From Emiliania huxleyi CCMP1516 (taxonomy: Eukaryota): a stretch of 64,000 nt of DNA. Where the stretch lies: positions 186,001 through 250,000 of the forward strand of contig NW_005202303.1 of NCBI RefSeq assembly GCF_000372725.1, given 5' to 3'. This document shows positions 1 to 64,000 of this stretch, one piece after another (within the stretch, counting starts at the first letter, position 1; each line of letters starts with the position of its first letter). A program made the translations under genes and the position numbers. The notes beneath the pieces were generated by a model, which worked only from the letters and a program-made list of their open reading frames with translations, ran no database searches and was not told where the DNA came from.

Positions 1-299
1 GTAAAGTTTGAGCACTGGTTGACGCGCTCATTTCTCGCCATCCATATCGCACGGGACCTGGGGGCTGGGCGAGTGTTGGGTTTGGACGACATTGGAGTGG
101 TAAGAAAAGGAAAAATTATTTGCCTGCCTTAGAATTAAAGCAGAGTTTGCTCGTAAAACGGAAAATTCTTTCTCCCATTGAGCATTTCAGAGTTTGCTAG
201 CGCCGGCTTCGAACGTTTTCCGGGGTGTGGTACGGTAGTCTCACGGCTTAAGCGTTAAGGGGGTGGGGGGGGTACGGTCTCCGGCTGACCGCCCCTGTC

Positions 300-550
300 A
301 CCTCTCCGCGGTGAAAAAGAAAGAAAGAAAGAAAACGGACAACCCAAGGGAGGGATGGGAGGACGGCACGCCGCCACCACACAGGGATTTTAAGGAGAGG
401 GGTGTGGTGCGCTAGCCGTTGCCCACCCTTGGGCGTCCGCCTCTTCCTATCTCTCTTCGCAGTCTCTCGTAGATCTCCGCGGTGAAAGAAAGAAAGAAAG
501 AAAACAGACAACCCAAGGGAGGGATGGGAGGACGGCACTCTCCGCGGTGA
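300..550. repeat. Dispersed repeat (aaag)n-acagacaacccaagggagggatgggaggacggcac, two copies here
   Basis: Copies at ~315-400 and ~483-540, again at ~4752-4895, and a diverged reverse-complement copy at ~58124-58170. Confidence 0.85.
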
Positions 551-597
551 ATACGTTTCTCAACAGCGATGCTTTCTTTATCGCTTTCACCGGCAGC

Positions 598-829
598 ATG
601 GGCGTGGAGGAGAACATGCACAAATCGCTCGACGAGCTGATCGAGGAGGACAGGCCCCCTCCGAGAAAGGCGGCCTCGGCGGGCGGGGCGGGCTGGGGCG
701 GCGGCGGCGGTGTCGTCTGCTACACATGCGGCCAGCCGGGTCACAAGTCAACCGTCTGCCCCAATGGCGGCAGCGGGCGCGGCGGCGGGCGCGGCGGGCG
801 CGGCGGCGGGCGCGGTGGTGGCGGTGGGC

Positions 830-869
<40 letters not shown>

Positions 870-1671
870 CGGCAGGGCGGGTGTGGTCTGCCACACGTGC
901 GGCGGAATGGGTCACACCTCAAACGTCTGCCCCTCCAACATGGGGGCATGGAAAGGTCCTATCGTCTGCCATTACTGCGGCGAGCCGGGGCACACGAGGC
1001 CCAACTGCCCAAACAAGCCCGGCGTCAAGGTGAAGGACGCGCGCGCCGTGCGGACGACGCTCGAGGCGTGCGCCGCCACCCTGCCACTCCGCCCCGCCGC
1101 TGCGCCAAGTCACCCGCGCTTCTCGCCTCCCGCGCAGATGCGGAAGAAGAGGACCACCCGGCAGGAGGCGGAGGACACCATCGTGGTGCGGGCCGCCCCG
1201 CCAGAGGGCGTCGCCGCGCGAGGGGCCGCCTCCATGCCCCCCCCCCTCCCTTTCAGCGGCGCCGCCCGCCCCTTTCAGGCGCTGGACGGCGTGGACGTGA
1301 TGCGTGTCTCGGGCGCGGACCTGAGCCTGGACTCGAACGGCGACGGCTCGGAGATCGTGCTCGCGTGCATGAACGAGGGGCTCGCGCCGTACGGCTTCTC
1401 GATCGCCGTCAACGAGCGGGACGGCTCGTGGCAGGCTCCGAGAGACGCCTCCGCGAACTTCCTCCTCCCAAGACGGGCACTTCCGCGAACCCTCTCCTCC
1501 CCTCGGCCGCAGGTGTCGGACCACAAGGTGACGCTCATCCGCTTCTACGACGGGATGGTCATCAAGGGCGGCGCGCTGCAGGAGCCGCTCTCCCCCGCCG
1601 GCAAGGGCGGCAAGGGCGGCAAGGGAGGAGGCAGGGGCTTTGCGGCCGGCTTCAGGTACGCGCCGTACTGA
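598..1671 (+). CDS. CCHC zinc-knuckle / RGG RNA-binding protein (CNBP/GIS2-like), spliced
   Basis: Three CX2CX4HX4C knuckles (CYTCGQPGHKSTVC, CHTCGGMGHTSNVC, CHYCGEPGHTRPNC) separated by RGG/Gly runs. ATG at 598. Probable in-frame introns end in cag at ~1137, ~1278 and ~1512. C-terminus is RYAPY. Confidence 0.85.
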
Positions 1672-3054
1672 GAGCGGAAGACGCGCCGGCCGGTCCTGCC
1701 GCCCGATAGCAGGCCGCGACCTGCCGGTTAGGGCGCATGGATTGCGCGCAGCGGCGCACACTCGACACTGCGCGTGTGGCAGCCCTGACCGTGACCCTGT
1801 CAGGCTGTGTGCAAGTGAGTGTGGGGCGTCCCCGCCGCGCGCTCGTCGCCACGGCCCCCGGTTTACCGCGTTGAGTTTAATTAGCATGTTCATCACGTCC
1901 GCTCCAGCGCGCAGGTTTCAAGTGTCAAGATCCCGCACGAAAACTCTCGTAACCTTAGACCTCTGCTTATAAACTGCTGTGGCGTGGGACGACAGCGCGC
2001 GTGGTCGGGTACTGCGGCATACTCTCCTTACTCGATGTGTGGCATGTGCCCCTGGATTCCTCTCGGTCTATCTCGGCGAACGGCCGCCGTCAGTGAGTCA
2101 GACACGCACAGAGACCGCAGTGTTTGGCGGGTGCACAAGCCTATTGCGGCTCTGAGATCTCTGGGCCCTCTGGCTGTTCGCGCTGCCGTCGGTGCACGGC
2201 CCGAGTGGTGGTGCAGCCGATTCCATGACCCGCTCCTGTAGGCGGCTCTTGTCTCTGCTCTTGAACCTGTCGCCGCGCGCGGCGATGGCTGCCCGCAACG
2301 CGCTCATGCTGAGCGCCAACACCTCTTCCCTCGAGAGCGTGCCCAGAGGGGCTGGCTCAGCCTCGCCAGAGAGTGAGAGCGCCTCGACAGCGAATACCAG
2401 AGGCTCGTCCTCCTCGTCTGCATCGCCATCGGAGAGGGCGCGGGCCCTCGAATGGAGCGCTCCGCGCGAGGGCGGCGGCGAGTGGGTCCCGGGCGCCCAA
2501 CGTATCGACGTCGGCGTCCGGGGTCCCGCGGCAGGAGGAGAGTTGCAGCAGCTCGAGCCGAAAAGCTGAGGAGTCGACCGCCGCGCCCGGGCCGGCGAGT
2601 TTATGGCAGTGCCGACGCTGGCGGAATCGACGAGGTACCGCGGCGAGCACTGCCACCCAGGCTTGAGGCAGCTTCGACTCATCGGCCACCGGCCAGTTAG
2701 CGTTTGAGTGCGTACTGTGTGCACATTCAGAGCCGTTCTTTCGTAAGACCCAACGAGAGCTTTCAAATTCGTGGCGCTGTTCACGCTTCACAGGTTGTGT
2801 AAGCGGAGCAGCTGGGTCAGATACAGCTAATCCTTTGTGTTCACACCTGCAATTGCAGGTGTGAACCGTTTTCAGCCTTTGCCGTCGGTTGCCAATAGCG
2901 CGCTAGCCACAAGTAGTACGGAGGCCGACACTGAAACTAGTGTTTTCGCCATCGTGAGTTGCGATGCTCCAATGAGAGTATTTCCCCTGAGAATGTGTTC
3001 AGACCTTTGCGCGGGGTGTGTGAGAGAGATTTTTATTTAGCAATGCGGGGTGTG

Positions 3055-3285
3055 TGAACATGCGTGTCGCGCACTCATTCAAACGAGTTGTTTGGTATTG
3101 CTAAAAATCTCTCTCATTCATGACCGGTCTCAATGCCCCACCCCCCTGCGCGCGGGCCTTCTAAGCCCGCGGGTAGTCCCCCCCCATCCCCAGGGCCTCC
3201 AGGGCTCGCACCTCAACCTCTCACAGGCCAGCGCACAGCGCCATAGGAGGTATTTTCTTCTCAATAACAAGGCTGTGAACAGCCA
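3055..3285 (+). mobile_element. 3' end fragment of a CRE-like non-LTR retrotransposon
   Basis: Near-identical reverse complement of ~33015-33207, which lies just downstream of a restriction-like endonuclease coding fragment. Confidence 0.6.
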
Positions 3286-3556
3286 TTCCGCGCGGTTGAG
3301 GGGTTCGGAAGGGGTCTGTCAACCACTTGGTTGAGGGTTGAGGCCTCTGTCAACCACGTGGTTGACAGTTGAGGCAATCGGCCTCAACCACCGCTAGGAG
3401 TAGACACTGTATTCGCCACGCCTTCCTGGGCAGGAATTCTTTGTTCACCCCGCCCGCCGCGCGGTGCAGGCCGCGAACTCGCCGTACTGAGCCTAGCGCA
3501 GCGCGAACACGCCGTCTGAGCCTAGCGCAGCGCGAACTCGCTCCTGTCGGCTGTTC

Positions 3557-4735
3557 ATGGAGGGCTACCTCTCCAAAAAGTCGCGCCTCGGCGCCGCGGG
3601 TCGCGTCTGGCAGCGCCGCTGGTTCGTCCTCGACGGCACCGGGCTGCGCTGGTTCGAGGACGAGAGCAAGCGCGGCGACGCCAAGGGTGCCATCGGGCTC
3701 GCGCACCTCGAGTCTGCTGGCGCCGCCGCGCACAAGTCGCCCACGCGCTTTCTCGTGCGCTGCCGCGCCTCCGCCGAGCGCGGGAGCGCGGCGAGCGTCT
3801 ACGACTTTGAGGCGCCGTCGTCCGCGGCGATGGGGCGCTGGGTCGAGGCCGTCGGCCGGCTCGTGTGCGCGCGAGGCGCTCGCGAGGGCGGAGGCGGGAG
3901 CGGGGACGCGGCGCTGTGCGGCGAGCCGGTGGAGGAAAGGCTCGCAGCCGTGCCCGGCAACGGCGAGTGCGCCGACTGCATGTCGAGCGACCCGAAGCGG
4001 CAGCCGCTGCCTGCGTGGGCGTCGACCAACCTGGGGGTCGTATTTTGCATCCGCTGCTCAGGTGCGCACCGCAAGCTCGGCACGCACCTGAGCAAGGTGC
4101 TCTCCATCAAGATTGACCGCTGGAGCGACGAGCAGCTCGCGTGGATGGAGCGGCTGGGCAACGCGCAAGTCAATGCGGAGCTCGAGGCGGGGCTGCCCGC
4201 GGGCGTCAAGCCGGACCTGGTCAGCAGCAGCGCGGAGCAGGTCGAGGCCTTCATTCGCGCAAAGTACGAGCTGGGCTCGTTCCTCGCCGGCGGCGACGGC
4301 TTCGTCCCTCCCGCGCCGCGCCGCTCGCTGCAGGAGGTCGGCATGATTGAGTTTGCCGGGCTGCTCTTCGTGCAGCTGGTGGCGGGGAGCCACCTGCGCG
4401 TGCCCAACGCGTGGCGGACGGCGTCGCTCCACTGCGAGTTCCGCCTCGGCGAGCGGCGCGCCAGGTCGAGGAGGTGCCGTGGCTCGCCCAACCCGGTGTG
4501 GGGGGAGGAGCTCGCCATCAACCGGTGCGCCGCCGACGAGGCGCTGCTGGTGCGGCTGATCGGCGCGGACCTCCTTGGCCGCACCGAGTGCCTCGGCGAG
4601 GGGAGGGTGCGCATCGACGACTTGCCGCGGGAGCAGCCGACCGGCGTCGACCTGCCGCTCCTGCCGAGCAGCGAGAGCGCCAGGACGAAGGCGCCCTCGC
4701 TCGGCCTCGTTCTCACGTACAACCCGCTGTCGTGA
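3557..4735 (+). CDS. PH-ArfGAP-C2 domain protein (intronless)
   Basis: PH domain (MEGYLSKK...WQRRWFVL). ArfGAP zinc finger CADC...WASTNLGVVFCIRCSGAHRKLGTHLSKVLSI...FIRAKY. C-terminal C2 domain (GLLFVQLVAG...NPVWGEEL). Confidence 0.95.
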   Translation: MEGYLSKKSRLGAAGRVWQRRWFVLDGTGLRWFEDESKRGDAKGAIGLAHLESAGAAAHKSPTRFLVRCRASAERGSAASVYDFEAPSSAAMGRWVEAVGRLVCARGAREGGGGSGDAALCGEPVEERLAAVPGNGECADCMSSDPKRQPLPAWASTNLGVVFCIRCSGAHRKLGTHLSKVLSIKIDRWSDEQLAWMERLGNAQVNAELEAGLPAGVKPDLVSSSAEQVEAFIRAKYELGSFLAGGDGFVPPAPRRSLQEVGMIEFAGLLFVQLVAGSHLRVPNAWRTASLHCEFRLGERRARSRRCRGSPNPVWGEELAINRCAADEALLVRLIGADLLGRTECLGEGRVRIDDLPREQPTGVDLPLLPSSESARTKAPSLGLVLTYNPLS

Positions 4736-4751
4736 CGAAAAAAAAACAAAA

Positions 4752-4895
4752 AGGAGGGATGGGAGGACGGCCCACGCCGCCACACACTGGCAGGGATTTA
4801 AGAGAAAAGAAAGAAAGAAAACAGACAACCCAAGGGAGGGATGGGAGGACGGCACGCCGCCACCACACAGGGATACATTTTAAGAGAGGAGTGTG
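4752..4895. repeat. Same dispersed repeat as 300-550
   Basis: ggagggatgggaggacgg...gccgccac...cagggat occurs twice, directly after the ArfGAP stop codon and an A-tract. Confidence 0.85.
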
Positions 4896-5613
4896 GTGCT
4901 AAGAGAGGAGGTGTAATCGTGTGGTGCCTGTGTCGTGACGTGATATATGCGTTAAATATTTTTGGGGGCGCGCCGCCAGGCGCGTCCCCACTTTTGTATC
5001 ACAGCTGCGAGGGCCAACCAAGGAATTCGGTGGGGTCAAATAGGACGAGGGGTCAAAGGTACCTGGGCCGCAGGCCGGCGCGCAGCGCCACGCCGCCAGG
5101 CGTCCGCCGGAGGCTCTTCGCGGCCACATTCTGGCAAGATTTTGCCGCGCTCAGGCGCCCAGAGGATGCGTCCGCTGCGCTCAAACGTCGCGATTTGGCA
5201 ATAGGCGCTCGAGCCGGCGCACAGCGGGCGGGTGCGCCGCGCGGGGGGGGTCGGAGGGGTGAGAGCTGAGAGAGGGGGCGTGGGTCGGGCTCGCACCGGC
5301 AGGCCCTGGGAACGGCCGTCACGTCGAGGTGGGGGGCTGTTGGCGGCTCGAGCGGCAAGGCGTGCCGCTCTGCTGCGCCGTCGACAGCCCCTCTTCCGAG
5401 CCGGCGCGTGGCGGCGAGCCGCGGCCAGTGTCGCTGATGCGGGGGCGACGCAGCTTTTATCCCCCCCCCCCCGCCCGCCCGCCCGCCCGCCCTCAGGCCT
5501 TGCCCCTCCGCAGGCGCGGGAGCGCTCGCCGGCCGTCGCAAGCACCTCCTACCTCTCGTCGCCCGGTTGCTCCCTTGCCCCGCCACCCGCCGCGCCCTCG
5601 CCCGGCCGCCTCA

Positions 5614-6615
5614 CTGAGCCCTGGCTGTCAGGCTGTCAGGTGCTGTCAGGAGGTGATCTGTCGGGCTGTCGGGCAGCTGTCAGGCACTGTCAGGTGCCTC
5701 TGTCAGACCAGCTGTCAGGTGCTGTCAGTGCTGTCGGGTGCTGTCGGGTGCGTGTCTGACAGGCGAGGGGCTCTGTAGCTGTCGGGTGCTGTCGGAGCTG
5801 TCGGGTGTTGCTGTCAGACGCTGTCGGAGCTGTCAGAGCTGTCAGGCTGCTGCTGCTGTCAGACGTTGGGCTGTTGCTGTCAGGTGCTGTCAGGTGTGCT
5901 GTCGGGGTGCTGTCAGGCTCTGACACACACCAGCCACACTTATGACACTATCAAGAGGAGACCAGCAGGACTCTACTGGCGGCTACGCAGCTGCCCCCCT
6001 CCTACGGCGTGATCACGCCGGCGGCGACGGCCGCCTGGGGAGCGCAGATGGCGGCGCAGGCGCAGGCGGCGGCGGCGGCACAGACGGCGGTGGCCACCCC
6101 CACCCAGACGCCGTAGGCATATGACTGTAGGGCCCCAGAAGGCTAGCTGGTAGCTTCATTTGTAGTAGCACAGCCGCCGGTGCTAGAGTCTAGAGAGGGG
6201 TCCGCAGAGGTGGGGCGGGAGGGTTGAGAGAGAGACCCATGACCATCCCATGACTACATGGACCACACTCACATGCACATGTACATGTCTTTGCATGTAA
6301 TAATTTTGTTATACCCTCATGGGGCACAAGAAAGAGGCTCTACGGGGGGGGGTCTGACTGTGTACGGTCTGTGCTGCTGTCGGGCTGTCAGCGCTGCTGT
6401 CAGGCCACTGTGTGCTGTCGGGCTGTCAGGCAGCTGTCAGGCTGTCACGTTAGGGCCTGACAGCGACGGAGCGCCTCGCCTGTCAGGCTCTGCTGTCAGG
6501 CTGTCAGATACGTGCTGTCAGACTGTCAGAGAAAGTGCTGTCAGCGCTGTCAGGCTGTCGGGCACTGTCAGGCGCTGTCCGGGGTTTGCTGTCAGGCTGT
6601 CAGACCAGGGCTCAG
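5614..6615. mobile_element. Non-autonomous DNA transposon (MITE-like) with CTGTCA/CTGTCG subterminal repeats
   Basis: TIR ctgagccctgg (5614) / ccagggctcag (ends 6615). 8-bp TSD ccgcctca at 5606-5613 and 6616-6623. Dense ctgtc[ag] arrays near both ends. Confidence 0.85.
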
Positions 6616-7544
6616 CCGCCTCACCGCGCACGGAGCGCGAGGCTGCGCGTGGCGATGAGCGGCCGATGCTAGCGCCACACGGGCCGGCGCTGTTATTTTG
6701 TGCTAAGCAGAGTGTTGATTATTATGCGGTTGTTCCTGGCTCCCGCTCGGCACCGGTGGCTGAGGCGTGAGGGGAAGAGCATGTAGGACATGGAGGTCAT
6801 CTGAACGGATGTGTAGACTCGCTCTCGCTCATGGTGTTCGCGCTGATTTCCATGTAGTACGGCTCGTCAGTTTTGGCACACGAGCAGCGAGAAATGCCCA
6901 CCGTCCGCCGAATCGTTGTGCTCGGTGCACATATCCCTTTGTGCAGGACCCACGGCTGGACGTGCGGCGGCAGGTCCTCGGCGATCTGCTTGCCAGCAGC
7001 GAGCTCTACGACGAGCGCTTCTTCAGGGCATCATAGCCTTGCCGGCTGCCCACGATGGCAAAGACTGTTCTGACCGAAGAGCACCTCGCCACCGTGCTCT
7101 TTCTTGCTCGTGTTGACGATGGTGGTCACGAGAAGCTGCTGCGCCGAGGTGAGAGTTCCAGCCGACCATCGGATATTCGCGAGCCGCGCGTCCCGCGCCG
7201 CCACGCTTGCCCCCACCTTGCCTGACGCGCGCTCTGTGGAGCGGCAGAGCGCGCGTCTCTGGCACAGACGGAGCAGCGACCGCGCCAGCGGTCGCTGCTC
7301 CGCCCCTCCATCGCGCGCGCGCGCCGCGCGCGCGCTGCGCAGCTGCCGCGCCGCGCCCCCCTCGCCGTCTGTTTCCCGCCGTGTGGTGTGCGGTGCGCGC
7401 GCGCAAGCGCACCGCAGCGCGCACACGGCAGCCTCCCAACCCCCCTACCCACCGTCTGTAGCGTTTGGGGGGGGGGCGACTGGCGACGGCAAAAAATGCA
7501 AGCCCCGCCTGCCCCCTGGCCACTGTCGACTCTCCTAATCCCTA

Positions 7545-8020
7545 GGGTTCTGAGGGCCGGATTTTTTTAAGAGCTTTTAAGAAATGAGGAGGTTTGGGGG
7601 CTTAGATTGCCATTTAAGAGATTGCAGGCACGGGGGGGCCCTCTTTTAAGACCGTTTAAGAAAATCGGCCTCACCAGATGCGTCGCTGGGTTACTGCCGT
7701 TTTCTCCAATACTGCCGTTATTAGGCACAAACCCGCCTCTGAAGACACATCTGTAAGTCTGGTGCACTGGCAGGAGCCAGACTCGCATATAGGGGACGCG
7801 ACACGCGTGCTAGCTGACTGCGCCAGCTTCCCGGCCTCCGGCGTCTACCGGGGGAGCCTCCCGGACCATCGACCTCGGGAGCTCTCCCGCGCCGTTTAAG
7901 CGTTTAAGACCGTTTAAGAATCGGCGGCCCAGGCAGCCTTAAAATGGGCCATGGCCCGCTTTAAGCCGTTTAAGCCGCAGGCGCCCCAGGGCCCACCCTT
8001 TTAAGCCTAGGGGTCCCCTA
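7545..8020. repeat. TTTAAG-motif-rich repeat, probable non-autonomous transposon remnant
   Basis: Clusters of ttaag motifs at ~7565-7660 and ~7895-8005. No clear TIR or TSD seen. Confidence 0.45.
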
Positions 8021-8545
8021 AGGACGCGAGGACGCCCCTCCTCAAGACCTCCTCGCCGGGCGTTGGCAACGCCTCGAGTGGCGGCACGCCCGCCTCCGTT
8101 GGCCACTCCTACGCCTTCGGCAACACCGAAGAGAAGGCCCGCCGCCTAAACATGGGCTGCAAGGCGCGCGTGCAGCCCGGCCAACCCTTCTCCCACAAGA
8201 CCGGCCACGGCTTCGTCAAGGCGCATCGCGGTTTCTACCACGACGCGATCTTTGTCAAGCGCAACAACTTCAACCTGCTGCTCCACGAGACGTTCGGCGG
8301 CGGCTTCTCGCCCACCGCCGTTCTCAAGCTGCGCCGCCTCGCGCGCAAAGTCGCGCGCGGCAGCGTTGACCGCACGGCCTACTCGCCCAAGTACTCGCTC
8401 TCTTTATGTCCCACCATGCAGAGCGCATCTCTCTCTCTGTTGTGCGAGGCGTGAACCGCGCCATTCGCTCTCACCTGGCAACCCTGTCTGCACGTCTCGC
8501 GCGCGCGTGAACAGGGCTGCCAGGGCTCCAGGCCCCAAATGACGT
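8020..8545 (+). mobile_element. CRE-like non-LTR retrotransposon 3' fragment (restriction-like endonuclease C-terminus)
   Basis: Translates as VGHSYAFGNTEE...GCKAR...HKTGHGFVKAHRGFYHDAIFVKRNNFNLLLHETFGGGFSPTAVLKLRRLA. Homologous to 33180-33620(-). The ETFGG...LRRLA motif is typical of RLE C-termini. Confidence 0.6.
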
Positions 8546-8780
8546 GTGAGTGTTAGAGTTGTTTTGCCATCTGTGAGCCAGCGCACCAGCGCGAACTCGC
8601 CGTCTGAGCCTAGCGCAGCGCGAACTCGCTCTGAGCCTAGCGCAGCGCCTCGGAAAACACCATTTTGGCTCGCCAACCCGCACCCCGACGTAGGCAGCCT
8701 TTTTTCTGCTCAGACTCGCTCGTTGCCCGGCCTGTGGTGCTGCTCGACCTGTGGACCAGTGATCCTGCTCGACCAGCCAG

Positions 8781-11700
8781 ATGGCTGGCGCCCACCAAGG
8801 CGATGCGAGCCAGCTCGCCGCTCGGGTCGCTGCGCTCGAGGAGACGGTGGCAATGCTTGTGGCCAAGCTTTCTGCTGTGCAGCCTGCGCCGCCATCGCCG
8901 CCACCGCCGCCACCGCCGCCACCGCCGCCACCGCCGCCTCCGCCGCCACCGCCGCCACCGCCGCCACCGCCGCCACCGCCGCCGTCCGACCGCCACCCAA
9001 GCGCTCCCGGGCATTCGAGTCGCCAGCCGTCCGACCGCCAGCCAGCGCAGCTGCAGCCCCTGGCGGTGCCGAGCGGGCTCCACTGGCAAGTGGTGCGCTT
9101 CGTCGAGCGGAACGACGCAGAGGTGCTCGCCCAGCAGCCGGCGAGGCACACGGTCGTGGACACCCTCGCGCGCCGACTCGCTTCCGAGTGGCCCTACGCG
9201 CAGCTGGTCTGCTACGGCAGCCGCTGGTGTAGCCTCGCGACTCCTGAGTCGGACATCGACTGCGTCGTGCTCAACCCGCCGCCGCTCGAGGCGGCTCGCC
9301 GCACGCCCAGCCCGAGACGCGCCCGCCTCCTCACCGTCCACGCCACCAAGCGACGCACCTCCGAGGCCCCCGCCAACCAGCCACGCCTCTCACCCGCACA
9401 GCCTCGCCCTGGTCAGCTTCCTGCGGCCATCTACGCGCTGCGCGCAATCTTCGAGCGCGAGGCGGCGGTCGTCGGCAGCGTCGCCATCGCGGGCGCCTCC
9501 GTCCCCATACTCAAGCTCCAGGTCGCCGCCCGCGCAAAGGCGGAGCGGCACGGCGTCACCACACAGCACCGGCGGAGCGGCACGTCACCACTCGTAGGTC
9601 GCCGCCGAGCACGCCGCGAGGGAGCGGCACGGCCGACCGCTGCTGCTGCAGGCGCGCGCGTGTGCAAGATCAAGCCAGACGCCGCCTCTCTGGCCCTCGG
9701 GTCCTGCCTCGAGTCCTCGAGTCCTCGTCTCCTCCTCCTCTCCTCCTCTCAGCCTCTCCTCCTCTCAGCCTCTCCTCCTCTCCTCCTCTCAGCCTCTCCT
9801 CCTCTCCTCCTCTCCTCCTCTCCTCCTCTCCTCCTCTCCTCCTCTCCTCCTCTCCTCCTCTCCTCCTCTCCTCCTCTCCTCCTCTCCTCCTCTCCTCCTC
9901 TCCTCCTCTCCTCCTCTCCTCCTCTCCTCCTCTCCTCCTCTCCTCCTCTCCTCCTCTCCTCCTCTCCTCCTCTCCTCCTCTCCTCCTCTCCTCCTCTCCT
10001 CCTCTCCTCCTCTCCTCCTCTCCTCCTCTCCTCCTCTCCTCGAGTCCCCTTCTCCTCTCCTCCCCTCCTCCCCTCCTCCTCTCCTCCTCCCCTCCTCTTC
10101 TCCTCGAGTCCTCTCCCCCTCGACTGGCCTAATGCGGCCTCCTCCCACCCTCTTCCAACCGACACCCCTCTCCAGTCAGCGCCGCCGCCCCTCCCCGCAG
10201 GTCGACCTCTCTCTCTCGAACGGGCCGGTACACCACGGGCTCACGGCGACGCACATCGCCGCCGGCGAGGTCGAGGCGAGGCCGGCCGTGCGCGCGCTCA
10301 CCGTCGTGCTCAAGGCGCACCTCGCGCACACCGCTCGCGCTTTAATTAACCGATCATTGACATGGAGTTCACTATTAATTAGGCGTACATGGCGCAGCTC
10401 GCGCTCAACCAGACCTACACGGGCGGGCTCGCCTCGCACGTGCTCTTCAATTAATAGCTTTTTGACACGAGTTGGCTTGATCTAGGCGGGCTCTGCTCGC
10501 ACGCGCTCTTCCTCCTCGCCCGCGCCTACATCGTCGCCGCCGGCGTTGGCACCGACGGCTGCGGCTCGGTCGACCTCGGCCGCGCCCTGCTCGGTTTCCT
10601 CGAGTACTACGGCACTGCGTTCGACCCGGCCACGACGCTGGTCAGGTGGGGGTCGGACCCGTTCGCGAGGAGGCCGCCGCTCGCCGCCGCGCGCGGCTAC
10701 CCTCCGCCGCCGCTCTGCGTCGAGGGCGTGGACCCGGGCAGCCGCAACGTTGGCAGCAAGGCCTTCTCCATCTCGAGCTGCCTCGCCGCCTTTCGGCGCG
10801 CGCACGCCTCCCTCCTCTCCGGCGCGTGCCTCGACGAGGTGCTCGGAGCGACGAGCGGTTCCCCTCCTCCGGCGCCGCCGCCGGACCCGATGCACCTCGC
10901 CGCCGCCGCAGCGCTCGCGGGCACGCCGGCGCCGCCCACCGCCGCCGGGCCTGAGCTTACTGCTGCGGGGCCTGGGCTTGCTGCTGCTGGGCCTGAGCCC
11001 GCCGCCGCCGCCGCGCCCGCCCCCACCGCACCCGCTGCCGCCGCCGCACCCGCCGCGCCGGCAGCCGCCGCCGCGCCCGCGGCCGCCGCCGCGCCCATCG
11101 AGGCCGCGCCAGTGTTGCCAGCCGAGGCTGCGCCCGCCGCGCCCCTTCCCGCGCCCCCTTCCGCCGCGCCCCCTCCCGCCCCCCCTCCCACGGAGCCGGC
11201 CGCCGCGGCCGGGGGGTCGAGAGGGGCGGCCGCGCTCGGCTCGGCCGAGTCCGACGCGGCGGAGGCTCCGCGCGAGCCATCCTCGGCGACATCCTCGGCG
11301 AGGGGCGCGAGCTCGAGCGGGCGGAGCTCGGCGGCGAGCGCCGCGGCGACGACGCCGGGCGGCAGGCACGAGGGCGGCAGGCACGAGGGCGGCAGGCAGG
11401 AGGGCGGCAGGCAGGAGGGCGGCAGGCAGGAGGGCAGGCTGCCCAAGGCGGCGCGGGGCAAGGGCGAGGGTCGGCACGAGTGGCCTTGCTCGAAGCGGCA
11501 GGGGCACGCCACCGAGTGGGAGTTGCTGCAGGAGGGGGCGGTGGAGCGGTTGAGGCATGACTTGCTCGAGCAGTCTGGCAGCGTGGCTGCGCTCAAGGGC
11601 TTGGTCGAGAAGCAGCTGCGCGAGCAGCAGGACGTGGCCGCCGTGCTGCAGGCGCACACTCGCGTCATCATGCGCGAGGTCTGCAAGTGGACGCGAGGCT

Positions 11701-11795
11701 ACATCGAGATCCGCCTCTCCGACTTTGCGCTGCCGCCGCTCGCGGCGCGCGACGCCGAGCCGAAGCAGGTGGAGGCGGCGAGCGACGAGACCTGA
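8781..11795 (+). CDS. Non-canonical poly(A) polymerase / TRF4-like nucleotidyltransferase, multi-exon
   Basis: YGSRWCSLATPESDIDCVV (GS...DxD motif), VPILKL|VDLSL, RALTVVLK, YTGGL.SHALFLL, and a PAP-associated segment (LLGFLEYYG...DPGSRNVGSKAF). Introns include 9521-10200. Confidence 0.85.
9722..10105. repeat. Intronic polypyrimidine (ctcctctc)n microsatellite
   Basis: About 380 bp of C/T 8-mer repeat inside the intron 9521-10200. Confidence 0.95.
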
Positions 11796-12180
11796 TTGCG
11801 TGGGCGGCGGGGGGAGGGGGCGATTGGCGCGGCGTTTGATGGATACTGTCCGTTCGACGACTGGCGTGTCTCCCGAGGGAGGTCACTCGTGGAGCACCCG
11901 TCCGCCTGCGACCACACATGGGGCGTTCGTGCGCGCGGTCCCCTCTCTTTTCCCCTCCCTCTCCTTTCTCTTTAGACTTTACACTTATGACTTAACAACT
12001 AACCACTTACGTACACAAGAGAGCTAAAAGCTATACGGCTTCAAACGAAGCTGCCCCCAGCAGGCGTCTTGACGCGTATCAAAATTCTTCCCTACAAAGA
12101 GGCCTACGCGGGACCCGCGAGAAGCTAGATAACAAAGACCGGGCCTTACACAAAGACGGGCTCCCGGGCCGGGGGGCATG

Positions 12181-13359
12181 CTGAGCCCTGGTGTCGAGGT
12201 GTCGAGGCCCGGTGTGGAGGGTGTCGAGCTGCTGTCGAGGGGTAGAGGTGTCGAGGCCTGTCGAGGCCTGTCGAGGCCTGTCGAGGCTGGTACCACGCTT
12301 GTCCGTGTCGAGGGGTGTCGAGGGGTGTCGAGGGTGTCGAGGGTGTCGAGCGTGTCGAGCGTGTCGAGCGGGTGTCGCGAGTGTTGTCAAGGGGTTTTGC
12401 GTCTAAGGTGTCGAGGTGTCCAAGGTGGCAGGATGCAGTTGCAGCCCATCAACAAAACTTGGGCAGCAGTTGCAAAGCTGTTTCATCCCTTATAGTTGCA
12501 GCCTCTCAGTTGCACCCTGTTGATGTAGCACAACCTGAGCACAACCAGTATACTCTCTGTGGACATTTGAGGACATCAAGTGCCGGGAGTCATTGCCACT
12601 GTGCACAAAGGTGCTGTGCAGGCGCAGCACCGCAGCAGCGTCGCCGCTGCAGCGTCATCACCCCTGCAGCGCCACCGGCGCACAAAGCGCAACTGACCAC
12701 AGCGCTCCTTTCACAAGGCTGGTGCCATGAGTCAGTGGACATTGCCACTGCACAAGGTGCTGTCCAGCAGCTAAGGGCTACAGTACCCCATCGCAGCAGC
12801 GTCGCCGCCGCTGCAGCGTCGCCGTTGCAGCCGAGCGTCGCCAGTGCACAAAGCGCAATGGACCACAGGTCTGCACTCATGGCACAAGCTCACTGGTGTG
12901 AGGATTCATTGCCACTGTACAAGGTGCTGTGCAGCACCTGAGGGCTACCTGAGTACTGCCATGTTTGCTACATCAACAGGGGTGCAACTGAGCCGCAACT
13001 TGACCTAGAACTTTTGAGAGGCTGCAACTGAGGAATAAAAGTACTGCCAGCCAAGTATTGCTGCTGCAACCCTGATTTTCTAACTCTGTGACTCCAAATG
13101 GGTCTACGTCTCTGCTGTGTTAGATCATCAGAGGTGTCGAGCGGTGTCGAGCGGTTGTCGAGCGGTGTCGAGCGGTGTCGAGCGGTGTCGAGCGGTGTCG
13201 AGGTGTCGAGTTTGGCACCTTGACACGGACGAGCGTGGTACCAGCCTAGATGGTGTCGAGGGGTGTCGAGGGGTGTCGAGGGTGTCGAGTTGGCATGGGG
13301 TGTCGAGGTGTCGAGTTGGTGTCGAGGTTTGGTGTCGAGGTGTCGAGGCCAGGGCTCAG
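12181..13359. mobile_element. Non-autonomous DNA transposon (MITE-like) with GTGTCGAG subterminal repeats
   Basis: Same TIR ctgagccctgg (12181) / ccagggctcag (ends 13359). 8-bp TSD ggggcatg at 12173-12180 and 13360-13367. Confidence 0.85.
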
Positions 13360-13917
13360 GGGGCATGGTGTGCGAGTATGGGCCAAAAGCGTCGAAAATG
13401 TCCCAAAAAGCGTGTCTCGAGTTTGTTGCAGCCCAACAGCCGGCGCGCGCTGCCAGGAAGCACCGCTCGCGTGTCGGCGGCACTCCCTGGGCCACCCAGT
13501 GAGTGCCGCGAACCGATCAGACCGAACAGGCTCGACGCCGCGCTCGCTGTGGGGCTGCAACAAAGTCGCCGCCGCGTGCCACCGAAGGCGTCCCGTCGGA
13601 GGTGATGGAGTGTGAGACCTGAGGCTGCGGAGGTGACGCCTGAGGTACCGGCCCGTGCACGGCACAGATGGGCGCGCGGTAGGGCCCCTCTCCCCGCGAT
13701 CTACCGCGCGCGCACCCGCCGCCGCCATGCAGCCTTCTCCAGGAGATCCATCGCCGTCTCGCCTCTCTCTTCGGCACCGCAGCGGCCTCACCCCTCTCGT
13801 GATTCGGCTGCTGCCTCTGAGCTCTGTGGCTCCATACCATGGCCAGATGCCCCTCTGTGGGGTTCATTGGGCTATCCGGGCCACCTGCCCTCGCTTTTCC
13901 TCCACTGTGCGTTGGAA

Positions 13918-14650
13918 TGTCAGGGTTACTGCGTAACCCTTCCTAGCGGAGGCGCGCGATTCCGTGACTTTCCGTATACGCACTAAAGTACCCTCACCGA
14001 AGGTGCATAGGAGTGAATCCGAGTGAAACTAGTCCGCTCGATAACGATTGGGGTACGGGCCCTAACTCGTGATAGGCCACTAGTTTCCCGCAGGAGACTC
14101 ACGGAGACCCTCTTCATCTCCTTCCTCCTCAGCCTCTATGTTCTTCACGGATGCTCTCCGTGAATCCAGACATATGTTACACCTTTTACATCTTTCACGG
14201 GCTTTCGGCAAAGTGCCGCTGCTCCTGCTCGCTGCTCTGATGCGTGCGTCTCCCGCCGCGCTTCTCCCCGCTCACCTGGCTCTGACGCTGCTCTTCATCC
14301 TTGGCCGCGCCAGGCTCTCCTACTGCGCCAGCCTTTCAGCTGCGCCAGTTCTGCTTCTCCCCGCCCACCCTATCCTGCCTACTCTTTGGCTTTGGGGTGT
14401 GGCCCTCTCTATCTGGTCTGAGGTGCGATCCCTCACGGCGCCGCGGGCGGCTGCAGGACGTTGAGATTCCCTCCGGACCTGTAGTATACCCAAGCTGTTT
14501 GAGTCCTCCGCCTTCAGTGGCAGGACCCCACGGGGATGTCAGGGATACTGCGTAACCCTTCCTAGCGGAGGCGCGCGATTCCGTGACTCTCCGTTATACG
14601 CACCAATGTACCCTCACCGAAGGTGCATAGGAGTGAATCCGAGTGAAACT
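13918..14650 (+). mobile_element. TRIM/LTR-like remnant: two ~113 bp direct repeats starting with TG
   Basis: tgtcaggg[t/a]tactgcgtaacccttcctagcggagg...gagtgaaact at 13918-14030 and 14537-14650. TGG-starting PBS-like sequence at 14049 and a short purine run before the second repeat. Confidence 0.55.
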
Positions 14651-15489
14651 TAGGGCGGCTTGTTTGTGTCGCATAAAACCACGCTACCACAGACATGACA
14701 GTGGGATCAAGTATAAGCGATGCGGATGATGGCTGCCACCTGTCGTGTTTGAGGAGCATCGCACACGGGTCCAACATCTCAGCGACATGCATGACAACCG
14801 TCGGTGGGAGGAGGTGTGATGTGTCGATTTGGACAGGAGGATGCACCGCCGGTGAGTCAATGACATGTACAGACGGTAAGTGTGGCGAGTTGCGAAGCAA
14901 ACGACTTATGATCCTCCTTTCTGTCCTTGTGATCTCATGCGCGCATACCCCGGTACTCTGTCTCTCCTCCTCTACTCCTAGGATACACTGCTATATTCTG
15001 GTGACCCCTTTCGCTCGCGATGGCTGGGGCCCGGCCCCTTTATTTGAAGCAAATTCCTGATGGATTTGGGTGAATTAGCGAGGGGTTTCGGCAGCCCCGC
15101 TTGGAATGAAATCTTGAGCTACCACGCCAACTCTGAGTGTGCTTCAAAGCAATGGTGCTCACCGCGCTCGACCCCCCCGCCCCGGCCGCCCGCCCCCCGC
15201 CCCCGCCCCCCGCTCCCGCCGCACCCCCCGCCCCCCGCCCGCCCCACCCCCGCCCACCCCACCCCCACCCCACCCCCGCCCCACCCCCGCCCCACCCCCG
15301 CCCAAACCCCGCCCAAACCCCAGCCTCAAGCGCTCGCCAGAGCTGATCCTGATGGCCCGCCCCCCCTCGCGGCACAGGGCGACGGGTGGTGTGGGTATGT
15401 CGGTGTTCTTTGTGCGGGGCGCCTTGTCGTGCCAGTGAGGCAGACCTTCAGCGCGGCACCGATGGGCGCGCGGGCAGGGAGCGTGAGGG

Positions 15490-15910
15490 TCAAGTGAGCG
15501 GAGCGGACCAAGTCATCGAGCCAGCGAGCCAGTGGAGCGGACCAAGTGAGCGGAGCAAGTGAGCGGAGCGGAGCAAGCCAGCGGAGCGGAGCGAGCCAGC
15601 GGAGCGGAGCGAGCCAGCGGAGCGGAGCGAGCCAGCGGAGCGGAGCGAGAGTAGGCTCTGGGCTGTAGAGCCAGCCACCGAGCCAGCGGAGAGAGCCAGC
15701 GGAGCGAGCCAACCGAACAAGCCAACGGAGTGTGCCGAAGAGCGCTTACTGTACGGAGCGGCCCGCGCTGAGCGAGCTGGCGGAGCGGCGAGGCTGGAGC
15801 GAGCGCGGAGCGAGCCAATGGAGCGAGCGGGCGGAGTGAGAATGGAGGAGCACCGTAGGCAACGAAGCGAGCCAACAGGGCTGCAGCGGGGCCAGCCAGT
15901 GGAGCCGCAT
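15490..15910. repeat. GAGCG-based tandem repeat (agcggagcggagcgagcc)n
   Basis: ~18-mer units visible directly. Confidence 0.85.
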
Positions 15911-16053
15911 TGGCGGGCTGATCAGTAGCTGCGCATTCTCAATCTGCCTGCACGAGCAGGATCTTGGAAGGACGATCAGGGACACAACCGGAGCACTTGG
16001 AGGGCATCGATTTTCGTTTGTGGCGAAGCAAATTCTTCTCAACAGGTGCGCCA

Positions 16054-16992
16054 ATGGGCGTGCAGGGCCTGCTCACCCAGGTCCGCTCCTGCGTCCAGCG
16101 CGTGAGCCTCTCCGACTTCAGCGAGCGCACGCTTGCCGTCGACGCGTCGGGGTGGCTACACCGCGGCGCGCTCGTCTGTGCGCACGAACTGCTGCTTGGC
16201 GAGCCTACCGACCAGTACCTTGCCTACCCGCTCCGAATGATCGACCTGTTCGAGCGGCACGGCGTCACGCCGCTCCTCGTCTTTGACGGCGCCTCGCTCC
16301 CGGCCAAGGCGGCCGTGCATCGCGCTCGCTCTGGCGTGCGAGCCGCCGCGCGGGCGCGCGCGGCGGCCGCCGCCATCGAGGCGGATGCAGAGGCTGCGCG
16401 GCGCAAGACGGTAGTTGTGACCGCCGAGATGGCGCGCACGCTCATCGAGGTGCTGCGGGCCCGCGGCCACGCCTTCGTCGTCGCGCCGTACGAGGCGGAC
16501 GCGCAGTGCGCGTTCCTTGTGCGCGAAGGCCACGCGCACGCGGCCGTCTCGGACCCTAGATGTGGGACACGCACTCTTGTGTTCCGAGTAGCACTCGAGA
16601 GGACACGGCATTCGACCGTATTCAGAGCACACGTCGGCGGCATTCGACCGTATTCAGCCGTATCCACGATGCATAGCCCGTGTCCACGCGGTGCTCCGAG
16701 TACACTGCACGATGCCGTCTCCGCACCCCGCCCCGGTGTCTCCACACCGCAGTGTTTACGCCGCTGTGTTTACGCCGCAGTGTTGACACCGCAGGTGACA
16801 GACGACTCGGACCTGGTGGCGTACGGGTGCCCACGCGTGCTCTACAAGCTGCAGGCGAGGGCAGGGGCCTCACCCTCACCCTGCCCCCTACCCCTAAGCC
16901 CACGCGTGTGCTAGCAAGCTGCAGGCCGGCGGCGAGGCGGAGCTGCTTGTGCGGGACGAGCTGCGCTTCGCCGAGGCTGGCGGCAGGAGCAC

Positions 16993-17045
<53 letters not shown>

Positions 17046-17065
17046 CACACACACAATGCGTGCGT

Positions 17066-17104
<39 letters not shown>

Positions 17105-19137
17105 TGCACGCACGCACACACGCACGTCCCTTCCTTGTCAGGCACCTCTTTGACGGCGAGAGGGAGGGGGAGTGGCGCGAGTGGGAGGGCGGGATGCTGC
17201 TCGACATGTGCGTCCTCGCACAGACCCGCTGACATGTCCAGGACACGTCCAGGACAGGTGCAGGACTCGTCGCATAGGTGCATCCTCGCTGGCAGAGACT
17301 ACTCCTCGCCAGCCGCACGCGAAGCTGCATCGCCAGACGGGGGTGAGCTGCAGACTTGCCGGATGGGTAGGCACAGACTACCTGGCTTCCCTCCCGCAGA
17401 TTGGGATCGCCAAGGTGAGACGTAGCCGAGACCGCGGGAGATCTCGCGAGATGTAGCCGCAGTCACCCGGGCCCTCCTCCCCTGATTTCGTCCACTGATT
17501 TCTTCAACCTGTTTTCGTCAAGGCGCACGCGGCGGTCCGGCGCCACCGCAGCCTCGCGGCCGCCGCGCGAGCGATCGCCCGCACGGCGAGGGTGGGGGCG
17601 GCGGAGGCGGGACGCATGAGGAGCCATCGGTCGGTGTTGTTGGCGGCTCCCTCACCCCTCCGGAGATTGGCTCACAGGCGGACGCGTACGTTCGCAAGGC
17701 GCAGCTCGTCCGCCTCGTATTCCGCCACCAGCGCGTGTACGACCCGGCGAGCGGCGGCGTGGTCTCGCTCTCGCCGACCGACGCCCGGGCGGTGCGGGAG
17801 GCCGTCGGCGCTCTCTCCCCAGTCGAACCTGAGGCCGCTCACGATCCATGTCCAATCAACAGCAGAAGAGCCGTGAGCTAGGCGCCTTGGCACCGGGCGA
17901 GCTGGACGACCACATCGGAGCACCGCTGCCGCCGCCGCTCGACCGGCAGGTCTGCAACGACGCGAGCCACAGCCCCGTCACGCGCATGCCGTACGGCCGC
18001 CCCTTCCCGCTCCCCGACATCGCCGCCCAAGGCCGGTGGGCGGCGGCGCAGCAGAGCGCACCGCCGCCGCCGACGCACATACTCGCGTCGCAGCCGCAGC
18101 CGCCGCTTCCGCCGCCGCCACCGCCGCCGCCGCCGCCGCTTCCGCCGCCGCATTTGCTTTCAGCCGCGGCATCTGTTGAGGAGGCGGCGGCGAGTGGCGG
18201 GGCGGGCGGCGGGGAGGAGGGGAGGGGCGGGCCGTCGGCGGCGGGCAACAAACGGCGGCGCGTTGCGTCGGGGCTTGCGGCTGCCTCGCGCCATCCGCCG
18301 CAGACGGGAGGTGGAGGCGGAGGAGGAGGAGGAGCGGGCGAAGGCGGAAGAGGAGAAGGCAGAGGCGGAGGTGGAGGCGGCGGTGGAGGCGGCGGCGGCG
18401 GAGGAGAAGGAGACGGAGCAGAAGGAGGCGGAGGGCTAGCGCGCGAGGCGCAGGCGGCGAGGAGTGCGTGGTGGGCGGCCGCTGAGTTCGCCGCCTCAGC
18501 GGTGGCGGCGACCGCCCTGACGACCGGCGGGGCGGGCGCGCGGGCGGGCGGGGCGGCGGAGGCGGCGGAGGCGGCGGCGGAGCAGGTCGCGCTGCTGCGA
18601 CTGGTGGTGGACGAGTCGTCTCTCTTGAGCGGGCAGCAGCCGGCCGAGTCGGAGTCGGTGTGGCTGCTGCAAGCGGCTCTCTGCCACTGGCTCTACTCGC
18701 GGGACGGATGGCGCGGCGCTTCGCAGCCGCCTCCGTCGCTACTCCGCACCTCGCTGCGGCTGATGCACTTCCTCGGCCCTCTCCTCGCCGCCGCGCCGGC
18801 GGCGGCGGCGCTGCGGCGGACCTTTCAGCGCGCTGTCGAGTGCGGCTGGCGGCAGGTTAATCAACGAATTAATTAATCAACATGTTTAATTGCTTAATTA
18901 GAGTGCGGCTGGCGGTAGGCGCTGCTCGAGCCTCTCCGCAAGCAGCCGCCCGATTGGACGCAGCTCCGCGCCGTGCTGGGCGGGCTACCGCCAGAGGCGG
19001 CGGCGCTGCGCGACGAAGTCAGCCACCTCCTCCCTCGCCGCGGCGCTGCGGGCGGCGGCCGCATCGCAACCCGCACCGCCGCGCCGGTTGCCGCTCGATC
19101 GCGCGCCCTTGTCACCGCGCGCGCCCGCGCCACGTAG
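16054..19137 (+). CDS. EXO1: Exonuclease 1 (XPG/FEN1 family), multi-exon
   Basis: MGVQGLL...LAVDASGWLHRG (XPG-N), LVFDGASLPAK, VAPYEADAQCAFL, TDDSDLVAYGCPRVLYKL, DMC.LAG.DYLASLPQIGIAKA, VFRHQRVYDP. The 3' exons are less certain. Confidence 0.88.
16990..17125. repeat. (GCAC)n microsatellite in an EXO1 intron
   Basis: Visible directly. Confidence 0.95.
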
Positions 19138-19650
19138 GCCATCTCGACCTACTCGGCCTCACACCCCCTGCAAGACTTGCTGCGAGCGCTCGGCGAGCTG
19201 CTGCCGCAGGTGCAGCCGCTCCTGCCGACGCCGCGCTTGGTGGCGCGCGAGGCCCGCCGCGAGCCAACGAGGGGCGGGTTCGTCGACGCCGGCAGTTGCA
19301 GCGTCGAGGTTGAGCCCGGCGCAGTCGTGCCGCGCGGCGAATAACGTTCGGTCTCAGGTAGTCTGCGTCGTGAATGTGTGTGGGTAAGTAATCTGGGACG
19401 TGAAGGTTGCTCGTTGACGTTGTTGGGATTCGGGCTAGCAATCAAGGGAGTGGGTTTTTTGTGAGATGTGGGACACACGTGGCAAAACTCGTCTGGGTCG
19501 TCAAAACACTGCGCCCGCCGGCGTGGCCGCGTGCGTGCCAGCCGCAGCCCTGCCCAGCTCCGTGGCCGGACCACAGTGGCACTGGCTGCAGTGTTCTTGA
19601 GTGCGACTCCCTCCTCCCCGCCTCTCTCATCTATTTCTCAACTCTATCTC

Positions 19651-20163
19651 TCACGGCACCCGAAAGGTGCCTTGCCAAATCCCAAACTTGTCGTCCTTCG
19701 AGGCCGCCGTCAACCTCTGCCCGCTGCTGCCAAAAGCAGTGATGACAAGGTCGGGGTCCGAGGGCCTAAACTTCCTCGCCGTGAGGATGGCACCGGACTC
19801 CTCGTCCTTTATCCACATGTACTCGATGTACGAGAAGGACGGCGGCGACAGGTTTTGGTGCGGGACGGTGAAGACCACCTTCTTGCCCTGCCCCTGGCCG
19901 CCCTCGAACGCGATCTGAGGAAAGTGATCGGCCTTCTCTCCATGCGCGTTGCGCTCCTCCTTTGGCGTGCCTGCGTCCAGCTGCGCAACCACCTCCTTCA
20001 GGCTCGGCTTCTTCTCCGCTGCGGCGGCCGCCGCGCCCGGCGCGAGCACGCCGAGCGCCAATGCGTGCTGCAGCAGAGGCCTGCGAGACACGCCTGGCCT
20101 CGATGGCTGCAGCGCCGACGTGCCACGGAAGGAGCACAGCAGGAGCCAGCTCAAAGCACGCAT
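19651..20163 (-). CDS. Plastid/thylakoid-lumen-targeted superoxide reductase (desulfoferrodoxin)-like protein with degenerate ligands
   Basis: Signal peptide followed by a VSRRPLL twin-Arg motif, a hydrophobic stretch and an AAA cleavage site. Mature part EKADHFPQI...VPH...SYIEYMW...KDDKFGIW parallels SOR EKHVP...H...HYIEWI...YCNLHGLW. Confidence 0.6.
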   Translation of the reverse strand: MRALSWLLLCSFRGTSALQPSRPGVSRRPLLQHALALGVLAPGAAAAAAEKKPSLKEVVAQLDAGTPKEERNAHGEKADHFPQIAFEGGQGQGKKVVFTVPHQNLSPPSFSYIEYMWIKDEESGAILTARKFRPSDPDLVITAFGSSGQRLTAASKDDKFGIWQGTFRVP

Positions 20164-20639
20164 GCTGGCGGAGCGGAGAGAAGAAAAACCGGGCGACCTT
20201 GTGCTTCAGCTCCGTCTTGCTTGCCGGATAAGCTCACATCAGCGCCACTCGTCCTAGGGCTAACATGTGGCGACGGCTAGCACCACACTCAAAACAAACA
20301 AATTTCCTTAAAATCCCTGTGTGAGCATCTCGCAACAGCATTGGGTGAATCAGCATGGCAAAACCACAAAAACCACAACAAAGCAATGCCAATGGCACAC
20401 ACAAGATGTCTAAAACTCCTCGGAGTCGCTGCCTGGCTCGCTCCCGGCCGCTGGATCGGCGGCGGGCGGCGAGCTCGCCCACACCTCGACTTCTTGGGCA
20501 GCAGCTGGTTCGACCCACTCCCTTTGCTGCCACTCATATCGTTGGGTCGCTTCAGTTCCCCCCGTGGGCCGACCCTCCGATTTTATGAGAAGAGAACAAA
20601 GGGAGTGGGTTCGACCTAGGGTTCGACAGCAGCTCCTCT

Positions 20640-20830
20640 GACTCCGTGGCCTAGGCAGCCGCCCTTGCCCCAGGCAAAGACACGGCGTCGGTGGTGATGG
20701 CGATGCCGTGGTCGCGCCCCCCCGACACAGCGACGACGCGCCGCCCAGCCAACGCCTCGAGCTTCTTCAGCAGCTGCAGCTGTTGGTCGCGGCCTTGTCG
20801 GCAGTATCTCGTCTCCCCCGTAGCCACTCG
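20640..20830 (-). pseudogene. RCC1-repeat gene fragment
   Basis: LKKLEALAGRRVVAVSGGRDHGIAITTD(G)RVFAWGKGGCLGHG read across a frameshift. No full gene. Confidence 0.65.
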
Positions 20831-21181
20831 CACCAGCTTCTAGCTGAAAGAAACAAATCGAGCACGGGCGCACACACTGGCACGCGGACACAGGTACACC
20901 ACGGCAGCCGCCTTTAGTAAGCGACTCCTGCGAGGGCGGCGAGGCACTTTATAGCACTCGACCACCCTCGACGCAGGCAAGCTCATCTGCTTTTCTCCCT
21001 GCCGCAACAAAAGAATCACAAAAACCCTTCACACACGGACACTGCTCACCTCGCGTATTTGTTTCCTTTCTTTACGCTGGGCACGGGGCCGCTTGGGCCT
21101 TGGCAGGCAATGACGTATGACGACGAAGCAGGAGCGGTAAAACACGCACCTTATTCGACTACATGCTCAGACCCAGATCGG

Positions 21182-22063
21182 CTACATGCTCCCTGCGCCC
21201 AGCCGGAAGCCCGCCTCGAAGAGGCGCCTGATCACGTCCGCGCCGAGCAGCAGATCGTGGCCGGTGCACGGGCTCACCGCCGCCTGCACCAGCATCTCCT
21301 GGTCGCGGAGCTTGAGGAGCACGGTCACCACGGGCGCGCGCGTCTCGGCGCCGGGCACAACTCCGCGGATCGTTGTCCAGCGCTCGGCCTGGCCAAAGGC
21401 CGAGGTGCCGAGACCCGAGCCGCGGCGGTAAACGCCATGCCGCTCAGCAAAGCGCGGGTCGATGAGGGTCAGTGCCTGATTGCCTGTGTCCAGGAAGGCT
21501 GTTCCGCCCTGCCAGGCGTAGCCACCGTCTCTGACCTGAATGTGCTCCAGCAGGCCCAGCGTCCTTGGCCCCGCCTCGATGGAGCCTGCCGGAAGGTACC
21601 TCGGCGGTTCCCAAAGCGGATTGGAAGAGCTTCCGGCCGAGCGGAACGAGGAGGACGTAGAGGCGCCAGCGGTGTCTGGCTGGAGGGACATGTGAAGGGC
21701 CAGCTGCAGCTCCCTCGCCTCGTCTTGCTCGGCATGCTCGGCGCAAGGAGTGGCATGGGCATCAGCCTTAGCTTCAGTCGGAGGCTCTGAATCGACCTGA
21801 GTTGGAGCTTTTGCCTGCCTCTTCTCCTTCTCCAGTAGCTTCAGCGCTGAGCCGGCGTCGCCGCGAGTGCTGACCAGCGCCTGCCCCACGGCGTCCGGAG
21901 CAAAGCCCATCTTGAAGAGTGCGATTGAGTCCACCTGGGCCGGTGGTTGCGGCGGAGCAGCGTTGGCCAAGGGCTCCGCGGACGCCGGCCGACGATCAAA
22001 GCGCTTCATTCGTGCGTCTCGAACGAGCGCATTGTTGGGCGTGAGAACGCTGCCAAGAGACAT
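21182..22063 (-). CDS. UBA-UIM-retropepsin-like aspartyl protease (Ddi1-related architecture)
   Basis: UBA (LFKMGFAPDAVGQALVSTRGDAGSALKLL), UIM (DEARELQLALHMSL) and protease motifs AFLDTGN...DLLLGADVI. ATG at 22063. Confidence 0.8.
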   Translation of the reverse strand: MSLGSVLTPNNALVRDARMKRFDRRPASAEPLANAAPPQPPAQVDSIALFKMGFAPDAVGQALVSTRGDAGSALKLLEKEKRQAKAPTQVDSEPPTEAKADAHATPCAEHAEQDEARELQLALHMSLQPDTAGASTSSSFRSAGSSSNPLWEPPRYLPAGSIEAGPRTLGLLEHIQVRDGGYAWQGGTAFLDTGNQALTLIDPRFAERHGVYRRGSGLGTSAFGQAERWTTIRGVVPGAETRAPVVTVLLKLRDQEMLVQAAVSPCTGHDLLLGADVIRRLFEAGFRLGAGSM

Positions 22064-22589
22064 CGCGGCCCAGACGACTCTCCAGACGACTCTCGCCACA
22101 CGCCTGGATGGCTCGACGGGCACGACACGCGACGAGTTCTTTTTTCATTGTGTATGGGGCTCTAACGTACATTCCCGTAGGAGGACTCTGCTGACAGGGT
22201 TTGCGATGAGAAGCGACCCTTTTTATCCTCGATGGTTTCTGTGTTGGACTTTTTTTCATCTTTGCCCCTCTCGGCTGCGAGGCGAGGACGGTCGCATTTG
22301 CGCGAGGCGAGGCGAGCATTGCTACGCGTTGCATGCGCCATGACTCGCGCCAGCGCGTGCGGAAGCTCCTGGCTGAGCGTTGAGTCCAGGCGAGTTGCGC
22401 TGGCCACGATCGCTACCACGCCGAGCGGAGCTGACGCGCCGAGGCGCCGGCCAGTCGCAGCCGTGAGGCATGCCACAGCAGCAGAGGCACCTGCCACCCA
22501 TTTGGCGGGCAGACAGAAGGCCAGGGCAGCACTGGCAAGTGCAACGCGCCTCATGTCGGAGAGCGACCGTGCCTCGTTCGCGCTTATCA

Positions 22590-22754
22590 TGTAGAGTTTG
22601 TTGTAGAGATTTCACGTTGTAGAGCGCCTCTACATCGCTCTTCAACGCAGGCGCTTCGTTACGCGGCGAATGTAGAGCTCTACAGCTCTACAGCGCTCCA
22701 GAGCGCTCTACAGCTCTACAGATCTACAGCGCTCTCACACTCTACAGCTGCCAA

Positions 22755-22792
<38 letters not shown>
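22590..22792. repeat. GTAGAG/CTCTAC motif cluster plus (TC)n
   Basis: gtagag copies on the left, ctctac copies on the right, then (tc)n at ~22757-22792. Confidence 0.6.
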
Positions 22793-22795
<3 letters not shown>

Positions 22796-23453
22796 AGTCT
22801 TGTCGGTTGGACTTGGAGCACTTGGAGTTGGCCTATGTGTTTGTTGATGTTGATTGTTGTCGCTCAGTTGTCGCTTGTCGGGCGGGGCCTTGATGCTTGA
22901 ATGAACGCCAACAAAAAAGAGCTACATACACTGAAAAAGACAGCCGACGGAGCTGCATTTCAGATTTTTAGCAAATGCCCGTGTTGACCTGTATGAGAGA
23001 GAGAGAGAGCCTGGAGAGAGCTTTTCAGAGAGATTTTCAGTGTATGTAGCTCTTACGAACAAGAAAACCAACAAGAAATCACGACTCTCACAGTGATTTG
23101 GGCTCGGCAGCTTGTCAGCCCTCAGCCGAAGCTGGGGCCGGTCCCGTAGCCGAGAGAGCCCGCGCCGTGAGTTCGACGCGGTCGGGAGGCCTTGCGGAGA
23201 GGCCAGCGAGGTGGCGATCGCTGTACTTCATGGTCGTCCTCTTCTTTTCAGAAGAAGCCAACAAAAAAATTGGTGGGCCGGCGCGGCGCGGCCTCGGCGC
23301 TTTCGCAGACCGCCCGCCGAGGCGGTTCATAACTCTGCTCGCAAAAAGAACTAAAGCAGGCATACGCGGGATAATCCCGGACAAGGCCCTTCGGCCGTCA
23401 AGTGCTCACAATTGCCTCGCCCGCGTCTATCGCCCTTGTCCCCCAGCGACGCC

Positions 23454-24365
23454 ATGAGGCACGATCACATGCAGGCCTGGTCGCCGCAGGAGGATCGCGT
23501 CATCCTCCAGATGTATCAGACCGAGGGCCGCAAATGGGGTCGGATCGCGTCCGCGCTCCCAGGCCGCAGCTCGGCCTCTGTGCGCAACCGCTTCCTCCGG
23601 ATTGAAAAGGGGCAGACTCTGCGCGAGCTAGGGCTCTCCAAGAATCGCTGCGCCGCGTGCGGGCAGCAAAAGCTAGGCCACGTATGCCAAGTCAAGCTCT
23701 CACCGCTGCCCGTACGACCGAACCTCGTGGCCAACCCTTCGCTTCTGAAGCTTCCGCAAGCGTTCGCCACGCCGATCCCTCCGTCAGAGGCGCCGTTCCT
23801 CGACCCGCGCCTGCCAGCGGTGTACGTCTCGCCGCTGCAGCACCCAAACTCGCCGCCCTCGTACGCTACGCACACCTCGTTTCGGTTTCCCGCCGACTCC
23901 TCGCAGCAGCTGTGGATCGCGCCCGCAGCAGCGCCGTCGCCGCTTCTCCCCTCGATGGTCCCGAGGGGCATGTCGCCGCCGCTGTCGGCCACGGCCACCG
24001 TGACCACCGGACCGACCGTCGGCTTTGGGCACGCGCGGCCCGACCGGGCGGAGCCAGCCACCAAGCGCAAGCGCGAGGGTGAGGCCGACCGGGTGGCGGG
24101 CAGCGCGCCGGCGACGGCTCCTGCGGTGGTTGCGGCCGAGGCGGCAGAGGGGCTGGCGGCGCTTTTCGCCGAGAACCTGCCGCCGCCGCGAGGGGAAAGC
24201 GGCCGCGCCAGAACGGCGTGGCAGGTGTCAGCTGGCGACGGGCCGCCGCCGATTATGCGGCGCAACAGCTCAAAGAGCTTTGACGGGTTGCGCCGCCCCC
24301 TCGAGCCGGCGGACAATATGCTCGAGGACATGATGGTGGCGGAGCTGGCCGCGCAGACGGCGTAG
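23454..24365 (+). CDS. Myb-domain transcription factor (single repeat plus CxxC...HxC motif)
   Basis: AWSPQEDRVIL...GRKWGRIASALPGRSSASVRNRF, followed by CAACGQQKLGHVC. Confidence 0.9.
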   Translation: MRHDHMQAWSPQEDRVILQMYQTEGRKWGRIASALPGRSSASVRNRFLRIEKGQTLRELGLSKNRCAACGQQKLGHVCQVKLSPLPVRPNLVANPSLLKLPQAFATPIPPSEAPFLDPRLPAVYVSPLQHPNSPPSYATHTSFRFPADSSQQLWIAPAAAPSPLLPSMVPRGMSPPLSATATVTTGPTVGFGHARPDRAEPATKRKREGEADRVAGSAPATAPAVVAAEAAEGLAALFAENLPPPRGESGRARTAWQVSAGDGPPPIMRRNSSKSFDGLRRPLEPADNMLEDMMVAELAAQTA

Positions 24366-25201
24366 GCGGCCGAGGCGCACATTCCTACTACCGCCGCCGC
24401 CGTCGACGTGTTCACTTCCTCAGAGGAGCTGGGGTGGCTGCACCGCCTCCGTATTGCTCCGGCCTTGGAGAGAGGGTTTCGGCGAACCAAGGTGGCCTCT
24501 GGAGAAGAGCTGCCTATTGTCCACTCGACACGATTTACCACGCCGTCGTGATCGGCCGTGTCGGAAGTGTGCGCCAGTGCATCGATCGGCCGTGTCGGAA
24601 ATGTGCATTTGCGTGCATGCCCCATCAGTGCCCCATATCCCGCACACTCAAACACTTCTCAGATCGTCAGTCTCAACGTCAGGCCGCTTCCAGTACTGTG
24701 TATACGAAAGAGCAGGTGGCAAAAGAACGAAGAGTTCTCCGCTGAATTCTAACGTCATACTGGGTCGTGCGTGCTCCCTGTGTTGACCTGTGGACGCGCG
24801 CACCGCGCACTACCCGACACACACCCTGCACAGGGTTGACGCATGACGGACGATGACGCTCTTAATTTTTTGACGCCATGACCCATGAGGTGCTCACACT
24901 CCATCCAACAACAGGTGGCAAAAAGTGTGTGAGCGTACGCGGGTACACTCGCTTGCATCTCTCTCCTCTATGACTCTAGAGCAACAGCAAGCAATCGTTT
25001 CTACTCTGCGGTACAAAAGAGATACTCACAAGCGCCGCTCACAGGCCAACCGAAGGCCAACGGAGAGAGCGCGCGGAGCCTCCCGCCTCAGTCGGCTATC
25101 TTGGGAGACGGCGTCGGCCGTTGTGGAGACGCAGCCCGGCGTGCAAAAGTACTAGTCAGTGATATTTCGCGGGCGCTGCGAGAGTATGCCGGCGCTGCGG
25201 A

Positions 25202-28200
25202 TCAAAGCCCGTGGATTTGCTGGAATGCCTTGGAGGTTTTGAGCACCTAAGGAAGAGGTATGGTCACCGTCTCCGCACGTCTCCACACACACAAAGTGGT
25301 GGGCAAGGTGGTGGTGGTGGTGGTGGGGGGGGGGGGAGCACCTCCTCGAGTGCGGGCGGGTAGCCCGGCCCATGCTGCTGCCGCCACGCCTTTAGTAATG
25401 AATCATTCGTGGGTAGTAGTGAATCATTAATGATGACTTGTCGTGCTGCTGCCGCCACGCCTTCGACTCGGCGGAGACGTCGCGCACCTGGTAAGTCACC
25501 CGAGAGGTTAGCCGAGATTAGCCCAGATTACCACCCGGCGGAGTGGCTGCGCGCCTTGTAGATGCGCACCATCTTGTGGCTCGTCGTGTACACCTCCTCG
25601 AAGTGCTGCAGCGGCGCGATCTTCTCGTCGAGCCCCCAGCCGTGAAGCCGGTAGAGCAGCGACTCCTGCTGACAGCCTTCTCTCATTAGGCGGCAGGTTT
25701 CTTCTTTCTGGAGGCGTGCCACCGCCAGAGAGGCTCCTCCATCATTTTGGAGGGGGTCCCGTCCTTGCCCAAGTAGAAGGCCTGCGCGTTGATATCCGGG
25801 TAGACGGAGCCGGCGATCCGCGCCATATGCGGCGACTTTGCGAGGTCGTCCGCAGCCATGCCGTTGTGGCGCGTCGTCCAGAGCAGCACCTACGCGCCGG
25901 TTCTGAGAAGGCTCCGGGAAGGCTCCGACGCGTGGCGCGTCGTCCGGAGCAGCGCACGTAGTCAGCGAGGTGGCGCGTGATCGCGTGCGACGCCTCCTCG
26001 CTCGAGACGAGGCACTTGCCCAGCAAGGCGATGTGCTCGTGGTTCCAAGTGTTGCCGTCGGCGAGAGTCGTGCGGTTGGCGACGCCGCTGATCTGGTACC
26101 TGCGGACGCGTCGCGGCGTCTCGTGGGCGTGTGCGCAAGTGTGTCAGCAAAGGTGTGGATGTGCCAACGGGTGGGAGACAGTGGGGTGTCATGGTGTGGC
26201 GCAGGAAGTGTCTCAGAGGTGTCTCGGAAGTGTCTTGGCACCCGTAGTCCCACCACGCCATCACGCGAGAGTCACGCGGCGTCTCGTCGCGCAACCACCA
26301 ATAGGCCTCGCGAAAGTCGTCGTACACGGAGTACGTCCCGTTGTGGTGCCGCGCCCGCACCATGATGTGCGGCTCCTAAAAGCAGACAGGTCCCGCTTCA
26401 GAGACAGGAATCGCGCAGCCCCTTGCGCCATGATGCACGGTTCCGAGATGCGCCGTGCGATGCTGAACGAATGAGGGACGAAACGAATCGCGCCAAACCC
26501 GACCACCGACAATAGCGCCATGCCCACCGAGCGGCGCAGCGACGCGCTCTCAGTGTACAGCCCCTCGACCTCATCCCACAAAGAAGGGCCGCCGCTCTCG
26601 CCATGCTCCCCGTCGCCGTCCGGGGAGCCGCCACGCCCCGCCGCCGCCGCCGGCGGCGGCGGCGGCGGCGCCTGCTTGCGGCGCCTGCCGCCCGCCTCGA
26701 CCCTCGCCTGCGCATCTAGCCGCGCCTGCGCCTTCTTGCCTAGTGCGGCGCGGCCCTGCTCCTGCTGCGGCTGCGGCTGCGGCTGCTGCTGCGGCGGCTG
26801 CGGCGGCTGCTGCGGCGGCGGGCTGATGGCCCGCGGCTGCTCGGCCTCCTCCTCCTCCCCCTCCACGGGCGGCTGGTCGTCAGCGGTGAGCGCCTTGGGG
26901 GAGGGAGGAGCGGGGAGGGTGGGGCGAGGGCGGGAGGGAGGGAGGGCCGGAGGGAGGGAGGGTGTGGGCGGGCGAGAGGGGCGCCTCGATGTTGAAGGCG
27001 ATGAGGGAGTCGAGGCAGGCGGCGGCGCAGACCGAAGTGGCCGGCGAGATGAGGAGGAGGAGGCGCACCTGACCTCAGGCGATCTCGGGTGATCTCGGGC
27101 CATCTCGGGCCATGTCGGGCCATCTCGCGCCATCTCGCGCCATCTCGGGCCATCTCGCGCCATCTTTGCGGAGAAGTAGAAGCCGACGATCGTGTAGACG
27201 ATGAGGAAGAGCTTCGCGTCTGACTTGCCGAAGAAGGCTGTGCCGAGGCCGAGCGGCATCACAAAGAGGGTGAAGTGGAAGTAGTGCCAGTACAGCATGG
27301 GCGGCGTCGCCTAGCCGAGGTACAGCCGGGGTGCAGCCGAGACACAGCCGAGAGGGCGCCCGTGTGGGTCTGTGGTGGTGTCGCCTGGTGCTCCGCCACC
27401 GAGTCGACGAGCGGGTTGCCCGTCTTGGTGTGCTTGATGAACAGGCTCCGCACGCGCGCAGACATCGGGCCGATGAAGCCCTCCGGAAGGACGACGGCGA
27501 CGGCGACGGCGGCGGCGGCGGCGGCATACCCGAACAGCCGCAGCCGCAGCTTGAGCGTCTCCGTCGAGTCTAGCCGCCGCCTGTCCGCCATCACCTCGGA
27601 CAGCTGCCACAGCTGCAGCGCCGCGAACACCGCCGTCGGGCCGAGCTGCTCGAGCGACTGGAAAGGCTGCCACCCGACCAGGTAGCGGGCCGGCCCAAAC
27701 ACGGCGCCTGCAGGAAAGTTCCGAGACAGCTGCGAGACAGTCCGAGAAGGCTCGTGCCGGGGCGGGAGGAGACGGCGCCGGCTGTGCCGACCAGCCACCA
27801 GAGGGAGTAGGCGCGCCACAGCCGCGCGGAGTAGCGCCCGACCAGCACCAGAGCCGCCGCCTTCGGGTGAGGACTTCGAATGGCGGCGGGCAGAGAGGCG
27901 GTGGCGGTGGCGGTGGCGGTGGCGGTGGCGGTGGCGGTAGCGGCGGGTGTGTGGAGCTGTGAGGTGCGGTGTCATCGTCGGGAGCGACGGAAAGGAGGTG
28001 CCTCTGCGGTGTCTCGCTGCCGTTCGGAAGTGTCTCTTTTCCTCGGCAGTGTCCCCTCAATGCCTCAGCAATGTCTCGGAAGTGTCCCGGGAGTGTCCCG
28101 CACGTGGATGCCAATCATGTTGAGGACGAAGACGTAGCCGCCCCACGCGGCGACCATGTAGCTGTAGCTCACGCCGCAGAGCAGCGCCGCCGGCCACGAG

Positions 28201-28754
28201 GCGTCCGACCGCAGCGCGCGCACCCACAGGTAGAAGGTGCTGACCATCGCCGCGACCGCAATCGACTCGTTGTCGAAGCCTCCGGCGATGGAGCGCATGA
28301 GGTGGCCGGGGTGGATGGCCATGATGGCCGTGGCGAGCGCCGCCGCGTTCGGCTTCCGCGTCACCTCCCACGCCAGCAGCCCCGTGAAGCCCGCCGCGAG
28401 CGCGCCAAAGCCGGCGGGCAAAAAGACGCACACATCGTTGAGCGAGGCGGGCCGGCCAACCGCCGCGAGCGCGCTGTGGACGCCCCAGGCGGTGAGCTGC
28501 AGGCCGGGGTACGTCGTCGAGCCGACGTGCCGCCCGAGCGGGTACCACACCTCGTGGTCGTACCACGCCTGAAAGGCGCCCCAGCCGTGCGCGACCATGT
28601 ACTCGGCGGCGCGGAAGTTGAACCACGGGTCAAATTCGTGGATGACGCGGCCGTAGGTGCGGACCGCGTACAGTCGGATGTTGACGGCCTCGAAGAGCGC
28701 GAACGCGATCAAGAGGGCGCGCAAGGTGGGGATCAGGAGGCGCTGGGCGGACAT
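25202..28754 (-). CDS. STT3: Oligosaccharyltransferase catalytic subunit STT3, multi-exon
   Basis: IHEFDPWFNFR, WYPLGRHVGSTTYPGL, GGFDNES, AAWGGYVF, DSVAEHQ, DDFREAYWWL...WWDYG, NRTTLADGNTWN, DDLAKSPHMARIA. Probable last exon VLKTSKAFQQIHGL* with the stop at 25202. Confidence 0.95.
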
Positions 28755-29843
28755 ATTGGCCCTGTGGCCGGGTGTAGCGGTACGCGAAGCGAGCTGGCAC
28801 TACCTCATGTATCGGAGTTATGGTCCTGATACGACCTGTGAACGTGAAGAGAGTGGTACCAGCACTGTCGATCGTTACGGCACGCAAGGGGGGCCTCGCG
28901 GACGTATGATCCTAGCCCAATAAGTTCCACGGAGCAGATTTGGATTTTTGACAGAATTAATGCACTGCCCCCGCACGATACTAACTATCGTAGTTTTGGT
29001 CCCGGTGCCCTTCACGGCACCACACCGCCGCTTGAAGGCCCGAGATTAGCCTAGCAGTGAGTGGGCATCGCCTGCCGGTCGGCTGGGCACGAGCCAAGCA
29101 CTTGGGTGGCCGTCGACCGAGTCCGAGCGGCGCCTGAGGTGGGTGCCACGGCGTCTGCACGAAGGCGTGGCGGGGTGAGGAGCCAGGGGTGGTGAACACC
29201 TCCCCGTCGGGCGCGCGGCGCGCCGGATGGTCCGCCGAGGCCGCCGCCGCCCCGGCGGCGGCGATGGGGGCGGCGGGGCCGACCCGGCCGGCGTTTGTCG
29301 GCTCCACCTACAGAGAAGCAGCCTCTGTGGGTCGACGATACTAACTCGGTAGTAACGCGGAGCGGTGCTGTGCGGCGCCGAGTCGTGCGCGAGGCGACCT
29401 CCTGAGGCTACCTGAGCTGGCAATGGATGCCACCAGGACGCACGGCTAGCAGGAGCCAGTCAGGCATGCCCTGCTGTGGAGCAGAGCCAGCTGGCGCACC
29501 GGCGATACTAACTCAGCGCGCCGCGAGAGGCGAATCTGGGCGACTTTGGAGGCGCAGTTCTCGAGCTTGCCGTCGACGATTGATGTCGGGTAAATTGTCA
29601 CTGCCGTCCGGGAAGGTCTTCTCTCAACAGGCCGAGCGCCGTGGCCTGGCTCGGCTCGCCGCGGGCGCCACGAATTTATCAGGACCAAAACTCACGACAC
29701 CTCGATACTAACAAAAACTACGATACATGAGGTAACACAGCGAGAAAAAAGAATTGTGGCAGCTCTTTCTTTTCTGCAGGGGGAAGTTTTTTGAATTCCA
29801 ACAAGAAATATGATCGTGAAGACTCCCAGTGCTGACATATGCG

Positions 29844-30619
29844 TTATAAACGGTCTGCCTTGCACGCGTGCAGCCAGTCGACACAGCAGTCCTTGAGGTA
29901 GCGGCGCTGAGTGCAGTCGGCGGCGCAGGAGCAGCTGGACCCGTCTGTAAACTCGATCCGAGCCACTCGCCTGGCTGCGGAGGCGCCGCCGGCGGCGGTA
30001 GCCTGCCGCTGGCTGTCTGACCTCGCCGCCTGCCCCTGCTGTGTCGGCGGCGCGGCTGCGCCTCCCTCGAACTGCAGCGCCATGATGTCCTCGTGGCCGT
30101 AGTGCGTCGCGTGCGGCGGCCAGGCGGCCCGCTGCGCCTCGTCGCTCATCCCGTCGCGCTGCCGGTCGGTCGGCGGTAGCGCGAGGCGGCGGAGCGTCCC
30201 GTTGGCGTGCAGCAGGTCCGCACCGAGGGGCTGCTGGCCGGGCGCGAGAGGCGGGTCGGCGGCCGCGGCGGCGGCGGTGTCGGCAGCGGCGGTGTCGGCA
30301 GCGGCAGCGGCGGTGTCGGCAGCGGCGGCCTCCTCGCCTCCCCGCTCGAGGGCGAGCTTGTACGACATCCACCGGTCCCACTGCTCGAGGAAGGCGACTC
30401 CCTCGGGCCGGTCGAGGTCGACCTGCAAAGGGGCGAGAGCCGCGGTGTGTGACGGCGGGGGAGGCGGGGGAGGCGGGGGAGGCGGGCGGTGGTCTGGCGA
30501 CAGGTCGCGGTGAGTGACCGGAGCGGTGGTGACCACCCCGGCCTGCCGGGGAACCGGCCTGCCCGGGGGATGAGGGTGGCTCGCACGTCGTTTGTGCGTG
30601 AGCGACCAACGGCAGCGAG

Positions 30620-30694
<75 letters not shown>

Positions 30695-32167
30695 ACCGGG
30701 AGGGGGTCTGAGCAGCTGAATGGCGCTGCCTTTCGCGCAAAGGCGGCGGGCGACGAGAAGACGGCGGGCAGCAGCTGCGGAGAGAGCACCATCGGCCCGG
30801 ACGCGTGCGCCTACTCTCGACTCAACCTCGACTCGAACCTCGCGATGTCTGAGGGGAGGTGGCAGCACTGGCAAGGGCGCGAGCGCCGGTCCGACAGAGT
30901 GCCAGTAGTGGGCCGGGTCGCCATACCTTCCGGGGAGGGTCGGGGAAGGGTGAGAGGAGAGGGCCTCTCGCCGCCAGCAGCGTGCCGCGGGGCGTCGGTG
31001 CGCGCCCGTGCGGCCAGTCGATGTACCTCAAGTTGTGGGCAAGGAGCGCCGGCCCGCCGCGCGGCGTCGAGGTGCGGGCGAAGGGCGAGCCGAGCAGCGC
31101 CGTCTGGAGGAAGGTCTCGTCTGCCATGTAGGTGCCCTCAAGGTGGAGGGCGAGGGCGCGCGGCCGAGCCGAGGAGAGCAGGTAGGAGGCCGCCTAATGC
31201 TCACTGAGCTGAGGCGTGCACCACACAGTGCCACGTGAGCAGGAGGACACAGTGTGCAGGCGGGAGGCCGCCTCCGCCGACAGCACCGCCCACTGCGACC
31301 CGTGGAAGAAGCTCGTCCCTTGGGGCGGCGGCGGCCTGCCGATCGGCAGCGGAGGCGCACGCGGGTCTGGGTAGAGGATCGGGCCCGACCGAGCGTAGCA
31401 GCAGCGCGAGCTGCCCTCGCCGAAGAGCGCCGCGGGCGTGCCTGGTGGGGGGAGTGGCAAAGAGTGATAGCAGCTGAGCGGTGGGTAGTGAGTAGCGGCT
31501 TAGCAATGGGCAGTGAGTGCGTGCCGTTGAGGATCAGGAAGCCCTCCCCGCGGCACTCGAGCCAGGCGGGCGTGCGCATCGTCGCGTGCGCGCCGTACCG
31601 CATCCCGTCCCTCGCGGGGAACTTCGCCGCCACGAAGGAGGTGCCGCGGTGCCGCGCGAGGAAGGAGGAGAGCTCTCGGCCGGTGCGGAGCGCCACGTCG
31701 GCGTCCGAGAGGTTGATGACGAAGTCGAGGGAGGGGGCGGCGGCGAGCGCGATGGCGACCGCCTCCAGCAGGACCTCCACCTGCGACGCCGCACCCCATC
31801 CGACCGGGCGCCGCTCGAGCAGGTGCACGCGCGGCTCCGAGGCGGCCCAACCGGCGACGGCACTGTGCGCGCGGGCGTCGATGTGGAGGAGGAAGAGGTG
31901 CGAAGGCGCGTCGAGCGCGCGCACGAGGCGGGCGACCGTCGCGTGCGCAAAGCGCCGGTGCGCCATGATAAGAAAGGCGAGCGACGCGCGTCCGGGCCCG
32001 GCAGGAGCCGGCGGCGGCAGCTGGACCGCCGTCCGCGCCCGGAGCGGCATCCCATCGCCCGCCGCGCGCCGCAGCCGCTCGTCGATGGCGGCGAGGCAGG
32101 CGGCGTGTGCGGCGGCAGACGAGGGCTGAGCCGCCGCGTTACGTCCCTCGTGGTCGAGCAGCTGCAT
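29844..32167 (-). CDS. GT14 (core-2/I-branching, xylosyltransferase-like) glycosyltransferase with a C-terminal Cys-rich somatomedin-B-like motif; start uncertain
   Basis: LAFLIMAH...LHIDAR...VGWGAASQVEVLL...INLSDADV, FFHGSQWAVLS, MADETFLQT, NLRYIDW, AFARK. C-terminus is CSCAADC...DCCVDWLHAC. Confidence 0.8.
30622..30692. repeat. (TG)n microsatellite, intronic
   Basis: Visible directly. Confidence 0.95.
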
Positions 32168-32503
32168 GGCCGGCTGCCAGCGACCTCGTCCGTCAGGCAG
32201 CCGTCAGGTGTCGCCACTCCAACTCTTGCGCGGGGGCCCGCTCAGGTCGGCGCTGTGGAATAAGCGGGATGTGTAAACCCGGAGAGACGAGAAAAGAGAT
32301 ACAGGGGATGTGCGATATGCGCGCGCGTGTGACACTCCTTGAGCGGCTCGATGTGTCCCCCGGCCGAGGGAAGTGAGCAAGTGACGAGCGGAGGCGAGCT
32401 GCTGCGGCCTCGTGAATGATGAATAATTAATGAAATGAATGCGGCCTCGTGGGCTGGCACGGCCGGTTTAGCCGCGCTTCTCCCGCCCGCGCGCTACTCT
32501 AAC

Positions 32504-33007
32504 GCTGAGCGCGCCGGCACCGGCGGCTCAGCGGCGGAGCGAGGCTGACCAGGCAGCCTCCCCCGCGTCTCCGTCGCCTACTCCGTCTGCGCCAGTGCCA
32601 GGTGCAAGCGGCAATGCGGCAACACGCTCTCATCCCACCTTCTTTTTCTTCACGTACGGATCATGTAGTCCCCAATCGCTGTCGTGGGATCGCTTGTCAT
32701 TTGAGAGAGTGCGTTCCATGCGGTTTCTCTTTTTTAACAATTCTCTTTTCCTCTTGCAGAAGGCATGGCTGCTGCATCGGCGAGCGAGGCGTTCGACGCC
32801 ATCGGGAAGGCGATGCAGGCCGACGCCACGCTCGCCTCAAAGGTCGGCGGAGTGCTCCAGTTCGAGCTCGGCTCTGTATCGTGGACGGTAAGCTGCACCG
32901 GCGAGGGCAGCGTCGCGGAGGGCAGGGCGTCTGCGCCGGACGCCACTATTACCATGAGCGAGCCGGACTTTCTCAAGCTCTACGCTGGCAAATTAACGGC
33001 ACCACGG
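32504..33007 (+). pseudogene. Truncated duplicate of the 5' end of the SCP2 gene
   Basis: Near-identical to ~34967-35355 (MAA(A)SASEAFDAIGKAMQAD...FLKLYAG). Has an extra ~100 bp upstream and breaks off at a retroelement fragment. Confidence 0.85.
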
Positions 33008-33680
33008 TGGTCGACAGCTGTTCTTCACAGCCTTGTTATTGAGAAGAAAATACGTCCCATGGCGCTGTGCGCTGGTCTGTGAGAGGTTGAGGTGCGAGCC
33101 CTGGAGGCCCTGGGAATGGGGGGAGACTACCCGCGGGCCTAGAAGGCCCGCGCGCAGGGGGGTGGGGCATTGAGACCGGTCATGAATGAGTGCGCGACAC
33201 GCATGTTGCGAGCAGCGTTGTTGATGTTTTGCGCGTCGCCACAGACGGCGGCGCGCGAGAGCTGTTGCGAGTGGTGCTGGACAAAGCCCCGGGCGCTGCC
33301 GGAGGCTGTGCCGTAGTCGGTGCGGTCGACGGCGCTCGGGCTGCTGACCTCTTTGGCGAAGTTGTGGATGATTCTCTTGGTTGGCGGCGCGATGCCGCCC
33401 TGGCTTTCGACGAGACAAATTTTGACGATTCCGTTCTCTTGACATGGAGCGCGTCGTAGTACTGTCCCTTGTGCCCTTTGACCCAGCCTTTACCGGTCGC
33501 ATGGACGAGCAGGCCCTGTGACTTGTGGCCGCGCTCTTTGCACCCATGAAGAACCTTGAGCAAGGTTTGGTCGAGGGTGTTGCCGAAACCAAACTTGTGG
33601 CCCAGTGACGCACAGCATCCGCCGTGTGCCGCCGAGCCCTGCCCAGCCTGCCTCGTTTTTGTGTGAGGGCGCTAGGCATA
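33008..33680 (-). mobile_element. CRE-like non-LTR retrotransposon 3' fragment
   Basis: GHKFGFGNTL...LHGCKERG...HATGKGWVKGHKGQYYDALHVKR is homologous to the 8100-8400 fragment. The 3' UTR matches 3055-3285. Confidence 0.6.
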
Positions 33681-35113
33681 AACGCACAACCCCGGGCCCC
33701 GAAATAGCTCAGTGACAGTCAGACACGCAACACGGGGACCCAGGGAAGGCGAGCAAAAATCTTATCGCTCGCGCTCGCTAGACGCCGACTCGGAGGCCGC
33801 ACCGGTCAGGCGCGCAGCCGGAGACAGAGGGAGGCGCTCAATCGCCGAACTCGGCGAGCGCCTCCAGCGTCTCCGCTTCGTACGCACCCTCCTCCCAGCT
33901 GTTCTTCACCTTTCTTGAGCACTTGAGCACTGGATAGGGTCGATTCCGCATGGTACGGGACCCCTCGATCGTCTCGCCCACCCTCACTGGTGTGTTCATT
34001 GGGGGAGGTCATAACAAACACGGTACGGGATCGAGGTGCACGCTGCAGAAGCAGTGTCGTCCCCCCTCTCCCCGACGGCGATGGCGGTGTGACCGATCGA
34101 GCTACAAGAGGAGCTTGTTCATCAGGATCAGAGGTGGGTCGAGCAGTTCTCACTGTTAGACCTAAAGGTCGGCGCCTTTAGGTCTAACACTCACTTCCAC
34201 AATGGGTGAGCTTCAGACCTCGGGCCTGCCTCCCCCTTCACCCTTCGGCTCGTGTGGATTCGAACCACCGCCGGGATGGAAGCTTCGTGCTTCCATCTTG
34301 ATCCTCCATCTGGTTAATTGTCAAAATTCCTGTTGTGCAAGAGGGGAGGGGGCTCTGACGGAGTGTGTGGCGGGAGAGGGCAGGGAATGGGCGCGGGGGA
34401 GGGGGGTGGGGGGGGGCTCAGCCGTGCAAAAAGCATCAATTAATAATTGTAATGAAGAAATATTGCCCGCCCGTCTCGATCTGGAGGAGGCGGGTCAACC
34501 CCGTGAGGACCAGATCAGGTTCACATTGTCGTAGCCGGAGGGGATGTTGACCTTTAGCTCTTGTGGCCACGCTTCTGCTTTGGTTTTTTCCCCACAGACC
34601 ACTCGGACAACTTTTACCAAATGCCAAAGTTAGCACTTTACCATTCGGGCAAATTCGATTGCATTTTACCACTCGGGCAAACTCGATGAAACGGCGGACG
34701 GAAAACGCGTTTGCGGCCGCTCGCCGGAGAGCTATGCATGGAGCGGCCGGCGCGCCGCCGCAGCTCACCGATGGAGCTTGCGCCGCGGCTCAATCCACAG
34801 GCGCAGCAGCACTGCGACGCATTCTCCAAGCACGGCCTCTGGCGTTGCGAGTGCACAGAGAGCGAGCAAAAGTCGACAAAAGCACTGATCTGCGCGCTAC
34901 TCGCTCGTGGCCGCGCCATGCCTCGCCCTCCCCAAGCTGCTGCTGCGAGCCCTGCCTGCCTGCCTCGCTGAGCGCGTCGGCACCAGCGGCTCAGCGGCGG
35001 AGCGAGGGTGACCAGGCAGCCTCTCCCGCGTCTCCGTCGCCTACTCCGTCTCCGCCAGTCATTTGAGAGAGTGAGTGTGCGCGGTGTTTATCTTTTTTCC
35101 TCTTTGCAGAGGC

Positions 35114-36156
35114 ATGGCTGCATCGGCGAGCGAGGCGTTCGACGCCATCGGGAAGGCGATGCAGGCCGACGCCACGCTCGCCTCAAAGGTCGGCGGAGTG
35201 CTCCAGTTCGAGCTCGGCTCTGTATCGTGGACGGTAAGCTGCACCGGCGAGGGCAGCGTCGCGGAGGGCAGGGCGTCTGCGCCGGACGCCACTATTACCA
35301 TGAGCGAGCCGGACTTTCTCAAGCTCTACGCTGGCACGCTCAACGGCACCACGGCGTACATGAGCGGCAAGATGAAGGCGGACGCGCCACGCGCCTCCCG
35401 CCGCCACGCCCTCCCATCTCACCGACGCGCCGCGCCGCCGCAGATCAAGGGCAACATCGGGCTGGCCCAGAAGCTAGCCGGGCTCACGGCAGCAGCCAGA
35501 AAGCGCGGCGCTGCCGCCGCCGCCACGCCGTCCGGCGGTGGCGCGCCTGCAGCCGCTGCCGCCGCCGCCACGCCGTCCGGCGGTGGCGCGCCTGCAGCCG
35601 CTGGCGCCGGCGCGGCGGCAGGCGCAGCGGGGCGCGCGGGCGACGCGATCGTGGGCACCCCGCCCGGCTTCGAGAGCGACGCAGTCTTCGCTCGCATGGC
35701 GGCCAACCTGCGGACGCAGCCCCGGCTGCCCGCCAAGGTGGAGGGGAGCTTCGGCTTCACGGTGACGGGCGGGCCCGGCGGCGCGGTCGCCGAGTGGTGG
35801 GTGGTGGCCAGGAGCGACGCCGCGCCGCGCGTTGCCGTCGGCAAGCCCGCGACCAAGCCGGATTGCCTCGTCACCATTTCGGACGCGCACCTCGTCGCGC
35901 TGGCGGCGGGGAAGCTGAATGGGAGCGCACTGCCAGAGCATGCCAAATCGCCGCCCCGAGCGCCGCCAGCCGCGACGCCCCGCCCCCCGGAGGCTACCAG
36001 CCGGACAGCATTGACGCTCGCGTGGCCAACGAACTCCGTCTCCTTTCTCGCAGGATGAGCGCCTACTTGAGCGGCAAGATGAAGCTGAAGGGCGACATGC
36101 GCCTCGCGCAGAAGCTCGCCGCGTTGATCGGGGCGGGTCCGAGATCGAAGCTGTGA
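35114..36156 (+). CDS. Peroxisomal double SCP2 (sterol carrier protein 2) domain protein
   Basis: Two SCP2 domains (PDATITMSEPDFLKLYAGTLNGTTAYMSGKMK|IKGNIGLAQKL and PDCLVTISD...MSAYLSGKMKLKGDMRLAQKL). C-terminal SKL is a PTS1 signal. Confidence 0.92.
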
Positions 36157-36409
36157 GGTGTCATCTGCGACTGGTTGTTTTCGCCGCGCGTTTTAGCCGC
36201 TTTACGATTTTGCTTTTCCGCGCTTTATTGCGCCGTGAAAAAAACACGGCGCCTGGCTAGTAGTAGTTGTGTAGTTCCCGCGTTTTCAAAGTGCTTTGAG
36301 ACGAAAAAACACCTTTCACCCCTCTACCTGTACTACCCCACTCGTGTGGAGTCCCAACGAGTATCTCTCCTCTCGCCCCGCGCGCCGCGTGCGGTCGCTC
36401 GCCCGTGTG

Positions 36410-39400
36410 TCACCCCTTCACCCGCGCCTTCTCGCCGGTTCCCGTCGCCCCCGCCTCCGGCTCAATCACGGCCGCCAAACTGCGGTCGATCTCCGCCGCA
36501 CGCTCCGCGAGCGGGCGCGCGATCCCGGGCGCGTCCGGCGCGTCTGCGTCCGCCTCGAGGCGCGCCGCGACGCGGCGGAGCAGCAGCGCGCCAAAGCGGC
36601 GCGAGAGGGCTCCGATGGCGGGCAAACGGTGGCGCAGCTTCGAGTGCGGGTCAGAGAGCTCCTCGATGAGCGGGCCTACTCTCGCGGGTCATCTCGGGTC
36701 ATCTCGGGGCGGAGGGCGGCTCGAACGGGGGGCGGCAAGGGGGACCCGCGCTGCTCTGCACACTGGCGAGCGATGGCGGCACCAGCCCCGCCGCATCGCC
36801 CTCCGCCGCCTGCTTCGTTTCGACTCCCTCGCCGCCCGCATCGGAGAGCTTGTCCCAGAGGCTGCCGAACGAGGCGAGCGTCTCGGCGTCGAGGTCGCTG
36901 CGCCGCGCAAGCGCCGGCAGCAGGCGCGTCACCTCGTCGAGGACGGTCGCCTAGTATGACTCACCACCTCATCAATGTTTGAAAGTTGGGTTATTGTCGC
37001 CTCGTCGAGGACAGTCGCCGGCAGCAGCGCCGCCTCGTACAGCGAGCGGAGGGGGCCGGGCAGGGGCAGCGAGCCGACCGTCGAGTCGGCGATCGCCTGC
37101 AGGAAGGTTCCGAGAAGGTTCTCAGAAGGGTCGCAGAGCCAGCCGCCGGGTGTGCGGTCGCCTTTGGCGCACGGAGGGCCTCCGCCACGCGCGACGCCAC
37201 CGCCGAGCTGCCCGCCTGAGAGGAAGAGACCCGAATCGGCTCATGCAAGGCCCGCGGGCAGCGCCGCTGCCGCCGGCCCCGCCTGCGCGATCGTGTCGCG
37301 CACCGCGGCGTCGGCCAGCTTGGCCGCCTCCTCGAGCAGCAGCTCCTGCACGTAGCCGCCGTCCGCCGAGAGGAGCAGATCGACCAGCTCCTCCTGCGCC
37401 GCGTCCGCGCCGCCGCTGGCTGGCGGCGGCGCGGCGGCGGCACCGGGCGGCGGCGCGGCGGGGGCGGCGTCGGCGGGGGCGGGCGAGGCCGCCTTGCCGG
37501 CCGCGGGAGGCGCCGCAGCCTGCGGCACGGCGGCGGTGGCGGAGGAGTAGGAGGTGAATCCGTCGCCCATGGAGAGCACCTTGCTGAGGTTCGGCGTCGC
37601 GTTGGAGGCGTCCTGAGACCAGGTGAGGTGAGGTGAGGTCAAGCTCGCCACACACACAAGGGTGGTGGGGCGAGGGGCGAGGGGCGGGGGGGGGGGGGGG
37701 TGCGTCCTTGTCCTCGGCGCCGTAGACCATCGAGCGGAGTGCGGCCTTTGCGCGCGGCGAGTCGTCGGTGAGCAGGCGCTTGGAGAGGTACGGGAAGGCC
37801 TGAGGTGTCGAGAGGAGGTGTGACGAGCTCGTGTGAGGAGCAGGCGCTTGGAGAGGTGCGGGGAGGCCTCCGAGACGATGGAGTAGTCCTCGTTGGAGGA
37901 GAGGCCGATCCCCTCGAGGGTGGAGAAGGCGCGCGCGACGTAGAGGATGTACGGCGGCACCTGGAAGAGCTCGCGGTTGCGCTGCTGCATCTTCTCCATC
38001 ACATTCTGCACGTCCATCACGCTCGCGCCCTCGACCCCGTCCGCCTCGAGCTGCGTGCGCGCCTGCGCGTAGAACCCCTCGCGCACCTTGGCGCGCAGCT
38101 CCTCCTTGCTGAGCAAGCCGCCGGGGTCGTACTGCTCGCGCCACTCGTCCCGCACGCGCGCCTGCAGCTTCTTGCCTCCCCCGCCTTGCGAGAGCTGCCG
38201 CAAGACGAAGGAAAGGCCCTCGGTCAGGTTGGAGGCTCGCACCCGCTCGAGTTGCTCCGGTGGCGTAAAGCCGAGCCGGACAAAGTCGTCCGGCATAGCG
38301 GCGTAGTCTTCGGCGTTGACGTGCGCGATGAACTCAATCAGAGAGTACTGCAAATCCTGCGGCACGCCCAGCGTCATGCCCCAGTCGAGGATGCAGAGCT
38401 TGCCGTCCGTCGTGCGCAGCAAGTTGCCCGGGTGCGGGTCGCAGTGCAGCACGCCTAGCGAGATCGCCCGAGATGGGTCCGAGATCACCCGTTGCGGCGC
38501 TCGCCCGTGCCGAGCAATCTCGGGCGATCTCGGGCGATCTCGGGCGATCTCGGGTGCGGCACGCCCGTGTCGAGGAGCATCGTCAGGTACGCGTTGATCG
38601 CCACCCCGCAGAGGCGCGGCACGTCGGGCGACGCGTCGAGGTCGAGTCGCGTGCCGTCGACCCACTCTGTGACGAGCACGCGCGAAGAGGAGAGCTCGCG
38701 CACCACGGCGGGCGACGTCACCGCGCCGAGGCCGCGCCGCGCCATCGCCTGCGCAATCAACCAACACAGGCTGAGGAGTGCATCGCGCCGCCGCGCCGAG
38801 GCCGCGCCCGTGCCTCGGCAAACGACTCGGTGTTGTCGGCCTCGTACAGGTAGTCCGTCTCCGCGACAAAGCCGCGGCCCCACTCGTCGACGAGGGCCTA
38901 AGGAGTCCGTTTGATCTGCTACTCCGCCAGAGCCATCATGTCGCGCCCCACTCGTCGGCGAGGGCCTGTGCGGACGCGATGTCCGCGTCGTAGGTCGGCA
39001 GCCTGTTGACGGCGTTGGAGATGCGCGTCTGCAGCGGGGTGAGCAGCCGGAGCAGGTAGAGGTCGAGGCCGATCTCGTCGAGGATGGCGGGCCGCTGGAC
39101 CTTGACCGCCACGGTGCGGCCGTCGTGCAACGTGCCGCGGTAGACCTGGCCGATGGAGGCGGCGGCGAGCGGCTCCGTCGACAGGGAGCGGAAAGTGGAG
39201 GCGAGCGCCTATAGGAAGGTTCGGAGAAGCTTCAGCGAAGCTTCCTCCGTCGACAGGGAGCGGGAATGTCGAAGCGAGCGCCGCGGCGCCGCCGGGCAGG
39301 CCCAGCTCGCTCGCGAGGATCTCCTTGGCCTGCGTCGACGGGAAGGGCGGCACCGCGTCCTGCAGGAGAGTTCAGGGACGCTTAGGGCCCGCCGGTTGAG

Positions 39401-40489
39401 GGACGGTTGCAGCGCGACGGGAAGAGCGGCGTCCTGCAGCTGGCGCAGCTCGAGTGCGTACGCCTCTGGGATGAGGTCGGTGCGGATCGAGAGCGCCTGA
39501 GGGGGGTGAGCTGAGGATGGGGCCAAGCTAGGGCAGTCTAGGAGGGACGGTGCAGGAAGCGTCCAGGAGGAGTGTCTCGGAAGAGTCGGAGAGGCGCCTG
39601 CGCGAGCTTGATGAAGGTAAGTAATTAATCAAGGTAATTATTAATCAAGGAGAGGCGCCTGCGCGAGCTTGATGAAGGTAAATAATTAATCAAGGTAATT
39701 ATTAATCAATTCAGAGGCGCCTGCGCGAGCTTGATGAAGGTAAATAATTAATGAAGGTAATTATTAATCAATTCAGAGGCGCCTGCGCGAGCTTGATGAA
39801 GGTAAATAATTAATGAAGGTAATTATTAATCAATTCAGAGGCGCCTGCGCGAGCTTGATGAAGGTAGGCCCGAGCTGGGTCGCCAGCGCGAGCGCCTCCC
39901 GCCCGCGGTCGGCCTCGTTCGGCCACGGCTCCCCCTCCGGCGAGCCCGCCCGCTTGTACGCCGCGAAGTCGAGCGCGAGCTTGGCGTTGAAGCCGAACGT
40001 CAGCCAGCCGAGCCGAAGGAGGCGCGCCGCAACCTTGGGCAGCCGGGCGCGGTAGAAGCGGTTCGCCGCGGCCGGGTCGTAGCCCTTCGCGTTCGCCGGG
40101 TACGGCGCGCCCAGCGGAGCCTCGAGGTAGTCGCGCACCGCGGTGGCCACGACGACGAGCCCGACGCCCGCCGCCGCGATCGCGGGATTGCTGAGCAGCG
40201 CCGGATTGCTGAGCAGGCCGCCGATGCCGCCCAGCGTCGCCGCGCCGCTCGCAGCGGAGGCCTCGGCGAGCGCAGGGTCCAGGCTGCCGCCCAGCGCGGC
40301 AGCACCGCTCACAGTGGATGCCTCTACGAGGGCGGGATCTAGCGCCGAGCGAGCGGGCGGGTGCCGCACGACGTGCGGGAGGCTGCCGACATGGCGAGTC
40401 GTCCCTAATTGTGCCTGCTGAGTTGACCGCGGCGCGGGAGCAAATGTCGACAGCAGAGGCGTCACTAGTGCCGCGAAGGCCGCCACCAT
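36410..40489 (-). CDS. ABC1K/UbiB atypical kinase, probably plastid-targeted, multi-exon
   Basis: LGPTFIKLAQ|ALSIRTDLIP...LQD, AAASIGQVY, VAVKVQRP, VLVTEWVDG, LHCDPHPGN, ILDWGM, PPYILYVARAFSTLEGIG. N-terminal signal/transit-like peptide. Confidence 0.92.
39591..39866. repeat. 61-62 bp tandem repeat (5 copies) containing the exon end and splice donor of the ABC1K first intron
   Basis: gaggcgcctgcgcgagcttgatgaaggta begins at 39591, 39652, 39714, 39776 and 39838, with AT-rich spacers. Confidence 0.92.
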
Positions 40490-42422
40490 TTTCTGATTCG
40501 CCGGCGTCGGTTCGCGGAAGCGAATAAAAAATCAATTCAAGGAGAACGCCGTAAATCCTGCATGCGCTCTCGGATATTTTTTGTAGGCACCGTACCAAAA
40601 AACTACTCTGTTTTCGTCTACGAGTGGAAGGGGCGCAGGCGCAAACGAAGCAGCGTCGACGCACCTGTGTGAGTGGGATGGGAGCGGGAGTCGCTTCTTT
40701 CTCGCTGGCCAGCAGGGGCGAGGGCGAGGGCGGAAAGCAGAGGTCGCCTTGATGGCAATAGCAAAGCTCGGCCCTACCAACTCAAGGCTGCTGTGCAACC
40801 GCCGACATTGCGGTGTCCCGCACCATGTGGGCACGTCCCCTTCGACACCCGCTCCACTAGTCCCGCTCCCAGTGGCGCGGCTGCAGCTGTCAGTAAACAG
40901 CGCTCAGTGTGGGGGACCGACCCTCGTGGCTCGTGCGTCGTGGGGACCTGGGGCGGTTTCAGTCGTGACAGAGAGTGTCCCAGTGCCTCCCGCACCCAAG
41001 TTCTGCACTGACCGGGCTCCTGCCCGTGTCCCGGGCGTGGAGATGCGAGGGTCGCCCCCCCTTGCCCCACCACTTTGTGTGATGACTGATGTGTGTGTGG
41101 TCTGTGCGACTGTGGAGACGTTTACCTTACCATACCTTACCTGCACCTCCGTCTCCACGACCTGCAGCTGCAGCTGCACCTGGTGCACGGACCACCTTGT
41201 ACCTACCTGGTCGATGGTCGAAATCTGGCTTATAAAGCAGTGACAGAGCTCAGACACTCAGACACACTCTGTGTCCCAGTGGGGGTACGGGTAGCAGTCC
41301 GGGGAGCGCGAGAGCCGAGCGCGATGTAGGCATGTAGCGCGCTGTGTGTGCACAGACAGTCATGGCCCGAGGCGTCGCCCGCCACGCTCGTTGTGGCGCG
41401 CGGGTGCTTGCCACGCCGCCGGGCTGTCCGGGCAGCCTCTATCTGGCTGCCGACAGAGAGAGGCGGCGGCGGCTCCGAGTGCGCGTCATGCAGCGGGACC
41501 AACCCCCTTGCGACCCGCGACAGAGGGAGCGGGTCGTGGGCTGGCTGGTGGCCCGCGAGCTGAGCCGCATTCCTAGGGAATACCGAGGTACGGCCCGGAG
41601 GAGCCCCACCCTGACGGGTTCACCTTACTTACGGGGTAATCGTGGCATTTCGAATTCGAAATGTTGTTGGTGTCGACGGCGTACTTGTTCGAGTCGTTCC
41701 GGGGCTGGGTGCGGTCGATGGGTGGGCCGATCCAGTTGGGACCGTTGACGATGTCCTTTCCCTCGAGGCTGGATGGTTTTGTCCTCGTCACTGATTTTTT
41801 CTTCTCATTCTTGTACAGGGTCTTGTAGACCGCACCGCAGTATAGTAGGCCTGGGGGCCGAGTACGCCTTGTGCAGCACCTCCGAGTCGTCAACGGTCCC
41901 GTTTGGCGGACCCGGCCGGACAGTCCAGGTACAGGAAAAGCGGGGAGCGGGGCCCGATCCAAGGAGCACCCCGCCGGCCCGGGAGGGCTGTGTCCTGTGA
42001 ATTTCGGCGCGGGCGGAAGGCCTGCAGACGCTCAACCCCAGCCTGAGCTGCCGAATCCTCCCGGCTAATCCCCTGACCTGCCACCTGAAACGGGACAACA
42101 TTACACCACCTCACACACACTCCCCCCTCAGGGCTAAGCAGTGCGCGGGCCCACCCGACTCTAGGCGAGGCGTCGACCACTCCTTCGGAATAGCTCTGTC
42201 AGTGGCTGCACTAGACGCCCAGAGATGGCGCGCGGCGCGGGCGGATGACTGGAAGAGAAAATGCGGAGATGCTAGCTCGCAGGAAGATGTGCTCAGCCAA
42301 GGGTGTCGGGATGAGGGGAATGTGTGAGTGTGAGGGGTGCACCAACCGCTGAGTTTTTGTGCCTTAGTTTCAAAACTAACCGTTTTTTTTCGTGAGAGAG
42401 AGTGACTTGTAAAACTCTTTTC

Positions 42423-43586
42423 TCAACACGTTGGCCCGCCGGCGTCCGGGATCGCCCCGGCCCTCACCAGCACGAGCGCGAAGAGGCTTCCCAGCAGCGC
42501 CCCCACCTGGTTCGCAAGCCCGACGTAGCCCGTCCCTCCCGCGTTGGAGGCGGCAACAAAGGCGGACGTGACGACCAGGCCATGGAGGACCGAGGAGAGG
42601 CACACCAAGGGCAGCGAGACTGCGGTTGGTGGCGGAGCGGCGCGAGCGGCGGCGGCGACGGCACCAGCCAGGATGGCGGCCTGCGTGGCGTTTGCAACGA
42701 CATAGCCCTGGAGCGGGTGGTAGGAGGCGGCGAGCCGGCCGAGGACAGAGCTCCCGTTCCACAGGGCTGTCAGCCAAAAGAGGGCGTCCGCATCGCACAC
42801 GCTTGGGTTCAAATAGGGCAGCAGGCTCGGCATCGCAAAGTTGAGCACGCAAGTTACGGATACGCCAACCAGCGGATATTCGCCCGCCGATCTGAGGCCG
42901 CGGCCGTGTCGCGCCGCCCATCCGCGAAGGGTGCCCTTGTGCTCCTCTGTCTCGAGTCGGGGAGCCTCGGAGCACTTTGCCGTCGCCGCGTTGGCTCGCA
43001 GCCACGCCTGTCCGAGCAGGCCCGCCAACTGGACGACGCCCACACCAATAAAGTACTCGCGCGAGCCAAATCGCTCGCCGCCGTCCGCAGCATACGCGAG
43101 TATCTGCGCGGCGAGGCCGCAGGCGCCAACGCCAGCCGACAGGGCGGCGACGCTCACGCGGCCGCGAAAGGTGGCGGCATACGGAAAGAAACAGACCATC
43201 GCAGTCGTCCCGACGAGCCCAGCTGCCGCTGCCCCGATGAGCAGGCCGAGCGACGTCGAGGCGGTTTGAAGACGCGAGCCCACGAGGCAGAGCCAAGCGG
43301 CGGTAGCGAGACCGAGCCCGAGAAGCGAGCAGGTGAGATGCTCGCTATTCGCATCAACCCATCCTTCGGGGGCGAGGAGGACCAGCGCTGCTGGAGCGAC
43401 GTTGCAGACCTGCACAGCGACATCGATCGATGAGAAGAGCGCATAGCCCTCGGGGGCGCTCCGAATCTCCCACACCGCAGACGCAAAGACACCACTCACA
43501 AGCGTCCATGAGGAGGCGCCGACAAGGAAGAGCGCGACACCATCTGGCCAGGCGCCGTGCTGTTGTGCCTCGTGGGAAGAGCGCAT
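42423..43586 (-). CDS. SLC52 (riboflavin transporter)-like multi-pass membrane protein, intronless
   Basis: LFLVGASSWTLVSGVF...APEGYALFS...QVCNVAP resembles SLC52 G.GSW..NG...LPEGW.LPS...GN. Also VCFFPY and about 10-11 hydrophobic segments. Confidence 0.75.
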   Translation of the reverse strand: MRSSHEAQQHGAWPDGVALFLVGASSWTLVSGVFASAVWEIRSAPEGYALFSSIDVAVQVCNVAPAALVLLAPEGWVDANSEHLTCSLLGLGLATAAWLCLVGSRLQTASTSLGLLIGAAAAGLVGTTAMVCFFPYAATFRGRVSVAALSAGVGACGLAAQILAYAADGGERFGSREYFIGVGVVQLAGLLGQAWLRANAATAKCSEAPRLETEEHKGTLRGWAARHGRGLRSAGEYPLVGVSVTCVLNFAMPSLLPYLNPSVCDADALFWLTALWNGSSVLGRLAASYHPLQGYVVANATQAAILAGAVAAAARAAPPPTAVSLPLVCLSSVLHGLVVTSAFVAASNAGGTGYVGLANQVGALLGSLFALVLVRAGAIPDAGGPTC

Positions 43587-43905
43587 GCATGGAACGACAA
43601 GCGCACAAGGGACGAACGCAGCAGTGAGAATTTTACAATCTCAACACTGGCCACAGAAAATTTACGACGAAGCGCCTCGCACAAACTGGGCACGGGACTG
43701 CGCGCACTGGCACGTAAAAAACGCATGGGCTTTCAAGTACCAGGGGGTAAGGTACGGTACACTTCTCAACAGTGGTGGGCGCAAGGGTCCGACCAGCGAC
43801 CACACACACTCACGACGGACACAACTCTCGCTGTCACAGACCCTTTGGGCAAAAGCTCTAGGGCAAAAGCCTCCCATACGCACGTCTCATCTCCGGGGGG
43901 CGCGC

Positions 43906-45191
43906 TCAGGTCGCGGTCGTCACGATCGAGCAGGGCGAGGTGGATCGAGCTGCAGCCTTCATGCCCAGCTTCTGCGACGCATCGAACGGCTTGGGCTTGC
44001 GCGCCGCGGCGCGGCGTAGCATCGTGTGGAAGAGCTGCGGGTGCTGCAGCTCGGGCCGGTCCGTCTTGGAGGCCATGCCAATCATCGCCGACTCGCGCGC
44101 GAAGGAGCAGACGGGCTGGCACTCGAGCATGTACACCTCGCCTTCGGGGTCAACCCGGAAGTCGAAGATGGAGAAGTCGCGGCAGCGGAGCGCCTTGTGG
44201 GCGCGCCGGGCCGCCTCGCCGAGCTTGGCGGTGAGCGCGTCGTCGAGCGGCGCGGGGCAGACGGAGCGGCGGAAGTCGGGCGCCTCCTCGCGGTTGGTGG
44301 CGAAGAACTTGTCGGCGTCGGGCAGCCCCTCCTCCGTCACAGAGATCTTGTCGGTGGACGTGCGCATCGGGTGCTCGGGCGTGAGCAGGTACTCGGTGGC
44401 GGGCAGCAGGATTGACGGCTCGCCCGCCTCGTCCTCGACCACCGCAACGCGGATCTCGCGGCCGAGCGGGATGAACTTCTCGCAGACCACCTTGCTGTCA
44501 AACTTGAACGCCTCCACGAGCGACGCGCGCAGCTCGCCCGCCTCCTCCACCTTGGAGATGCCCATCGAGTTATCCTCGCAGCACGGCTTGAGGACGAATG
44601 GGTACCCGACCGTCGGCGTCTGGACGCGGCGGGTAGGGCGCGGAAATGAGAGGCAGCAGCGGAGTGAGCGCGAGGGCAACTGGAATATGCGGGAGAGCAA
44701 CAGCGGGAGGGCGGCAGCGGTGAGGTCAGCGCCTGGTCGGGCGAATGGAGGAGCTCGCCAGGCGGCACCGGTACGCCCGCGGCGGCGGCCACGGCCTTCG
44801 TCTGCTGCTTGTCGGTGATCAGGGCCATGCATTCGGCCGTGTTGCCAACCAGCGGCACGCCGATCAGATCAAAGATCGAGCGATACTGAGTGTATCCGGG
44901 CCAGCAGAACATATGCGGGACGCAGACGTCGAAGTCGGAGGCGGCGAGCGTGCTCAGCGCTGCTCCGTGCTCGAGCTTGGGCGCATCGTCGATTGTCCCC
45001 TGGTCGAGGTCGGGCACGATGCACCATGCGCCTCCGGGCAGGACGACGGCAAAGGTGAACTCGAACGAGGCCTTGGTCGCCTCGTCGGAGGAGCCAGCGA
45101 GCATTTGACGGGCGTAATGGACGGAGATCATGCTGTAGTACTGCGAGACGGGCGAGCCAGCAACGTGGAGCACGCGGAGGCTGGCTACCAT
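43906..45191 (-). CDS. mysD: MysD-type D-Ala-D-Ala-ligase-like ATP-grasp enzyme (MAA biosynthesis); 2 exons, 45191-44733 and 44619-43906
   Basis: LRVLHVAGS...YARQ...PGGAW...DVCVPHMFCWPGYTQYRSIFDLIGVPLVGNT..MAL..DK..TKAVAAAAGVPVP, KPCCEDNSMG, EKFIPLGREIR, AHKALRCRDFSIFDFRVDPEG..YMLE...CSFA. The PxMFCxPGxTxYR motif is MysD-like rather than bacterial Ddl. GC-AG intron at 44732-44620. Confidence 0.9.
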
Positions 45192-45640
45192 GGCTCGGCA
45201 GTGTGGTTGGGCGAAGATGAGCTGCGAAGATGATGACACGTTCGCGTCGGGTTCTCGGCAATTCATTGAAGTTTCTAGACACAATTCTAGACACGAGGCA
45301 AGGGACAGTTTTTCAGTGTATGTGTGTGCTCTCTCTCTCTCTCAGTGTACTTTTAGCTTACTGGTGTAGCTGTTACGTTTTGTTTGGATTCCTATCTATC
45401 GCAAAAATCTGGAGAAGGTTTTCTAAAATCTGTGAATGAATCTTTCAGTCTGTCTGACCAGTGATGGCCTGCCATGTCTGCGGTGGCCCGGGGGGGACTT
45501 TGGTTGGAAATGCCGTGGTTGGAACTTGGAGCACTTGGAGTGCCGTCTGTGGAATTCTCAAGAGTTTTGTGCAACATTCACCCGAAAACTCCGTGACTTC
45601 ATCACGAAAGCACGGGACTTTGCAAAGCAAGAGCTCCGCC
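45192..45640. promoter_or_regulatory. Putative bidirectional promoter between mysD and mysC
   Basis: 449 bp, relatively AT-rich spacer between the divergent ATGs. Confidence 0.55.
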
Positions 45641-47578
45641 ATGGGCTACGCCACCCCGATTGACATCAGCGACGAGGACATGCTCTACTCTGTCCTCATC
45701 AGGCCGATCTCGCCTAAGACGGAGTACGCAAAGCAGAGGCCGGCTACGCCTACAGAGCTCAGCACCTCCTCCGACGACATCTCCAGCGACAACGAGTCCA
45801 TTTGCGCGTACAAGCTGCGCCCGGTTACGCCCATCTTGACGGAGACGAGCACCTCTGACGTTTACTCCTCCGACACCGACACCGAGTTCGCCTCAGAGAG
45901 GACGCCAGAGGCTGACCCAGCGGAGCTCGAGCCGGCCGAGTGCGCTGTTGCACCGAGGACGTGGCGGCAGGCGATCGAGCCGCGCCTCTGGTCGGTCGCG
46001 ACGCTGGTCGGCATCTTTGCCTGCGCGCCCCTCGTTGTCGCCTGCTGGGCCGTGCTCGTGGCCCTCGGGAGAACCTTTGGCGAGCGGCTTGCGGCCATCG
46101 GCGGCAAGCGGTGCGACGAGGTGAAGCCCAACGGCAAGGTTGCCATCGTCTCGGGAGGCAAGATGACCAAGGCCTACGTGATTGCGCGGCAGCTCAAGGC
46201 GCAGGGGTGCCGCGTCGTCCTCCTTGAGACGTCCAAGTATTGGATGGTCGCCTCGCGCGCGAGCAACTGCGTCGACCGCTTTGCGATGGTGCCGCTGCCG
46301 GAGAAGGACCTCGCCGGCTACCTCGACGCGGTGCGCGCGCTCGCCATCGAGGAGAAGGCCGACCTCTTCATTCCCGTCACCTCGCCCGCGGCGTCCGAGT
46401 ACGAGGCGCAGGTTGCGCCCGTCCTGCCCGCTGGTTGCGTCTCGTGGTCGCTCGACCTGGAAACCGTGCGCGACCTGGACGACAAGACCGCCTTCTGCAG
46501 CAGCGCGGAGAGGCTCGGACTGCCCGCGCCGCGCTCGCACCGCGTGGCGTCCGACGAGGAGGCGCACGCCTTCAACGAGAAGCTCCTCGCGGAGGCGGCT
46601 ACGGCCACGGCTGGCGCGGAGACGCGCTACATCCTCAAGAGCCTCGCCTACGACTCTATGCACCGGCTCGACCTCTTCACGCTGCCCTGCGCGCCCGACG
46701 TGCTCGACGCCTACCTCGCCAAGCTCCACACCGACGGCGCGGCAATCACGCAGGCCAGGCCGCGGCGCCACTCCCGCCGCCAGCCCTGAGCCGCGCGCCT
46801 CACGCCGCCCCCCTCTCCTCCCGCCGCTCGCAGGAGAACCCGTGGATCATCCAGACCTTTGTGGTCGGCGACGAGTACTCGACGTGTGCGCTCGTCAAGG
46901 AGGGCCGCCTGCTCGCCTTCACCGACAACCGCGCGTGCCTCTCCTGCTTCAACTACACGCCCGCACGCAGCGAGGCGCTGCGCTCGTGGGTGCGCGACTT
47001 TTGCGCCGCGCGGCGGCTGAGCGGGGTTGTCTGCATCGACTTCATCGTCGACGCGCAGAGCGGCACGCCGTACGCGATCGAGTGCAACCCGCGCTTCTCG
47101 TCGAACGTGCTCAACCTGTTTTGGAACCCCCCTTTTGGGGGGGCCCTCTTCCGCCCCCACAAGGGGGTTGCCCGGGGGGACCCCCCCCGGGCCCAGGGGG
47201 AAAGGTTTTTCCTTTTTGGGGGGGGGGGGGGCCCCCCCTCCCGGGAAACGGGAAGGGAGGGCCGTTTTTCCCCAAAGCCCCCGCCCCTGGGGAAAGGGGG
47301 GAGTTGAGGCCTTTTTTTGGCCCCCCCCCCCCCCCCCCCCCCTGCAGATCTGGGCGCTGCTCTCCAAGAGGCCCTTCTCCTTGCGATCCGCGGGCGCGCT
47401 CCTGTCGACGGTGGCGACGAAGAAGGACGCCTACTTTGACGTGGCGGATCCGCTGCCCTTCATCGCGCACCTCTTTGTGCACATCCCCGCGCTCCTCGCG
47501 CGCAACTTGAGCACCGGCAACAAGTGGGCTAAGATCGACCCGTGCATTGGAAAGTTGACGGAGGAGAATGGCGACTAG
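45641..47578 (+). CDS. mysC: MysC-type ATP-grasp ligase (mycosporine-glycine synthase), multi-exon
   Basis: IVSGGKMTKAYVIAR...G.RVVLLETSKYW...SNCVDRF..VPLP...YLDAV...EKADLFIPVTSPAASEYE, LDDKTAF, YILKSLAYDSMHRLDLFTLP, ENPWIIQ, IECNPR and C-terminal KIDPCIGKLTEENGD all match cyanobacterial MysC motifs. GC-AG intron at 46754-46833. Low-quality segment at ~47120-47345. Confidence 0.93.
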
Positions 47579-50039
47579 CGCCCCCGCGATCTACTCGGAC
47601 TCAAACGCCCGGTCGACGGGCAGGGAGGCGGGTCGTCGCGCGAAACAGTGCTTCTGGTGGGTGTCCGCGACGTGATAGAAGGAAGTCGAGCCCGTGTCCA
47701 CCGCCAGCTTCCCGCTGCGTGCTGGCTGGGTCGTGAACATCGTGTCTGCGTGCTGGCTGCGTGCGTGGCACGCATTCGAGGCCCGCATATGTCTGGCAGC
47801 CAAACGTTCCTCCGTCTCTCTTCGCCGTGTAGTAAGAGGGTTCGGTATAGGGCGTCGTCGTCACCTTTTCTTTTTTTGAAAAGGTTCACCTCCGCATGGA
47901 GGACCGCCCTTCGGGCACCATCACGCCCTCCGGGCATACTCCGAACTCCCACACGCCAATACACGCGCGGCCGGCGCCTCTCATGCCCTTCTCCAGGCAC
48001 ACCGCGTGAAAACTGCGCGTACGTCCCCGCGCGCACGCAAACACGCGCAGCGCCTTTCAGAGCTGTGCCCATGTGCGTCTGCCCTGTGCTGGCGCCCCAT
48101 GGCCGTCCCGCGCCGCCCGCACCAGCTGCGCGCCCCTCGCACCACCAGAGGCAGCCGCATATCCACTCACGCCGCGACGCGCGCGCCGCAGCACACCTCA
48201 CCAGCACACCTGCGCCTTTTTGCGCCCTGTGCAGGCTCTGCAGACTGCTTCTGGCATCTCATAAGCGGCTGTACCAGGACGCGCCGCGAGTGAGACGCAG
48301 ATCCGGCACCGCGCAGGCGCGCACGCACGCCCGCACGCGCGCGCGCGCGCGCGCGCTTCCGCTCTCTGCTGCACAGACTGCCAGCCTGCACACACAGCAT
48401 ACAACACCATGTGCACGCATACGCCTGACGATGCAGCCCGCACTCCACAACAATAGCCTGCCTCACGCCTCACCACGCCACCCCGCGCTCACACCGCCAG
48501 CAGCCCGATCAGAGAAACTGCAGCGCGCGCCTCTGCACGCCTGCAGTCTCTCTGCACTCTGAGCCTTCTCAATCCACCCCGCCGCCGCGCCTCCCCGGGC
48601 ACACCGCAGCGAAGATGTGAGTCGAAGTATTGGATATCGGCCGAGCCTGCGCCTGCCGCACACAGCTCTTTTTACTGCCAAAGCATAAAAAGAAAAACAC
48701 GAGGGCGACTTGCACTTTGGTCTTTGGACTTTGCACTTTGCACTTTGCACTAAGCGCAAATTTTACGTATGTGCATAGTGCAACGAAAAAACACCGGAAC
48801 CCACTTCCCCCCTCCCCCCCCGAGATTCAGAAAATAAAAGAAAAACAGCCTAACCCCACAGTAGGAATAACGCCGAGTGCCAGACCACCAGGGGGCAAGT
48901 GTGTGTAGCACCTTCGACCCCGATCTAAAGGCCCGGGTTCGGGTTTATCTCGGACATGTTTTTGGCCACACAAAGAAGTCACTGTGAGAGTCATTTTGTT
49001 GAAACAAAAGAGAAACGATTTATCACCTTGACAAACAGCGACGACCAGCAGCAACGACCTAGAGCAGCGTCCTGCCGAGTGTGTGTAGCACCGACGCAGA
49101 CGCACCCCAGGCACTACACTACGACGGCTAGGCAGACCTCACCAGTCCGATAAGGATCAACTGGAAGGTTGAACCTCGAGCTTAGACAGAACGGGCGCGA
49201 CAGACTCCAGGGGAGATCGCGCTCTACTCGGGGCACCAAGGAGGAAAACCGAAACCGTTTGGGTGCCCCACAACAACCCAAACGCCACAACCCAAGCGCC
49301 ACACCTCCCCCCCACGTCCCCCCCCCCTTGGGGACGTAGCGCACGCCCTTGCTCGGAGAGAGTGGGGGGGGAGGGGGGGTGGGGGAATAGGAGGAGCCAA
49401 CGAGCTCGGAGTAAGGTCCACAGTAGAGAGGCCGGCATTTAAGGCGTAACTTCACCCTCGCTCACCTCGAGTATATCTAGGCGCCCTGGTGCAGTCGGTC
49501 TTCGGATCAGCGGCCAGCTTCCCATCTAGGGCAGGGAACCCCCAGCGACGCTAGTGTGGCCTACGGTAGCCATAGCTTGTACGCGATCCCGGGGCAGGGG
49601 GGTGTGGACTCTGGAGCTCCAAGAGAGGATAGAGAGAGGAAGGGAGATTGGTGTGCCGGTTTTTTGAGCTAGCAATTTTTTTTTTTTTTTTTTTAGGGCG
49701 TCGTCGTCATCGGACGCGGGTCGCAGGAAAACGCATGGAGGCATCACACAAGTCGGACACAACTCAAGTCTAGAGTTTGGGGAGCTGTCTGGCTGCTACA
49801 TGCTTCGACTAAAGTCAGGAACAGGGCGGAAGCGGAAACGCGTCTCTTCAGATCCGGGATATTCCTGACGAATGTCCTTGAGCTGCCGTGGCGCGCGCCC
49901 GGTCGAGCGCGCCCACATTGGCTTCACTCGGGCCCTTATCGGGAGTGGTGATCGCTCTCGAGCGATCCTTTTGGAGCCTGCACGAGGGCGAGGGAGAGAG
50001 GAGAGTGAGGGGGGAGCGTGAGCGGGGGCGCTTGAGGGG

Positions 50040-51514
50040 GTGCGGCGCACTCGTCAATCATCCTCAGCTCGTTCGCGGCTTCGGCATCCGAGAAGCGGTC
50101 CGAGCTGCACGCCGTCCGCCAACTGTCGTCCACGTACAGGCCCGACGAGCGGCGGGCCTCAGAGGCCCGCCGCTCCGATTCGATCCGCTCGTTTTCGGCC
50201 ATGTTATCGGCGGGGGGGGGGGGGCGCGGGCCACGAGGCGTCTTCAGCGTGGTCAGCCCTCCCAACGCAGTCGCCAGCGACCGCGCACCTCGCGGCGTCT
50301 TCAAGGTGGGCACCGCTCCCGCAGCGGCCGCCAGCGGTGCCGGCGCGCGCGGCGCATGCAGCGTGGGCGCGTATCCGGGCGCGCCCTCCGCGGGCGGCGG
50401 CGGGGCCTGCTTCTGCCGATACCTCCTGTAGAGGAGGTAGAGGCAGCAGAGGAGGAGGAGCGCCACGATTGCGAGGATGAGCCACAGCCACCAAGACAGG
50501 CCCTTCTTTGAGTCCGCGGTCGTGAGGGCGCCCGCATCGGCGACGTAGCTGCACCCATCCTCGCTGAGGTCTCCCCCCCCCGGTCGGGCGGGCGTGAGCG
50601 GCGGGCACGCTGGGGGCGGCGGTGGGGTCGGGGCCTTGCCGGGCGGGTAGGGCGGCGGCGACGGCGGCGGGGTCGGGGCATTGCCGGGCGGGAAGGGCGG
50701 CGGCGACGGCGGCGGGGTCGGGGCCTTGCCGGGCGGGTAGGGCGGCGGCGACGGCGGCGGGGTCGGGGCATTGCCGGGCGGGTAGGGCGGCGGCGACGGC
50801 GGCGGGGTCGGGGCATTGCCGGGCGGGTAGGGCGGCGGCGACGGCGGCGGGGTCGGGGCCTTGCCGGGCGGGTAGGGCGGCGGCGACGGCGGCGGGGTCG
50901 GGGCCTTGCCGGGCGGGTAGGGCGGCGGCGACGGCGGCGGGGTCGGGGCCTTGCCGGGCGGGTAGGGCGGCGGCGACGGCGGCGGGGTCGGGGCCTTGCC
51001 GGGCGGGTAGGGCGGCGGCGACGGCGGCGGGGTCGGGGCCTTGCCGGGCGGGTAGGGCGGCGGCGACGGCGGCGGGGTCGGGGCCTTGCCGGGCGGGTAG
51101 GGCGGCGGCGACGGCGGCGGGGTCGGGGCCTTGCCGGGCGGGTAGGGCGGCGGCGACGGCGGCGGGGTCGGGGCATTGCCGGGCGGGTAGGGCGGCGGCG
51201 ACGGCGGCGGGGTCGGGGCATTGCCGGGCGGGTAGGGCGGCGGCGACGGCGGCGGGGTCGGGGCCTTGCCGGGCGGGTAGGGCGGCGGCGACGGCGGCGG
51301 GGTCGGGGCCTTGCCGGGCGGGTAGGGCGGCGGCGACGGCGGCGGGGTCGGGGCCTTGCCGGGCGGGTAGGGCGGCGGCGACGGCGGCGGGGTCGGGGCA
51401 TTGCCGGGCGGGTAGGGCGGCGGCGACGGCGGAGGGGTCGGGGCATTGCCGGGCGGGTAGGGCGGCGGCGACGGCGGCGGGGTCGGGCGGGTAGGGCGGC
51501 CGCGACGGCGGCGG
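50040..51514 (-). CDS. Partial Pro-rich (extensin-like) single-pass membrane protein; 5' end lost in a gap
   Basis: About 20 copies of a 42-bp unit encoding PPPSPPPYPPG[K/N]APT, then TM segment WWLWLILAIVALLLLCCLYLLY followed by RRYRQK. 3' end uncertain. Confidence 0.75.
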
Positions 51515-51614
51515 NNNNNNNNNNNNNNNNNNNNNNNNNNNNNNNNNNNNNNNNNNNNNNNNNNNNNNNNNNNNNNNNNNNNNNNNNNNNNNNNNNNNNN
51601 NNNNNNNNNNNNNN
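51515..51614. other. Assembly gap (100 N); further gaps at 52728-52827 and 55042-55141
   Basis: N runs. Confidence 1.
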
Positions 51615-52331
51615 GGCACCCGGGGTAGCGCACAGGGTGCGTCAGCCCCCCTTGGCCTGTGCGCCGAGGGGTGTGCCTCCGCCGGGCGAGGTGGACGCCG
51701 GACCGTGGTACGAGGAGGAGCCGCACGCGACGCGGGTGCGCGCGCTGGGGCTGCCGAGGTCGGCCCCGGACATCTGCAGCGCCATGTCGATGGCGGCGTG
51801 CACCGCGCTGGCGCCCTCCGCCTGCAGGTTGACGCACCAGTCGCCGCTCTTGCTCGGCAGGTGCGGCCCGAGCGCGGCGAGGAACTGTTCCAGCTGCAGT
51901 GGCACGCCCGTGGAGGTGTGCACCGAGAGCGACTCGGCCGGCTCACCCCGGCGAAGCGCCTCCATCGCACGAACCTCCAGCTCGAAGCCGGGCCGCAGCA
52001 GCTCCGCCAGGTTGGGACCAGAGAGCACTTCGGAGCACGCGCCGCCGAGCACGCGAACCTCGCCATCGGTCCGCGCGAAGCGGAAGCCATTCTTGGCCTT
52101 GACGGGCGGCAGGTTCTTCCCCAGCGCGTACCGCCCGGCGAACCTGCCGTTGTCGTACCCGGCGGCGGCGGAGGCGGCCGCGCTGGCCGCGGCTGTGCTG
52201 GCGCTGGCCGCCGGCGCAGAGGCCACGCGGAAAGCGCCGCCGACGAGGCTCCTCCCGCCGGGAGCGAGGGCGGAAGCCGGGTTGGTGGCGCACGCCAGCG
52301 CCGTCAGCCGCACCATCGCCCTCAAGCTCAT
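51615..52331 (-). CDS. Class III PLP aminotransferase-like protein, N-terminal part, truncated by a gap
   Basis: EGASAVHAAIDMAL...VACGSSSYHG matches the class III SGSEA.EAA.K.A...YHG pattern. N-terminal signal-like peptide. Confidence 0.6.
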
Positions 52332-52836
52332 CGCCCACAGCTGGCCTGGCCGCACGATTTTCGATGAAGGTCGACAAGAACGCTAGAAATCGCTAACTTC
52401 CCTGTGCGGGCGGGGTGCGCACTGTGCCTCTGTGTTCGGTCGCCCATCTCTCCTGGAGGTACTGCTCTATTTATGCTGCAACCCTCTCCGCGCCGTGCCC
52501 CCTCCCCCTCGCTTTTGAGAGGAGATAGATTTTTAGCAATCTTACCTTAAAGAGAGGTAGGTTACATCCGTTAGCGGGAGATCGGCGGGAGCTGCGGACG
52601 TTTCGAATTCGGCGAGTGCTGCGGACGTTCGAATTTGTCGACGGACCGTTTCAGCTCTCAGGTCTCTGCGCTCCCGTAAGCCGTATGTGAGCGAGGCACC
52701 GAGGCTGCCATAGATGGGCCCAGGTAGNNNNNNNNNNNNNNNNNNNNNNNNNNNNNNNNNNNNNNNNNNNNNNNNNNNNNNNNNNNNNNNNNNNNNNNNN
52801 NNNNNNNNNNNNNNNNNNNNNNNNNNNCACGACGGT

Positions 52837-54872
52837 TTGGCCGGCGCCATGTGGCGCCGAAACCTGGCGAGGTACTTCCAGCCTGCTGTGGGAACAGCTG
52901 ACGCAGTCTCGCCGAGGCTCGCCCCAGCATCTCGGGTTGACTCGGCCAGACAAAAACCCCGAGAGGCGTGGGAGTACCTCGCTAGGTCCCAGATAAACTT
53001 TTTTATGACCAACACGACGCCGATCGTTGAAAGTAGCAACCACCCACACGCGCTCTAACCAACTGGCTCAGTTGAAGAAAGAGGCCGCTCCCACAGCTCT
53101 CACACCTATCTCTCTGGTACACAATATTGGTTGGAAGCGTTGTGAATTGTGGACCATTGGCCTCCTAAAAATCTCGGAGAGACAAGACGACAAGCTGCCG
53201 AGCGCAAATCACTCTGTGTGACACATTTCTTGTTGGCTTCTAAAAATCTCTCTCTCAACTGCCGCGAGCCGTCTTTTACCCGCCTGCTCAGCTAAATTCT
53301 TTTTTTGCTTTATGCGGACAGAATGACGGGGAAGGTAGGGTAGGTCTGGGCCCTCCCGTCGGGTTTTTCCCTCTCTTCGCGCGGAATTTTCACAGCATAA
53401 AAAGAAAATTTTCCGCCGAAATCACGTAAACTTGTGACGCTTGTTGGGCTAGTATGTTGTTTTCTGGGGGCGTTCGGGGCGGCGGAGTATTTTTGTGTGC
53501 GCGCGGGCGGCCAGGGGCGGCCCCTGGGCGCCCTATTGCCGATTTTTTACAATCGAACACACCCGGGCGCGAGAACGGAACTAGGTGACAACATAGGTAT
53601 TTGGCTTCCGCAGAAGAAAAAGAATTCTTACAATACAAGCCTCTCTCTCACAGCACATTATGTATGTAGGAAGGTGAAGAACAGCCAGGCTCGGACTGGA
53701 CACCAACGCGGTATGGGTGGACGCTGGACAGATGATGACGGCACGCACGAGCGACACACAGACACAAACAGGCTCACAAGACACACAGCCAGCGGGCTGC
53801 CACACACCCTGAGTTGGCGTACACATAACTCAGGGCCACGTCCTCCCTGTCGCCCCCCCCAGCACACACGGTGCCAAGGGTACAAACAAGAGCACAACAA
53901 CACAGACAGGTGACAGGGAGTAACGTGCGAGGCTAGAGCAGACCGCTCCGCCTCTAGCAATCTCACCGGCCGGCGAGGCACGGACGAGACCGTGTGTGGG
54001 GTCTAGTGAGGTGTCTATGGACGCCCTCCTCACAGGCTAGCTGCCTACTGCTAGCCCTATCTCGCACTCACGGGTGATGACAATTCATTGTAGGAGTGTA
54101 TGCGAGCAGAGGCGCGTGTGCTAAATCTAGGCCGCACGTCGTGGCACTATGACGGAGATAGACGTGCGGCCGCAGCGCGCCCACCGCAGGCTCGGTGGTG
54201 CGCGCGTGTTAGCGAGAAAAATGCGGGTAGAGCCATGCCCGACTTTTCGAAGGCGAGCCCCACGCCACGGATGCCAGCCGTGCCTTCGCGGGAGTCGTCT
54301 CTCGAGCCGCGTCCCGTCTCTGTCTCTGAGTGCGTCCCGCCTTGCGCGGCACACACTCTCGACGAGGGCAGTCCTGCCTACGGGAACGTGTCGCGCGCCG
54401 GCGACGGTTGCGGCGTGGTCGTTGTCTGTACGAAGCGAAGATGGCACGACCACCGCCCTGCATCGCAGACCGGGCAAGGAGGGGCCTGCTCCCGTTCCGC
54501 GAGGAACAGAGGTCTCCCCCCTCCCCCGGCCTGAGCAGCTACGGGTGGAAGGCAGCCCCTTGAGTCGAGGGCGGCGCGACCATTGCGCCGCGTCAAAGGC
54601 CAGAGGCCCCGGTCAGTACGGATGGTCGCGCCGCCCACTCCGCGCCGCCCGCCGCCGCGCCGCGCCGCCGCCCGATGATTATTAATTCATTATTAATAAA
54701 TAATTAAGTAATGACCCCACCCGCCGCCCCGCCGCCCCGCCCTGCGTCGCCCGCTGCCTCGCCGCGCCGCCGCCTCGCGCCGCCCGCCGCCGCGCCGCGC
54801 CGCCGCCCGATGATTAATAATTTAATATTATTACCCGATCATTAATAATGTGTGTGTGTGTGTGTGCATGTG
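52837..54872. repeat. Copy 1 of a ~2 kb near-identical direct duplication
   Basis: Matches 57832-59880 at an offset of ~5005 bp, with identical ORF translations in the track. Confidence 0.92.
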
Positions 54873-55141
54873 TTGTGTGTGGTGTGTTTCCCCCGATTGG
54901 CGGGGAAAGGGCCAGGCCAGCCCCCCGAGCCCCAAGTGGGCGTCGGCCGAACCCGGCCAGGAACCCCAATGGTGTAAGGCCCACCAGCGCCAACTTGGCG
55001 GCGGAAAACAAGTGCCCCCCCGGGGGGCCCCCACCGCCCCANNNNNNNNNNNNNNNNNNNNNNNNNNNNNNNNNNNNNNNNNNNNNNNNNNNNNNNNNNN
55101 NNNNNNNNNNNNNNNNNNNNNNNNNNNNNNNNNNNNNNNNN

Positions 55142-57611
55142 CGGAGGCGGCGGCGACGTCGGTGGAGGTGACGCCGGCGGCGTCGAAGGAGGCGGCGGAG
55201 AGGGCGGTGGCGGGGACGGCGGAGGCGGCGACGGCGGCGGAGGCGACGGCGGCGGCGGAGAGGGCGGCGGCGGGGACGGTGGCGGTGGAGAGGGCGGCGG
55301 CGGCGAGGGAGGAGGAGGGCTGGGCGGCGGCGGCGAGGGCGGTGGCGGCGAAGGTGGAGGCGGTGACGGTGGCGGAGGCGAGGGCGGAGGCGGCGAGGGC
55401 GGAGGCGGAGAGGGGGGCGGCGGCGAGGGGGGCGGAGGTGAAGGAGGCGGAGGCGAGGGCGGCGGCGGGCTAGGAGGAGGCGGCGACGGCGGCGGTGGCG
55501 ATGGCGGCGGCGGGGAGGGCGGAGGCGGCGACGGCGGCGGAGGTGAAGGAGGTGGCGGCGAGGGAGGAGGAGGTGAGGGCGGCGGTGGCGACGGTGGCGG
55601 CGGAGAGGGCGGAGGCGGGCTCGGCGGCGGCGGCGAGGGCGGCGGCGGCGAGGGCGGCGGCGGCGAGGGCGGCGGCGGCGAGGGCGGCGGCGGCGAGGGC
55701 GGCGGCGAGGGCGGCGGAGGCGACGGAGGAGGCGGGGAAGGTGGCGGCGGGGAGGGAGGAGGCGGGCTGGGCAGCGGCATCGACGGCGGCGGCGGTGGCG
55801 TGGGCGGCGGCTTGGGCAACGGCGGGAAGGGCGGCGACGGTGGCGGGGAGGGCGGCGGCGGCGTGGGCGGCGGCGCGGGGGGTGAGGGGGGTGATGATGG
55901 TGGTGGGCAAACGAGCCAGTCGCCTTTATCGCAGCACAAGCTCCAAGTGGCGAACCCGAACTCGAATTCACCTGGGAGAGGGAGGGTGTGGTGGTGGTGG
56001 GGGGGGGTAGGCGAGGGGGGAGGAGTGGCGGATGAGGGGGGGGGGGGTGCCTTTGGTATTGTTCGACTCGTAGTAAGTCGTGCGTTCGCCAACAAGCGTG
56101 CCAAAAGATTCTATCGTGCCATCGTCGGCCTCATAAACAGAGCCCGGGTTCGGGTCGATTGTACAGCTTGAACCAGCGGCCTCCACGCACCTGGCGTTCG
56201 CGGCGTTCGGATCCGTTTCGAGAACCAAGGTCCCCCCGCACTGCCGCCACTGCCAGGGGAGGTAGGTGGTCATGCCAGGGACGAAGGCCTTCCTGGTATC
56301 CTCCATGCACGGTCTCACTCGGCCGGTCGATCCGGACACAAAGTAGAGGTCGTCGCAACTCAGGCCTTCGTCCCGCCCCTGCTCCGCCGGGTCGGAGGTC
56401 GCCCTCGCGCACCCTGGCGTAAGGCAGCCTTTCTTCTTTTCGGCCCAGGGCGGGGTCGGCTCGTAGTGCTCGCACGAGGCGTAGCAGGCCGCCATGGTGG
56501 GGCGCGACTCCACGTCCCGCCCGGTGGAGAGGAAATTGTTGCCGATGTTCTTTGCGCAGAGCACCAGCTCCGTTCGCGACGACCCCACATCGTAGCAAGC
56601 GTTGATAGGGTCGGACGGCGGCGACGGCGGGGACGATGGCGGCGACGGCGGCGACGGCGGCGACGGCGGCGACGGCGGCAGCGACGGCGGCGACGGCGGC
56701 GACGGCGGGAGCGGTGGCTGCGACGGCGGCGACGGCGGCAACGACGGCGGGAAAGGCGGGGGGGGCGGAGGGGGCGGAAGGAGGGGCGGATACGACGGCG
56801 GCGACGGCGGCGACGGCGGGAGCGGTGGCTGCGACGGCGGCGACGGCGGCAACGACGGCGGGAAAGGCGGGGGGGGCGGAGGGGGCGGAAGGAGGGGCGG
56901 ATACGGCAACAACGGAGGAGGAGGCTGAGCCGTCGCGGCAGGCAGCAGGGCCTTGAAGACGAGTGCGGCTGCGCCGCCGCCGCCCATGCCGACGGCCGCG
57001 AGGAAGGCGATGAAGATGCTGAGCAGGTGGGGCTGGCAGAGGCGGCCGGGGCCGCAGCGCGGCGAGTCGAGCGAGGGCTTCTTGGCCCGATTCTTGGGCG
57101 AGAGGGGCGTGCCCTGAGCGGGCAGGCGGGGCGCAGAGCGAGTTGGGCGCCGTCTCCCACGGCGCAGTGAGAAGGTGCGGTCTCCGGCAGGAGCGCGCAC
57201 CGAGGGCGTGTAGGGCGGCGAGTCGGAGCCGTCGGACGCCTCGCCGCACGCCTTGCCGCCGTCGCCCCCGGCCCCCCCCTCCGCGCCGGAGAGGGCCCCA
57301 AACCAGTTGGCGCCGCCGACCTTGCTGACGGCCTTGGAGGAGTCAAACTTGGACTCAGGCTTGCGCTCGTTCATGAGCGGGTTCGTTGTCCAGTCGCCCT
57401 GTGGCGGCGCGCGGAGAGAGAACCCCGGCGAGGAACCGCGGGGGGGGTGGGGGGTTGCTGCAATAGACACATGTATATATCTCACCGCCGCGGGCGCCTC
57501 GATCTCCGTGGCCTCCGCCGCCTTGCAATCGTCGTGTTCGCGGCGATTTGCAAGATCCACAGAAGCCGCAGCATCGTCGGCAGTGGGTGCTTGGTGGGGC
57601 GAGGCCATCAT
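55142..57611 (-). CDS. Pro-rich type II membrane protein with (SPPPP)n stalks and a Cys-rich module; 3' end lost in a gap
   Basis: TM segment LLSIFIAFLAAVGMGGGGAAALVF, PPS repeats, Cys-rich region (CYDVG...CYASC...CDDLY...C), then long SPPPP repeats. Confidence 0.7.
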
Positions 57612-57831
57612 TTGCTGACCCTCAAGATGCACGTTCGAGCGTCGGCGTGAGCGAGCGGCGGCGTCGATCAACATTTGCGTCCCACAACGCGATTGCGCCT
57701 GGCGGCAGGGCGGCAGGGCGAGGGTCAGCGGCAGCGGCGATGAGAAGAAGGGCGGCCGTCGGAACAGATGGGCGAGCTAGGTCGGTTGCAAAAAACCGGC
57801 GCTGATCGATCAAGGTGTGCTACGAGCCGTC

Positions 57832-59880
57832 TTTGGCCAGCGCCATGTGACGCCGAAACCCGGCCCCCCAGGGCGACCAACACGACGCCGATCGTTGAAA
57901 GTAGCAACCACCCACACGCGCTCTAACCAACTGGCTCAGTTGAAGAAAGAGGCCGCTCCCACAGCTCTCACACCTATCTCTCTGGTGAGACCGCCAGTGG
58001 ATGTGGGAGTCCACCGCGCACCGCGCTGCGAGCCTGTCGTGTCCCTTGTCAGGAGCAGGAGAGCCCCACCTGTCCCCCTGATCGTCCTTCCAAAATCCTG
58101 CTCGTGCAGGTGGGGACCTTGTCCTCGTCCCATCCCTCGTTTGGCGTGTCTGATTTCTTTCTTTCTTTTCCTATCTCTCTGGTACACAATATTGGTTGGA
58201 AGCGTTGTGAATTGTGGACCATTGGCCTCCTAAAAATCTCTCTCTCAACTGCCGCGAGCCGTCTCTCTCTTGTTTGTCTTTTACCCGCCTGCTCAGCTAA
58301 ATTCTTTTTTTGCTTTATGCGGACAGAATGACGGGGAAGGTAGGGTAGGTCTGGGCCCTCCCGTCGGGGTTTTCCCTCTCTTCGCGCGGAATTTTCACAG
58401 CATAAAAAGAAAATTTTCCGCCGAAATCACGTAAACTTGTGACGCTTGTTGGGCTAGTATGTTGTTTTCTGGGGGCGTTCGGGGCGGCGGAGTATTTTTG
58501 TGTGCGCGCGGGCGGCCAGGGGCGGCCCCTGGGCGCCCTATTGCCGATTTTTTACAATCGAACACACCCGGGCGCGAGAACGGAACTAGGTGACAACATA
58601 GGTATTTGGCTTCCGCAGAAGAAAAAGAATTCTTACAATACAAGCCTCTCTCTCACAGCACATTATGTATGTAGGAAGGTGAAGAACAGCCAGGCTCGGA
58701 CTGGACACCAACGCGGTATGGGTGGACGCTGGACAGATGATGACGGCACGCACGAGCGACACACAGACACAAACAGGCTCACAAGACACACAGCCAGCGG
58801 GCTGCCACACACCCTGAGTTGGCGTACACATAACTCAGGGCCACGTCCTCCCTGTCGCCCCCCCCAGCACACACGGTGCCAAGGGTACAAACAAGAGCAC
58901 AACAACACAGACAGGTGACAGGGAGTAACGTGCGAGGCTAGAGCAGACCGCTCCGCCTCTAGCAATCTCACCGGCCGGCGAGGCACGGACGAGACCGTGT
59001 GTGGGGTCTAGTGAGGTGTCTATGGACGCCCTCCTCACAGGCTAGCTGCCTACTGCTAGCCCTATCTCGCACTCACGGGTGATGACAATTCATTGTATGA
59101 GTGTATGCGAGCAGAGGCGCGTGTGCTAAATCTAGGCCGCACGTCGTGGCACTATGACGGAGATAGACGTGCGGCCGCAGCGCGCCCACCGCAGGCTCGG
59201 TGGTGCGCGCGTGTTAGCGAGAAAAATGCGGGTAGAGCCATGCCCGACTTTTCGAAGGCGAGCCCCACGCCACGGATGCCAGCCGTGCCTTCGCGGGAGT
59301 CGTCTCTCGAGCCGCGTCCCGTCTCTGTCTCTGAGTGCGTCCCGCCTTGCGCGGCACACACTCTCGACGAGGGCAGTCCTGCCTACGGGAACGTGTCGCG
59401 CGCCGGCGACGGTTGCGGCGTGGTCGTTGTCTGTACGAAGCGAAGATGGCACGACCACCGCCCTGCATCGCAGACCGGGCAAGGAGGGGCCTGCTCCCGT
59501 TCCGCGAGGAACAGAGGTCTCCCCCCTCCCCCGGCCTGAGCAGCTACGGGTGGAAGGCAGCCCCTTGAGTCGAGGGCGGCGCGACCATTGCGCCGCGTCA
59601 AAGGCCAGAGGCCCCGGTCAGTACAGATGGTCGCGCCGCCCCGCTCCGCGCCGCCCGCCGCCGCGCCGCGCCGCCGCCCGATGATTATTAATTCATTATT
59701 AATAAATAATTAAGTAATGACCCCACCCGCCGCCCCGCCGCCCCGCCCTGCGTCGCCCGCTGCCTCGCCGCGCCGCCGCCTCGCGCCGCCCGCCGCCGCG
59801 CCGCGCCGCCGCCCGATGATTAATAATTAATAATTATTACCCGATCATTAATAATGTGTGTGTGTGTGTGTGCATGTGTG
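57832..59880. repeat. Copy 2 of the ~2 kb direct duplication
   Basis: See 52837-54872. Confidence 0.92.
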
Positions 59881-60780
59881 TGTGTGTGTGTTTGCGCGAT
59901 GGCAGGGAAGGGCAGGGCAGCCGCGAGCCGCAAGTGGCGTCGGCGACGCGGCGAGGACACGATGGTGACGCCCACAGCGCAGCGTGCGCGGCAGCAGTGC
60001 CGCCGGCGGCCCCACGCCGCATCAGCGGCGCTCTGAGTGAGTCAGGCTGCGCTGCACAGCCTGCTGAGCACGTTCCCGACGAGCGTCGCGCCACGCGGGT
60101 CCGCCGCAGGCGACGCGGGCGGCGAGCCGATGCGCGTGTCGTAGGCGTAGGGTGCGCTGGCGAAGCGAGGCGGCCGGCGCTGGCCCCCGCAGGCGGTTGC
60201 AGCGAGAGCAGCGAGGTAAAAGACACTGTCGAAAGGGTGGGGAGCGGCCTGCCGTCGAGCAGCACGCCGCGCAAGCCCGCTGCCGGCGACCCGATCGAGA
60301 GCTCGTAGTCATGGTACTATTCAGCGCGCCATCCGCGCCCGAGGCAGCCCGCCCTGGCTCTGTAGGCCTTCCCAGACAGCTTGGCGAGGCTGTACAGAAT
60401 GCCCAGAGCATGCCGGGCAGGCTCCCGTCGAGCGACGAGCCATGCTGGCTCCTCGCGGGCGGCGAGCTCGAAGACCCGCTCGGAGCTTCGCCCAGCCCGG
60501 CGAGCCCGCCCGCACGCCCGCGGCCGCAGACATGAAAGACCAGCTTCTTGGCGTTTCCTGCCAGCGCTCACATGCCAAAAGACACCTCGCAGCGCGCGTG
60601 ACGTGACCGAAGCGGCACGCCTCGGCGCCGAGAGCAGCCGGTCGACGTCGGCACCAAGCGCGCGGCCGCCGGGCGCCTCCCACCCAAAAAGTTTTTCTTT
60701 GGGAAGGCGCTGTAATAAAAAGAAAATGCGGCGTTCTCGCGCTGGCTCAGCGATCACTAGCCATCTATTTGCCTGACAAC

Positions 60781-63635
60781 ATGTGCGCCTCGTCGTCCGC
60801 TGCCTCGAGCAGCGACTCCGCGCCGCCCGCGCCGGCGCCCGCGCCGAAGCGCCGCCGCTCCACCTCGCCGACGCTCGCCCGACGAGCCGTCGTCTCCAAC
60901 ATGCACGGCAAGCTCTCGCGCACCATCTCGATTGACCGGCTTCCAGAGGAGGGGAAGCGGCTGACCCGCGCGTCGAAGCTGGTGCGCGCCCTCGCGCCCG
61001 CCGCCGCGAGGCCCCGAGGGTGCGCGCGCGCACCCTCCGCCTCCCCCCTCCTCTCACCCCCGCGGTTGCACCGCCCGGCAGGTTCGGATGCCGAGCGAGG
61101 ACTCGGTGGAGCGGCGCGTGCTGCACCTGCTGCTGCGGCCGCGCGAGTGGGCGGCGCAGCCGGCCGCGCAGAAGAGCGAGTTCCCGCTCGAGCCCGAGGA
61201 CGTCATCCGCCTCTGCGACGTCGTGCAGCCGCTGCTCGAGGCGAGGGCACACATTCCGAGAAGCTTCCGCCGCCATGCAACCACCGCTGCCGAGATGGCC
61301 GCTGGGCGCCGGGGCCTCGCCGCGCACCGCCCAGACGCGCTGTAGCTGTCACCGCTGCCGCGCCGCCGCGCCCCACCCCTCCCCGCCCTCCCCGCCTGAC
61401 GCTGCCCTGCTCTTGACCCTGCTCTCGCCCTGCTCTTGCCAGGCGGAGCCGACGCTGCTGCGGCTCTCGGCACCGGTCAAGGCGTTTGGGGAGCTGCACC
61501 GGGGGGTAGACGTAGACATGGGGGGTGGTCTGAAAGGCGGCCTCGTCTTGTCCAGGTCTTCGGGGACCTGCACGGTCAGTACTCTGACCTGATGCGCCTC
61601 TTCGAGTCGTACGGAGTGCCGCGCAAGGAGGGCGGCGACATCGGCATCATCGACTACCTCTTCCTGGGGGACTTTGTCGACCGAGGCGAGCAGCGCACCG
61701 CTTCCGAGCTCGCCGCTGCCTCTCTCTCCTCTCGTGTGTCTCTCTGTCTCTCTGTCTGTCTCTCACTCTCTCGGTCCGACGCCACTTCCTCCCCCTCGCC
61801 GCCACTTCCAGGCAAGCACTCCCTCGAGACGGTCGTCCTGCTGCTCGCCCTCAAGGCCCGCCATCTCGCGGCCTTACCTCCATTACGTGTGTCATCACCA
61901 TCGCGCATCGCACCGCCGTGCCTAGGCGGCCCACCCACGCGCTGTCTTCCTTGTGCGCGGCAACCACGAGTCTCCCGAGGCGAGATCTCGGCGAGAGCTC
62001 GGCCAGAGCTCGGCTAGATCTCGGCGAGAGCTCGGCGAGATCTCGGCGAGATCTCGGCGAGATCTCGGCAATCGCTAGTCTCCCGAGGCGAAGACTGGCC
62101 GCAAGACTCTCTCGGGCACCACCCCCTCTGACACCCCCTCTGACAACCTCTATTACACCCAGCCACGTCACAGATGAATAGGGCACCGGCACAGCAGACC
62201 AAACACACACGCACCGCCCGCCCCTCGCCCCTCGCCCGCCCGCCCCTCTCCCCTCGGCCAGGTGAATGCGCGCGACGGCTTCCTGCACGAGTGCGCCCTG
62301 CGGCTCGGCGGCAAGAAGCCAGGCGTCGCTGTCTGGCGCCGCCTCAACTTGCTCTTCGAGTGGCTGCCGATGGCGGCGACGGTCAACGGCTGCATCCTGT
62401 GCGTACACGGAGGAAGCGTCGCGCCGACAGCGCACGCCTCGGCAAGGCGGCGGTCCTGTGACCCGCCTCGGGGCTGGCCTCTCTCTAGGCATCGGCAAGA
62501 CGCTGTGCTCGCTCGAGCAGATTGCAGAGATGCAGCGGCCGCTGCGCGTGGGTGGCCAGCGCGCGGACGGCTCATGCCCCGCCCAGGACGCGTCCACGAC
62601 ACGTCCGAGACGGCCTGTCCGCAGGCGGGCAGCACGCGGAGCTGATGCTCGACTTGCTCTGGTCCGACCCGACCAAGTCCGACGCCGTGGAGGGCGCGCA
62701 CACATAGCCGATACGTGGCCGAGAGGTGGCCGAGAGGTGGCCGAGAGGTGGCCGAGAGGTGGCCGAGACCAGGTCCGCCGGGGAGGGCGAGCCCCACATC
62801 GGCCGACGAGCGAGCGCCTCCCTCCCTCCTCCCCCGAGCGCCTCCCCGCACCTCTAGGCGTCCACATGAACGATGAGCGAGGGTCGCCCGTCGTCTGCTT
62901 TGGGCGCGAGATGTAGCCGAGATACAGCCGAGATACAGCCGAGATAAGCGCCGTCGCGTCCCCTCCCTCCTCGCGGCAAGCCGCGGGTGCATCGACGCCC
63001 TCCCCCCATCCCTCGCCAGGCCCGACCGCGTCGCTTCCTTCCTCGCCGCAAACAAGCTCAAGCTCATCGTGCGCGGGCACGAGTGCGTCATGGACGGCTT
63101 CCAGCGCTTCGCGGGCGGCAAGCTCGTCACCGTCTTCTCGGCGACAAACTACTGCAACCGGTGGCAGAACGCGGGCGCGATCCTGCTCATCGGGAAGGAC
63201 CTCGAGATCACGCCAAAGATGATCTTCCCCGTCGAAGAGATCGAGGACGCGTGGCTGCGCTGCGAGGAGGTCGACCACATGCGGCCGCCGACGCCGCCGC
63301 GCGAGCAGGACGACGCCGACGAGGACGCGACGCCGGCGGCCGGAGGGCGCGGGCCCGGGGGTCGCAAGCCGCGCTCGAGCCCGCGCGTGGCGGGCGCGCC
63401 GCCGGTGCCGTCGCCGACGAAGCGCAACCTGTCGGCGAGCTTGGGGTTGGGCGCGATTGCGGAGCGGCGTGCGACTGAGCCGACGGAGGAGGAGGGGGCG
63501 GGCAGCGACGGGGAGCGCGAGGAGCAGGAGCAGGAGCAGGAGGCGAGCGGCGCGACGGAGGCTGCCTCGCCGCAGTCCTCGCCGCAAGAGGAGGAGGAGG
63601 AGGAGGTCCCCATCGGCACTCGCCCGCAGGAGTAG
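60781..63635 (+). CDS. PPP-family Ser/Thr phosphatase of the PPKL/BSU1-like type, without Kelch repeats, multi-exon
   Basis: [35 protein letters not shown]...[52 protein letters not shown]...NAGA, RPPTPPR. Confidence 0.9.
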
Positions 63636-64000
63636 TCCGCCAGCCGACTCCGCCAGCCGACGCCGCGCTGCTCGCGCGTTGGCGCCGATTCCCGGTCCCG
63701 AGCTTGTCGCCTCCTCAAGCTCCGCCGCCCCGAGCGCCGTCGGTCGCTTGAGGAGATGGCCGGATGTTCGCGGCCGTACCTGAGATTTACCTGTGACTGT
63801 GTGCTCTCACATACGGTAGACTTTTTTGAGCACCGCCACCGGCCACCGCTGTGCCTGTGGGTGTGGCAGCCGCCAGAGAGAGGGCACCCAGGAGCGGTGA
63901 GCGCAGAGCCGCAGAGGGCAGAGAGAGCCCTGCACGGTGCGCTCACACAGCCTGAGTCCTGACCTCCCCCTGTGTGTGGACAAATACACCGCTCATCGGG

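Follow-up and report, generated by a model that had tools for sequence, protein, structure and literature searches.

Short introns of Emiliania huxleyi that open with a degraded copy of the following exon, likely scars of duplicating insertions

Short introns in the window (the whole stretch of 64,000 nucleotides of E. huxleyi DNA analysed here) often open with a degraded duplicate of their downstream exon, and such introns are likely the scars of a duplicating insertion. Among 42 introns of four genes (three of them chosen by the author of an earlier note because of their repeats), 15 strongly repeat, at their own beginning, the first bases of the downstream exon (5′ echo score of at least 10), as against 0.6% of mismatched intron-exon pairs, and an excess as high was reached in 0 of 50,000 permutations; a strong copy of the upstream exon at the intron end was seen in only two of the 42, and a strong echo is missing in 27. 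Once the seven introns named in the earlier note are removed, the 5′ echo is still strong in 10 of 35; in the gene outside the range of that note, two of nine introns carry it (p = 425/50,000). Left out of the 42 were ABC1K 40209-40271 (in frame, not found with P0013, and gapless in the RNA piece); the STT3 linker intron near 26984, EXO1 18100-18590 and the phosphatase intron near 60982-61111, on which homologues disagree; the introns at 10315 and 10423, which were placed by hand; and introns whose genes had no homologues. Ambiguous donors (25460, 36745, 62552, and 25739) were retained.

Repeat pairs and introns in the window

The earlier note had described introns bounded by direct repeats of exon sequence, and every pair that it named was located in its place. 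Across five gene spans, 14 of the 24 repeat pairs with at least 17/20 identical positions are spaced 60-80 nt apart, whereas 20 triplet shuffles gave one such pair at 60-80 nt and four at any distance; the comparison with shuffled controls, which the note had proposed for the whole genome, yields an excess in the genes covered here, over triplet shuffles and permutations alike, and the repeats are not due to chance. The exon copies are real, but most are copies of the downstream exon at the 5′ end of the intron, a correction to the note. The AT-rich filler that it described is less common than other filler: of 33 introns listed, 4 have an AT content above 50%. Its labels EXO1, STT3, and ABC1K hold by homology, and its description of the pattern as widespread holds for four genes of this one window. 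The window is 56-75% GC, rich in repeats, with N gaps and a likely assembly duplication, and low-complexity families dominate a whole-window repeat search.

In a gene that we take to be a likely TRF4/PAP-type nucleotidyltransferase, two forward-strand introns were placed by hand. Intron 10315..10382 (68 nt, GC..TAG; placed from stops and frame) starts with a decayed copy of the downstream exon followed by AT-rich filler, and its repeat pair, 10315/10383, is more decayed than the other named pairs (score 12.5); intron 10423..10485 (63 nt, GC..TAG; pair 10422/10485, 27 nt, distance 63) has a 26-nt copy of the downstream exon start (23 identical) and AT-rich filler, and its retention leads to stops in all frames. 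EXO1, also on the forward strand, has two introns that end in a copy of the upstream exon end (type A): 16855..16924 (70 nt, with a 27-nt copy; pair 16845/16915, distance 70, 27 nt including an indel) and 18856..18918 (63 nt, AT-rich filler and then an 18-nt copy; pair 18838/18901, 19 nt, distance 63), the latter present in DNA run X6 with two changes. Two other EXO1 introns carry the 5′ echo: 17208..17277 (70 nt, GT..TAG), a 12-nt echo of the 14-nt microexon directly after it, and 17292..17370 (79 nt, GC..TAG), an 11-nt echo.

The STT3 introns lie on the reverse strand. The clearest, 25390..25460 (71 nt, GC..AAG; pair 25373/25444, 20/20 identical, distance 71), has a perfect 17-nt echo plus three shared bases and AT-rich filler; its donor is ambiguous, being placed at 25460 by one of four homologues and at 25442 by two of four, and donor 25442, if used, would retain 18 duplicated nt. 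The others are 25488..25554 (67 nt; decayed 22-nt echo), 25890..25957 (68 nt, GT..TAG; 26-nt echo with an indel, upstream exon ending in TAC), and 26376..26443 (68 nt, GA..TAG; 19-29-nt echo of an exon starting with GA).

ABC1K, likewise on the reverse strand, contributes the largest set. Four of its introns belong to named pairs: 36951..37018 (68 nt, GC..TAG; 23-nt echo, upstream exon ending in CCG; pair 36928/36996, 24 nt, distance 68), 37800..37867 (68 nt; 30-nt echo, 28 identical; pair 37770/37838, 32 nt, distance 68), 38898..38965 (68 nt; 21-nt echo, 20 identical; pair 38877/38945, 23 nt, distance 68), and 39209..39281 (73 nt, GC..TAG; 37-nt echo with a 1-nt indel; pair 39173/39245, about 37 nt with one indel, distance 72-73). 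Further echoes are found in 37097..37161 (65 nt; decayed, 26 nt, with a filler of 11-nt repeats), 37216..37282 (67 nt; weak, score 10, own p 0.06), 38455..38564 (110 nt; 11 nt, with a filler of 10-nt repeats), 38749..38813 (65 nt; 23-28 nt with a deletion), and 39360..39433 (74 nt; GA donor, 22 nt with a deletion); intron 37613..37706 (94 nt) has a GA donor and the next exon starts with GA. Intron 39497..39844 (348 nt) is an array of four 62-nt units, each made of exon end, donor and AT-rich filler, and then a 100-nt remainder; locus L009 has six units. An in-frame coding duplication of 60 nt lies near 40245/40305.

In the forward-strand gene outside the earlier note's range, presumably a PPP-type phosphatase, introns 61482..61555 and 62552..62624 carry decayed echoes of 18 and 16 nt, the donor of the second lying at 62552, 62555, or 62563 depending on the homologue. 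Inside intron 62694..62857, the ends of the two neighbouring exons are copied and abut each other as they would without the intron, so that it is likely the product of two stacked events; 62904-63019 has a nested cassette too. Outside recognised coding exons, a 12-nt duplication with AT-rich filler lies at 32398..32450 (no strand assigned), and neither end of its filler has AG.

Echo length, splice donors and RNA joints

All 15 strong-echo introns are 65-79 nt long; a length of at most 79 nt is found in 15/15 of them versus 12/27 of the others (p = 0.0002). Echo length ranges from 7 to 37 nt, yet intron totals stay within 65-79 nt, and echo and filler lengths are anticorrelated (r = -0.93, partly by construction because only introns of at most 80 nt entered). 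The 11 cleanest echoes measure 12-37 nt, and shorter ones are indistinguishable from consensus. Identity of the intron with its own exon, by position, is 0.79 at +4 against a null of 0.32 (33 introns), and the copies carry frameshifting indels.

Donors among the 42 introns are GC in 26, GT in 10, and GA in six. The second base of the donor equals the second base of the exon in 31 of the 42 (4/50,000 permutations), and an exon starting with GA follows three of the six GA donors versus none of the 36 others (p = 0.002). The earlier note had suggested that intron birth may explain the high frequency of GC donors: the copied bases do predict the donor dinucleotide. Upstream exons end in AG in 23 of 42 introns, and in 7 of the 15 strong-echo cases they do not; a link between a non-AG exon end and a TAG acceptor was not significant (11/19 versus 6/23, p = 0.059).

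RNA bears out splicing wherever a joint is listed: a single copy is kept at five sites, either named in the note or related to those, and the same holds for one array. RNA contigs X11 and X13 skip one copy at 16855-16924 (a joint of 70 nt); X11, X13, and X15 do so at 18856-18918; and X11 and X12 skip 38898-38965, 39209-39281, 38749-38813, and the whole 348-nt array at 39497-39844. A comparison run at 85% likeness drew much junk, and 15 of its joints are listed, with 449 more unlisted; 25390-25460, 36951-37018, and 37800-37867 have no RNA joint among those listed, and such an absence, in RNA or DNA, is uninformative. The joints, together with the single copy in orthologues, indicate that the redundant copy is spliced out with the protein unchanged. 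Echoes can also lead gene models to misplace or miss a junction; in the matching protein model, P0004, residues are lacking at two echo junctions.

Orthologous loci

The earlier note had asked whether these intron positions are absent from relatives. Compared with eight orthologous loci, only one of 66 covered positions is in common and 65 are absent, but the loci are distant, and none is genomic DNA of a close sister taxon. The 66 cells exclude L014 and L015 (duplicates of L013), L005 (a duplicate of L004), L017 and L018 (poor alignment), L001 and L003 (maybe transcripts), and the AT-rich outgroups L011, L016, and L019; a quick tree places the loci only loosely. In ABC1K, 11 of 12 positions are absent from every covering locus. 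The sole shared position is that of intron 38749-38813 (aa337, shared with L007), which carries an echo here.

The echo recurs, at different positions, in a second haptophyte-like locus. In L013, introns have repeat units in common, a shared terminal 10-mer is present in 7 of 12 introns, 44 of 45 repeat units are on the sense strand, and two internal cassettes (74 and 79 nt, at aa249 and aa297) resemble pure tandem duplications across an existing acceptor. In the echo comparison of loci, from which L013 aa805 and poorly aligned terminal introns were excluded, the 14 introns of six other GC-rich loci have no excess of 5′ echo (8018/20,000) and an excess of 3′ echo (1/20,000), and six AT-rich outgroup introns show neither. 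Within the species, we saw no intronless allele (every intron covered by DNA runs X2, X7, and X6 or by locus L009 is present there), so the birth of an intron was not caught in the act.

Origin of the introns and comparison with known systems

Our best explanation, to which we give about even credence, is that many of these introns were born in one step, the target being duplicated and filler added during the repair of a staggered DNA break. Repair would duplicate 12-37 nt of target and insert 25-60 nt of filler, the latter perhaps made by iterative slippage of an end-joining type (a guess from general knowledge). Events would strike anywhere, as examples outside coding exons and inside older introns suggest. 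Survivors in coding exons would be those in which the first two bases of the copy (G plus T, C, or A) serve as donor, the filler gives or completes an AG, and copy and filler together are slightly longer than the shortest intron that can be spliced, about 63-68 nt. The start of the next exon would then itself give the donor, in GC-rich coding DNA mostly GC; with age, the copy would decay and short tandem repeats would lengthen the intron. Tolerance of GC and GA donors by the spliceosome would be a precondition, not a result. The earlier note had named templated break repair as a second option, and break repair with inserted sequence fits better than tandem duplication. There is a precedent in Daphnia pulex (Li et al., 2014, PMC4202315), where, in the part of that report available to us, direct repeats of an exon terminus at the opposite intron end were ascribed to staggered breaks; of the 90 new, polymorphic introns in that species, 33 cases have such repeats, with a length of 4-12 bp, whereas the repeats here are 12-37 nt, strongly 5′, and carried by 15 of the 42 introns from four genes, and no absence allele was seen.

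The nature of the filler bears on the main rival, in which the filler is a mobile cassette that brings the acceptor, while the donor comes from a target-site duplication that is long and variable. The cassette could, for instance, be a short RNA, perhaps the 3′ tail of an intron, inserted by target-primed reverse transcription; we consider this rival possible but unlikely. Variable duplications of such size are typical of non-LTR insertion, and the strong polarity (15 versus 2) suits a cassette. So do common 3′ ends, such as the 19 nt shared by the introns at 37161 and 27778 and the 10-mer of L013, which strong selection on splicing may explain as well. Some fillers have 19-33 nt in common with fillers of other genes, two of these anchored at the 3′ AG. 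However, most fillers of the window are unalike, with no exact match elsewhere in the 64 kb above shuffles (0/17) and no poly(A) tail seen; AT-rich fillers are also present in both geometries and, where they lie outside exons, lack an AG. A test for templating of filler from the flanks, in either orientation, gave no signal. In favour of break repair, repeats that score at least 12 flank 11 of the 21 TAAT/ATTA clusters, non-coding ones included, against 8.6% at random places (of the 11, four form one array and two a duplicated segment).

Introners have the splice geometry seen here: in the sections of the reports available to us (Gozashti et al., 2022, PMC9860276; 2025, PMC12130899), they share with the introns here the co-option of one splice site from the duplication, the other being carried, as well as GC/GA donors and seamless excision, and one published class co-opts the 5′ site and carries the 3′ site (PMC9860276). 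Three small E. huxleyi families are listed (PMC12130899), one of them so classed, with “10bp terminal direct repeats”; the listed families amount to 56 (2025) or 653 (2022) elements, few for about a third of the examined introns. Introners there form multi-copy families with target-site duplications of 3-9 bp, whereas here no short duplication of fixed length was found, the echo being long and variable (7-37 nt), and most of the filler is met only once in the window.

It is also conceivable, if rather improbable, that the echo is secondary: a tandem duplication across an existing acceptor would add a cassette of exon copy plus intron tail, and the old 5′ part would later be lost, giving replacement rather than gain. 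Nested cassettes do exist (aa249 and aa297 of L013; 62694-62857 and 62904-63019 in the window), the polarity and the AG exactly at the boundary would be accounted for, and the one shared position (aa337) bears an echo. This reading would nevertheless require that 15 of the 42 introns had each undergone a second, exact deletion, and at 11 of the 12 ABC1K positions no covering locus has an intron.

The earlier note had suggested tandem duplication across AG|G; in its pure form, with some 68 nt of exon duplicated and the 3′ half since rewritten by selection, this model is very improbable. It has been shown to work in principle (Hellsten et al., 2011, PMC3265369; reviewed in PMC3443670), and in the text of those sources available to us it likewise leaves a copy of the neighbouring exon in the intron with the protein unchanged; the 23 upstream exons ending in AG, the two type A introns, and the 60-nt coding duplication speak for it. 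We reject it because the filler is unrelated to the flanking exons (that of the 15 echo introns gave 6.27 against the upstream exon and 6.70 against other exons, no closer), even with the echo about 90% intact, and because 7 of the 15 strong cases lack an exonic AG; only part of each intron is exon-derived, the acceptor often not coming from the exon, so that this model is largely refuted for the 15 tested introns. Chance in GC-rich DNA or an assembly artefact, which the composition, repeats, N gaps and likely assembly duplication of the window might favour, is refuted for the tested sites by the permutation and shuffle controls, the same introns in independent contigs, and the RNA joints, and retains almost no probability.

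Feldmesser et al. (2014, PMC4028052) reported E. huxleyi donors that are 56% GC, 40% GT, and 4% GA among 241 curated junctions, a mix like that found here, and ascribed the GC-AG majority to high GC content; the part of their text available to us does not mention an exon echo. At the level of titles and abstract openings, we found no description of such an echo in haptophyte introns, and one may exist. Returning to duplication of the target with inserted filler, we suggest tentatively, and with less than even confidence, that one recurring process, which duplicates the start of the downstream exon and adds acceptor-bearing filler to a minimum length, produced most introns of E. huxleyi and many of other haptophytes; that this, not GC content alone, sets the GC/GA-donor majority; and that successive events at acceptors already present give rise to back-to-back introns that are spliced recursively. 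The echo would help explain the unusual GC and GA splice donors, offering an explanation that can be tested for the GC-AG and GA-AG junctions long known in E. huxleyi. In a genome where about a third of the introns examined still bear a long scar of their birth that can be dated, the birth, decay, and lengthening of introns would be measurable by the thousand.

Intron map and sequence context

By spliced alignment of homologous proteins together with RNA joints, we mapped 42 introns in this GC-rich, intron-rich eukaryotic DNA: 12 in the ABC1K gene (36.5-40.4 kb, minus strand), 11 in STT3 (25.2-28.8 kb, minus strand), 10 in EXO1 (16.05-19.3 kb, plus strand), and 9 in a phosphatase gene (61-63 kb). 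Thirteen have an RNA joint (4 in ABC1K and 9 in EXO1, two of the latter sharing one joint that spans a 14-nt microexon). Homologues bore out the identities of STT3 and EXO1; the largest ABC1K exon is 98% identical to an Emiliania huxleyi CCMP1516 model and 90% identical to an ABC1 kinase of Prymnesium parvum. The first ABC1K exon holds an in-frame 60-nt tandem duplication (40245-40345; 29/41 identical), spanned without a gap by an RNA contig.

Elsewhere, garbled homopolymer-rich sequence within a coding region (47100-47345) resembles low-quality sequence; and two near-identical 2-kb segments adjoining N gaps (~53000-55040 and 57880-60010), the first degrading at its end, are likely an assembly duplication. 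The 5′ part (34970-35340) of a gene at 35.1-36.2 kb, which we take to be SCP2-like, has an upstream copy (32500-33000) cut off beside a high-copy repeat. Two elements (5614-6615 and 12181-13359) with an identical 11-nt terminal inverted repeat and different subterminal arrays of 9-10-nt repeats are likely non-autonomous DNA transposons.

Exon echoes at intron ends

The earlier note had described direct repeats of exon sequence bounding introns, and all pairs it named were found. Across five gene spans, 14 of the 24 pairs with at least 17/20 identical bases are spaced 60-80 nt; 20 triplet shuffles of these spans gave one pair in total at that spacing. The repeats are not assembly errors, since a metagenome contig (L009) carries the same six ABC1K introns across the part it covers, and DNA contigs from three runs (X2, X7, and X6) cross several of the repeat-bounded introns, with the intron present in each. 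As the note had supposed, the duplicates are removed rather than kept as coding sequence at sites with RNA joints, where RNA skips one copy (16855, 18856, 38813, 38965, and 39281); RNA also skips the complete 348-nt array intron of ABC1K, and orthologues contain each duplicated peptide once.

The start of every intron was scored for likeness to the exon that follows it (5′ echo), with mismatched pairs as the null (50,000 permutations). Scores of at least 10 (strong echoes) occur in 15/42 introns versus 0.6% of mismatched pairs, and the mean is 8.4 versus 2.9 (0/50,000 permutations as high). This signal persists without the seven introns named previously (10/35; 0/50,000), and is weaker in the phosphatase gene, outside the range of the earlier note (2/9; 425/50,000). 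Copies of the upstream exon at the intron end (3′ echoes) occur in 2/42 introns, both named previously; without the seven the 3′ signal is gone (12,202/50,000). The EXO1 microexon (17278-17291) is flanked by two echo introns, and its RNA joint is consistent with inclusion.

All 15 strong echo introns are 65-79 nt long, whatever the echo length, versus 12 of the 27 others at 79 nt or less (p 0.0002); our reading is that splicing imposes a minimum length and that introns grow later. The 11 cleanest copies, a set biased to young cases, are 12-37 nt long; of their 252 paired bases 20 are mismatched, and several indels shift the frame. Most echoes are likely much older than current within-species variation, since comparing 738 intron bases between the window and L009 reveals 3 differences, one of which falls in an echo, where L009 retains the exon's base.

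Donors and relatives

The donors comprise 26 GC, 10 GT, and 6 GA, close to the published E. huxleyi proportions (56/40/4%; PMC4028052). The second base of the donor equals that of the exon in 31/42 introns (4/50,000 permutations): a GC exon start follows 22/26 GC donors, a GA start follows 3/6 GA donors and 0/36 others, and the downstream exon begins with G in 41/42. This agreement supports the earlier guess that duplication feeds GC donors, given a tolerant spliceosome. In the gene at 35.1-36.2 kb, a probable GA donor (35923) precedes a GA-starting exon; RNA contigs of two runs end at 35924.

For ABC1K we obtained 19 homologous loci and counted 8 distinct, GC-rich, likely genomic orthologous ones, covering 66 of 96 possible cells for the 12 intron positions. 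A position is shared in 1/66 covered cells (L007, aa337) among these loci, none of which comes from a sister genus. One locus, L013, has 12 counted introns, all at other positions and also with 5′ echoes (score at least 10 in 4/12; 1/20,000 permutations); in six other loci (14 introns) 3′ echoes are in excess and 5′ echoes are not. Single introns with strong exon copies were seen in L001 (237-333; 3′ type, score 34) and L008 (2942-3031; 5′ type, score 14).

Origin of the echo introns

The echo can firmly be taken as the trace of a duplicating insertion; the source of the filler (the non-echo remainder) is not firm. Fillers fall into several kinds, some AT-rich and containing TAAT/ATTA words, others made of 10-11-nt repeats, and their autocorrelation peaks at lag 11 and is elevated at 10, 20, and 22. 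Filler supplies or completes the acceptor, because 7/15 strong cases have an upstream exon end without AG, and 6 of these 7 use a TAG acceptor. We favor insertion at staggered breaks, with splicing as the filter, at roughly even confidence. Clearly less probable, though still a serious candidate, is a mobile acceptor-carrying cassette with a long, variable target duplication. L013 introns share a 10-nt unit almost exclusively on the sense strand (44 versus 1) and 7/12 have a common 3′ end, which would fit such a cassette or strong selection on splicing; filler in the window is mostly heterogeneous. Replacement of older introns through duplication across the acceptor seems unlikely; two phosphatase introns do contain internal exon copies, in one of which the copy joins both flanks as in an uninterrupted gene. 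Doubling ~68 nt of exon across AG|G predicts that the 3′ part of the intron copies the upstream exon; pure tandem duplication, one of two options in the earlier note, is countered by filler unlike that exon (6.27 versus 6.70 in the null; no likeness in reverse or to the downstream exon either, 15 introns) and by the seven exon ends without AG, making it very improbable.

Some introns contain a further cassette of ~70-79 nt, made up of a copy of the exon start, filler, and AG: those at 62694-62857 and 62904-63019, and in L013 those at 4655-5033 and 5178-5310. In L013 one old acceptor abuts a new GT, a possible recursive-splicing site. Duplication with AT-rich filler also occurs outside recognized coding exons (32398-32450 and 54673), and at one existing donor a 62-nt unit occurs four times in the window and six times in L009. 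These events and the internal exon copies suggest that the underlying mutational process is a general one and that splicing acts on it as a filter.

In published accounts, new Daphnia introns are flanked by direct repeats of 4-12 bp (PMC4202315), introners that take the donor from a 3-9 bp target duplication are described (PMC9860276), small E. huxleyi introner families are listed, one with 10-bp terminal direct repeats (PMC12130899 supplement), and gain by tandem duplication is reviewed (PMC3443670) and demonstrated (PMC3265369). We found no report of exon echoes in haptophytes in the literature surveyed, an incomplete survey that leaves room for a prior description. The echo pattern is real and a variant of known intron-gain routes; its distinctive features are the frequency, length, and polarity of the echoes, and their tie to GC and GA donors.

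Follow-up and report, generated by a model that had tools for sequence, protein, structure and literature searches.

A Divergent, Expressed Pair of mysD- and mysC-Type Genes in Emiliania huxleyi, with a Seemingly Clade-Specific Omega-Loop Insertion in MysD

Haptophytes are major carriers of MAAs (mycosporine-like amino acids) in surface plankton, and no paper describing haptophyte MAA biosynthetic genes as a locus was found in the open-access literature. A preliminary description of a 64,000-nucleotide stretch of Emiliania huxleyi CCMP1516 DNA (hereafter the window) proposed that two intron-containing genes, placed head-to-head 449 bp apart, encode MysC and MysD as separate proteins of a haptophyte host. 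The question raised by this locus is whether the two genes belong to the MAA ligase families and, if so, which reactions their products would catalyse. Two divergent genes are indeed present in the window, one mysD-like on the minus strand and one mysC-like on the plus strand (Table 1). They correspond to the consecutive accessions XP_005793302.1 (EMIHUDRAFT_428706, 390 aa) and XP_005793303.1 (EMIHUDRAFT_52960, partial in the database, 577 aa in full). The proposed architecture holds: the start codons lie 449 bp apart, at 45191 (-) and 45641 (+), all three introns are of the GC-AG type, and the nine motifs originally cited are all found between 43906 and 47578 on the strands given.

Table 1. 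Features of the mysD-mysC locus, in positions of the window.
Feature	Position	Strand	Evidence
mysD-like exon 2 with stop: Ddl-type ATP-grasp domain and omega loop carrying the 10-residue insertion	43906..44619	-	PF07478, E 6.9e-24
mysD intron, 113 nt, GC-AG	44620..44732	-	skipped in 5/6 RNA runs
mysD-like exon 1 (153 codons)	44733..45191	-	RNA contigs, protein P0001
Divergent intergenic region, 449 bp, GC 0.49, candidate shared promoter	45192..45640		promoter role putative
mysC-like exon 1: N-terminal extension, hydrophobic helix, N-terminal ATP-grasp part	45641..46753	+	NF005315, E 7e-33
mysC intron 1, 80 nt, GC-AG	46754..46833	+	skipped in 6/6 RNA runs
mysC exon 2; its final 36 codons are garbled in the assembly	46834..47223	+	PF02655, E 1.5e-7
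Base-calling artefact, homopolymer-rich, non-biological	about 47115..47347		homopolymer runs, RNA contigs, L008
mysC intron 2, GC-AG, about 118-124 nt, within the garbled tract	about 47224..47347	+	L008 sequence, RNA contigs
mysC exon 3: conserved C-terminal motif, stop	47348..47578	+	sequence, P0167 match

Both public gene models are mis-spliced, and that of mysC is also partial. For mysD, the database protein P0001 (390 aa) agrees with the splice at 44620-44732; the public model, of 398 aa, uses different splice sites. The position of this intron is the same in a 76%-identical relative (L034), and the intron is therefore older than E. huxleyi. For mysC, the full protein of 577 aa is given by P0167, a full-length transcript protein counted from its Met, which matches the window at 367 of 371 residues of exon 1 and 76 of 76 of exon 3. 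In exon 2 the agreement is 112 of 130 residues, complete ahead of the garbled part (94/94) and reduced to 18/36 within it. The N-terminus of MysC consists of an acidic, Ser/Thr-rich extension of about 100 aa, of low model confidence and predicted to be disordered, which precedes the hydrophobic helix. RNA contigs from three studies cleanly skip the mysD intron and mysC intron 1. Because the RNA runs were picked for containing the stretch, they demonstrate transcription and splicing rather than levels. Accordingly, run X14, for which a mysC contig and no mysD contig is listed, cannot rank the two genes, and the unequal contig depths of mysD and mysC in run X15 cannot rank their expression.

The garbled tract (about 47115-47347) had gone unflagged in the preliminary description. 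Homopolymer runs in it average about 3.0, whereas the median over the window is 1.31; its value is the highest of 274 bins. From position 47119 on, all eight runs compared disagree with the window, and 182 window letters are represented by 58 in the RNA contigs (124 fewer). An environmental contig of E. huxleyi (L008) is co-linear over the tract, with ordinary sequence and a second GC-AG intron. A genuine insertion or frameshift was considered and rejected, since both the RNA contigs and L008 contradict the window letters.

The family membership of both proteins follows from homology, trees and gene context, which support the identity and separate encoding of MysC and MysD. MysD is 37% identical to the MysD of Nostoc linckia NIES-25 (BLASTP, E 3e-68), an enzyme characterised in vitro (PMC10666671), and the best Ddl in the PDB reaches E 6e-22. 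In two trees, of 65 and 55 rows and built by quick searches without bootstrap, MysD and Ddl are separated by a split with 100 SH-aLRT support and the E. huxleyi protein falls on the MysD side, in line with the grouping suggested at the outset and with the text of Fig S4 in PMC6001144. All NCBIfam Ddl models score far under their cut-off (best 77.5 vs 243 bits), and neither the Ddl N-terminal Pfam domain nor the E-x-N motif of Ddl is found in the protein. Of the 134 columns that at least 90% of 67 bacterial MysDs conserve, it keeps 85 (49 are changed); the residues kept include K128, K164, D169-N170-S171, E200, E208, D306, R308 and E319. The AlphaFold model (pLDDT 88.6) has the Ddl fold, with Ddl enzymes as the top Foldseek matches (E 2e-22).

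MysC, in turn, is 36% identical to its N. linckia NIES-25 counterpart (BLASTP, E 3e-87). In bacteria its nearest relatives are ATP-grasp ligases of MAA clusters: among the 79 loci counted (the best 80 of 581 were kept), 72 contain mysA, 71 mysB and 68 mysD, all within 6 kb. E. huxleyi MysC keeps 106 of the 173 columns conserved in these 79 bacterial proteins, with 67 changed, and the AlphaFold model of its core shows an ATP-grasp fold; no solved structure related to it by sequence was found. The MysC tree was built without a non-MysC outgroup. Viral contigs yielded no relatives of either gene. Taken together, the pair is a real, expressed mysC-mysD of the known pathway in a species reported to hold MAAs.

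On the model of the homologous pathway in cyanobacteria (PMC10666671), MysC would activate 4-deoxygadusol with ATP and join glycine to it, giving mycosporine-glycine. MysD would then activate this product and add a second amino acid, most probably serine, so that shinorine is formed, and traces of porphyra-334 may arise as a further MysD product. The 4-deoxygadusol would be supplied by mysA/mysB-type genes elsewhere in the genome, and the final compounds may act as sunscreens. It is quite probable that mycosporine-glycine and, from it, a disubstituted MAA are the products of the pair, i.e., that it performs the last two steps of mycosporine synthesis. The MAAs reported for E. huxleyi are shinorine, which dominates, with trace palythine and porphyra-334 (PMC3083659), and this agrees with serine being the principal substrate of MysD; the amounts reported, from cultures of strains other than CCMP1516, are low (PMC2866486, PMC3083659).

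The most distinctive feature of the locus is found in the omega loop of MysD. In N. linckia this loop bears the specificity residues F247 and S255 (PMC11983340), and in the alignment the E. huxleyi insertion coincides with the segment that contains them. Within the E. huxleyi/Calcidiscus clade the segment comprises 49 residues in 46 rows and 51 in one row, whereas 18 other eukaryote-type rows have 37-40 (65 of 88 rows measurable) and 51 of the 67 bacterial rows have 38-41 (16 not measurable). The 10-residue insertion thus seems to be fixed in this clade and newly described here. The clade also displays ECQPVC at a site where most bacterial MysDs have EAGLYC (54/61); 57 of the 83 rows matched read CQPVC, against none of the 61 bacterial rows. 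The canonical loop with two specificity residues (L/F-x7-A/S), a rule that predicts the product and does not define the family, is not found in E. huxleyi MysD, in which the two residues are unmappable. Consequently, with a loop longer by 10 residues, the published two-residue rule for shinorine versus porphyra-334 is inapplicable. It is possible that the lengthened loop changes the product range of the enzyme, and this lineage-specific loop would offer natural material for testing the rule on MysD specificity that is currently applied in the bioengineering of sunscreens.

The longer loop, with its insertion at the segment of F247 and S255, and the CQPVC motif also speak for an alternative that is unlikely but deserves consideration, namely that the two proteins are MAA-type ligases with variant chemistry. 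MysD would then prefer other amino acids, or a non-canonical core would be used because the canonical mysA and mysB are missing; such a core might be gadusol, derived from a dehydroquinate synthase, or imported. Precedents exist in mysA-less clusters and gadusol-core MAAs (PMC10666671, PMC7826186), and a tentatively identified glycine-valine MAA is reported for Phaeocystis. As originally stated, mysA and mysB are absent from the window (in tblastn the best match of MysA has E 0.025, and MysB has none), and no copy linked to mysC was found either there or in the 6.8 kb of L002, a related metagenome locus. With a red-algal DDGS query, no haptophyte mysA was recognised among the best 120 of 1578 matches, nor was any haptophyte DDGS recognised among the 150 representatives listed. 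An Atlas search for DDGS returned bacterial clusters only. The named members of 10 DDGS clusters checked belong to Oxyrrhis, Picozoa, Chlorarachnion and Oithona, with no haptophyte among them, and three stand-alone DDGS clusters carry no species names (P0355, P0382, P0388). An amino-acid-composition screen for haptophyte-like DDGS matches was uninformative, and the O-methyltransferase tree of PMC6001144, as far as its available text goes, does not include E. huxleyi, which is a hint only. These searches covered the top ranks and mostly nameless proteins, and they are therefore no evidence that mysA is absent, which weakens the case for variant chemistry. The MAAs reported for E. huxleyi are, moreover, ordinary ones with shinorine dominant.

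Also tentative, and improbable on balance, is the specific proposal that a prymnesiophyte MysD subfamily would join different or bulkier amino acids while the pair uses a core made without canonical mysA/mysB. If true, abundant ocean haptophytes would possess a distinct route to UV-screening compounds; the significance of the locus would be greater if mysA/mysB were truly absent or if the loop altered the product.

It is far less probable that the pair derives from the MAA pathway and serves another purpose, as in osmolyte or antioxidant synthesis, or that it is the remnant of a pathway minus its first half. The small amounts of MAAs in E. huxleyi and its reported sensitivity to UV would agree with this, as would the first-half genes not being found in the window or among the DDGS matches listed, and expression in Symbiodinium is alike in light and dark (PMC6001144). 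Decay is, however, difficult to reconcile with open frames, GC3 values of 0.84-0.95, protein identities of 71-83% across the E. huxleyi clade and transcription in seawater samples. Finally, a generic D-Ala-D-Ala ligase next to an unrelated ATP-grasp enzyme, or bacterial contamination, is hardly credible and largely refuted: Pfam and NCBIfam yield just Ddl-type and generic ATP-grasp matches, the uninformative annotation that had been anticipated, but the Ddl scores and missing Ddl domain given above, the trees and the gene context point to MysC and MysD, and the spliceosomal introns, a GC content like that of the host and the eukaryotic genes nearby argue against contamination.

With the pair regarded as MAA ligases, its origin can be considered. 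Related MysDs are found in Calcidiscus, Pavlova, Chromera, Bigelowiella, Durusdinium, Picozoa and a red alga. E. huxleyi MysD groups with Calcidiscus and many nameless rows (support 98-100) and then with Pavlova (90, mixture-model tree); for nameless rows, the labels eukaryote and prymnesiophyte are drawn from few named rows. Neither tree nests eukaryotic MysD rows in a bacterial clade, and the monophyly of the eukaryotic rows reaches 97 SH-aLRT under LG+G4 and lacks support in the mixture-model tree, which includes more cyanobacteria. With no bacterial nesting and monophyly supported in one tree only, no donor is named, and mysD is an old gene in haptophytes. The bacterial or endosymbiotic origin put forward earlier stands in part: a bacterial origin of the family is plausible, but no donor emerges and the protein lies among old eukaryotic MysDs. 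As for MysC, its identity to the red-algal fused MysC is 27%, against 36% to Nostoc, and simple fission of the red-algal mysC-mysD fusion is thus not favoured; the red-algal row is a long branch.

Comparison with known systems places these features in context. The mysABCD(H) cluster of N. linckia NIES-25 (L080) shares with E. huxleyi the MysC/MysD orthologues, the conserved ATP-grasp residues and the hydrophobic N-terminal helix of MysC. In contrast to that operon, the E. huxleyi locus contains two genes only, divergent and with introns; its MysC carries the extra N-terminal extension of about 100 aa, and its MysD has ECQPVC instead of EAGLYC and the omega loop longer by 10 residues. The nuclear MAA cluster of Symbiodinium tridacnidorum and Durusdinium trenchii contains a DDGS-OMT (PMC6001144, PMC9298759), whereas the E. 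huxleyi pair has no linked first-half gene, and the Durusdinium MysD does not have the omega-loop insertion. Red algae resemble E. huxleyi in having divergent MAA genes in an algal nucleus and a MysD domain that belongs to the eukaryotic group; there, however, a mysA-mysB fusion diverges from a mysC-mysD fusion (Brawley 2017, as cited in PMC9298759), while in E. huxleyi C and D are unfused and point away from each other.

The novelty of the pair was overstated in the preliminary description. Many algal lineages contain related MysDs, and both accessions are already present in the 2018 MAA trees of Shoguchi et al. (PMC6001144, supplement): the MAA ATP-grasp tree includes XP_005793303.1, and XP_005793302.1 lies, according to the text of Fig S4, in a D-Ala-D-Ala-ligase clade with bacteria and Symbiodinium. 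Separately encoded eukaryotic MAA-pathway genes are known from dinoflagellates (PMC9298759), and a green-algal neighbourhood also contains such genes (PMC7826186). In the open-access literature, no main text naming either accession was found, nor any description of the head-to-head pair or of the loop in the available text, including that of PMC5133447, PMC12904256, PMC6619986, PMC4878875 and PMC7023079; the supplement of PMC4426668 gave no matches. The proteins therefore seem to have been recognised singly, with the pairing and the extra loop undescribed. The present analysis adds corrected gene models, the partial conservation of the divergent order and the clade-specific specificity loop. 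The presence of mysC and mysD in E. huxleyi would be unsurprising to specialists; correct gene models make available two expressible enzymes and markers for metatranscriptomes.

The divergent arrangement was followed in 34 metagenome loci, four of which (L008, L002, L001 and L034) are close relatives whose sequence extends 600 bp or more upstream of mysD. The same head-to-head order is observed in L008, which is E. huxleyi itself, and in the intronless L002 (MysD 80% and MysC 59% identical), where the gap is about 101 bp and the flanking genes are unrelated. In L001 and L034 another gene lies upstream of mysD. The order is thus kept in one of the three other informative loci; the mysC-mysD linkage is real but loose. 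RNA contigs stop at about 45201-45234 on the mysD side and start at about 45638-45645 on the mysC side, and no intergenic word longer than 8 bases is shared between the E. huxleyi gap and that of L002. The chances that the gap serves as a shared promoter are about even, and the co-regulation proposed earlier for the two genes is conceivable. No link to MAAs is apparent among the neighbouring genes (56 of 117 candidate frames and an SLC52-like gene), and the neighbourhood is eukaryotic with host-like GC. In a more distant eukaryote-type contig (L012) the genes are in tandem, mysD then mysC; the red-algal arrangement, in which mysAB and mysCD fusions diverge from each other, is seen in L018-L022.

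Besides the head-to-head pair, the mys genes of eukaryote-type contigs occur in other orders. The stretch L012:169-2426 carries mysD followed by mysC in tandem, which is a third arrangement. In three low-GC contigs of the same type (L025, L028 and L032), mysD is followed by a mysA-mysB fusion split by an intron, and mysC is not present in the stretch covered.

Regarding the first half of the pathway, three stand-alone eukaryote-type DDGS proteins of 623-679 aa (P0355, P0382 and P0388) lack a methyltransferase domain and are candidates for the missing haptophyte mysA. The protein cluster of P0308 consists of DDGS-O-methyltransferase fusions, and similar marine fusions are numerous among the best 120 of 1578 matches to a red-algal DDGS query. 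One cluster member is labelled Oithona nana, a copepod; it could reflect either MAA genes encoded by the animal itself or contamination from its prey. In L069, the mys cluster of a MAG labelled uncultured Akkermansia sp., the genes form a long branch grouped with Prochloron-type genes, and the cluster may be mis-binned.

The gene directly downstream of mysD is overlain by RNA contigs from runs X14 and X15; no SLC52-like gene adjoins mysD in the head-to-head relative L002. The public model of EMIHUDRAFT_52960, the mysC-like gene, is corrupted by a base-calling artefact. On both sides of the pair, at 43637-43827 and 47839-48000, contig depth in the DNA runs is very high, pointing to short high-copy flanking repeats. 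A tandem repeat with a period of ~62 bp (~39590-39800) is visible as a staggered series of L007 self-matches.

Features in and around the mysD-mysC pair (window coordinates)
Feature	Position	Strand	Remark
SLC52 (riboflavin-transporter-like) membrane protein gene, single-frame	42423-43640	-	directly downstream of mysD
Base-calling artefact	47115-47347
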